Positions 1 through 46,012 of a DNA stretch of 46,012 nucleotides are shown piece by piece (positions within the stretch are counted from its first letter, which is position 1; each line of letters opens with the position of its first letter). Source of the stretch: Chiloscyllium plagiosum. Lineage: Eukaryota. The stretch lies in NCBI RefSeq assembly GCF_004010195.1, contig NC_057757.1, forward strand, positions 3,986,538-4,032,549. The letters are read 5' to 3'. Both the position numbers and the translations under genes were made by a program. The notes beneath the pieces were generated by a model that worked only from the letters and a program-made list of their open reading frames with translations, did not search any database and had not been told where the DNA came from.

Positions 1-174
1 GTCTCATTCTCTCGCTCTCTCTTTCTCCCCCTGTCTCTCATTCCCTCTCTCTCTCTCTATCTCCCCACCCTATCTCTCTGGCTCTCTGCCCATCAGTCTG
101 TCTTGAGACTGAGACTCTGTCTGCCAGCAAGTGGCAGTGTTTCTTTTGTTTTACTGAAATCTAACTGAGATTAA

Positions 175-402
175 GCTGCTGACTCATCAAGTGCTTTGTC
201 TGACATTGGGGGACTGGAAACTTGATGAATGAAGGTAACTTCACACAGACAGGAGATAAACCCGCAGCAACTGAGCAGATGACGTGGCCCAATGCAGCTT
301 ATTCACTTTCAGTGTTGCTGAAAGTGCAGAGTCAGTGTTTTGAAGCTTCCGCAGTATTTGTAAGCAATGCAGAAAACAAAGGCTCAGGGACGTGACCACA
401 GA
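175..402. promoter_or_regulatory. Candidate lymphoid or inducible enhancer
   Basis: Cluster in unique DNA: AP-1 TGACTCA 180-186, NFAT TGGAAA 215-220, AGATAA 254-259, TGACGT 280-285, IRF/Blimp-type TTCACTTTC 302-310, RUNX ACCACA 395-400. Confidence 0.4.
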
Positions 403-582
403 GCTTCTCCAAAGTCTGGGACTCTGTTCCTGCTGTGCTGGGAGGTGACAGGTTTTGCAGTGAATTGCAAGCAACCCCCAATGTTAAAACCTGCCCACCC
501 ACAGATACCCCAACATTTGCAATTTAAAACGATCAGAGGGACAATGAGGAGAGTGATCCAGAGGCTTAGTTAGATTGAGTCA

Positions 583-1440
583 GGGCTATGGGGAGAGGAT
601 AGGGCAATGGGATTAGTTTGGAGATTGATACAGAGCTATGAGGAGAAAATATGACAATGGGATTAGTTTGGAGATTGATACAGGGCTATGGGGAGAGGAT
701 AGGGCAATGGGATTAGTTTGGAGATTGATATAGAGCTATGAGGAGAGAATAGGGCAATGGGATTAGTTTGGAGATTGATATAGGGCTATGGGGAGAGGAT
801 AGGGCAATGGGATTAGTTTGGAGATTGATACAGGGCTATGGAGAGAGAATAGGGCAATGGGATTCTGGTTTGGGATGGATACAGAGCTCTGGGGAGACAG
901 TGAGGCAGTGAGACTTATTAGAAATTAAGGCAGGACATTTCAGAGAGAGTCAAGCAATGGGATTAGTTTGGGTTTGATAAAGAGCTATGAGGAGAGAATG
1001 GAGCAGTGGGTTTAGTTTGGGATTGATATAGGGCAATGGGGACAGAGCAGGGCAAAGGGATTAGTTTTGTCATTGACACAGGGCAATGAGTAGAGAGTGG
1101 GGCAGTGGGATTACTTTGGGGATTGATACTGGACTATGAGGAGTCTATGGGACAGTGGGATCAGTTTGGAATTGATAAAGGACTATGGGGAGAGAGCAGC
1201 ACTGTGGGAGTAGTTTGGAGATTGTCACAAGACTGAGGATGAATCAATTTGATTATCCTGGTATTGAGACTGGACTATGGGGAGTGAGCAAGCTTGTAGA
1301 ATTGGTTTGGTGTTGTCATGGGGCTATAGGAAGAGAGTCTGACAGTGGAATTACTTTCAGGTACATGACTTCACACATGTGGAGTTTGTGATGATGCACG
1401 TCTATGAGAAGAGTGTGACCCAATGGGATTTATTTACAGA
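583..1440 (+). repeat. 50-bp minisatellite decaying toward its 3' end
   Basis: gggctatggggagaggatagggcaatgggattagtttggagattgataca units at 583, 633, 683, 733, 783, 833. Confidence 0.9.
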
Positions 1441-1759
1441 TAATGCATTGGTGCCTGATTGATGGTTCATGCCAAATTTAGAGATTGGATTTTTAAAAAG
1501 TGGCATATAGTCTGGTGGTCATATTTCTGAAGTTCTCTATTGTGGTCCTGTGGCTGAGTGACATTATGAACACTACTCCAGGGAAATAAGTTGTGCTTGG
1601 TGATTAGGGCTGGTGAATATATTTTGTTTTTAAAGTAAACACTTCAGTTTGAGACTGGGTCTCCACTGTGTTCACAAAAAAAAAGTAACTGCTTATCTAT
1701 TAGATTGATATTTGTGATCTTTCTCTTTTTCATTTCTAAACATTTGTGAGACCTTGCTA

Positions 1760-2110
1760 AAACTCCACAAGGCAGATCACAGCTGGAGTACAGTGAACAG
1801 TTTTGGGCCCCTTATCTAAGGAAAGATAGATTGGCATTGGAGGCAGTCCAGGGAAGATTCATATGGCTGACATCAAGTATGTACTGACTGTTTTATAGGG
1901 ACTGTTTTATAATGACAGGTTGAGTGCATTAGGCCTGTAATCACTGGAGTTTAGAAGAATGTGAGGCTACCTTATTGGAACATACAAGATTCTTACGGGA
2001 CTGGACAGGGGAGAGGTTGTTTCCCCTTGTGGGAGAGCTTAGGACAAGAGGGCATTATCTCAGGATAAGGGGTCACCCATTACAAAAAGTGATGAGGAGG
2101 AATTTCTTTA
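1760..2110 (+). mobile_element. CR1 LINE fragment
   Basis: Degenerate LEY..QFWAPYLRKD and RGH.LRIRG motifs. Confidence 0.75.
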
Positions 2111-2172
2111 GCTTTGTTTTCATTGGACATTTGACAATCTTTAAGTCAGTGAACAACAATCCTCACTGTTTG

Positions 2173-2219
2173 TTACCCTATTAACACAGAGCTTGCTGTG
2201 ATATAGGTTAAATATAATT
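2173..2219 (-). CDS. Possible hydrophobic terminal exon of the Ig-V gene (ELYLTYITASSVLIG*)
   Basis: Two in-frame acceptors (tttcag at 2219, atcacag at 2195), phase 1, hydrophobic run ending in TAA; intron would be only 114 nt. Confidence 0.25.
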
Positions 2220-2333
2220 CTGAAACTGAAACCTATTCAAAAATATATCTTTAAAATCCCTGAACCTCCTTATCTGCTTTATCAGACATTCCAAACTCTT
2301 TTGTTAACCAGAGACATGTTTCCCTGCACTTAC

Positions 2334-2387
2334 CAGTAAATCCGAGGATCATTTTGGACACGTTTGTTCCTGGATTTGTTCCATTGC
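2334..2387 (-). CDS. Probable stalk exon of the Ig-V receptor (GNGTNPGTNVSKMILGFT)
   Basis: 54-nt phase 1-1 exon, strong acceptor ttcttcctctctcag and donor CTG|gtaagt, open frame with two N-glycosylation sequons (NGT, NVS). Confidence 0.7.
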
Positions 2388-4209
2388 CTGAGAGAGGAAG
2401 AAATAACTTGCCTTTATAGAGTACCTTTCACATCCCCAGAAGATCCCCTTAATTCACTCTGAGCTGACACAGAGAATAACAAAGGTTAAAGGAGCAGAAC
2501 AAATCATAAAATGCAACCAAGAAACTTACTAGAAAGGTCTTCAATGTGTTTGGGTTCCTTTCTGTATTGATTTGTCCTGTTTCCTGGGGCAACAGAGATA
2601 TCTTTATATCCTCAGAATGTCCCAACATAATTTACAATTAACTTTTCTCAAATTCCTTCCACAACCTTTAATTGCGATGTCACGCTGACCAATTTACACA
2701 CAGTAAAATCCCAAATGAGCAAATAAGTTAGAAGATTAAGCAATTTGCTTTGTTTCCTCTAGTCTTGCTTGAGGGTGAACAGAATAGTCAGCAGATATCA
2801 TTATCCTTCTTTGATATATCTTAAAAAAAAACAGAGAATGTTGGTGAAACTCAACAGGTCTGGCAATATATATGCAGAGAGAAAAACAGGGTTAACATTT
2901 TGAATCTGGTATGAAAGGAGCTGGAAAATGGTAGTTTTTACATGATTGATGGAGGGGAAGAAGAGGAGTGAGAGAATGGTGAGGGTTCCCAGATTAAAAG
3001 ACAATGGGAGTACTAATCATGGTGGTAAAGGAGCAATTGAGATGAAAAATAGGTGTAAATGAAGGGTTTAATAGGAAAAAAGTGATCCACTTTGTTGATA
3101 TCAAACTCAACAAGACCCAAACAAAACTTATTGAGGTGGGGTGGGGGTGTGGCATGTGAGATGGAAGAGTATATAAGAAAAATGAAGTCGCTCTCTGAAG
3201 GTGTGGAATTCAATATTGAATCATACAAACTGTCAAGTTCCTGAGTGGGGAAATAAGGAGTTGTTCCTCAAACTAAAGAACTGCAGATCTGCAAGGATCT
3301 GTTCTGGGGCTACTGATGTGTGTCATCTTTGATAAATAACCTGGATGAGGGCGTAGAAAGATGGGTTAGTAAATTTGCGGATGACACTAAGGTCGGTAGT
3401 GTTGTGGATAGTTGGATGTTGCAGGTTACAGAAGGACATAGATAAGCTGCAGAGCTGGGCTGAGAGGTGGCAAATGGACTTTAGTACAGAAAAGTGTGAG
3501 GTGATTCACTTTGGAAGAAGTAACAGGAATACAAAATACTGGGTTATTGGTAAGATTCTTGGTAGTGTAGGTGAGCAGAGAGATCTGTGTCCATGTATAT
3601 AAATCCCTGAAAGTTGCCACCCAGGTTGATAAGGTTGTTAAGAAGGCATATGGTGTGTTAGCTTTTATTAGTAGAGAGATTAAGTTTCAGTGCCATGAGG
3701 TCATGCTGCAGCTGCACAAACTCTGGTGAGGCCGCACTTGGAATATTACATACAGTTCTGGCCACTGTATTATAAGAAGAATGTGGAAGCTTTGGAAAGG
3801 GTTCAGAGGAAATTTACTAGGATGTTGTCTGGTATGGAGGGAAGATATTATGAGGAAAGGAAAAGGGATTTGAAGCTGTTTCCATGAGATAGAAGGAGGT
3901 TGAGAGGTGACTTAACTGAGACATATAAGATAATCAGAGGGTTAGATAGGGTGGACAGTGAGACCTTTTTTCCTCAGATGGTAATGGATAGCACGAGGGA
4001 ACATAGCTTTAAATTGAGGGGTGATAGACATAGGACAGATGTCAGAGGTAGTTTCTTTACTCAGAGAGTAGTAAGAGTGTGGAATGCCCTGCCTGAAACA
4101 GTAGTAGACTTGCCAACTTTAAGGACGTTTAAGTGGTCATTGGATAGACATGTGGATGAAAATGGATTAGTGTTGGTTAGATGGGCTTCAGATTGGTTTC
4201 ACAGGTCAC

Positions 4210-4411
4210 AGCACAGCAGGTCAGGCAGCATCCAGGGAACAGGAGATTCGACGTTTCGGGCACAGGCCCTTCTTCAGGAATGGATTCCTGAAGAAGGGCC
4301 TTTGCCCGAAACGTCGAATCTCCTGTTCCCTGGATGCTGCCTGACCTGCTGTGCTGTTCCAGCAATAAAGTTTCAACTTTGATCTCCAGCATCTGCAGAC
4401 CTCACTTTCTC
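4210..4411. mobile_element. Penelope-derived palindromic mini-element, family A, inserted in a CR1 3' end
   Basis: Near-perfect inverted arms; TSD ttcacaggtcac at 4198-4209 and 4412-4423. Confidence 0.8.
4282..4321 (+). ncRNA. Minimal type I hammerhead ribozyme, family A
   Basis: GGAUUC-CUGAAGA-A-GGGC(CUUU)GCCC-GAAA-CG-UC-GAAUCU: core boxes, stem I GAUUC/GAAUC, stem II 4 bp, palindromic ACGU stem III; predicted cut after 4315. Confidence 0.75.
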
Positions 4412-4724
4412 TTCACAGGTCACCACAACATCGAGGGCTGTAATGTTCCATATTCTACATTCTATGATGCCAGAGATCTGAAACAAAAACAGAAATTGCT
4501 GGCAAAAATCAGCAGAGTCTGGCAACATGCATGGGGAAAGAAAAAGCAGAGTTAATTTTGATTCTTCTTAGTTCATTGGTACTGTGGAGCCCTTTGCCAC
4601 ATCCTGTACAGTTACGTAGGAGCCCCGTTGAATTTCCTGACTGGAAGAGGGCAGCTGAGACATTGATCACTGCTTTAGGAGTCATAGAGGTTATTTTTTA
4701 AATCATTATTTTTTATATAGCACG

Positions 4725-5072
4725 GGCAGGCAGTGGAGTAGTGGTAATGTCACTGCATTAATCACCCAGAATGTCACGTTAATATTTCTGCAGACATAGG
4801 GACAAATACTATTGTGGATGATGGGGAAATCTGAATTCAGTATAAATCTGAATTTAATAAGAAAACTAACCTAATGGTGACATTTAAAGCACTGTAAATT
4901 GTCATTGATAAACAAAATGTTCACTAAAGTCCTTTTGGAAAGGAAATCTGCCACTTTATTTGCTCTGGCCTATGCGTGACTCTAGGCTTACAGTAATATG
5001 GTTGTTTCTTAACTACCCTCTGGTCATGGATCTTGGCTTGCCAGTGCTCCCATATTTCCTGAATAAATAAAA
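4725..5072 (+). mobile_element. Third SINE family, old; minus-strand pieces at about 9330-9470, 24190-24420 and 40040-40260
   Basis: Shared ttcactaa.gtcctt..ggaaggaaatctgc..tctggcct..gtgactc core. Confidence 0.6.
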
Positions 5073-5334
5073 TGTCTTTTTTGTCTATTCTTCCATCTAT
5101 GGAATGCTTTATACAGCTCATGTTAAAGATGGCAATAGCAAATTGTTTCTGGAGGGGTTTGATTCTCAGGAGGACAGTCAGAGGTTGACCTGTCAGAGCA
5201 GTGACTGTTCCCAAACAATGAACTGGGGATTGAACCCACAATTTGTTGTCTTGCAGTGTTCCTATTTCACAGCAGCACAGAATTGTTATTGTACAGAAGG
5301 AGGATATTCAGCCCATCTTGCCTGCACTAGCTCT

Positions 5335-5655
5335 TGAAACACATCCATCATAGGACAAGTGAAACAGAGACACGCACGAGAATCCCAAGAAGCATGGCAT
5401 TCCAACTGGAACTCTATCAACAAACACATTGTCTTGGATTCCATTTACCACCCACTGAAGGAAAGAACAGGAAATGACATCACCACAGGAAATGATATCA
5501 CCACAGGAAATGCCATCACCAACCCAAGGAAACCGAAACACAAAAATAGAAAGTGAGCCATACAGCCAGTGCTTCATTCAGAAGCTCACCTAGTATGGTG
5601 ACGAAACATCTGAAAACAAACATTCCAGATCAGTGAGCAAACCTACATCCAGAAC
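5335..5655 (+). mobile_element. Penelope-like family D 3' fragment
   Basis: ORF remnant QRHARESQEAWHSNWNSINKHIVLDSIYHPL plus the same 3' repeat as 34054-34507. Confidence 0.75.
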
Positions 5656-5936
5656 TACTAGTTCGCTTTGGGAAAACTGTTCAGTTTGGACAAGTTGGAC
5701 TGAAGGGTCTGTTTCTGTGCTGTGTGACACTATGACTCTATAATTCCTGTCTGTCCCCCAATACCTCTGTGCACTATTTCTACTGAAATAATCTTCCAGC
5801 GCCTCCAGGTTCTTTGTAATTTTTCAGCTGCTGATAAATCCAGCTGGAAATTTCAGCCTGCAAACTTTGATGCATGATGTGTTTCATTCTCTGCCACTTG
5901 CAGCCAATGCAGGCTGCAATGAGAATATGAAGGTCA

Positions 5937-7320
5937 AAGTTAAAAATCACACAACACCAGATTTTAGTCCAACAGCTTTATTTGAAAGCACTAGCTTTCA
6001 GAGTGCTGCTCCTTCATCAGGTGGTTGTGGAGTATAAGACCGTAAGATACAGAATTTATAGCAAAAGCTTACAGAGTTATGTAACTGAAATTATATCTTG
6101 AAAAAGACCTAGACTGTTTGTTAGGTCTCTCATCTTTTAAAATGATCATGCTGGTTTCAGTCCTTTCATATGTAAATCTCAGAACTTTTTAAAAGTCACA
6201 TTCTCAAGTGAACTTTAACAGTAGGTGCCATGTCATCTCAGATAATGCATTGAAGGTGTGAGGTGCCCTGTGTGATGCTGTCTGTGTCCCAATGTTCAGA
6301 CTGGTTCTATTTCTACAAAAGAGATTTACAGAATCTTACATGGATTCATGCAGTTTTTGAGCAAAATAAAATGTAATTCTGCAAGTACAAATTCACCCTA
6401 AAAACTTATATGTGTCCGTGTGTGTGTGTGTGTGTGGAGGGCTTATGAGCGATTTTGAAAGAGTGTGAGTGTAAAGGGGTATAAGTTGTGAGAGGGTGCG
6501 TGTATGGGAGTGCATGTGTGAGCGTATGAGAGAGAGCTTATGTATGAGAGAAGGTCTGCATGAGTGAATGGGTCTGTAGGAGTGTGTGTGTGTGTATGTA
6601 GTGCAGTGGGGTCACCTGTAGTGTGACATGAAGCAAGGTCCTGGTTGAGGACATTCCCACTGATACCCATGGTGATGGCCTCAACTGGGACCTTGGGTTC
6701 ATGTCACACTACAGATGACCCCACTGCACTACACACACAAACACACACATACATGCACACACACACACGCTCCTACAGACCCATTCACTCATGCAGACCC
6801 TCTCTCATACACAAACTCTCTCTCATACACAAACTCTGTTTAATGTGCTCACACATGCACTCCCACACTCACACCCTCTCACAGACTTATTCCCCCCTTT
6901 ACACTCACACTCACAAACATACACACTCTCTTACAGACACTCATACCAAACACCCCCCACACACAAACCCACATACATACAAACTCACAGACATATCAGT
7001 TTAATTAACACTTGCAGAATTACATTTTATTTTGCTCAAAAACTGCATGAATCCATGTAAGATTCTGTAAATCCCTTTTGCAGAAATAGAGTCAGTCTGA
7101 ACATTGAGGCCAGATAGCCTCACGCAAGCCACCTCACACCTTCAATGCATTATCTGAGGTGACATGGGACCTATTGTTAAAGTTCACTTGAGAGTGTAAC
7201 TTTTAAAAAGTTCTGGGATTTACATATGAAAGAACTGAAACCAACCATCTAAAAGATGAGAGACGTAACCAACAATCCAGGTCTTTGTACACCCCAGTCC
7301 AACTCCGGCACCTCCAAATC
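5937..7320. mobile_element. Penelope-like family B element forming a palindrome of about 1.2 kb
   Basis: Arms at about 6105-6650 and 6685-7285 include mirrored TG/CA tracts; TSD tatgaaggtca at 5926-5936 and 7321-7331; hammerhead core on minus strand at about 5988-6025. Confidence 0.75.
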
Positions 7321-7810
7321 TATGAAGGTCAGCTATAAAAATGAGATTGTTCACCCTTTCATACCTACCTGATTTGATGGACTGTCTGCGATAAACACGA
7401 AAATGATTCAAGTGAGGTGTAATATTAATAAAAACTCTTTTTCTTGGACCATTTAGAAGAGCATACAAGCTCCACAGTACGGCTGGCTATGGAGATGAAA
7501 TATCCCAGCATGCACTGCAGAGCAGCAAGTCTCCTATTAAAATGACGGGACCCGTTATTTCTGTTTGTGAAAGGTACGGGGAGAGTTCAACCTGCATTGC
7601 TCCCGCTTGTCCATCACAGTTGACGTGTCCAAAGCAACATTTCGCAATCCACAACCATGTGACAGAACACAAATGTAGAAAGGGAGAGAGGAAAAGAGGA
7701 AGAAGAGAATGAAAATAAGGAACGAATTTTAATGAAACTTGCGCCAGGCACAGTTTTACCAGTTCTAACTTGCTGCAAGAGTTCGGCTCTGATGTTTTAT
7801 TCCCAGATAG

Positions 7811-8504
7811 ATGTGGAGGTGCTGGTGTTGGACTGGGGTGGACAAAGTTAAAAATCATACAACACCAGGTTATAGTCCAACAGGTTTATTTGGAAGTGCA
7901 GTACAAGCTTTTGAAGCACTGCTTTTCGTCAGATAGCTACTGGAGTAGGATCATAGCATTTATAGGCGAAATTGGGTTCTGCAGCTGCTGGAGATTAGAG
8001 TCAAGATTAGAGTGGTGCTGGAAAAGCACAGCAGGCCAGGCAGCCTCATTTCTGATGAAGGGCTTTTGCCCAGAATGTCGATTTTCCTGCTCCTCGGATG
8101 CTGCCTGGCCTGCGTGTTTTTCCAGCACTACTCTAATTTTGACTCACAGAATTTATAGCAAAAGATCATAGTGTCAAACAAATGATGCAATATATTGAAC
8201 AAACCTAGATTGTTGTTAAGTCTTTCATTTTTAAGGATGGGTTTCAATTCATTAATATGTAAATCCAAAAATGTGACTTCAAAGAAGTTCTGGGATTTAC
8301 ATATTAATGAACTGAAACTTGCAACTCATTCTAAAAGATGAAAGCCTGAACAGCAGTCTAGGTTTGTATGACATTATGATCTTTTGCTTTAAATTCTGTG
8401 ATCTGTGATTCTACTCCACTTGCTACCTGATGAAGGAGCAATGTTCTGAAAGCTTCCAAATAAACCTGTTGGACACAAACCTGGCGTTGTCTGATTTTTA
8501 ACTT
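7811..8504. mobile_element. Penelope-like family B inverted-repeat element with a nested family A copy; further family B pieces at about 12197-12320 and 36735-37152
   Basis: aagttaaaaatcacacaacaccagg terminal sequence in both orientations and an internal inverted repeat. Confidence 0.7.
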
Positions 8505-8632
8505 CATCCCCGATTTTCACAGTGTTATTCAGGACACCTGACCACAAAGATGCTGGTTCGTTAAATATAAGGGCAGAAAGTGAGAATTCAATAACCCCCT
8601 ACTTTCTCCCCTACTCTACTATTTAATCTTTC

Positions 8633-9265
8633 ATAGAACACAGAACATAGAAAAATACAGCGCAGTACAGGCCCTTTGGCCCTCGATGTTGCGCTGATCC
8701 AAGCCCACCTAACCTACACTAGCCGGCTATCCTCCATATGCCTATCCAATTCCCGTTTAAATGCCCATAAAGAGGGAGAGTCCACCACTGTTACTGGCAG
8801 GGCATTCCATGAACTCACGACACACTGAGTAAAGAATCTACCCCTAACATCTGTCCTACCTACCACCCCTTAATTTAAAGCTATGCCCCATCGTAATAGC
8901 TGACTCCATACATGGAAAAAGGTTCTCATGGTCAACCCTATCTAAACCCCTAATCATCTTGTACACCTCTATAAAGTCACCCCTAAACCTTCTTTTCTCC
9001 AATGAAAACAGCCCTAAGTGCCTCAGCCTTTCCTCATACGATCTTCAACTTTCGGAGATCTGTGTACATGGACACCAAGATCTCTCTGCTCATCCACACT
9101 ACCAAGTATCCGACCATTAGCCCAGTACCCCGTCTTTTTGTTACTCTTACCAAAGTGAATCACCTCACACTTACCTACATTGAACTCCATTTGCCACCTT
9201 TCTGCCCAGCTGTGCAACTTATCTATATCCCGCTGTAACCTGATACATCCTTCCTCACTGTCAAA
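8633..9265 (-). mobile_element. CR1 LINE 3' portion with internal deletion
   Basis: WAERWQMEFNVGKCEVIHFG; short tandem tail (catagaa)n. Confidence 0.85.
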
Positions 9266-9718
9266 CACATCCTTCCTCACTTTCATTTTTGTCATGGCAC
9301 CATTGCCAAGTCCAGTATTGTTGCCAGTCCCTAATGGCACTTGAACTGAGTGCTTTGCTTGGCCACTTCAGAAGGCAATTAAGACCCAGCGGCACTGGCT
9401 GTTGGTATGGAGTCACATATAAGTCAAAATAGGTAAGGATGGCAGATTTTCTCTCCTAAAAGTGGAATTGATAAATTAATTTTGTACATTTTGTACGTGT
9501 CAAAAAAAACCCAAATCAAATGCCCAGAAAACCAATGATTCCTTGTTTTTAACATACTTGTGGTTGAGGCTCTGGGGGAGAGAGTTCATAAGGTTGACCA
9601 CCACAAAACATTTCTCCTCAGCTTAGTCCCAAAAGGCTGCAACTGCACATGAGCTGCCAAGTCAGTGCCAATTAAATGCTGATGCAGGCATTAGTTGAAG
9701 GGGGTGACACTCCTGTAC

Positions 9719-10078
9719 CTGGTATGACATGAAGCTGGGTCCCACGCCCCTTCATCTGGATAATGGGCAGAGGCTCGAGGAGTTCGACGAGGCAGATGTA
9801 GAGGCCACTGTCACTGGCGATGGCACCACTGATGCGCAACAAGGAGCTCCTCGCTTGCAGGTCCACCTCAAGTACCAGTCTCTTGCTGGTCTTGCCTCCC
9901 TTAACGTTGCCAGGCACAATCGCATACACCTCACCTTCGGGCAGATTCCACTGTAAGGCTACCAGTTGTGACGGATGATTGGACGGGTCAAAGTGGCAAT
10001 ATAGTGCCACATCATCCCCTTCCTCCACCTTCAACAAGTCGGGAGACTGGTGGACCCCACCATGAACTGGACCTCCTG
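9719..10078 (-). CDS. Germline-joined VJ-type Ig V-domain exon, CD28/CTLA-4/NKp30-like receptor
   Basis: Translates to ..VHQSPDLLKVEEGDDVALYC..QW..DSGLYICLVELLEPLPIIQMKGRGTQLHVIP: B-strand Cys, C-strand Trp, DxGxYxC, J-like GxGTxLxV; polypyrimidine plus tandem AAG/CAG acceptor (10078 or 10075), phase-1 donor CCAG|gtacag. Confidence 0.93.
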
Positions 10079-10134
10079 CTTTAAGAAAGAGAAAAAGGTA
10101 AGTAGACTAATTAGCAAAGTTAGAACATGTGAAC

Positions 10135-11165
10135 TTCAGTGTGAGTTTGCCAGTTTGATACAACATCAGCTGGACAGGAAGAGACAGAGAGTAATGGTGG
10201 AGAGTTGTTTTTCAGATTAGTGGCCATAGTGATCCACAGGATTTGGTACTGGGTCCACTTATATCAATAACTTAGATAAGAATACCGAAGACATGGTTAG
10301 AAAGTTTGTAGATGACAACAAATTTGGTCAAAATAGTGGACAGTCTAGAAGGTTATCTAAGAGTGCAAAGAGATCAACTGATTCAATGGGCTGAAGAGTG
10401 GCAGATGGAGTTTAATTTGGATAAATGTAAGGTGTTGCATTTTAGCAAAACAAACAAGGGCAGGATTTGTACAATTAAAAGTAGGGCCTTGGGTAGTGTT
10501 GTCGAACAGAGACGCAGGGGTTCATGTGTATTATTCTTAGAAATGTAAAGACAAGGTGGTTAAGAAGGTGTTTAGCATGCTTGCCTTCATTGCTCAGGCC
10601 TTTTAGTAAAGGAATTGGGATGTTATGTTGAGGTTAAACAGGACATTGGTGCAACCTTTTCTGGAGTCCAGTTCCAGTCGCCTTGTTATAGGAAGGATAT
10701 TATTACACTGGTGAGGATTCAGAAGAGATTTACCAGGACGTTGCCAGGAATGGAGGGTTTTGAGTTCTAAGGAGGGGCTGCATAGGCTGGGACTTCTTTC
10801 ACTGGAATGTAGGAGATTGAGAGGTGATCTTACAGAGGTTTATAAAATGGTGAGGGGTGTGGACAAGGTGATGACAGGTGTCTTTTCCCTAGGGTGGGGA
10901 ATTATAAGATTTGGGGAAATATTTTTAAGGTGAGAGGAGAAAAATAAAAATAAGACATGAGAGGCAATTTTTTTCACACAGGAAGTAGTTTATGTGTGGA
11001 ATGAATATCCAGAGGAAGTGGTGTAAGCGGGTACAATTATAGCACACAAATAGGAAAGATTTGGAGAGGGATGGGCCAAGTGCAGGCAGGTGGGACTAGT
11101 TTAATTTGGGATTATGGTCAGGGTGGACTGAAGGGTCTGTTTCCATCCTGTATGATTCTCTAAGT
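10135..11165 (+). mobile_element. CR1 LINE 3' portion
   Basis: WAEEWQMEFNLDKCKVLHF motif and CR1 3' tail. Confidence 0.9.
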
Positions 11166-11235
11166 CAACCCCGACCATTGAATTGGACTGGACCTGCTAC
11201 CTCGGCTTAGCTCAAGCCCCAGACCCATTGAAGAA

Positions 11236-11660
11236 AACAAGGTTTGTATTTATATAGTGCCTTCCCGCAACCCTGAGGATGTCCCAAAGTCTGTTGCGGC
11301 CAAGAAAATTGGATTGTGACTACAAGAAAATTTTATTTTAGATCAACCAATCTGCTCATGGTAAGTTCCCAGTGTGAAAATGACCAGATTTTATCTCATA
11401 GTGATGTTAGAGTGATGGAGGATAGAGTTGGGTCCAGAGTATCATGGAGAAGGATTTATTTAAAATCTGACTGTGAGACCTTTCAGCTCCACTTGTGAGA
11501 GCAGGTGATTAAGTCTCCTGTCCCAAAACTAGTGCCTCTGACAGTGCGGAAGTCCCTCAGTGCTGCAAAGGGAATTCTAGTCTTAGCCTTCTGGAATGGG
11601 ACACAATCCCAAGACCTTCTGACTCAAATGTGAGGATGCTATCTACCACGCCACATGCCA
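11236..11660 (-). mobile_element. Deu-domain SINE (SacSINE1/AmnSINE1-like), degenerate
   Basis: gcctctgacagtgcggaagtccctcagtgctgc core and ttgtatttatatagtgcctt tail. Confidence 0.6.
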
Positions 11661-12049
11661 CACATGATCAAAGGTGTCTCTCCAGTGCAGTTCCTGAAGA
11701 GGGTAAAACTTTTTCATGGAATCGTTCAGCGTACAAGACGTTAAACTGATGCCTGGATCAAGTAGGAAGAAGAAGATTACCTCAATAGGCCAGGCACTGT
11801 TCATTATTTATTTAACATCACTGCCAAATAGATCATCAGTCATTGTCACATTGGTGTTGGTGGGATCTTGCTGTGCATACATTGACTGCCATGTTTCCTA
11901 CATTTGAAGAGTGACAACTCTCCAAACCCTCATTCAGTGGCTCTGAAATGCTTTGGGATGTTCTAAGATTGCAAAAAGGTGCTACTCAAACGAAAGGCCT
12001 TCTTTGGAAATATAATGGACAGATCAACTCTGAGATAACATTGGAGGCA

Positions 12050-13205
12050 AAGCTCCCTGCTCAAAACCTGCCTCTACACTGCCTCTCCCACCAAACACTC
12101 ACAGGACAGGGACAGCGCGGGGTTTGATACAGAATAAAGCTCCCTCTACACTGTACCTCAGGAAACAGTCTCAGGGCAGAGACAGCATAGGGTTATGATT
12201 TGGAGTTGCTGGTGTTGAACGGGCTGGACAAAGTTAAAAATCACACAACACGAGGTTATAGTCCACCAGGTTTATTTGGAAGCACTAGCTTTCGGGCATT
12301 GCCTCTTCATCAGGTGACCACAGGTTCCACAAAGGTTAGACACAGTGTAATATTCTCTCGACACTGTTCATCAGCAAAAACTCCCAGGATAGGGACAGCA
12401 CAGGGCTAGGTATAGAGTACAGCTCCTCTAAACTGTCTCCATCAAACACTCGCAGGACAGGGATAACACAGGATTAGATACAGAGTAAAGTTCCCTCTAC
12501 ACTGTCCCCATCAAACACTCCCAGGACAGGGTTAGGTACAGACTAAAGCTCCCTCTACACTGTCCCCATCAAACACTCTCAGGACAGGGTTAGATACAGA
12601 CTAGAGCTCCCTCTACACTGTCCCCATCAAATACTCTCAGGACGGTTAGGTACGGACTAAAGCTCCCTCTACACTGTCCCCATCAAACACTCCCAGGACA
12701 GGGTTAGGTACGGACTAAAGTTCCCTCTACACTGTCCCCATCAAACACTCTCAGGACAGGGTTAGGTATGGACTAATGCTCCCTCTACACTGTCCCCATC
12801 AAACACTCTCAGGACAGGGTTAGGTATGGACTAAAGCTCCCTCTAAACTGTCCCCATCAAACACTCCCAGGGCGATTAGGTATGGACTAAAGTTCCCTCT
12901 ACACTGTCCCCATCAAATACTCTCAGGACGGTTAGGTACGGACTCAAGTTCCCTCTACACTGTCCCCATCAAACATTCTCAGGACAGGGTTAGGTATGGA
13001 CTAATGCTCCCTCTACACTGTCCCCATCAAACATTCTCAGGACAGGGTTAGGTATGGACTAAAGCTCCCTCTACACTGTCCCCATCAAACACTCCCAGGA
13101 CAGGGTTAGGTACGGACTAAAGTTGCCTCTACAGTGTACCCATCAAACACTCCCAGGATAGGGACAGCATCGAGTTAGACACAGAGTGAAGCCCTCTCTA
13201 CACTT
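12050..13205 (+). repeat. Satellite of about 56-68 bp units; other arrays at about 17875-18010, 31975-32660 and 42712-42808
   Basis: Tandem ctccctctacactgtccccatcaaacactcccaggacagggttag units. Confidence 0.92.
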
Positions 13206-14251
13206 TTAAACTGCAAGTAAACTGAATGTAAAGCTTACTTTACTTTTTTAAACTGAAAATAAAGTTCCCTCTACCATTTTAAACTGGCAGCAAAGCTCTC
13301 TCTACACTGTCGAGAGTGTGTTTGGCTGGAAAAGCACGGCAGGTCAGACAGCATCCGAGGAGCAGGAGAATCGATGTTTCGGGCATAAGCCCTTCATCAG
13401 GAATGTCTCTCAAAACTGCCAGGACAGGGATAGCATAGTGATACATGCAGATAAAGCTCCTCTTCACAGAAGCACCTAATGGTTCCTGCACAGACAGAGG
13501 CCATTCACCCTGTCGGCTCTATACTGGCTTTCCTTAGGAGCAGGTCATTAAGTGACTCACCATCACCATCCCCCTGTAATCCTGCACTTCCTGCCTTTTG
13601 AGTAACACAATGCAATTCCCTCTTGGATAACTCAATTGACCCCAGTCCCACTGCACTCTCACGGAGGCAGAACAGGAATTTCCTGAGGTGAACAAAGATC
13701 AAACCAGGAAAGTAGAGAGAGATTCATATCAGCAAGACAGGTTGGGAAGCAGTGAGAGAGAAAGAGAGACAGAGAGAAAATGAACAGCCAGAAAAATACT
13801 TAGAGATGGAGAGAGTCAGACTGAGTGTTGAATTTTTTGTGGAGGTAAAAATGGCAATATGAAGTTTTAAAGAAATGTTGATAAGATGGATATTTAAATA
13901 GACTGATAGATCTACAAAAAAAAGACAAGACAAAGATATGAGGAAAACCTGTGTTAAGGTGTTGCCTCTCATTTTAAAAATGCTGATGTCTTCTCAGCAA
14001 TAGTGATACTTTTGAAGGTAGATGGGAGTAAAGGCACCACATGACTCATTAGAGAGAGATATAAAGCTTGCAGAAGTTTAACCTGGAGGTCACCACATCT
14101 CAGGTGAGGGGGGCAGTCGAGAAGGATTATCCTTCATGGTAACTCTATGGTAGTACGATATGCAGTAAACCCACTATACATCCAACTGAGCTAACTAAAC
14201 TGAACTATGCCCTAATCAGCAGCTGGATAGATAGACAGACAGAGGGATGGA

Positions 14252-14528
14252 TGCAAAAGCAGAAATTGCTGGAAAAGCTCAGCAGGTCTAGCAACATCTA
14301 TGGAGAGAAATCAGAGTTAATGTTTTGGGTTGAGTGACCCTTCCTCAGAAGTTTTAGGGTTAAGTTTAAGGTTAAGACTAAGGTTAGAGTTAATTCTGAG
14401 GAAGAGTCACTCAGTCCAAAAATATTATCTCCGATTTCTCTCCACAGATGCTTTCAGACCCACGGAGCTTTTCCAGCAAGTTCTGTTTTTATTTCTGATT
14501 TATAACATCTGCAGTTCTCTTGGTTATT
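14252..14528. mobile_element. Penelope-like family C palindromic element; related pieces at about 2825-3290, 4465-4560 and 38977-39121
   Basis: Inverted arms agaaattgctggaaaagctcagcaggtct..; degenerate ctgaggaagRgtcactc..core; the 38977-39121 copy has TSD ccaaKtgtctaggct. Confidence 0.65.
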
Positions 14529-14691
14529 AGATAGATGGTGGACAGAGAGATAGACAGACAGACAAAAATGCAGAAAGGTAGTTTGATAGATAGATAGGTA
14601 GATAGGTAGGATAATAGATAAATAGATAGATAGATAGATAGATAGTTGACTATGAAATGGAAGGAGGATGATTTCTCCTGTTCTATGTTAC

Positions 14692-14749
14692 CTTGAATTA
14701 ATAACAGCAAGAGACTGATTCCAGTCACACTGGAGAGCTTCATATTCAT
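14692..14749 (-). CDS. Signal-peptide exon of the V-type Ig-superfamily gene (MNMKLSSVTGISLLLLLIQ)
   Basis: Hydrophobic leader, phase-1 donor CAAG|GTAACA compatible with the V exon; upstream ttcttgcag acceptor (exon edge 14781) implies a 5' UTR exon. Confidence 0.8.
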
Positions 14750-16211
14750 CGCCAACCACAGGCTGCTCAACAATCTTGGGCCTGCAAGAAATTCACAATC
14801 AGCAGAGTCTTACATTGGAGAACCATCACCCGCAAGGAATCAGGCTGGAACTGAATCCTGTGCAGAAAGACCTCAACTCTGAACTGTGTTCCTATTCTCA
14901 GTATGACATGCATTAGCCCTGTCGGGGCATGCTGGGACAATTTTAATCTGACTCACTGTCTCTGCTGTCGCCATGGAGAACCATTTAACTTTTAACCTCT
15001 TTCAATTTCCTCTTTGATTCCAGGACAGATTGCACAAGGACAAAGCTTTATTATCTTGTCTTACACAATCTCTCCATGGAGTCTGCAATCCTCTTTCAAG
15101 CTCACCATCAATTTCTTTGCTGACATTGCTCCCAGTGCAACAATTTTAACCTCCAAATCTCCATGTGTACCAATGGTTCTGAGTTGGAGGTGGTTGAGAG
15201 TGTCAAGTTCGAAGGAGTAAATATCACCAATGATCTATCCTGTTCCATCCACACCAATGCTCCATTCCCTCACACTCACACACTTCTTCATTCCCTATTA
15301 GCTCTACATCCTGATTCTAGAGCCCAGACACATGGTCCCAATCCCATATCCCAATCCAAACCCCTTCATTGACCCAATCCATCACCCCCACCTGATACTT
15401 CAAAGCACAATCCTCCATCCAAATCTTATATTGCAACCTTCTATTCCAAATTCAAATTCCTCATGTAACTCCCAATCCTAAATCCCTGATGCTTTCAAGC
15501 CATCCATGTTTTCCAAATCAACAGTTGAAATTTAGATCCCAATCTTTAATCCAAACCTGGATCCAAATATAACATTGCAATGCTGTATTCCAAATTACAT
15601 TCCAAATCCCTCGCCTACATCCAAATTTCTAATCATGACCCATTACTGTTTTCCAATCCAACAGGACAAATGTACAAAAACAGATCCCTAACTTACATCA
15701 CAACTCTCCATTTGAATCCAAATTCATAACCCCTGGACCCTGACTTTAAATCCCAATCCAAAATCTGCAGTCCTAACCCCAACCCAATGTTGCCTCCCAA
15801 CAGGTGAAATTTACATCCCAATCTTCTATCCAAAATCTAGATTTTACATCCTGACTCCACAACTCAATTCTAGTTTGAAACTGTTGGGTTTCAATCCTGC
15901 ATCTCAAACCTGCATTTCAATTCTATGTTCCAAATCTGAATGCCAATCTTGTATCCCAAATGTTCAAACCGAACATTCTACCTTCGCTCTACATTTAGGA
16001 TCGACTTTATCGAAGCACCATACCCTTTTTCTGATATTTGACATTTAAATTGGGGAAGGGGTGATTTAAAATAATGTGTTTAAGCCATGATGCCTCTACA
16101 GTCAACCAACCTCTCAGCAGCCCATGTCGCAGTTAACCTAGGATTGGCGGAACCAACCTCCCAAAGTCTACAAAGGCTTCATGACTTCAGCAAAGGGTTG
16201 GAGACAAACTT

Positions 16212-16239
16212 CAGGAAGTGGAGTGGTGGACACTTCCTG
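16212..16239. promoter_or_regulatory. Inverted pair of ETS sites upstream of the Ig-V leader
   Basis: CAGGAAGTG-N10-CACTTCCTG, perfect 9-bp inverted repeat. Confidence 0.35.
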
Positions 16240-16242
16240 TCT

Positions 16243-16432
16243 GTGTATCAATGGTTCTGAGTTGGAGGTGGTTGAGAGTGTCAAGTTCCGAGGTGTAAAT
16301 ATCACCAACGATCTATCCTGTTCCATCCATACCAATGCTACAGCCAAGAAAGCCCACCAATGCCTCTAGAGGGCTAAGGAAATTTGGCATATCCACAATG
16401 ACTCTTACCAATCTTTGCAGATGCACCATAGC
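16243..16432 (+). mobile_element. Rex1/Babar-like LINE RT C-terminal fragment; partial duplicate at about 15163-15260
   Basis: INGSELEVVESVKFRGVNITNDLSCSIHTNATAKKAHQCL..LRKFGIS..LTNLCRCTI. Confidence 0.75.
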
Positions 16433-16749
16433 AGTTTTCCAAGATGGCGGCACAATGTAGGCAGTGATCGGACTCCTTGACCCGTCCTCTCCAGACCGGC
16501 CGCTTCCTTCCTTTCTTTCCTTACCCTTTCAGTCTTCCTTCTTTTCCATTTCTGCATCTTCTTCCTGTTGGCAGAGAAAGTAGCATTGCAGAGGAAGGCA
16601 GCTGGAGCAGGTCTCTTAGCAAGATGACAGCCTGGCCTGGCCTGGGAGCGGAGCCAGGAAGGTTATAGTAGGCCTGGAGTCTGGGTACCAGTTAGAAGTG
16701 ATGGCAGCGGAGTTGGGGCTTTTGGTTTTGGGCCGGGTGTGCAGCATTT

Positions 16750-18010
16750 GACTGTAAGTTCATGGCCAGGCAGCAAAGGTGACCCTGGGTGTGGTAGTCG
16801 GGTGGGGGTTTAAGGATAGCTGATTACTGACATCATCTGTCACTGATATTGCATTACCCAGTGAACCACTAACTGAGGCCACTATCAAGAAAGTCATTGA
16901 CCAACAGGGCTACAATATTGACCTCCCTCCCTTTGTTGACTTCCCCTTCAATGAGTAATCTCTGGGCCTTGACTGTTGATAGAGCAAAAGGGTACATTAC
17001 TGGCTGAAGCAGAGTGGCTTGGTTAGGAGTTAAAAAAACAGAACGCCACTCTAACCCACAGTGCGGGTAGTCAGGTCCGGACCAGCCCAGAGACTGGGTC
17101 CCTCCAAGAGCAGGCTGGGTCAGTTCCTGACCTGGCTGATTGCAGGTCAACACGACAGGGTGGTTACAAAACAGACAGAGGCCATTCAGCCCACTGAGCC
17201 TTCCCACTGTCAATGTGGAGCAACCAATGTTTAGCAGACTGCAAACATTCCACTGCCCATCGAGTCGCATTGCTCCCCACTCAGAACCCATCACCTCAGT
17301 CTCCAATATGGTCTACACATTACAGGAACAGGTCATTCAGCCCAACTCGGTCCCTGCTGGAATTGAGGTGAAGGCAGCTCGTCCCACATGCTCTCCTCAG
17401 AGGGAGGCCCAATGCGTGACGGAAAGAGCAGGAATCCTTCACAATTCCTCGGACAATGACTCTCCCTCGGTGGAGATGAGGGGAGGGGATTGTGAGGAGG
17501 TGGGTAATACAGATGGGAAGGGAGCAGCAGATGAAGGGCCTCAGTGTTGTTGGCGTGAGAGATCGAGAGATCGAGTGCAGTGAGCAATCAAAGGCCTGGC
17601 ACGTGGGTGAAGCCTCAGGCTAGTTGTTAGGATTCTGCTGCTTTTGGCAGCTCTCAGCCCAGGCTGCAGGCCAGAGAGTAACAAGCCAATCACAGTAGTT
17701 TCTTCGCCCATAGGCCAGACAGCCATGAAGAGAGACGCTGTGAGGGAAATGAGATGGGAACAAGACGACAGTCAGATCTCATCTTTTGCTGATACGTGCG
17801 ATTTGCAGATTAAAGTCCTATTCGACAGTGAACTGAGGGGAACGGGATCCCTGGACAGAGCCCAATAAGATGCTGCAGACAGCACGGGGTTAGATACAGA
17901 GTCAAGCTCCCTCTACACTATCCCCATCAAACACTCCCAGGACTGGGACAACACGGGGTTAGATACAGTGTAAAGCTCCTCTACACTGTCCCCATCAAAC
18001 ACTCCCAGGC
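16750..18010 (+). repeat. Segmental duplicate, copy A (copy B at about 30850-32100)
   Basis: About 1.1 kb of collinear similar sequence sharing the same junction into the satellite. Confidence 0.9.
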
Positions 18011-19190
18011 TGGGTCCACTGCTTTTCATTATTTATATAAATGATGTGGATGTTAACATAGGAGGTATAGTTAGTAACTTTGCAGATGACACCAAAATTG
18101 GAGGTGTCTGGACAGCAAATAAGGTTAGCTCAGAGTACAACAGGATCTTGAGCAGATGGGCCAATGGGCTGAAGTGTAGCAGATGGAGTTTAATTTAGAT
18201 AAATGTGAGGTGCTGCATTTTAGAAAATCAAATCATAATAGGACTTATATATTTAATGGTAAGCTCCTGGGGAGTGTTGAAAATGTGTTGCTGGTAAAGC
18301 ACAGCAGGTCAGGCAGCATCCAAAGAACAGGAGAATCGATGTTTCGGGCATAAGCCCTTCATCAGGGCTTATGCCCGAAACGTCGATTCTCCTGTTCCTT
18401 GGATGCTGCCTGATCTGCTGTGCTTTACCAGCAACACATTTTCAGCTCTGATCTCCAGCATCTGCAGACCTCACTTTCTCCTGGGGAGTGTTGCTGAACA
18501 AAGAGACCTTGGAGTGCAGGTTCACAGTTTTTTGAAATTAGAATTGTAAGTAGATTGGATAGTGAAGAAGGCATTTGGTATGCTTTCCTTTATTGGTCAG
18601 AGCATTGAGTATGGGAGTGACTGTACAGGGCATTGGTTAAGCCACTGTTGGAATATTGCGTGCATTTCTGGTCTCCGTCCTGTCAGAAGAGTGTTATGAA
18701 ACTTGAAATATTCAGAAAAGATATATAAGGATGCTGCCAGGTTTGGAGGATTTGAGCTATAGGGAGAGGCTGAATAGGCTGGGGCTGTTTTCCCTGGAGC
18801 TGACAATCGGAGACTGAGGGGTGACCTTATAGAGGTTTACAAAATCATGAGGGACAGGACAAATCAACAAGTTATTTTCCCTGGGGTAGGGGAGTCCAGA
18901 ACTAAATGGCATAGGTTTAGGGTGAGAGGGGAAAGATATAACAGGGACCTTAGGGGCAACGTTTGCACACAGAGGGTGGTACGTGTATGGAACGAGCTGC
19001 CAGAGGAAGTGGTGGAGGCTGGTACAATTGCAACATTTAAAAGGCATCTGGATAGGCATATGAATAGGAAGAGTTTAGAGGGATATGGGCCAAGTGCTGG
19101 CAAATGGGACGAGATTATGTTAGGATATCTGGTTGGCATGGACGAGTTGGACCGAAGGGTCTGTTTCCCTATGACTCTCTGACTCTATGA
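18010..19190 (+). mobile_element. CR1 LINE 3' portion
   Basis: [28 protein letters not shown] motifs; ctatgact tail. Confidence 0.9.
18280..18480. mobile_element. Penelope-derived palindromic mini-element, family A, inserted in CR1
   Basis: Inverted arms; TSD (ctc)ctggggagtgttg at 18264-18279 and 18478-18493. Confidence 0.8.
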
Positions 19191-19619
19191 CAGTGAGAGG
19201 TAAACATTATTGTGTTATATCTCAGTTCGTTTGGTGAAACCCACCATATCTTTCTGATCCTTATGGCTTGTTGCACATGGCAGAATAAAACTTGAAGCCT
19301 GGGAAGAATTTTCTTCGACACTCCCTGTTGTAGTTTTCGCCCAGGGGGGAGACTGGGAAAATAACTGAGCAAATCAGCTCTGACACTTCCGACAATATAC
19401 CAAAGATTCAAACACTTCAAATATAGTCAGTCATCCCAAGATCTTCACTTGTGTTCAGCACACAGTCATGGATCATTCACAGAAGCGCAGAACGGTTACA
19501 CCATGGAATGAGGCCATTTAGCTTGTTGGCCTATACTGACACTGAGGAGCAATTCACTAAGTGTCCTGTCATCACCTTCCCCCCGGTCGTCTTGCACAAT
19601 CTGCCTTCAGAGAAAATAA

Positions 19620-20105
19620 TCCAGATAGAGAGGGAGGGAGAAAGAGGGAGAGTGTGAGAGAGAAAGATAAACAGACATGGATAGAGATAGTTAGATAAAT
19701 AGATAGACACAGAGATAGACAGATAGATAGAGACATAGATATAGACATAGACAGATAGATAGAGACATAGATATAGACATAGACAGATAGACATAAACAG
19801 ATAGACACAGACAGATAGACAGACATAGACAGATAGTCGTAGACAGATAGATATAGACAGATTGACATAGTCAGATAGACATGGACAGATAGAGATAGAC
19901 AGATTGACATAGTCAGATAGACATGGACAGATAGACATAGACAGACAGAGATAGACAGATAGACATAGTCAGATAGACACAGACAGATAGACATAGACAG
20001 ATAGACATAGACAGATAGACATAGTCAGATAGAGATAGAGATAGATACAGACAGATAAAAATAGACAGACAGGTAAAGATAGACAGACCGTCAGACAGAT
20101 AGTTA
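19620..20105. repeat. GATA/GACA microsatellite; paralogous shorter tract at 14530-14645
   Basis: Direct inspection. Confidence 0.95.
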
Positions 20106-20151
20106 GTTGACTATGAAAGGAAGGAGGATGTTTTCTCCTATTCTACTTTAC

Positions 20152-20209
20152 CTTGAGTTAATAACAGCTAGAGGCAGATTCCAGTGACACTGGAGAGTTT
20201 CATGTCCAT
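20152..20209 (-). pseudogene. Duplicated leader exon with premature stop (MDMKLSSVTGICL*LLLTQ)
   Basis: Near-identical to 14692-14749 with flanks, retained donor (AAG|gtaaag) and acceptor; TTG>TAG at 20170-20168. Confidence 0.85.
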
Positions 20210-20779
20210 TGCTGGCCACAGGTTGCTCAATGACCTTGGGCCTACATGAAATTCACATGCAGCAGAACTCTGAACCCCTCCGAACATAGCAACGTAGAGA
20301 TGGCCTTTGTGTTCCTATCTCAGAGTGCCATGGCCTAGACATCTCTGTGTGGAAGAGGCAGGGATCCACACAAAATTCAGGTGTGCACATCGCCAAGAAA
20401 GCACAAGGAGGGAGGCGGAGGTCAGGTAAATTTGCACACCATTTCATTCCTTTATTTGTCATTCAACATACAAGAGAGATACATCAAGCTGTGGTTCAGA
20501 ATGGACTGTGCTGGTTTTCCCTGTAGCCCATGGATCATTGGTGGTTTTTCCTATGGGAATATGGCGTATCTGGGACCTATCCCATCACCCCCCATGACCT
20601 TCATTATATCCCCCTTCCTGCCTCCCCACCCACCCCCCCCCCCCCCTCCCCCCAGGGGTCCATTCATTCTGGATCCAGTCTGAGAGACCTGGCTTCCCAA
20701 GGATTCAGGATCGGTTTGATCCAACTGAACGGGGACCAAGGCTTAGGGAAATGGAATCCTTCATTGCCCGAACTTTAAT

Positions 20780-21450
20780 GACAACATTCAGGATACATGG
20801 CAAGCGATACTTGCACCATTGCCATAGCCAGGTCCCAACAAGGGAGAATCGAACCGTCTCCTTTTGATCTCGAGTATTTTCATCATTAAACCCTCTGCTA
20901 TGGTGTATCAGTGATGAGAACAAATGTGGTGATTCCATCTGAATACAATGGTTACAAGAGCAGGTCAGAAATTTCTGTGAGCACCTCACCTCCTGACTCC
21001 CCAAAGCCTGTCCCACCATTGACAAGGCACCAGTCAGGACTGTGAGGGAATACTCCCCACTTGCCCTGGATGGGTGCAGCTCCCATAACACTCAAGAAAC
21101 TCGATACCATCCAGGGAGAAAGCAGCCCCCACTTGATTAGCATCACATCCACAAACAATCCAGAAAACTCATTACATTGGAGAAGTATATGGGTGTGCGC
21201 TTGCGATGCTGTGGGGCCAAGTGCTGGATTTGTGCTTTGTCTGGCACAGCCTCAATGGGCCGAAGGGTCTTTTGCAGGGCTGTAGATCTGTATGGCTCTA
21301 GGTATCCACTCCTTCCACCACTGATGCTCAGTAGCAGCAGTGTCTACGTCTATAAGATGCACTCCAGCAATTCACCAAGGCTCCTTAGATCCACAAACTC
21401 ACAACCTCTACCACCTAGAAGGACAAGGGCAGCAGATACATGGTGGAAAA
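20780..21450 (+). mobile_element. Second LINE family (CR1/L2 group) 3' fragments; other copies at about 34980-35370 and 43530-43965
   Basis: Shared aagatgcact..caccaaggctccttaga..agaaggacaagggcagcagatacatgg sequence; FINDL and FADDCT RT motifs near 43555-43620. Confidence 0.7.
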
Positions 21451-22048
21451 GGGGTGGGGTGTAGGGAGTTAAAAGTGGGAGCTGGAGTTCAAGCTACGCC
21501 AGACCCTGAGGTGCAGGTTAGGGAAGGGGGTGGTGGAAGGGTTACCGAGGAGTGAAAAAGAGATGTGTTGGATTCTGGTGAGGGGTTTGCCGAGGGGAAG
21601 GAGGGACATTCACAGAATAGTTGAAACCTCTGGGCGGTGAACTGTGGGCTTGTAAAGCCCCTACCTTCTTCAGGAGCTGAGCCAAAATGGAAAGAGACTG
21701 GAAGAGGTCCAAGAGGGCATCATCTGACACGAGATGGTGCAACACAACCCACTCCATGCCCGCTTTTGCCCTCATTTTCATTGTTCCCCCCATTCCGGGG
21801 GTAGATGTGAGATTCCAGACCGAAAGGGGGAAGGGTGAAGATCCCAGACAATGACCTCATCCCCCGCCCCCTCCACCACCTGCTGCATTCTCGAAATCTC
21901 CACTGGATTCAGTCCTTCCCCCCCCCATTCCCCCCAAACAAAGCTCATGTCCTCTTCCCAGTCTCCACCACTGGTTGTTCGGAATCAATGAGTGACCGGA
22001 ATTAGATCGGAATTATGGAACTCTCTGGGTGTCACTTCCAATCCGGAG

Positions 22049-22218
22049 CTACAGGTTAGGAGTGGGGTCAACAGAGGTGTTGCACATCTCGATGTGGACG
22101 TGGGAGGTTATCCCCTTGTAAACACGTTGAACATTCAGCAGCCTCCCTAACCTCTGACCCTTTGTGATCGCTCCAGAATAACGATCAGGCTCAATATTGA
22201 AAATCTTCACACAGTAAC
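22049..22218 (-). CDS. LECT2: LECT2-like gene, exon 4 ([56 protein letters not shown])
   Basis: ctgactgcag acceptor, TAG at 22051-22049; SHVHIE (HxH) motif and DPT..L C-terminus typical of LECT2. Confidence 0.96.
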
Positions 22219-22767
22219 CTGCAGTCAGAGAGATTAGGAGACATTAACCGAGAGGATTCTGACAGGGTCAGTGCTGAGAGAATTACATTTGGAATATCAT
22301 GAGCAAATCTGGGCACCGTGCCTAAATGAAGGATATGTTGGCCTTGGAGGAGGTTCACAGGAATTATCTGGGGTCAAAGGGCTTGTCGTATGAGGAATGG
22401 TTGAGGAGTCTGGGTCTGTACCGATGGAGTTTAGAAGGATGGGGGTGGTAGGATCTAATTAAAGCTTACAGAATAATGAAAGGCCTACAGAGAGTGCATG
22501 TGGATAAGATGTTTCCACTAGTAGGAGAGACTAGGACAGAGTGAAAGGATGAACCAAGATGAAGAGGAATTGCTTCAGCCAGAGGATGGTGAATCTGTAG
22601 AACTCATTGCAACATAGGGCAGCAGATTTTAAGTCATTGAGTGTCTTTGATTTGGAGACAGATAGGTTCTTGATTAGTTAGAGGGATCAAGGGGATGGGG
22701 AAAATGAAGGAGAATTAGGTTGAGAAACATATTAGCTATTATCCAAGGGCCTAATTCTGCTCCTATA

Positions 22768-22970
22768 GTGTGTGTGTGTGTGCGTGTGCGCATGTTAGTG
22801 TGATTCTGTGCGTGTTTGTGTGTGTGTATGCGTTAGTTTGATTGTGCATCTATATGCGTGTTAGTGTGATTGTAAGTGTGCATGTTAGTATGATTGTGTG
22901 TGTGATTGAGCATCTGCATGTGTGTTAGCATGATTCTGTGTGTGTTTGTGCGTGTGTGTTAGTGTGATTG
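22768..22970. repeat. Degenerate TG microsatellite
   Basis: Direct inspection. Confidence 0.9.
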
Positions 22971-23487
22971 AATGCTATAACCCAGCAGCAAAGGTTTAGA
23001 CTGTCACAGAACATCTGGAAAAGCTGAAGTTTAAAGTGCTGAAGTGCTTTAAATAACACACAATGAATCAGATCTGAAAATGTGGACTGTTTATCAGTGG
23101 AATTTGGGATTGTCATAGAATTATCTTGTGTGTACATTTGATGAGAGACATAAAAGTGGTGAACAGAAAGCTCATAATAAAGCTCCTCAAGACTTTTGTT
23201 GCTTTGGGGGCAGTTCACTGATTTAATTCCAGAGATGAAGGGTCTGTTTTACAGGGAGCAATTGAGCAGTTTGGGCCAATACTCTGTGCAGTTCAGAAGA
23301 ATGAGAAGAGATCTAATTGTGGTCTATAAGATGCTAAAGAGGACAAACAAAGTCAATGTATAGAGGATGTTTCCCCATGCTGGGCAAGCTAGAATGAGAG
23401 CTTTAGGATAAAGGCGGCAGATGTAAAACTGAGATGGAAAGGGCGCGTCGTGAAGGACAGTCCACTCCCTCTCTCTCTGTGTCTCAC

Positions 23488-23633
23488 CTTGTCCCCGCAT
23501 CATCACTCCATTATCAATCGCATTGCCGTTATCATAGGGATTGACCCGTTTTATCAGTCTCCCAGTGAAAGGGGCATAGGTCGTCGAGTTATCATTACAC
23601 CGCACGTCAACCCCCAGGTGCCTGAGTTTGCCT
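23488..23633 (-). CDS. LECT2: LECT2-like gene, exon 3 (GKLRHLGVDVRCNDNSTTYAPFTGRLIKRVNPYDNGNAIDNGVMMRGQ)
   Basis: tatccag acceptor, AAG|gtgaga donor, 146 nt, phase 2 to 1; HxxxD zinc motif, YAPFTG and NAIDNGV are LECT2/M23 hallmarks. Confidence 0.96.
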
Positions 23634-24600
23634 CTGGATACAACAGAACACAGTTAGAATGCACCCCACCTCACCACCACCATCACCACCAACCTCCGCC
23701 CCCCCCCCCTCAGGTTGTGGTGACAATGTTCACTGAATGCATCTTACAGGATGGTGAGACGCCTGGATGGAATGGATGTGGAAAACATGTTTCTATTAGT
23801 AGGAGAGACCAGGACCTGAAAGCACAGCCTCAGAGAGAAGGCGGCAACCCTTTAGAACTGAGATGAGGAGGAATGTCTCGAACTAGAGGGTGGTGACTCT
23901 GTGGAGTTCATTGCTGCAGAGAGCTGTGGAGGCTGAGTCATTGAGTGCCTTTAATGGAGAGAGAGATAGGTTCTTGATTGGTAAGGGGGAGTCAAGGGTT
24001 ACAGGGAGAATGCGGTTGAGAAACCTATCAGCCAATGGCAGCCGATAGACTGAATGGCCAATTCTACCGACATATCTTAAGGTCCTATGGTCACTCAGAC
24101 TGACTCTTGAGTTTGAAGGGGCTTATCACATGAGGAAGAGATGGTCAGGCTGGGTCCGTATTCACTGGAGCTTAACAGAGTTGTTGCCCAACATCATCGG
24201 CATTTGGTGACCATCCCTAACTGCCCCTTGATAACATGGACTTGCTAGAGCCTGTTCGAGGAGGCTGTTTAGAATCAAGCCCATTGTTGAGGGTCTGGAG
24301 TCATGTCTCCATGGGTGGTCCCCATGCCGCTCCCTCAGCTATTCAAGATCGTTTTATCAAACGGATTTAGATTTTACCATCAGCCATGCTGAGATTCAAA
24401 CCCAGATGATTAGCTGAGGGGTTCAGCATTACAGGTCCAGCATGGATTGTCAGATTTTCCTTTGCAAACTGTATAAATTGTGTTTCCCTTTATGTTTTGG
24501 CATTCTTCCCAGTCTGTCCTGGTCTGATGTTTGTCAGATAGCATTTGGTCTGTTTCCACAGCAATATTTCAAGATTCTTTCTAAAACTTCCTTCACGCAG

Positions 24601-24843
24601 ATTAGATTAGATTAGATTAGATTCCCCAACAGTGTGGAAACAGGCCCTTCAGCCCAACAGGTCCACACCGACCCTCCAAAGAGTAACCCACCCAAACCCC
24701 TTTTCCCTCTGACTAATGCACCTAATTGACAATTTAAGCATGGCCAATTCACCTAACCTGCACATCTTTGGACTGTGCGAGGAAACCGAAGCATCCGGAG
24801 GAAACCACACAGACACGGAGAGAATGTGCAACCTCCACACAGA
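24601..24843 (-). mobile_element. HE1-type V-SINE, 5'-truncated
   Basis: Homologous to 27157-27470; (attag)n tail. Confidence 0.85.
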
Positions 24844-24911
24844 TGTGGCCATCGTTTCCTGAGCCAGCATTTATTGCCCATCCATAAATCCCCCAGAGAA
24901 CGTGGTGGTAA

Positions 24912-25110
24912 GCTCTTCCAGCCCCTATACCCTTCCTTATTTCTGTAACATTCTCCAGCCCCTAGAACCCTCCCTATCTCTGTAACCTCCTCCAGCTCCT
25001 ATCCTTCCATATCTGTCCCCTCCTCCAGCTCTACACCTTTCGCTATCTCTGTCACCTCCTCCAGCCCCTACATCCCTCTTTATCTCTGTAACTTCCTGCA
25101 GCTCTGTAAT
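24912..25110 (+). repeat. Pyrimidine-rich minisatellite of about 36 bp units
   Basis: ctcctccagcccctac..cctccctatctctgtaac units. Confidence 0.8.
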
Positions 25111-25439
25111 TATCAATGGTTTCTGTGCTCCACTAGTGTGACCTGACAGACCTCCTACATTTCATCCCCCCCCACCAATGGTGGCCATGTCTTTAGATGT
25201 CTAGGTGCCAATCTCTGGAATTCCCTCTCTAACCCTCGTTCACTCTCACTCTCCATCTATTCGTCCTTGCAACCTCATCCTACCTCATATTGGGGATGGG
25301 AAATCGGGCGGGGGTTTGGGAACTCCACCTTAAAGCACTGTTTGATGTTTTACTACATGCAAGGTGCTACACAAATGCAAACGGTTCGGTTTTGGAGCTG
25401 GGAGTGGCGTGTGTCATGAATGGGATTACAAATAATTAC

Positions 25440-25536
25440 CTGGGTGCTCCATACGCTCCACTGCCATAGCTATCTGTCCCTCTTACCCTGTTTGTTGGAT
25501 TACTATGGCACAGTTTACCCCAGCGACCAGCTGCAA
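25440..25536 (-). CDS. LECT2: LECT2-like gene, exon 2 (VAAGRWGKLCHSNPTNRVRGTDSYGSGAYGAPR)
   Basis: tgtcccacag acceptor, AG|gtaatt donor, 97 nt, phase 1 to 2; aligns with the LECT2 N-terminus (W..IC....SN.IR.CD..GCG.Y.A.R). Confidence 0.93.
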
Positions 25537-25631
25537 CTGTGGGACAGAGAGGACCCCATCAATTTACTGGAACTGACAAAATATCTAAGATCGAAAACAC
25601 AATATAAAGCAATTGCTTTTAATTCTTTGTC

Positions 25632-27680
25632 ACAGAGTCATAGAGATGTACAGCATGGAAACAGACCCTTCAGTCCAAATCCTCCATGATATCCTAACGT
25701 AATCTAGTCTCATTTGCCAGCACTTGGCCCACATCCCTCCAAACCTTTCCAATTCATATATCCATCCAGATGCCTTTTAAATACTGAAATTGTACCAGCC
25801 TCCACCATTCCATGCAAACACCACCCTCTGCGTGAAAAAGTTGCCCCTGAGGTCCCTTTTATATCTTTCCCCTCTCACCCTAAACTTATACCCTCTAGTT
25901 CTGAACTCCCCCACCCCAGGGAAAAGACCCTGTCTATTTACCCTATTCATGCCCCTCATGATTTTATAAATCTCCATAAGGTCACCCCTCAGCCTCTGAC
26001 GCTCCAGGGAAAATTGCCCTAGTGTCTCCCTAAAGTTCAAACCCTCCAACCCCAGGAACAGCTTTGTAAATGTTTTCTGCACCCACTCAGGTCTCACAAT
26101 GTCTTCTCTCCAGCAGAGAGACCAGAAATGAATACAATATTCCAAAAGTGGCCAAACCAATGTCCTTTACAGCTGCAACATGACCTCCCAACTCCTATAC
26201 TCAATGCACTGAGCAATAAAGGCAAGTGTACCAAATGCCCTCTTCATTAACCTGTCTACCTGAGACTTCGCTTTCAAGGAACTATGAATGTGCACCCCAA
26301 GGTCTCTTTGTTCAGCAACAGTCCCTAGCACCTGCCTTTTAAGTGTATAAGTCCTGCCCTGATTTGCCTTTCCAAAATGCAGCACCTCACATTTATCTAA
26401 ATTAAACTCCATCTGCCATTCCTCAGCCTTTTGGCCCATCTGATCAAGGTCCTGTTGTACTCTGAGCTAACCCACTTCACCATCCACTGCACCTCCAATT
26501 TTGGTGTCATCTGCAAACTTACTAACCATTCCTCCCACACTTGTATCTAAATCGTTTATATAAATAATCAAAAGTAGTGGATCCAGCACCAATCCTTGTG
26601 GCACTCCACTGGTCACAGGCCTCCAGTCTGAAAAACAACCCTCCACCACCACCCTCTCGCTCCTACTGTAAAGTCAATTTTGTATCCAAATGGCTAGTTC
26701 TGCCTGAAGATCTAATCTTGCTAATCTTATTGAAGGCCTTACTGATACCCATATCGACAACGTCCACCTATCTGCCTTCATTGATCTTTGCCATTTTTTT
26801 CAAAATACTCAGTCAAGTTAGTGAGACATGATTCACCACGCACAAAGCCATGTCGACTATCCTTAATCAGTCCTTGCCTTTCCAAATACATGCAGATCCT
26901 GTCTCTCAGAATCCCCTCTGAAGCTCACCTACCACTGACGTCAGACTCTGACGGCCTATGATTCTCTGGCTTTTGCTTACCATCACCTTTCTTAAATAAT
27001 GGCACCACATTAGCCACCCTCCAGTTGTCCAGCATCTCACCCCTGGCAAATATCTCAGCAAGAGGCCCAGCAATCGCTTGCCTTGCACCCTACAATGCTC
27101 TGAGATACACATGATCAGGTCCTGGGGTTTATCCACTTTTATGTGTTTTATGTGTTGGGGTGGCACGGTGGCACAGTGGTTAGCACTGCTGCCTCACAGC
27201 GCCACAGACCTGGGTTCAATTCCTGACTCAGGCGACTGACTGTGTGGAGTTTGCACATTCTCCCCGTGTCTGCGTGGGTTTCCTCCAGGTGCTCCGGTTT
27301 CCTCCCACAGTCTAAGGATGTGCAGGTTAGGTGAATTGGCCACGCTAAATTGCCTGTAGTGTTAGGTAAAGGGGTAAATGTAGGGGAATGGGTGGGTTGT
27401 GCTTCAGCGGGTCGGTGTGGACTTGTTGGGCCGAAGGGCCTGTTTCCACACTGAAACTAATCTAATCTAACCACGTCCACCTCCTCTTCTGTAATATGGA
27501 CACTTTTCAACATATCACTGTATTTCCCCAAGTTCTCTCACTTCCATATCCTTCTCCACAGTAAATGCTGACACAAAATGCCTGTTTAGTATCTCACCCA
27601 TCTGCTGCAGTTCCACACATTGTTGGCCTTGTAGATCTTGAAGAAGCTCTATTCTCTCCCTAGTTACCCTTTTGCCTTTA
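25632..27680 (-). mobile_element. CR1 LINE (RT region) interrupted by a V-SINE
   Basis: [38 protein letters not shown] motifs. Confidence 0.92.
27157..27470 (+). mobile_element. Full-length HE1-type V-SINE
   Basis: tRNA-like head with A/B boxes (tggcacagtggtt, gggttcaattcc), V-domain tgtgtggagtttgcacattctccccgtg, (ctaat)n tail. Confidence 0.9.
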
Positions 27681-27684
27681 ATGT

Positions 27685-28475
27685 GCTCGTGCTGGGAGTG
27701 CAGGAGTGAGGGTGGATGTAGAGGCGAATGCAAGTGTGTCAGGTGAGAACAGGAGAGTGGGCCCAGACAGAGTGGGACATTATAGAGTGTGTGGAGTGAG
27801 GGGGAGAGTTGGGCAAGACTGGGTGGGATATGAAAGGGTGTGGGAATGAGAGTAAAATTGGGATTAGACGAGGTAGGATATTAAAGACTGTGGGGAGTGA
27901 GGNNNNNNNNNNNNNNNNNNNNNNNNNNNNNNNNNNNNNNNNNNNNNNNNNNNNNNNNNNNNNNNNNNNNNNNNNNNNNNNNNNNNNNNNNNNNNNNNNN
28001 NNNNNNNNNNNNNNNNNNNNNNNNNNNNNNNNNNNNNNNNNNNNNNNNNNNNNNNNNNNNNNNNNNNNNNNNNNNNNNNNNNNNNNNNNNNNNNNNNNNN
28101 NNNNNNNNNNNNNNNNNNNNNNNNNNNNNNNNNNNNNNNNNNNNNNNNNNNNNNNNNNNNNNNNNNNNNNNNNNNNNNNNNNNNNNNNNNNNNNNNNNNN
28201 NNNNNNNNNNNNNNNNNNNNNNNNCAAAGTGTGCGGGAGTGAGGGGGAGAGTGGGATTAGACTGGGTGGGATATCAAAGTGTGCGGGAGTGAGGGAGAGG
28301 GTGGGATTAGACTGGGTGGGATATCAAAGCAAGTGTGATTAGACTGGGTGGGATATCAAAGTGTGCAGGAGTGAGGGGGAGAGTGGTATTAGACTGGGTG
28401 GAACGCTACAAAGTGCAAGGAGAGTGGGAGCATAGTCATTGGGATATTAAAAGGTGCAAAATGTGAGGGGAGAGT
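27685..28475 (+). repeat. G-rich minisatellite of about 50 bp units spanning an assembly gap (N 27903-28224)
   Basis: gtgtgcgggagtgagggggagagtgggattagactgggtgggatatcaaa units. Confidence 0.85.
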
Positions 28476-28796
28476 AAATCGCTTGATGTTTGTACTTTAC
28501 ATCCTAGAACGAGACTGAAGCTCGGGACACTGTGATTCAGCAATAACACCACTGAGCTTCTGGAACAATCCACGGACAGTCCTGAGAGAAAAAGGCTGAA
28601 ATAGCTCAGGGACAAACAGTGTTAAAAAAAAACACCCTGAGCAGAAAATGGAAGCCCCCATTTTCAATTCCTGTAAGTTTGATCATTTCAAACATTGGAC
28701 TGTCCCTACAAACATTTTGAAAAATAGAATCACTCTATAATTGCAAAACATTTCTACTACGTGCCTTATTGCTAGAAACAACATGAAATGACTCAC

Positions 28797-28836
28797 CCTG
28801 AGAGAAGAGAAATAGAAGGATAAGTCCCTTCAGCAT
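28797..28836 (-). CDS. LECT2: LECT2-like gene, coding exon 1 (signal peptide MLKGLILLFLFSQ)
   Basis: ATG at 28836, hydrophobic 13-aa leader, consensus phase-1 donor CAGG|GTGAGT; joins exon 2 in frame to give MLKGLILLFLFSQVAA-GRWGKLC. Confidence 0.85.
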
Positions 28837-28953
28837 GATACAATCAGAATACCTGGGGAGGAAGGTTCAATCGTTATTTCATCAGACTTGTGCACTAATT
28901 GTCAACTTCAATATTCATTAATATTCAGCACAGCTCAATCACGTTTGCTTTAG

Positions 28954-29100
28954 NNNNNNNNNNNNNNNNNNNNNNNNNNNNNNNNNNNNNNNNNNNNNNN
29001 NNNNNNNNNNNNNNNNNNNNNNNNNNNNNNNNNNNNNNNNNNNNNNNNNNNNNNNNNNNNNNNNNNNNNNNNNNNNNNNNNNNNNNNNNNNNNNNNNNNN
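28954..29100. other. Assembly gap immediately upstream of LECT2 exon 1
   Basis: N run. Confidence 1.
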
Positions 29101-30005
29101 CACAGATGTCTTGTTGCAGTTGTACAGGACCCTGATGAGACCACACCTGAAGTATTGTGCGTGGTTTTGGTCTCCTTATCTAAGGAAGGATGTTCTGAGT
29201 ACGGAGAAGGTTGGCTCAGTGGTCAGCACTGCTACTTCATATCGTCAATGACCCGGGTTCGATTCCAACCTCAGGTGACTGTCTGTGTGGAGGTGGGTCA
29301 TTGTCTGCGTGGGTTTCCTGCAGGTGCTCTGGTTTTCTCCCACAATCCAAAGATGTGCAGGGTAGGTGAATTGGCCACACTAAATTGCCCCATAGTTTTG
29401 AAGAGTGTGTAGATTAGGTGCATTAGTCATGGGGAATGATAGAGTCATAAGGTAGGGGAATGAGTCTGGGTGGGATACTCTTTGGAATGTTGGTGTGGAC
29501 TTGTTGGGTTGAATGGCCTGTTTCCACACCGTAGAGATTCTATGCTTCTGTGGAGTGCAGCATTGGATTACCCAACTGAATCGTGGGATGGCAGGACTGA
29601 CTCATAAAGAGAGATTGGATCAGTTAGGATTATATTCACTCATCTTTAGAAGAATGAGGGAGGGGGAATCTTATAGAAACTGATGAATTTCCAAATGCAT
29701 AAACACAGGAGTTATATACCTGATGACCAGGTACAAAGTGTCACAGTCCAAAGATACGTGATAAACAATTTCGGACTGAGATGAGGAGAAATGTCTTCAG
29801 CCAGAGAGTGGGAGTCTGTGGAATTCTGTGCCACAGAAAAAGCAGCTGAGGCCACAACATTTGAATGTTTCAAGAAGGAGTGAAATATAGTTTCTGGGGC
29901 TAAAGGGGATCAAAGGGTGAGAGGGCCTGAATGACGGAGGATCGAGTTGGATTGTCGGCCGTGATCATATCAATGGAGGAATAGCCTCCTCCAACTCCTA
30001 TTTTC
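29101..30005 (+). mobile_element. CR1 LINE 3' portion interrupted by a V-SINE
   Basis: LMRPHLKYC..FWSPYLRKD and RNVFSQRV motifs. Confidence 0.8.
29210..29545 (+). mobile_element. HE1-type V-SINE
   Basis: Homologous to 27157-27470. Confidence 0.8.
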
Positions 30006-30849
30006 CATTTTTTGGGTTTTCCGAGAGGGGTTAAAGTGGACAGTAGCACAATCCCAAACTGCCCTTGCACAGTCACAAGGAGTTGTCAAATCAGAGGCAG
30101 ACCCTTCGGCCCATCCTGACCATACTGGCTCCCTGTGAAAGAGTTGGTCTCTCTTCAACTTCCTCTCATTCGAATGGATCTCCAAGTTCCCTTTGTAAAG
30201 CTGCTATTTCATTTGTTCCTTTCGGGTAGCACTTTCCAGATCGGAAATTGGCATCTGATCTTATCTCCAGCCCTTTAGCCAATAATCATTCGGGTCCCCT
30301 TCCCCCTGTTGCTGTCAATGTTGCTGTCACAGGTAAAAATGACCCTCAGAGTTCAAATGCCTCATCTGCCGTCCCCCCTTCCCCCTTCGTCCTATCAATC
30401 GTTTGACAAGGATGGGTTATCTTTATGGGTTAGTTCAGTAAAGACAGGAAAGCACTTTGTAAGTTAGCAAGCAGACATGACGACAAAGCGATCGATCTCT
30501 GTGTGTGCACCGCTTCGAGGCTCGCAGGAGGCTGAGGGCCAGGCAGAGTCGCAACATTGTGTACGCACAGCACACGGAGTCTTTCAGGATGGTCTCTCTT
30601 GAAGATAAAGGATCCTCTGTCCCCTCTACACAGAGGAGACGATTCCCTCTCACTGCAGCACCACCAGTCAATGCACTGAGTTGGAGAAGTCACTGGACAT
30701 GGTAAATAGAGAGATCAAAGAGGAGGAGGAGAACAGAATTAATACCTGTCTCTGCCAACACCGTGGTAATTCAGAGTCTTCCACGTTCTCCGTCCTTTGT
30801 CTGAAAGCTTTTCAGGTGTTCCTCACGTTTATAACATTGACTGGAGTTG

Positions 30850-32100
30850 ACTGACAGTTCATGGTCACGCGGCAAGGGGAAATGTTGGTTATGAACAGGG
30901 GCTCTGGGGTTGTTTAAGGACATCTGATTACTGATATCTTCCATCGCTGACATTGCATTACCCAGTGAACCACTAACTGAGGCCACTAGCGAGCAAGTCA
31001 TTAACCAACGGGGCTACAATATTGACCTCTTCCCCTTTGTTGACTTCCCCTTCAATGAGTAATCCCTGGGCCTTGATTATTGATTGAGCACAAGGGCTCT
31101 CTATCTGAAGCAGAGTGGCTTGGTTAGGAGTTAAAAAAAAACATAATGCCACTTTAGCCCAAGTGCGGGTGGTCAGGTCCAGACCATCCCAGAGACTGGG
31201 TCCCTTCTTCAAGAGCAGGCTGGGTCAGTTCCTGACCTGGCTGACTGCAGGGTGACAGGATAGGGTGGTTACAGAGGCCATTCAGCCCACTGAGCCTTCC
31301 CACTGTCAATGTGGAGCAACCAATGTTTAGCAGACAGCAAACATTCCACAGCCCGAGTCTCATTGCTCCCCATTCAGAACCCATCACCTCAGTCTCCAAC
31401 ATGGTCTACACATTGTGGGAACAGGCCATTCAGTCCATTTGGTGCCTGCTGGAATTGAGGTGAAGGCAGATGGTCCCACACACTCTCCTCAGAGGGAGGC
31501 CCATTGCGTGATGGAAAGAGCAGGAATCCTTCGCAATTCCTTGGACAACGACTCTCCCTCGGTGGAGATGAGGGGAGGGGGTTGTGAGGAGGTGGGTAAT
31601 ACAGATGGGAAGGGAGCAGCAGATGAAGGGACTCAGTGTTTTGGCGTGAGAGATTGAGAGATCGGGTGCGGTGAGCAATAAAAGGCCTGGTACGTGGGTG
31701 AAGCCTCAGGCTAGTTGTCAGGATTCTGCCGCCTTTGGCAGCTCTCAGCCTTGGCTGCAGGCCAGAGGGTAACTGTCTGTCTCTCCAAGCCCATCACAGC
31801 AGTTTCTTCACCCATGGGCCGGACAGTCATAAAGAGAGGCTGTGTGGGCAATGAGATGGGAACAAGTCAAGGGTCAGATCATATCTTTTGCTGATATGTG
31901 CAATTTGCTGATCAAAGGCCAATTCAACAGTGAATTGAAGGGAACAGGATCCCTGGACAGAACCCAATGAGATACAGCAGACAGCATAAGGTTAGAAACA
32001 GAATAAAGCTCCCTCTACACTGTCCCCATCAAACACTCCCAGGACAGGGACAGCACGGGGTTAGATACAGAGTAAAGCTCCTTCAACATTATCCTCATCA
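30850..32100 (+). repeat. Segmental duplicate, copy B
   Basis: Collinear with 16750-18010. Confidence 0.9.
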
Positions 32101-32677
32101 AACACTCCCAGGACAGGAGCAGCACAGGGTTAGGTGTGGAGTAAAACTGTTTCTACACTGTCCCCATCAAACACTTCCAGGACAGGGACAACACGGGGGT
32201 TAGATACAGAGTAAAGCTTCCTCTACACTGTCCCCCATCAAGCACTCCCAGGACAGGTAGTCCAAGGGGTTAGATACAGAGCAAAGATGTCTCTACACTG
32301 TCCCCCATCAAATGCTCCCAGGACAAGGACTGTAAGGTATTAGAGACAGAATAAATCTCGCTTTACACTGTCCCCGATCAAATACTCCCTGGACAGGTAC
32401 AGCACAGGGTTAGATATAGAGTTAAGCTCCCTTTACACCATCCCCCATCAAATACTTCCAGGACAGGGACTGTATGGTGTCAGATCCAGAGTGAAGTGCC
32501 TTCTACACAGTCAGGAGGAATGCCTGTCAGAAGCAGCATGTTTGACAATCTCGCTTTACACTGTCCCCGATCAAATACTCCCTGGACAGGTACAGCACAG
32601 GGTTAGATATAGAGTTAAGCTCCCTTTACACCATCCCCCATCAAATATTTCCAGGACAGGGACTGTATGGTGTCAGA

Positions 32678-32889
32678 GTTGAAACTTTATTGCTGGAACA
32701 GCACAGCAGGTCAGGCAGCATCCAGGGAACAGGAGATTCGACGTTTCGGGCACAGGCCCTTCTTCAGGAAGAAGGGCCTGTGCCCGAAACGTCGAATCTC
32801 CTGTTCCCTGGATGCTGCCTTACCTGCTGTGCTGTTCCAGCAATAAAGTTTCAACTTTGATCTCCAGCATCTACAGACCTCACTTTCTC
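32678..32889. mobile_element. Penelope-derived palindromic mini-element, family A
   Basis: Inverted arms; 15-bp TSD ctgtatggtgtcaga at 32663-32677 and 32890-32904; empty site preserved near 32470. Confidence 0.85.
32737..32770 (-). ncRNA. Hammerhead ribozyme motif, family A
   Basis: UUC-CUGAAGA-A-GGGC(CUGU)GCCC-GAAA-CG-UC-GAA on the minus strand. Confidence 0.65.
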
Positions 32890-33242
32890 CTGTATGGTGT
32901 CAGATCCAGAGTGAAGTGCCTTCTACACAGTCAGGAAGAATGCCTGTCAGAAGCAGCATGTTTGACTGTGTTCTGATGCCACCCTCAGTTTGTTTTCAAC
33001 TGGTGTTTGTGTTGGAAACTCTGTGCATCACTCCTGAAGATCTGCCTCAGCCCACATCATGAAAAATACAGAGTAACTCTTTCTCTTGTCCCTGTAGCAG
33101 AACTGGTGACCAGAGGGATGCAGAGTAAAGGGAACTACTGAAGTATCCAAAGGCGATGGGTCACTTTTACTTCATAAGAACTAGGAGTAGGAGTAGGCCA
33201 CGTGTCCTCTTAGAGCCTGCTCTGCCATTCAATAAGATCATG

Positions 33243-33517
33243 ATTAGATTCCTACAGTGTGGAAACAGGCCTTTGGGCCCAACCAGTCCACACCAACCCT
33301 CTGAAGAGTAACCCACCTCCCTCTGACTAATACACCTATCATGATGGGCAATATGGCATGGCCAATTCACCTGGCCTGCACATCTTTGGATCTCTGGGAG
33401 GAAACCCACGCAGACACTTAGAGAATGTGCAAACTCCACACAGACAGTCACCCGAGGCTGGAATCGAACCTGGGACCCTGAGGCAGCAGTGCTAACCATT
33501 GAGCCACTGTGCCACCC
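33243..33517 (-). mobile_element. HE1-type V-SINE
   Basis: Homologous to 27157-27470. Confidence 0.85.
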
Positions 33518-34053
33518 CAGCTCATGGCTGATTCTTTTCATGGCCCCAGCTCCACTTACCCGCCCTCTCACTGTAACCCTTAATTCCTTTACTGTTCAAA
33601 GAAAATCTATCTTACCTTCAAAGATGTTTACTGAAGAAGCATCGACTACTTCACTGGGCAGGGAAATCCATAGATTAACAACCCTTGGGTGAAGAAGCTC
33701 CTTCCTAATTCAGTCCTAAATCTGCCCCCTCTAATCTTGAGGCTATGCCCTCTTTTCCTGGTTTCATCTGCCAGTGGAAGCATTCTGTCTCCTTCCATCT
33801 TATCTATTCCCTTCATAATTTTATATGTTTCTCTAAGAACCCCCTCATTCTTCTGAATTCCAATGAGTATAATCCTAGTCTATTCAGAGTCTCCTCCTAA
33901 ACCAACCCCCTTAACTCTGGAATCAACCTAGTGAACCTCCTCTGCACGCCCTACAGTACCAGTACATCCTCCCTCAAGTATGGAGACCCGAATTGTACAC
34001 TCCAGGTGTGACCTCACCAGCATCCTGTACAGCTGCAACATAACCTCCCTGCT

Positions 34054-34507
34054 AGTGAGTTTTGACGAGATTTGTAGCTCAGGTTGAACTGCTGGATGTA
34101 GGTTTGCTCGCTGAGCTGGAAGATTCATTTTCAGACATTTCGTCACCATACTAGGTCACATCTTCAGTGAGCCTCCTGATGAAGCACTGCTGATGTTTCC
34201 TGCTTTCTATTTATACTTCGACTGGGACAACACATCCATTCTAGGACAAGCCAAATAGAATTCCTAGAAGCATAACATTCCAATCGGAACTCTATCAACA
34301 AATACATTGACTTGGAGCCCATTTACCACCCCCCTGAGAAAAGGAACAGGAAATGACAGCACCAACACAAAGAAACCCAAACATATAAATAGAAAGCAGG
34401 AAACATCAGCAGTGTTTCATCCGGAGGCTCACTGAAGATGTTACCTGGTATGGTGATGAAACATCTGAAAATGAACCTCACAGCTCAGCGAGCAAACCTA
34501 CATCCAA
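34054..34507 (+). mobile_element. Penelope-like family D element: GIY-YIG endonuclease C-terminal remnant flanked by inverted terminal repeats, inserted in CR1
   Basis: FDWDNTSILGQAK..EFLEA*HSNRNSINKYIDLEPIYHP remnant; inverted arms; TSD aacctccctgct at 34042-34053 and 34508-34519. Confidence 0.8.
34429..34468 (+). ncRNA. Hammerhead ribozyme motif, family D (CpG-decayed); mirror copy at 34131-34170 on minus strand
   Basis: UCA-CUGAAGA-U-GUUACC(UGGUAU)GGUGAU-GAAA-CA-UC-UGA. Confidence 0.6.
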
Positions 34508-35542
34508 AACCTCCCTGCTTTTAAATTCAATCCCTTTAGCAATGAAGGACAATAGTTCCCTGGAGAGGTGTGGTAACCTGCTACACCTTCCCACAAAATC
34601 AGATTCAATGGGAATTATCCAAAGAGGATTCATACCGATTTTCTGGAGGGGACTATCTGCATGGATACAAGATGAAGAGGCAGCTTTTGGAGTGAGGATG
34701 CTTTGGGGAAATCTCTTTTGCAGGATCAAGCAGGAATGGGATGGCACGAATGGCCTCTGTCAAGGGCAAAATCCCCTGATGAATGACCTACAGCCCGGGT
34801 ACGGGAGTCGAGGGTAGCTAACCGATGGGGCTCTCCAGTCTTTTGTTAACTCTTCTCTTTAATTATTAATCCCAATGGATCAATCAGCTCTTGTGCCAAC
34901 AATGTCGAGGATCAGAGAGTGAGGGAGCATTCGCTTCTGATGTTATAGGTTTGTGAGCACAAGAATGAAGAGATCTTGCTACTAGCACCCACTCCCTCCA
35001 ACACCAATGCTCAGTCGCAGCATTATGCACCATGCACTGCAGAAAATCACCAAAGATCCTCAGACAGCTCCTTCAAACCCATGACCTCTTCCGTCTAGAA
35101 GGACAAGGGGCAGCAGATATGTGGGAACACCACCAAATGCAAGTGCCCCACCGAGCCACTTGCCAAATCCCAACTTGGAACTTTATCACCATTCCTTCAG
35201 TGTCGCTGGGTCAAAATCCTGGAATTCCCTCCTTAACGACGCTGTGTGTGGGTGTCCCAAACCATATGTGACTGCAGTGGTTCAAGAAGGTAGCTCATCC
35301 CCAGTTTCTCAAGGGGCAACTATGGACGGGCAATAAATGCTGGCCAGCGATAAGCAAATGCAAAAAAAAAATTGTTTCGATCAGTTTCGGAACATTGCGT
35401 GCATTTTCCGACCCTGCATCAAAGGAATGATATATTGCATTGGAGTTAGTACAGAGATTTGATCTCTGGGAAGAAGGGGTGTCTGATATGATGAGGGACT
35501 AAGTAAATTGGGCTATTATTCTCAGAGGTTTGGAAGCTGAAA

Positions 35543-35842
35543 GGTGGCATGTTGGCTCAGTGGTTAGCACTGCAACCCCACAGCGCCAGGGACCTGGTTT
35601 CAATTCCACCCTTGGGTGACTGTCTGTGTGGAGTTGCGCATACTCCCAGAGTCTGCGTGAGAGACACATAGGTTAGGGTGCATTGTCTGTGGGAAGTTAC
35701 CCATTCTGTCCAAGGATATGCAGACTATGTGGGCTAGCCATGGGAAACACAGGGAGGGGGTAGGTCTGGGTGGGATGTTCTTCAGAGGGTCAGTGTGGAC
35801 TCAATGGGCCGAATGGCCTGCTTCCACACTGTAGGGATTCTG
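35543..35842 (+). mobile_element. HE1-type V-SINE
   Basis: Homologous to 27157-27470. Confidence 0.8.
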
Positions 35843-37062
35843 TGGTCTCAAAGAAATTTGCAAGATTTTGAAGAGGTTTGAAAGAGTAAACACTGAGACG
35901 AACAGTAAGAGAAGTTGGGGGGGAGTTGCGGTAGTGGTTGAGAGACTGGATGCTGGAGAGGGAATGGAAGTGAGAGAGATGTTGAGTAGGAGTGGGGTTG
36001 TGGGAGAGAATAGGAAAGATATTAGGAGGGAGAGAGAGATGGTGACAAACGGAAATAGAAATGGGGAGGATGAGAGAGATAAAGGAGTGAAGGGAGGGTG
36101 GAGGCGGGAGAGATTGAATGAGGAGGAAAGAGAGAGGGAGAGGCAAATTTTCCAGGTTTGGAAACTCTCCCTAAGTGTTGCATGGCCTATCCAGTTTAGA
36201 GTTGTGAATTCCTGGGTTAATGATACTGTCTCTTCCTCTCCCTGCAGACTTAATACGGTCTGACTGAGGATTTTGTTGGCTTGTTTTTCGTTCAGAAAAA
36301 CAAAACTCTGGGCAGGGACTCCAAGCAGGAATGAGTGGTCTTTAATCCCACACAGAAAGCCCCTGCCTTAACCGGGGCAGGGGGAACAGATTCAATGGTG
36401 AAGGGGAATGGAAAAATAACAAAAGGAAATGAAACACATTTTAAAGAATTGAAGAGTGATGGAGAGTAAGGATGAATCAAACCACCATTTTAAAGGGGTC
36501 AGCACTAAGGGGGTGGGGGGGGCAAGTGACGATTGCAGATGCTGGAGATGAAAGTCAAAAAGTGTAGCTCTGGAAAAGCACCATCCGAGGAGCAGGAGAA
36601 TCGACGTTTCAAGCGTAAGGTCTTCATCAAGAATGAAGAGCTGATGATGAGCTTATACTCAAAATGTCAACTCTCCTGCACCGAACTTTTTGACACAGGT
36701 ACTAAGGGGTTGAATAGCCCTCCCAAGGATGCTCAAAAACTGCATGAATTCATGTAAAACTCTGTTATCTCACTTTTTAGATTAGAATCAATCTAAACAT
36801 TATGGCATAGACAGAGAACACAGGGGGCTAACACCTTCAACATATTGTCTAGCTATCACCAATTGTTACAGCTAATCTGAGAATGCAACTTTTAAAAAAA
36901 AGATTTTGTGATTTACACATGAAAGAAGTGAAACTATCGTGGTATTCGAACAGCTGAAAGACTCAACAAACAATTAAGGTATTTTTCAATGTATAATTTC
37001 AGTTACATCACACTGTGGACTTTTGCTATAAATTCTGTGTCTTACAACTGTGTCCTCCACAA

Positions 37063-37099
37063 CCACCTGATGAAGGAGCGACGCTCCGAAAGCTAGTGG
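37063..37099 (+). ncRNA. Minimal type I hammerhead ribozyme, family B
   Basis: CCAC-CUGAUGA-A-GGAGC(GAC)GCUCC-GAAA-GC-UA-GUGG: stem I CCAC/GUGG, stem II 5 bp, palindromic AGCU; predicted cut after 37095. Confidence 0.75.
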
Positions 37100-37259
37100 G
37101 CTTCCAATTAAACCTGTTGGACTATAACCTGGTGTCGTGTGATTTTTAACTTTTATTAGTTGTAATTGTAACATCCTCCACCACTTCCTCTAGCAGCTCA
37201 AAATCAAATAAGGAATAAGTCAAGGGATCCTTTCCACCGGACAGGGGAATGTAAAATGA

Positions 37260-37500
37260 TTTTAAAAAGACAGGGTGCGCAATTTTATTTTACACAGAGA
37301 GTGTGAGGAATGAACTTCCAGAGGAAGTGGTGGATACGGGTACTGTTATAACAATTAACAGACATTTGGAGAAATACTTGAATACGAAAGGTTTGGAGGG
37401 ATATGGGCCAGGGGAAGGTAGGTGGGGCTAGATTAGTTTGGGATTATGGGTTAGCGTGGTTGGTCCGAAGGTTGTTTCTGTGTTGTGTCACTCTATGATT
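37260..37500 (+). mobile_element. CR1 3' end fragment
   Basis: FTQRV..NELPEEVVD motif and ctctatga tail. Confidence 0.75.
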
Positions 37501-37928
37501 AATTAATTAGTCTGACCTTGATTCCTTGTAATCTATGAACAGCATACCCTTGGCTGCAAGGCCAGATGTCTGGTGAGGCTTTTAAGGAAGTTTGCATGTG
37601 ACATTGCAACACTGATCCATGAATAGCTCATCCTCTCGGGCTGCTGCGGACAGCAAGTGCAAAGAAACTTCAATCAAGCGCAGCAGATACAGGTCAAACT
37701 CTCACCCTGATTCTGATACGGGACTCTCACTGTTTCTCTGCTTGCTATTGGTAAGAGGGAGGCTTGGCTAATCTTGAGCTGGCAGCACTTCTTAGAGAGA
37801 TTCCCAGGGAGGTGTGAATCTGAAAGAATCCCTGTCAACATGAAAGGGTGACATCTCTGACCAGTTACCCCCTGGAAGCGGGACGGAAAGGAGAGGAGGC
37901 AGCTAGAGATGAATTTGGGGGAAAGAAG

Positions 37929-38164
37929 CTGTCTGTGTGGAGTTTGCACATTCTCCCCGTGTCTGCGTGGGTTTCCTCCGGGTGCTCTGGTTTCCTCCCA
38001 CAGTCCAAAGATGTGCAGCTCAGGTGAATTGGCCATGCTAAATTGCCCGTAGTGTTAGGTAAGGGGTAAATGTAGGGGTATGGGTGGGTAACTCTTCGGC
38101 GGGTCGGTGTGGACTTGTTGGGCCGAAGGGCCTGTTTCCACACTGTAATGTAATCTAATCTAAT
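37929..38164 (+). mobile_element. HE1-type V-SINE, 5'-truncated
   Basis: Homologous to 27157-27470. Confidence 0.85.
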
Positions 38165-38443
38165 GGGAGGGGGCAGAAGAGGACGTCAGAGAAATAACGG
38201 GAGGCGGAGAAAAGATGGATAGAGTGACAGTAAGGAGAGGGTGGAAGAGAATGCAGGGCAACAGGAGAGAGACAGGGAAGATAATAACAAGGGAATGGGG
38301 GAAAGACAGAGACCGAGGGAGAAGAAAGAGAGGGCAAACAGGGAAAACAGAGAGAATTAGAGAGAAAGAGAGAGAGAGCTAACAGGGAAAACAGAGATGA
38401 AGCGAGATAGCCGAGAGACAGAGCAAGAGTCAAAGGGAAAACA

Positions 38444-38624
38444 NNNNNNNNNNNNNNNNNNNNNNNNNNNNNNNNNNNNNNNNNNNNNNNNNNNNNNNNN
38501 NNNNNNNNNNNNNNNNNNNNNNNNNNNNNNNNNNNNNNNNNNNNNNNNNNNNNNNNNNNNNNNNNNNNNNNNNNNNNNNNNNNNNNNNNNNNNNNNNNNN
38601 NNNNNNNNNNNNNNNNNNNNNNNN
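38444..38624. other. Assembly gap within a purine-rich low-complexity tract
   Basis: N run. Confidence 1.
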
Positions 38625-39583
38625 AAAGATGGGAGTAAGAGATACAAAAGAAAGAGAGGAGAGAGCAAGGAAAAGATAGAAAGAAAACAGGTGGAGAGAA
38701 TATGGGAGCAAAGAGATAAACTCAGAGAACAAAGAGGGGGAAAGGGTAGAGAAAAAGGAACAGAGAGAGAGAAAGAGGAAACAGAGAATAAGTTGGACAG
38801 AAGTAAAAGCACAAGAATGAGACACAGCACAATTTGGTTTCTTTACGGGCTGATCCAACGTTGCTAGGTAGAAAAGGGTCGGAGGTTTTCTTTCGATGGG
38901 TCGAAGTTGTTTTGTATAGAGGGCCAGGAAGCCACCTCCAGAAAAATTGGTTTTAACCTGACCAATTGTCTAGGCTCAAACCAAAAGAGAAAATGCTGGG
39001 AAATCTGGCAGCATCTGTAAGGAGAACAAAGAGCTGACGTTTCAAGTTTTACTGAAGCTTTGTCAAAGCTGATTTTCTCTTTTGGTTTCAGATTCCAGCA
39101 TCTGCAGTAATTTGCTTTTATCCAAGTGTCTAGGCTGGTCTTTTGAGCAGGTTGTTAATGTTTATTGAGTTGACTGCACATCGTTAGCTTGAGTGGTGAT
39201 GTTCCCCCAGAAGGGGAAAGGTTTGTGTCTCCTCCTGACAGGTAAAATCTATAACAGAGTCTCTGAGAAAGGATGAGCGTGTAGCGCTTTATACGTAAGA
39301 GACTCAAGGAATCTTAAGTGAGACTTAGATTAGAATTTGACCTTAGGACAAATCAACAATTGGGTGTTTTTATACAAACACAGACTATTGGAGCAACTGT
39401 CTGAACGCATGCTCTTTACTTTATGCCCCCAGTATATTTTTGCTTCTGTGCATAAACTACGTGATAATGTTGTTTTAAAGGGCAAAGTTCAGATTTCTCC
39501 AAACTTCTCCATCATGCACCAACAACTCGGATTTTGAAAGCCCCTGAAATTGAATGTGATGCCCCAAGGCAATTCATAGGAGT

Positions 39584-39790
39584 AAGTGACAGTGAGAACT
39601 GCAGACACTGGAGATTAGAGTCGAGAGTGCGGTGCTGGAAAAACACAGCAGATCAGGCAGCATCCGAGGAACAGGAGAATCGACCTCATCAGGCCTCATT
39701 CCTGATGAAGGATTTTTGCCTGAAACGTCGATTCTCCTGCTCCTCGGATGCTGCCTGACCTGCTTGCTTTTCCAGCACCACACTCGCGCC
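39584..39790. mobile_element. Family A-related palindromic element; related degraded copies at about 7975-8145, 13310-13405 and 36525-36695
   Basis: Same gctggaaaagcacagcaggtcaggcagcatcc arm and ctgatgaagg..gaaacgtcga core; ttcataRgagt flanking duplication. Confidence 0.75.
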
Positions 39791-40656
39791 TTCATAAGAG
39801 TGCTGCAGAATGAGCTACAATCGACAGAGGGATTTAAAAAACAAAGATGAGAGTTTGGAATGGAAGCATGGTTTAACCAGGGGCTGGGAGTGGTCACCGG
39901 GTACTGGGGAGGTTGACGAAAAGAGGGGAAAAGAGGATCTGGCGTGAGTGTGGACATGGGTGGTGTAATTTCTATTGTCCTTGCCTGCGAAAGTTAGTCT
40001 TGAATTGAACACCTCAATAACCAGTTCAGAGTCCATCACATCGCTGTAGTGCCTGGAGTCACATCAAGCCAGGTCAGGAAAGGACTGCAGATTTCCTTCC
40101 CGCAAGGACATTAGTGAACCAGTTGGGATTTTGCAACAGGCAAAGGTCACCACAACAGACATGAACTCCCAATTCCATGATTTTGCAGCCACCTAGCCAC
40201 GCTAAGGTTTCAAACTCACACCCCTGGAATATGAACCAGCGACATTACCAATTCACCGATGGAATTGATACTGCAAGTCATCGTGTTTGCTGCAGTAGAT
40301 GGTGACCAGAGGTCCCATTCACATCTCAAAGGACTAAGAGGTCTGAGGGTGATTGTCATCCAGGGCGATCAGATCAGGCAAGTCCCCATTGATGGGCAGA
40401 GTGGACTTGATGGTCTGCTCCTATGTCTCAGAGTCAGATTTCACCTTCCAACCCTGAAGAACAGCCACACCACACTCGAAATGTTAACTCTGTTTCTCTC
40501 CCCCTCCGCCCTGCTGAGTTCCTCCAACATTCTGTGCAGTTGATCCCCTGTCCCATTTTGAGTCTGAGATCCACAGCACTGACGAGACAAAATCTGGAAT
40601 CTGTTCATCCCAGCATCACACCACACACTGCCGATTGATACTCATGGCCTTCCACA

Positions 40657-41985
40657 GAGAGTCATACAGTGCGGAAACAGACCCTTCGGTCCAAATCACC
40701 CATGGCCAATCAGATATCCTAAATTAATCTAGTCCCATTTGCCAACATTTAGCTCATCTCCCTCTAAACCCTTCCTATTCATATACCCATCCAGATGCCT
40801 TTTAAATGTTGCAACTGTACCAGCCTCCACCACTTCCTTTGACAGTTCATTCCACAGATGAACCACTCTGCTGTGAAAACATTACCACTCAGGTCCCTTT
40901 TAAATCCTTTCCCTGTCACCTTAAAATTATGCTCTCAGGTTTTGGGCTCCCCTATCCTGGGGAAAAGACCTTGGCTATTCAGCCTATCCGTGACCCTCAT
41001 GATTTTATAGACCTCTATAAGGTCACGCCTCAGCCTCCGACTCTCCAAGGAAAATAGCCCTAGCTTATCCAGCCTCTCCTTATAGCTCAAATCTTCCAGT
41101 CCCGACAACATCTTTATAAATCTTTTCTCCACCCTTTCCAGTGTAACAATATCCTTCCTGTAGCAAGGCAACCAGAACTGTACACAATAGAGTCATAGAG
41201 TTGTATACAGCACGGAAACAGACCCTTTGGCCTAACTCGTTGATGCCGACCAGATATCCTAAATTAATCTAGTCCCATTTGCCAGCATTTGGCCCATATC
41301 CATCTAAACTCTTCCTATTCATATACCCATCCAGATGCCTTTTAAATATTGTAATTGTACCAGCCTCCACCACTTCCTCTGGCAGCTCATTCCATGCAAG
41401 CACCACCCTCTGCGTGAAAACATTGCCCCTTATGTCCCTTTTAAATCTTTCCCCTCTCACCTCAAACCTATGCCCACTAGTATTGGACTCCCTAACCATG
41501 ACTATTCCCCTATCCATGCCCTTCATGATTTTATAAACCTCTATAAGGTCACTCCTCAGCCTCCGATGCTCAGGGAAAATAGCCCCAGCGTATTCAGCCT
41601 CTCCCTGTAGCTCAAACTCTTCAACCCTGGCAACATCCTTGTAAATCTTTTTCTGCACCCTCTCAAGTTTAATAATATTTTTCCTATGGCAGGGAGACCA
41701 GAATTGAATGCAGTATTCTAAAAGTGGCCTAACCAATGTCCTGTACAGCCACAACATGACCTCCCAACTCCTGCACTGACCAGTAAAGGCAAGCCTACCA
41801 AAAGCCTTCTTCACTACCCTGGCTACCTGGGACTCAACTACCAAAGAACTATGAAACTGCACTCCAAGGTCTCTTGGTTCAGCAACAATCCCCAGGCCCT
41901 TACCATTAAGCATATAAGCCCTATCCTGATTTGCCTTTCCAAAATGCAACACCTCGCACTTACCTAAATGAAACTCCACCCGACA
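40657..41985 (-). mobile_element. Two adjacent CR1 3' portions (40657-41187 and 41188-41985)
   Basis: ORF 41269-42033 is a CR1 RT C-terminus; two separate 3' tails. Confidence 0.92.
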
Positions 41986-42419
41986 TTCCTCATGGCACTT
42001 GTCTTTTGTGAGATTTGATTGTAACCTGCACACGCAGCATGAAGACCCATATGGTGCAGTGGTAATGTCCTTGGAAACCTGGGATCTGGTCCCACTGGTC
42101 CCTGAGCTGTGACATGTAAGGGAACGGAGGTAAATGGGGAAGAGGCAGGGTGATCAGATCAGACTCAAATCATTGAACAGCAGGGCAGACTCAATGGGCT
42201 GAATGGCCCACATTAGTTCCAGATTGTTCACCACGTGAGTTAGCAGCCACGGAGAAGGAGGAGGAGACAACAGCACCAAAACAAAGATAGTGGCGCACAT
42301 AAAACTGAACAAATCTGTGTTGTGAGGTGCCAGAGCATCTTCTAGGCCTTAGCTTTCCGTCCTGTCGTGTCTCCCCTCTCTGTCAGTGGCTCATTCACAC
42401 TGAACTGTTCCTTTGGCAG

Positions 42420-42559
42420 AGTATTAGGGAAAGAGATTCCTCTTTTCAGAAACAGGACGTCAAATATTCATTCCTGTTTGCAGCAGTGTCCTCCGTTTTC
42501 CTGCTAGGCCTCATTGTTGCTTTCTTTGAGCTACATTCTGGTATCAAAACAGACCAAAG
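42420..42559 (+). CDS. Candidate exon encoding a transmembrane segment (SIRERDSSFQKQDVKYSFLFAAVSSVFLLGLIVAFFELHSGIKTDQ), unidentified
   Basis: cctttggcag acceptor, consensus AAG|gtaagt donor, open frame with a hydrophobic stretch of about 20 aa, lies in non-repeat DNA. Confidence 0.4.
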
Positions 42560-42809
42560 GTAAGTCAAGTCTCACTTGACTGGCCCAGAGCCAAATATTT
42601 TGCACATTGTTTTATCTCAGGGATCGGGGAACTCTGCCCACGAACTGAGGGCATGAATCTCACACTTCATTCAGGCTAAAGAGTAAGGCTACATCTAACT
42701 GTTAAACCAAGAGCAAAGCTTCCTCCACACTGTCCCCCATCAAACACTCCCCAAGACAGGGATAGTGTAGGGTTAGATAAAAATTAAAGTGCCCTCTACA
42801 CTGTCCTCA

Positions 42810-43430
42810 TGGTCAGAGGGTCAGTGCTGAGGGAGCATCACACTGTCAAAGAGTCTGTCCTGAGGAAGTGCAGTACGGTTGGAGTCAGTACTAAGGGAGC
42901 ACTACACTGTCAGAGGGTCAGTGCTGAGGGAGTGCTGCACTGTTGGAGTCAGTACTAAGGGAGCGCTACACTGTCAGAGGGTCATGCTGAGGGAGTGCTG
43001 CACTGTTGGAGTCAGTACTAAGGGAGCACAACACTGTCAGAGGGTCAGTGCTGCACTGTTGGAGTCAGTACTACGGGAGCGTTACACTGTCAGAGGGTCA
43101 GTGCTAAGGGAGCACTGTCCTGTAGAAAGGTCAGTGCTGAAGGAGTGCTGCAATGTTAGAGGGTCAGTGCTGAGGGAGTGCCACACAGTTGGAGCATCAG
43201 TGCTGAGGTATTGCTGTACTGTCAGTGGGTCAGTGCTGAGGGAGTGCTGCACTGTCAGATTCAGTGCTGAAGGATCACTGCACTGTCAGTGGGTCAATGC
43301 TGAGGGAGTGGGCAGCGTCAGAGAGTCAGTGCTGAGCAAGTGGGCACTGTTGGAGGGTCATTGCTGAGGAAGTGAGCAGGGTCACAGGGGCTATCTTTCA
43401 GAGGGGACATTAAACTGGGGCATCTGTCTC
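42810..43430 (+). repeat. Minisatellite of about 31-33 bp units derived from a Deu-SINE segment
   Basis: Tandem cagtgctgagggagtgctgcactgtcagagggt, running into Deu-like ctatctttcaga..acattaaactgggg. Confidence 0.85.
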
Positions 43431-44303
43431 ACCTTTTGAATGACAGTACAATATCCTGCGGCAGATTTTGGATGTGTACAATTGTCCTGGGATTGCACCA
43501 ATCTGTTCCCTCATGTACAATGTAAGCAGTCAATCTGGACATAATATTCAGCTGCTTCATCAATGACCTTGCCTCCATCATAAGGTCAAAAGTGAGGATT
43601 TTTGCTGATGATTGCACAACGTTCAGCACCATTCGCAATTCCTCAGATACTGAAGCAGTCCAATGCAGTTGACTTGACTAGTCCACCATCAGCACCCAAC
43701 TTGAAGTATTCACTCTCTCCTCAGACAGCACCTTCCAAACCCATGACCACTTCCGTCTGGAAGGACAAGTGCAGCATATACATGGGAACACCACCCCCTG
43801 CAAGTTACCCTCTGAGCCCCTCACCATCCTGACTCAGAAATATATCAGCCGTTCTTTCAGTGTCGCTGGGTCAGAATCCTGGAACTAACGGCGCTGTGCG
43901 GATGTCCCTACAGCATACGGGATTACAGCGGGTCAAGAAGGCAGCTACCCCTAGTTTCTCCAGGGGCGATGAGGAATGAAGGAACAATTTCGTGTTTGCG
44001 GGGTCTTTCCATAGGCATCCCACTTTCCTGAAATAGCCACAGTGACTACACTTCGATAGAGTACTATTCCTGGGGGAGAAACAGGGGACTGAGTCGGATG
44101 ATCGTATTGAATGGCGGAGCAGGCCAGAGGGGCCGAAGGCCCTACTCCTGTTGCTATTTTCCACGTTTCTATTGTGCTCCATGTCTTTAACACTAAAGCC
44201 TCATTGTCATAAGCTTCGCCTGCAGGAGGTCTTCAAGTCAAGACTCTAGGCCCAGCTGCTTAGAATCTGGGGGCAGTTCTTCACCTGATCATCAGATGGG
44301 TAC

Positions 44304-44527
44304 TGAAAATGTGTTGCTGGAAAAGCGCAGCAGGTCAGGCAGCATCCAGGGAACAGGAGAATCGACGTTTCGGGCATAAGACCTTCTTCAGGAATAAGCC
44401 ATTCCTGAAGAAGGGCTTATGCCAGAAACGTCGATTCTCCTGTTCCCTGGATGCTGCCTGACCTGCTGCGCTTTTCCAGCAACATATTTTCAGCTCTGAT
44501 CTCCAGTATCTGCAGACCTCACTTTCC
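44304..44527. mobile_element. Penelope-derived palindromic mini-element, family A
   Basis: Inverted arms each with a hammerhead core; TSD catcagatgRgtac at 44290-44303 and 44528-44541. Confidence 0.8.
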
Positions 44528-44819
44528 CATCAGATGAGTACGTACTGTTTTTGGAAACACCCCCCCAACCAACTCAATTTCCCTCTCCCCACCCCTCCAG
44601 AGGCTCAGACTGAGCCCCAGAGGACAGGAGTTGGGGGTTCTGATGCATGTAGAGGGCCTGATGAAGATAAACTTGTTCTTCGCGAAACCAAGATTGAGAT
44701 TGGGGCAGGGGGAGGTTCTTGAGAGAGTCGATGAACATTGGTGGGGGGGGGGGTGTAGGGGGGTAACAGTAGGCCATTCAGCCTGTCAACAAGATCCTGG
44801 CCGATCCTGGTGGCGTTCC

Positions 44820-45150
44820 TTAGGGATTGGTGCTGTGCCTGTTGTTGTTTGTCGTCTATATAAATGATTTGGATGAGTACAGAGAAGGCTTGGTTACTAA
44901 GTTTTGTGGATGGTGCCAAATCTGGTGGACAGTGCAGAAGGTTATCTAAGATTACAAAGAGATCTTGGTCAACTGGGGAGTGGCAGATGGAGTTTAATTT
45001 GGATAAGTGTCAGGTATTGCATTTTGGTAAAACAGACGAGGGCAGGACTTATACATTAAAAGTAGGGTCTTGGGTAGTGTTGTAGAATAAACAGAGATCT
45101 AGGGGTTCAGGTAGACAATCCTTTGAGGTCTGCGCCACAGGTAGACATCA
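44820..45150 (+). mobile_element. CR1 fragment
   Basis: WQMEFNLDKCQVLHFGK motif. Confidence 0.8.
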
Positions 45151-45211
45151 TCAGAGTGTACACTGAAATCAGTCTCTCTGAGCTAGGCAGGGAACTAAGT
45201 CAACAGAACTT

Positions 45212-45549
45212 AGAATCATAGAATCACTATAGTGGGGAAACAGGCCCTTTGGCCCAACAAGTCCACACCGTCCCTCCAAAAGAGTAACCCACCCAGACCC
45301 ATTCCCCTACCTATTATTCTATATTTACTCCGACTAACCTAAAGATCCCTGAATACTACAGGCAATTGCCCATGGCCAGTCCACCCTAACCTGCATGTCT
45401 TTGGACTGTGAGAGGAAACAGGAGCTCCCGGAGCAAACCCATGCAGACACAGAGAGAATGTGCAAAATCCACACAATCGAACAAGGCTGGAAACAAACCC
45501 AGGTCCCTAGCGCTGTGAGGTAGCAGTGCTAACCATTGAGCCACCGTGT
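45212..45549 (-). mobile_element. HE1-type V-SINE
   Basis: Homologous to 27157-27470. Confidence 0.85.
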
Positions 45550-45764
45550 CTTACTGAGTCTCAGAGGGTGAACTCCCAGAGTCTCAAGGTGGATCTGCAG
45601 TGAACTGAGCTGCCCCAGTGGGAAGACACATTACCCAGCAAGGATCCACAGGCAGGATCAAGATCTATGACTCTATGACTCTATTTCCCTGGGACCGGTC
45701 ACCTCCCTTACAGTTGCTCCCAGTCGCTCCACAGCAGAGGATGGGCCTTTACTTTCTCTTGCAG

Positions 45765-45910
45765 CATTGTTGTCATGGTTATGATGCAGACAGCAGGATC
45801 CTACAGGGAATCAGGCAGCACAGTCACGGCCTATCATCTTTTAGCGGGACGTTACCTGTGGGGTACATGTGGGCTCCAGGATAGTAGGGAGAACTGGCCA
45901 CCCTGCCTTG
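45765..45910 (+). CDS. Candidate next exon (SIVVMVMMQTAGSYRESGSTVTAYHLLAGRYLWGTCGLQDSRENWPPCL)
   Basis: Strong acceptor tttctcttgcag, open in the phase-2 frame required by 42420-42559, donor TTG|gtaaac. Confidence 0.25.
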
Positions 45911-46012
45911 GTAAACCACACACATCCCCACACCACACCCTCACACCACACCCCACCACATACCCCTACACCACACCACACCACAGCCACCCACACCACA
46001 CCACACCCCCAC

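What the first reader, a model, noticed from the sequence alone, without database searches (positions are those of the whole stretch)
4198..44541. At least four families of palindromic Penelope-derived elements, each carrying a minimal hammerhead ribozyme
Seen in the sequence: more than a dozen insertions or fragments fall into four families with unrelated flanks (A: 4210, 18280, 32678, 39584, 44304; B: 5937, 7811, 36735; C: 14252; D: 5335, 34054). The best-preserved copies keep CUGAnGA-N-stem II-GAAA-NN-UH, while stem II covaries between families (GGGC/GCCC, GGAGC/GCUCC, GUUACC/GGUGAY) and so does stem I (GAUUC/GAAUC, CCAC/GUGG, UCA/UGA). Stem III is reduced to a 4-nt palindrome (ACGU or AGCU), and one extra base follows the CUGAnGA box. 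Established: Penelope-like elements carry minimal type I hammerheads that are thought to work as dimers. Inference: this genome holds a very high density of such ribozymes, many inside introns of immune genes. Whether these shark families are already described cannot be judged without a search.
Basis: partly seen in the sequence, partly recalled or inferred. Interest (0 to 1): 0.8.

Follow-up and report, generated by a model that had tools for sequence, protein, structure and literature searches.

The report
Ribozyme-bearing Penelope-type retroelement insertions in shark DNA
The window holds about 17 short insertions left by Penelope-like jumping genes, each built around a small hammerhead ribozyme motif; this is a real but already known kind of element, seen here in new shark families.

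Summary
I count 17 insertions or fragments, about 11% of the window. They carry 24 hammerhead-derived arms, and 10 arms pass a strict core-plus-stem-II test against 0.39 expected by chance.

The extra base after CUGANGA, the G10.1-C11.1 pair and the ACGU/AGCU palindrome all match the "min-HHR" of Penelope-like elements (PLEs) described in 2014.

The PLE origin is supported here:
- All 10 two-armed insertions carry a 30-39-nt "tail" on exactly one arm.
- Tail-less arms end at fixed internal positions.
- Target-site duplications are 8-16 bp, and one insertion has an exact empty site.
- Both family D copies hold the C-terminal end of a GIY-YIG endonuclease gene just upstream of the ribozyme.

- A and C are related families.
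- The palindrome is probably made at integration and is not a family trait.
- Stem I of family A has a U·U mismatch in most copies.
- Most cores are decayed at two CpGs.
- No two same-strand copies lie close enough to dimerise in cis.
- The intron claim is untested.

Cleavage was not tested: the raw RNA run gave no reads. First-stage readers noted the same thing 64 times elsewhere in this genome. It is a new member of a known kind.

The parts
4210..4411 (+). Family A two-armed insertion. The arms 4210-4281 and 4284-4357 are 99% complementary and the 34-nt tail is at the right end only. The TSD is TTCACAGGTCAC (12 bp). Intact hammerhead motifs lie at 4283-4321 (+, cut after 4315) and 4282-4244 (-). 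The element sits inside the 3' region of a LINE-like fragment.
18280..18477 (+). Family A two-armed insertion with arms 94% complementary and the tail at the right. The TSD is 13-16 bp and overlaps the element ends. The motif on the - strand is at 18370-18332; the + arm is cut off inside the CUGANGA box.
32678..32889 (+). Family A two-armed insertion of 212 bp. Its ends are exact because a paralogous empty site lies at 32420-32560. The TSD is 15 bp (CTGTATGGTGTCAGA), the arms are 98% complementary, and the 34-nt tail is at the right only. An intact motif lies at 32772-32734 (-).
39584..39790 (-). Family A two-armed insertion with arms 89% complementary and the tail at the left. The TSD is 11 bp with 1 mismatch. 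The motif at 39697-39735 (+) has a decayed stem II.
44304..44527 (+). Family A two-armed insertion with arms 93% complementary and the tail at the right. The TSD is 14 bp with 1 mismatch. Both motifs have one stem II mismatch.
7964..8130 (-). Family A two-armed insertion nested in a B insertion. The tail-bearing left arm is cut down to about 30 nt plus tail; the tail-less right arm is full length. The core reads AGAA where GAAA is expected. The majority of public contigs read GAAA at 8072-8073.
13291..13412 (-). Family A single-arm copy. Its motif at 13405-13367 passes the strict test (15.2-16.2 reads CA). A possible 10-bp TSD has 1 mismatch.
36540..36690 (-). Family A decayed copy with both motifs degenerate. 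The outer end of the right arm is missing, so it was left out of the tail count.
14252..14520 (+). Family C two-armed insertion with arms 81% complementary and the tail at the right. Both arms read AAAA where GAAA is expected. Its 3' region and tail are homologous to family A.
4476..4560 (-). Family C fragment: the 3' region only, with no ribozyme core.
5937..7320 (+). Family B two-armed insertion of 1.38 kb with an 11-bp TSD (TATGAAGGTCA). The left arm (-) ends tail-less at 5937 and carries the motif at 6025-5986. The right arm lacks the motif through an internal deletion and carries the 34-nt tail at 7283-7320.
7811..8506 (-). Family B two-armed insertion with the A copy 7964-8130 nested in it. 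The left arm has the tail (its end at 7810/7811 is confirmed by contig loose ends) and a degenerate motif. The right arm ends tail-less at about 8506 and carries the motif at 8422-8461 (+). A probable 8-bp TSD has 1 mismatch.
12197..12320 (-). Family B single-arm copy with tail and a decayed stem II.
36730..37153 (+). Family B single-arm copy that ends at the tail-less position. It holds the best B motif at 37062-37101 (cut after 37095). The roughly 330 nt upstream contain no open frame.
34054..34507 (-). Family D two-armed insertion with a 12-bp TSD (AACCTCCCTGCT). The short left arm (34093-34215) carries the 39-nt tail at 34054-34092. The long right arm ends tail-less. Motifs lie at 34172-34128 (-) and 34427-34471 (+). 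An endonuclease-coding remnant at 34204-34353 (+) is broken by a stop and a frame shift.
5335..5652 (+). Family D single-arm, 5'-truncated copy. An open 72-codon remnant of the C-terminal end of a GIY-YIG endonuclease lies at 5338-5553. It is followed by a hammerhead remnant whose CUGANGA box is deleted. The copy ends at the tail-less position.

Best explanation
These are insertions made by the reverse transcriptase-endonuclease machinery of Penelope-like elements (PLEs). Family D consists of 5'-truncated copies of an autonomous element. It reads: end of the GIY-YIG endonuclease gene, then the hammerhead, about 45 nt, the inner start site for reverse transcription, a 39-nt tail, and the outer start site. 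Families A/C and B have the same 3' layout but no coding sequence in this window, so I read them as non-autonomous passengers. The family A unit is about 128 nt and begins 5-6 nt before the ribozyme box.

The palindromes arise at integration (inferred). Both strands of the target are cut and both prime a cDNA. One cDNA starts at the outer site and carries the tail; the other starts at the inner site and does not. The two cDNAs are joined head to head at the 5' end of the RNA or at a truncation point.

The hammerhead is part of the template RNA. Any processing role would belong to transcripts of tandem master copies elsewhere in the genome. The copies in this window are dead ends that decay, fastest at two CpGs inside the catalytic core.

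Shown here: the motif, the architecture, the TSDs, the empty site and the endonuclease remnant. Inferred: priming on both strands, the role of the ribozyme, and the non-autonomy of A and B.
For: Motif:
- 10 strict hits against 0.39 expected.
- Features of 14 arms.
- 110 of 132 pair cells paired, against 26-56 of 132 in slid controls.
- The isolated A and B motifs fold into stems I and II as their minimum-energy structure.

Architecture:
- 10 of 10 two-armed insertions (A x6, C x1, B x2, D x1) have the tail on exactly one arm. The 36540 copy was left out because one end is missing.
- Tail-less ends fall at fixed places: reference position 46-47 in 3 of 3 B arms, 41-42 in 2 of 2 D arms, 42-46 in 3 of the 6 tail-less A arms (24, 33 and 36 in the others), and about 50 in C.
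- If each arm took the tail independently, one tail per insertion in all 10 has probability at most 0.5^10.
- TSDs of 8-16 bp were found at 9 of 13 insertions tried: 4210, 18280, 32678, 39584, 44304, 34054, 5937, 13291 and the 7811 complex. They were weak or absent at 14252, 12197, 5335 and 36540-37153.
- An exact empty site fixes a 212-bp insertion with a 15-bp TSD.
- Palindrome centres and arm lengths differ in every copy, and the truncated arm can be either one (contig loose ends behind 8044).

Coding link:
- The 72-aa frame at 5338-5553 finds 28 proteins at E<=0.001 among 1.84 billion.
- One is P0019, with RVT_1 and GIY-YIG domains above Pfam's cut-offs and the match lying C-terminal to the GIY-YIG N-terminal motif.
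- Close hits are 'uncharacterized proteins' of Chiloscyllium punctatum and Rhincodon typus.
- tblastn places the same region in both D copies.

Literature:
- PLE insertions often have an adjacent inverted 5'-truncated copy and a 30-40-bp tail at one end (PMC8557442, passages).
- An Anolis PLE protein cuts and extends both strands. It starts reverse transcription internally about 85-92 nt past the ribozyme cut site, and the tail equals the stretch between two start sites (PMC11167929, main text).

Family state: the majority letters of public contigs restore GAAA at 8072-8073 and C11.1 at 6000.
Against: - No reverse transcriptase or endonuclease remnant lies next to A, C or B in this window, so their PLE dependence rests on architecture alone.
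- No direct tandem (pseudo-LTR) arrangement is present.
- Rfam's models give no hammerhead match even at E<=10.
- No cleavage evidence: the only raw RNA run laid 0 reads, which is no test.
- In the Anolis system ribozyme mutants did not change insertion in vitro, and no reads ended at the cut site in vivo. Self-cleavage may therefore not matter for mobility.
- That study also saw no difference in start sites between the two strands, so it does not predict the strict one-tail rule seen here.
- The 4210 left arm ends 22 nt short of the usual inner site.
- Ten insertions from one window is a small sample.
Confidence: 0.75

Rival explanations
1. The palindrome itself is the mobile unit: a hairpin-shaped non-autonomous element copied as a whole from palindromic masters.
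For: The two arms of one copy resemble each other more (89-99%) than different copies do (77-93%). The 4210 copy looks like a whole palindrome truncated at its far end.
Against: Centres differ in all six A palindromes. Either arm can be the short one (7964 and 34054 against 4210). Single-arm copies exist (13291, 12197, 36730, 5335). A reverse transcriptase would have to read through a hairpin of -159.5 kcal/mol. High arm-to-arm identity is equally expected if both arms were copied from one RNA.
Confidence: 0.15
2. The motif is kept as a binding or folding module for the element's protein, or for starting reverse transcription, and not as a self-cleaving ribozyme. The hammerhead similarity is then functional only in shape.
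For: In the Anolis PLE, ribozyme mutants did not affect insertion, cleavage needed the protein, and no in-vivo reads ended at the cut site (PMC11167929). Activity of min-HHRs in vitro is low even as dimers (PMC4209133). Most family A copies have a mismatch in stem I and an alternative fold that pairs the core.
Against: Three unrelated families keep all core nucleotides, with compensatory changes in stems I, II and 15.2-16.2. This is the pattern expected of a working hammerhead.
Confidence: 0.3
3. Family A copies are solo monomers of a non-LTR retrozyme. Tandem units would be cut by the ribozyme, circularised, and reverse-transcribed once around the circle. That would explain the fixed 5' end just upstream of the box.
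For: At least one arm starts 5-6 nt before CUGANGA in 6 of 8 A insertions, and no arm extends beyond that point with recognisable shared sequence. Animal retrozymes are reported as PLE derivatives with many solo monomers, and one cartilaginous fish was included (preprint 10.64898/2026.07.22.740005).
Against: There is no head-to-tail A pair in the window. Described retrozymes carry canonical ribozymes with loop-loop contacts, not min-HHRs (PMC7229834, passages). The contig joints are confused by cross-copy mapping and show no clear tail-to-head junction.
Confidence: 0.2
4. They are foldback DNA transposons (MITEs), or SINEs moved by the abundant CR1-like LINEs, that carry a hammerhead-like motif by chance or by capture.
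For: They have inverted arms and TSDs. LINE-like fragments are common in the window, and two A copies lie in or beside them.
Against: TSD length varies from 8 to 16 bp, the ends are asymmetric with a one-sided tail, and there are single-arm copies. BLAST finds no similarity between the element tails and the LINE fragments. There is no poly(A) or microsatellite tail. The endonuclease remnant in D is of the GIY-YIG type.
Confidence: 0.04

Closest known systems
Minimal hammerhead ribozymes (min-HHR) of metazoan Penelope-like elements (Cervera & de la Pena 2014, PMC4209133; I read parts 1-2 of 4)
   Same: Type I layout, no real helix III, palindromic 15.2-16.2, an unpaired base between positions 9 and 10.1, G10.1-C11.1, a short helix I, several families per genome with compensatory changes, mostly solo copies, and pairs on opposite strands 100-700 bp apart. 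All of this is seen here.
   Different: The host group: that paper lists bony fishes, coelacanth, Xenopus and reptiles, but no shark in the parts I read. Stem II here is 4-6 bp, against 7-8 bp in the schistosome families. The opposite-strand pairs here directly abut (2-5 nt between arms in family A).
PAc, the Poseidon-clade PLE of Anolis carolinensis studied in vitro (Mob DNA 2024;15:12, PMC11167929; main text read)
   Same: The ribozyme lies a short fixed distance upstream of two alternative start sites for reverse transcription that bound a 30-40-nt tail. Both DNA strands are cut and extended. In the shark families the cut site lies 41-62 nt from the inner end, and the tails are 30-39 nt.
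   Different: In PAc the ribozyme overlaps the start of the ORF. In family D it follows, and perhaps overlaps, the end of the endonuclease gene. The strict rule of one tail per two-armed insertion (10 of 10) is not predicted by the in-vitro data.
PLE insertion architecture: pseudo-LTRs, an inverted 5'-truncated copy and a one-sided tail (Craig et al. 2021, PMC8557442; passages only)
   Same: An adjacent inverted 5'-truncated copy, a 30-40-bp extension at one end, strong 5' truncation.
   Different: There are no direct pseudo-LTRs in this window, and most units are far shorter (about 128 nt for A) than a 3-4 kb element.
Non-LTR retrozymes of animals (Cervera & de la Pena 2020, PMC7229834, passages; Li, Clavereau & Pollet 2026 preprint, abstract and Results part 1)
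   Same: Short non-coding elements with a type I hammerhead, linked to PLEs, with many solo monomers.
   Different: Retrozymes are defined by tandem arrays and circular RNAs and carry canonical ribozymes. Here there are no tandems, the motifs are minimal, and the copies are inverted pairs.

Membership tests
Minimal type I hammerhead of PLEs (min-HHR) | Conserved core CUGANGA ... GAAA ... U16.1 H17 in type I order | tested here: met
   10 arms pass the strict descriptor against 0.39 expected. 14 parsed arms keep U16.1 and H17 (C, A or U). 24 arms in all derive from the motif.
Minimal type I hammerhead of PLEs (min-HHR) | [quoted passage not shown] | tested here: met
   The extra base is present in 14 of 14 arms. 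10.1-11.1 is G-C in 9, G-U in 4 and broken in 1.
Minimal type I hammerhead of PLEs (min-HHR) | Helix III reduced to a palindrome (15.1-16.1 and 15.2-16.2) that can pair only between two copies | tested here: met
   ACGU (families A and D) or AGCU (family B) in 10 of 14 arms. The other 4 read CA or UG at the CpG.
Minimal type I hammerhead of PLEs (min-HHR) | Compensatory changes in stems between families | tested here: met
   Both-sided changes occur between A, B and D at 10.2, 10.3, 10.4, 1.1, 1.2, 1.3 and 15.2-16.2. 110 of 132 cells are paired against 26-56 in slid controls. Only three independent lineages are available.
Minimal type I hammerhead of PLEs (min-HHR) | Self-cleavage, as a dimer | not testable with these tools
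   The raw RNA run X19 laid 0 reads, and contigs cannot show ends. No same-strand pair lies closer than about 5 kb.
Hammerhead families of Rfam | A match to a curated covariance model | tested here: not met
   0 matches at gathering score. None of the 19 matches at E<=10 is a hammerhead family; the palindromes draw weak miRNA-hairpin matches. This is expected if the models require helix III.
Penelope-like element (insertion product) | A reverse transcriptase plus GIY-YIG endonuclease gene belonging to the element | tested here: inconclusive
   Family D: met in part. Both copies carry the C-terminal endonuclease region (E 7.5e-05 to P0019, which has RVT_1 and GIY-YIG; E 8.8e-08 to a C. punctatum protein). 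Families A, C and B: no coding remnant.
Penelope-like element (insertion product) | An adjacent inverted 5'-truncated copy | tested here: met
   10 two-armed insertions.
Penelope-like element (insertion product) | A 30-40-bp tail at one end only | tested here: met
   10 of 10 two-armed insertions. Tail lengths are 34 nt (A), 34 nt (B), about 30 nt (C) and 39 nt (D).
Penelope-like element (insertion product) | Direct pseudo-LTRs or partial tandems | tested here: not met
   The window holds no head-to-tail pair of any family.
Penelope-like element (insertion product) | Target-site duplications of variable length | tested here: met
   8-16 bp at 9 of 13 insertions tried, one of them proven by an empty site.
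Non-LTR retrozyme | Tandem arrays of units with a canonical type I ribozyme, expressed as circular RNA | tested here: not met
   There are no tandems in the window and the motifs are of the minimal type. Circular RNA could not be tested.
MITE / foldback DNA transposon | Symmetric terminal inverted repeats with a TSD of fixed length | tested here: not met
   The ends are asymmetric (one-sided tail), the TSDs are 8-16 bp, and single-arm copies exist.

The most novel reading that the evidence does not exclude
Each two-armed copy may be a fossil of one integration in which the two target strands primed two cDNAs with a fixed division of labour. One cDNA starts at the outer site and carries the tail; the other starts at the inner site. 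If so, shark genomes hold a very large natural record of the both-strands mechanism so far seen only in vitro for one lizard element, and they add a rule (one tail per insertion) that the in-vitro work did not show. Two further points go with this. Family A would be a roughly 128-nt passenger made of little more than the ribozyme and the start module. In the family D lineage the RT-endonuclease gene would end inside its own ribozyme, with the stop codon in loop II.
Probability: 0.35. Interest if true: 0.5.

Novelty: new member of a known kind. Interest (0 to 1): 0.3.

Why it matters
For annotation, about a ninth of this window is made of these elements. Repeat pipelines may file them as unknown repeats, foldbacks or microRNA-like hairpins, and Rfam-type scans miss the ribozymes entirely.

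For the biology of Penelope-like elements, the copies give clean natural examples of two-armed insertions with exact ends. These could be counted genome-wide to test how both DNA strands are used at integration.

For ribozyme biology the finding adds little. The motif type, its odd features and its link to these elements have been in print since 2014.

Tried and rejected
- Rfam at gathering and at E<=10 found no hammerhead family.
- A covariance model built from eight family A arms found 14 A or C arms at E<=0.016 but neither B nor D. It is too sequence-specific for a general scan. MAFFT misaligned B and D against A, so I parsed the structure by anchors in scripts instead.
- Pfam on LINE-like frames and on the D frame gave nothing. 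Only the V-set exon scored.
- No open frames lie upstream of the B ribozyme.
- Two pattern scans of metagenome contigs for the D and A motifs found nothing, so I have no outside loci.
- RNA evidence: no listed holder is on record as RNA, and the one raw RNA run laid 0 reads. The contig joints were dominated by cross-copy mapping and I did not use them.
- Literature: four searches found no paper in the held library that describes hammerheads in shark PLEs. Supplements were not opened; those of PMC4209133 and of the preprint may list cartilaginous fish. Repbase and Dfam are not available here, so I cannot say whether these families are already filed.
- The organism names of the runs are coded.
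- That the LINE-like frames are of the CR1 kind is recalled, not tested.

Full report
WHAT IS THERE

A self-comparison of the window, reading of the cited places and an inverted-repeat scan give 17 insertions or fragments:
- Family A: 8 copies (4210, 18280, 32678, 39584, 44304, 7964, 13291, 36540).
- Family C: one copy (14252) and one fragment (4476).
- Family B: 4 copies (5937-7320, 7811-8506, 12197, 36730).
- Family D: 2 copies (34054, 5335).

By my sum of their coordinates they cover about 5.07 kb of 45.4 kb of read sequence, or 11%. Six places were missed. The three assembly gaps lie at least 960 bp from any element. I did not bridge them and no claim depends on them.

THE MOTIF IS REAL

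A strict descriptor (CUGANGA, 0-1 extra base, stem II of at least 3 bp, GAAA) hits 10 times on the two strands. In 300 dinucleotide-preserving shuffles the mean was 0.39 (sd 0.67, maximum 4). With a stem of at least 4 bp it hits 9 times against 0.11. The hits are copies of repeats, so the independent events are three families.

In 14 parsed arms:
- An unpaired base follows the box in 14 of 14.
- 10.1-11.1 is G-C in 9, G-U in 4 and broken in 1.
- 15.2-16.2 is C-G or G-C in 10.
- Stems I, II and 15.2-16.2 differ between A, B and D by changes on both sides.
- 110 of 132 pair cells form standard pairs, against 26-56 of 132 when partners are slid. The structure was read from the same sequences, which helps it.

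The isolated A and B motifs fold into stems I and II as their minimum-energy structure, with z-scores of -1.9 and -2.5. The D motif and the commoner A variant prefer a fold that pairs part of the core.

Rfam finds no hammerhead at any threshold. Instead the palindromes draw weak microRNA-hairpin matches far below gathering score.

CORRECTIONS TO THE OBSERVATION

- A and C are homologous over the 3' region and the tail, so there are three unrelated lineages.
- The GAUUC/GAAUC stem I is particular to the 4210 copy. The other six parsed A arms have a mismatch in stem I (U·U at the third pair in four of them). So does most contig depth at place 4318 in runs X1 and X2 (68,419 of 75,521 and 47,200 of 52,584), though only 39% in X3.
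- Only four arms keep every feature.
- Most losses sit at two CpGs inside the core, C11.1-G12 and C15.2-G16.2. Arms read CA or UG, or U at 11.1, and both C arms read AAAA.
- The majority letters of public contigs restore GAAA at 8072-8073 and C11.1 at 6000. The families as a whole therefore carry the intact core, and these copies are decayed.

WHY PENELOPE

Architecture. Every one of the 10 two-armed insertions has an extra 30-39 nt (34 in A and B, about 30 in C, 39 in D) on exactly one arm. The 36540 copy was dropped because one end is missing. Tail-less arms stop at fixed places: reference position 46-47 in 3 of 3 B arms, 41-42 in 2 of 2 D arms, 42-46 in 3 of the 6 tail-less A arms (24, 33 and 36 in the others).

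Ends. TSDs of 8-16 bp flank 9 of 13 insertions tried. For 32678-32889 a paralogous empty site in the window shows the 15-bp target once, which fixes the ends to the base.

Fit with published work. This is the published signature of PLE insertions: an adjacent inverted 5'-truncated copy and a 30-40-bp tail, often at one end only (PMC8557442, passages). It also fits the in-vitro work on an Anolis element. That protein cuts and extends both strands and starts reverse transcription internally, 111-118 nt into the ORF with the ribozyme cut at +26. The tail there is the stretch between two start sites (PMC11167929).

Coding sequence. The region upstream of the D ribozyme translates to a 72-aa open frame (5338-5553). 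It finds 28 proteins at E<=0.001 among 1.84 billion.
- P0019 carries RVT_1 and GIY-YIG above Pfam's cut-offs. Two more (P0021, P0014) carry GIY-YIG just below the cut-off.
- In all three the match lies about 55-60 residues after the start of that domain.
- Named relatives are 'uncharacterized proteins' of Chiloscyllium punctatum and a Rhincodon typus model.
- tblastn puts the same region in the second D copy, where it is broken by a stop and a frame shift.
- A, C and B show no coding remnant.

HOW THE PALINDROMES ARISE (INFERRED)

- Centres differ in all six A palindromes.
- The short arm can be the tail-bearing one (7964, 34054) or the other (4210).
- One B arm has an internal deletion that removes its ribozyme.
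- Four copies have a single arm.
- Contig loose ends behind 8044 show that other family members run on where this copy's arm stops.

This fits two cDNAs made at one integration and joined head to head better than it fits the copying of a palindromic master. The arms of one copy are 81-99% complementary, which gives a range of ages. The 4210 and 32678 copies are the youngest.

WHAT THIS MEANS FOR FUNCTION

In a two-armed copy the two motifs lie on opposite strands, so a transcript holds one sense motif. The nearest same-family, same-strand pair is about 5 kb apart. A whole-copy transcript is predicted to form a hairpin of -159.5 kcal/mol (A) or -242.4 kcal/mol (D) that buries the core. These copies are therefore unlikely to cleave. 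Any ribozyme role belongs to tandem masters elsewhere.

Nothing here tests cleavage. The raw RNA run gave 0 reads and the other runs are contigs of uncertain kind.

Published work warns that min-HHR activity is low even as dimers (PMC4209133; PMC6765202, passages). In the Anolis element, cleavage needed the protein and was not needed for insertion.

ABUNDANCE AND SPREAD

Contigs of three coded organisms (runs X1, X2, X3) pile on the families. In X1, summed depth is 84,000-158,000 over the A copy, against 4-9 over four low-depth (apparently unique) bins. The tool warns that this is no copy number. First-stage readers left 64 notes with the words Penelope and hammerhead in this genome. Two of those notes link hammerhead termini to GIY-YIG fragments. 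I could not read those windows.

COMPARISON WITH WHAT IS KNOWN

That includes the extra base, G10.1-C11.1, the palindromic 15.2-16.2, families with compensatory changes, solo copies, and pairs on opposite strands. Penelope elements are reported in the whale shark genome (PMC8455134, passage). Animal retrozymes have been tied to PLEs, with one cartilaginous fish sampled (preprint). My four searches found no paper in the held library on hammerheads in shark PLEs. Supplements, Repbase and Dfam were not available.

VERDICT

This is a real feature that was correctly recognised. It belongs to a known kind and is present here in new families. The parts worth a specialist's look are:
- the strict rule of one tail per two-armed insertion;
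- the very short family A unit, whose 5' end lies 5-6 nt before the box;
- the family D gene, which appears to run into its own ribozyme.

Noticed in passing
window 34128-34172 (-), 5563-5627 (+), 34427-34471 (+): Read in the frame of the endonuclease gene, the family D ribozyme box is coding (the box and stem II read T-E-D-V-T). A UAG stop sits in loop II in 2 of 3 D arms. Two Chiloscyllium punctatum proteins (P0005, P0010) end exactly at ...EDVT, and a third (P0008) reads through. The gene of this PLE lineage may therefore end inside its ribozyme, whereas in the Anolis element the ribozyme overlaps the gene's start. The proteins are automatic predictions and close paralogues, so the support is thin.
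   Followed up: partly
window 4251-4314, 18314-18408, 39634-39776, 44347-44448: The family A palindromes draw sub-threshold Rfam matches to microRNA precursor families (for example 47.5 bits against a gathering score of 97). This is a likely source of false microRNA calls. It also hints that such hairpins could feed small-RNA pathways if transcribed.
   Followed up: no
window 3900-4480; 18480-19192; 25628-26440; 40655-42033; 8701-9340: Several fragments of a LINE-like element have open frames and no Pfam hit. I take them for the C-terminal part of a CR1-type reverse transcriptase, which is recalled and not tested. The A copy at 4210 is inserted into one of them, with the 12-bp TSD taken from the LINE sequence.
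   Followed up: partly
window 12372-13204, 17878-18015, 31980-32670, 42710-42810: A satellite with a period of roughly 58-70 bp occurs at four places. A 1.2-kb block (16803-18009) is duplicated at 30905-32112 (87%). Each copy of the block is followed by satellite and then by an A insertion, but the two insertions have different TSDs and so are independent events.
   Followed up: partly
window 9675-10037 (-): An open frame with an immunoglobulin V-set domain (Pfam E 5.6e-09). This is the exon noted by another first-stage finding.
   Followed up: partly
window 572-1224, 19657-20102, 42812-43374, 28225-28401: Further tandem repeat arrays unrelated to the hammerhead families. The one at 28225-28401 abuts an assembly gap.
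   Followed up: no
window 4000-8600 against runs X2 and X3: Contigs from two other coded organisms hold families A, B and D at high depth but hardly any of the unique sequence. The families are therefore shared by at least three organisms in the archive.
   Followed up: no

Follow-up and report, generated by a model that had tools for sequence, protein, structure and literature searches.

The window analysed here, a 46,012-nucleotide stretch of the Chiloscyllium plagiosum genome (contig NC_057757.1), holds on its minus strand the leader, V and stalk exons of an immunoglobulin-type receptor gene and, directly upstream of them, an intact LECT2-like gene. The V+J exon (9719–10078, minus strand; 360 nt, phase 1 at both ends) encodes an IgV domain with a C-x6-PLP-x5-GxG loop, and its limits are exactly those proposed in the earlier note. 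It is flanked by an acceptor (...TTAAAG) at 10080–10079 and a GT donor at 9718, and an alternative NAGNAG acceptor places the exon start at 10075. The translation starts with VHQSP, continues through DSGLYIC-LVELLEPLPIIQMK-GRGTQLHVIP, ends with DSGLYICLVELLEPLPIIQMKGRGTQLHVIP and contains two cysteines. The coding part of the leader exon, which encodes the signal peptide (14692–14749, minus strand; 58 nt, phase-1 GT donor), was located by tblastn to orthologues, by its splice sites and by an open frame into the V exon. Stalk exon 1 (2530–2583, minus strand; 54 nt, 18 residues with an N-glycosylation sequon) and stalk exon 2 (2334–2387, minus strand; 54 nt) follow, and the leader, V and two stalk exons form one open frame. 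The transmembrane (TM) and tail exons gave no tblastn match within the window and should lie beyond its position 1. Two candidates for them picked by eye, near 7550 and 5900, were discarded, as neither orthologues nor splice joints support them. In relatives, too, the stalk consists of 54-nt repeat exons in phase 1 that carry glycosylation sequons and vary in number between species and isoforms (P0163, P0018, P0003). The 18-residue repeat occurs twice here, four times in the cloudy catshark and about three times in Narcine, and stalk exon 1 is skipped in some isoforms of relatives (P0003 and P0005).

Four public sequencing runs (X1, X3, X8 and X14) were examined over positions 2200–10400. None is on record as RNA; X1 and X3 are guessed to be RNA and X8 is unlabelled. 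X1 yields a 1527-nt contig with the joints 2582–9718 and 2386–2529 at GT–AG ends, and the latter joint also appears in X3. The V-exon contigs stop at the exon edges and use both acceptors, those of X1 and X8 reaching 10077 and that of X3 reaching 10081. Since spliced joints are what mRNA gives, X1 and X3 were taken as transcripts, and the 975 nt downstream and approximately 190 nt upstream of the V exon in the X1 contig fit a full mRNA. The single-cell run X14 contributed no reads to this interval, with about 6% of the run read. The receptor gene is real, spliced and expressed; lack of expression, which the earlier note had named as evidence against its proposal, is contradicted by the joints in the X1 and X3 contigs.

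The LECT2-like gene (22049–28836, minus strand) encodes 150 residues in four coding exons (28836–28797, 25536–25440, 23633–23488 and 22218–22049, with boundaries counted by hand). Its third exon matches human LECT2 (E = 4e-11), and the protein carries the HxxxD and HxH zinc motifs. This gene is a synteny marker and not part of the receptor. LECT2 exon 4 contains a stop codon of its own, and the fusion of LECT2 and receptor in GCC21374 (P0008) was for this reason treated as an artefact of gene modelling. Between the two genes lies a second, decayed copy of the leader exon, interrupted by an in-frame stop (20152–20209, minus strand); over 175 nt, this region and that of the live leader are 84.6% identical. 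The segments 16803–18009 and 30905–32112 form a 1.2-kb duplicate with 87% identity. Together with the decayed leader, this suggests that the upstream region was duplicated in tandem long ago. Minisatellite arrays with units of 50–70 nt occupy 572–1224, 12334–13204, 31990–32512 and 42820–43374, and a unit of 58–70 nt recurs at 12.3–13.2, 17.9–18.0 and 32.0–32.5 kb. Many LINE reverse-transcriptase fragments and SINEs are scattered elsewhere in the window.

The V domain matches the Pfam V-set profile (E = 4e-10, 40.3 bits against a cut-off of 26), and its AlphaFold model is an all-beta V fold with a pLDDT of 89. Its cysteines are the canonical B–F pair only; the VHQSP start and the lack of a second intradomain cysteine pair are both as previously described. 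The J-like G strand sits within the V exon and is followed by the GT donor. No recombination signal sequence (RSS) was found at the exon ends; a single degenerate RSS-like match of the 23-spacer type occurs in the upstream intron, some 480 nt in. The exon thus has neither the separation of V from J nor the flanking RSS of a rearranging Ig or TCR V segment, in agreement with the proposal of a germline VJ receptor encoded by a single exon.

A homologue profile search returned 268 matches at E values up to 0.001, of which the best 150 were listed; an alignment search returned 11 proteins from 8000 candidates scored, and a homologue search at near lengths found nothing. Orthologues occur in Chiloscyllium punctatum, Hemiscyllium, Stegostoma, Rhincodon, Heterodontus, Cetorhinus, Scyliorhinus, Hypanus, Amblyraja, Narcine and Callorhinchus. 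The gene is already modelled in RefSeq, yet without a name; the models include LOC132835256 (Hemiscyllium), XP_072447528 (C. punctatum), LOC125448797, LOC125487818 and LOC121851470 (Callorhinchus). No paper on the gene was found in open-licence PMC or bioRxiv. V-domain identity ranges from about 45 to 97% (97% for C. punctatum, 94% for Hemiscyllium and 46% for Callorhinchus). In a V-domain tree of 84 rows, drawn from 119 extracted rows after exclusion of 16 isoform duplicates and 19 redundant distant rows, the 12 orthologue rows form one clade (98/99), with the chimaera basal, followed by batoids and sharks. PLPI is invariant in all 12 orthologues, each of which carries L[EK]PLPI, and GxG is kept in 11. 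Of the two features that the earlier note regarded as shared with CTLA-4, the PxP motif therefore stands, while VEL occurs in only three of the 12. Full-length orthologues consist of leader, V domain, stalk, TM segment and a short basic tail. The tail was judged on orthologues, because the tail exon lies outside the window. Five of seven orthologue tails have no tyrosine, and the other two have one tyrosine each outside any ITIM, YxxM or YxN context. None of the seven TM segments checked contains Lys or Arg, and the TM motif YxxxxT is absent from the orthologue segments. In Stegostoma isoform X3 (P0013), splicing from a site inside the V exon removes everything from strand C′ to strand G, and with it the PLP loop. 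In the Hypanus (P0015) and Amblyraja (P0017) models, the LEPLPI domain is separated from the stalk and TM region by one or two V domains of paralogue type, which reflect either exon shuffling or model fusion.

Among the matches listed by the profile search are also amphibian single-V proteins with SPLPI-type loops and short tails, from Xenopus, Lithobates, Hyperolius, Engystomops and Microcaecilia. They join the shark clade with moderate support in two trees (82/88 and 89/88) and are unresolved in a third. The earlier suggestion that the gene is lineage-specific is accordingly not supported, as it has orthologues in sharks, rays, skate and chimaera and probable kin in amphibians.

The best 150 of the 268 profile matches further comprise paralogue groups with PLP-like loops, many of which have paired ITIM-like tyrosines in their tails (P0019, P0024, P0032, P0056, P0084, P0069, P0124, P0172, P0115 and P0066). 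A second cysteine pair, absent from the receptor gene, occurs in the C′–C″ region of P0019, P0023, P0024, P0027, P0075 and P0076. Four species (horn shark, whale shark, stingray and cloudy catshark) have an orthologue and a paralogue on contigs of identical size, with accessions five apart in the cloudy catshark, and two related genes show the same pattern in the caecilian Microcaecilia. The horn shark model P0019 fuses LECT2 to an ITIM paralogue. From the shared contigs and fused models, we infer that these genes form one clustered locus resembling those of paired receptors. Two fused models from two lineages (P0061, and P0171 from Geotrypetes), from which alone a B7-like neighbour, lying outside the window, is known, each join a paralogue to a single-V B7-like domain whose best PDB match is B7-H3, other V-set proteins matching about equally well. 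These two domains are 30% identical. They span residues of about 230–355 in P0061 and 20–150 in P0171 and carry an extra cysteine pair. When the V domain was modelled in complex with the B7-like partner from P0061, with alignments not used and the two proteins from different host species, the score was 0.01, which speaks neither for nor against binding.

A 2024 survey counts nine members in the CD28 family of jawed vertebrates and names CD28/CTLA4/ICOS, CD28H, CD28HL1–3, CD28X and PD-1 (PMC11599192). The pattern C-x6-PxP-x5-GxG is common there to shark CD28/CTLA4 homologues, CD28H, CD28HL2 and CD28X (PMC11599192 S2/S4), and PLP variants of the loop occur in skate CD28/CTLA4 and gar ICOS (PMC11599192). 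The epaulette CD28H loop (EVLIEIPPPVYRMS) has the same register as the C-x6-PLP-x5-GxG of the receptor (PMC11599192). The earlier description of a CD28/CTLA-4-type loop with LEPLPI thus holds, in the register of shark CD28-family members. As far as the family is characterised in that survey, the receptor resembles it in its single IgV–stalk–TM–tail architecture, with leader, V and stalk in the window and TM and tail in the orthologues (the skate and stingray models have 2–3 V domains). It also shares the proline motif in the CDR3-like loop followed by GxG (YxC-x6-P[PL]P-x5-GxG in the same register) and the occurrence in cartilaginous fish. The family motif is EIP or (M/L)YPPPY, whereas the receptor and its orthologues have L[EK]PLPI. 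Judged on the seven orthologue tails and their TM segments, the receptor further lacks a cytoplasmic tyrosine motif and the TM YxxxxT, as well as a stalk cysteine, and its stalk of 54-nt repeat exons sets the gene apart. Its sole neighbour in the window, the LECT2-like gene, is not among the synteny markers named for the family in the text of PMC11599192.

CD28 and CTLA-4 proper are defined by (M/L/I)(Y/F)PPPY, a second V-domain disulfide and the TM motif YxxxxT; the receptor has LEPLPI and two cysteines, and its orthologues have no YxxxxT. CD28H and CD28HL1–2 carry EIP and a YxN or Y[ED]SF tail; the receptor has LEP at the EIP position. A term search of all nine supplements of PMC11599192 for EPLP and for the accession prefixes of three orthologues found no occurrence. 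The epaulette orthologue XP_060710624 differs from the epaulette CD28-family accessions listed in PMC11599192, including those of the three cassette genes (CD28/CTLA-4 proper). Clear orthology to a described shark gene, the other outcome that the earlier note had held decisive against it, was therefore not seen with any of the epaulette CD28-family genes listed in that survey. We do not file the receptor as a member of the CD28 family, because its V-domain loop agrees with the family and its tail does not. On the outside, it probably works like one.

In the F–G region, the closest resemblance to a single family member lies with CTLA-4. The last 42 residues of the V domain align with human CTLA-4 (PDB 1i85 and 5tru) ungapped (E = 5e-6, the best of 55 PDB matches), whereas CD28 reaches E values of 1.2–1.8 in the same F–G region search. 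The GxG bulge motif and the loop length are shared as well, but the similarity is limited to strands E–G and MYPPPY is replaced. The 14-residue loop that had been likened to CTLA-4 is correct in length, but this length is common among VJ receptors. CTLA-4 itself has a second intradomain disulfide and a YVKM tail, neither of which appears in the receptor domain or the orthologue tails. In Foldseek, bovine CTLA-4 is level with TCRs (E = 1.1e-8, TM 0.75), and CD28 matches the model with Z 12.9 and an rmsd of 2.7 over 110 aligned residues. In a ranking by ESM features, the full-length orthologue from C. punctatum has CTLA-4-like clusters in second and third place and CD28 in seventh, which serves as a lead only. 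For the chimaera orthologue, the best 60 PDB matches are antibodies and TCRs, with no CTLA-4 among them.

CD28 and CTLA-4 grip B7 through the proline loop. By analogy, the receptor, consisting of leader, V domain and glycosylated stalk with the TM segment and short basic tail of its orthologues, would bind a B7-type ligand via the conserved PLP loop. That this loop is invariant from chimaera to sharks, in the CD28 register, suggests that its ligand is a conserved self molecule, most likely a B7-type one; the B7 identity is an inference from this comparison. Since the orthologues have no tyrosine motif and no charged TM residue, a non-signalling role is likely, and the receptor would act as a competitor or tether for its ligand. 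It would tune the ITIM-bearing paralogues by competing for a shared ligand, and its reach would depend on how many 18-residue repeats the stalk contains. The best reading of the gene is accordingly a putative non-signalling CD28-type member of an undescribed paired-receptor cluster. The combined proposal, in which PLP-loop binding of a B7-type ligand is joined to a non-signalling competitor or tether that balances ITIM paralogues, is the one we moderately favour.

The main rival is an independent germline VJ family of paired receptors following the logic of NITR, SIRP or PILR, with a CD28-like loop that arose from shared fold ancestry or convergence. In such a family the ligand would be a non-B7 molecule (a homophilic partner, a glycoprotein or a microbial surface), and the receptor would serve for adhesion or as a decoy. 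The clustering of paralogues that differ in V number and bear ITIM-like tails would fit it, as would the extra V domains in the skate and stingray models (P0017 and P0015) and the fact that generic antigen-receptor V domains are the best global matches. The trees leave room for it too: they rest on about 118 columns with an unresolved backbone, and the PLP-loop paralogues do not form one clade (2% of bootstraps). Against this stand the exact CD28-family loop register and the invariance of the loop over the whole chondrichthyan radiation, which is more in keeping with a conserved self ligand than with one from a pathogen. We regard the independent family, together with its non-B7 ligand, as a serious possibility that is nevertheless probably incorrect.

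The earlier note had placed the gene between CD28 and NKp30, with an NKp30-type organisation. Read in this manner, it would be an NKp30 (NCR3)-type activating receptor or an intermediate, binding B7-H6. The germline single-exon VJ domain with one disulfide and the VHQSP start do recall NKp30 (PDB 3noi and 3pv6), and divergent NCR3 subtypes have reportedly been found in sharks. However, the VxQSP start and the single cysteine pair are found as well in many paralogues and in one EIP-type (CD28H-like) protein, and the F–G loop of human NKp30 has 11 residues, three fewer than that of the receptor, and is proline-free. NKp30 carries a TM arginine, the basic residue used for the CD3-zeta/FcR-gamma adaptor, whereas the seven orthologue TM segments have none. 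NKp30 is absent from the best 60 of 299 PDB matches of the receptor domain (P0001) and from its 55 F–G-region matches, while the NKp30-like controls P0125 and P0096 match human NKp30 first (1e-12 to 1e-14). It is not among the 50 rows listed in the fold searches either, which says little in either direction. Trees, in which group labels were assigned by motif and the rows exclude true CD28, CTLA-4, ICOS and PD-1, place the receptor with EIP-type (CD28H-like) domains, the EIP rows being a branch of their own. A 45-row tree set NKp30-like and SIRP-like rows against all proline-loop rows; the two sets split at 100/98, with and without the loop columns. An AU test of a forced clade of the receptor with NKp30-like rows gave p = 0.067, short of rejection. 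The MHC lists of PMC10751288 have no LECT2 or chemotaxin entry, and 'chemotaxin' is missing from its named sawfish MHC-chromosome list that holds NCR3; this test is weak, two shark sheets giving LOC identifiers only. A bridge between CD28 and NKp30 is not supported by these sequence comparisons, and we consider an NKp30-type receptor unlikely.

The closest whole-domain sequence match of the receptor is a TCR V-alpha (E = 2e-8, among the best 60 of 299 PDB matches), which also leads in structure (Foldseek 9e-10; Z 16.8, rmsd 2.1 over 107 aligned residues). No orthologue has a C1 domain, and P0010 and P0022 each show only one V-set/Ig match; the V domain is followed by 18-residue stalk repeats and not by the C1 domains of UrIg/PRARP. 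The Ig/TCR complex lies on stingray chromosome 26 and on epaulette chromosome-27 scaffolds (LOC1328076-79xx) as given in PMC12227049. The orthologues, on a 182-Mb stingray contig and at LOC132835256, show no sign of linkage to this complex, from which the receptor gene appears to lie apart (PMC12227049). Because of the missing C1 domain and this apparent distance, the TCR likeness is probably generic, reflecting the VJ fold and PDB sampling. The gene probably says little about the RAG-invaded ancestor, and the relevance to antigen-receptor origin that had been claimed for it is weak. That it is a remnant close to the still unsplit VJ exon in which the RAG transposon inserted (UrIg/PRARP type) is highly improbable: the TCR V-alpha match and the GxGT J-like strand within the same exon would agree with it, but TCRs are over-represented in the PDB, FGxG is absent (Lys replaces Phe/Trp), no C1 domain follows and the orthologue positions differ from those of the complex in PMC12227049.

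Returning to the CD28-type reading, a further branch of this type is likely, because the loop is kept in sharks, rays and chimaera and the gene is missing from the 2024 catalogue as presented in PMC11599192. Together with its paralogues, the receptor suggests, beyond the nine members of that survey, a branch that is clustered and organised like paired receptors. The fullest version, an ancient tenth branch in which a LECT2-linked cluster of PLP-loop VJ genes, extending from chimaera and sharks to caecilians and frogs, comprises one non-signalling member, several ITIM paralogues and an adjacent single-V B7-like ligand, is put forward as a speculative and rather doubtful proposal. The finding is of interest mainly to comparative immunologists, for whom it provides, in the receptor and its paralogues, named candidates to match with the shark and amphibian B7-family proteins, with a candidate ligand next door. 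If true, the tenth-branch cluster would be an overlooked checkpoint system in which receptor and ligand are still linked.
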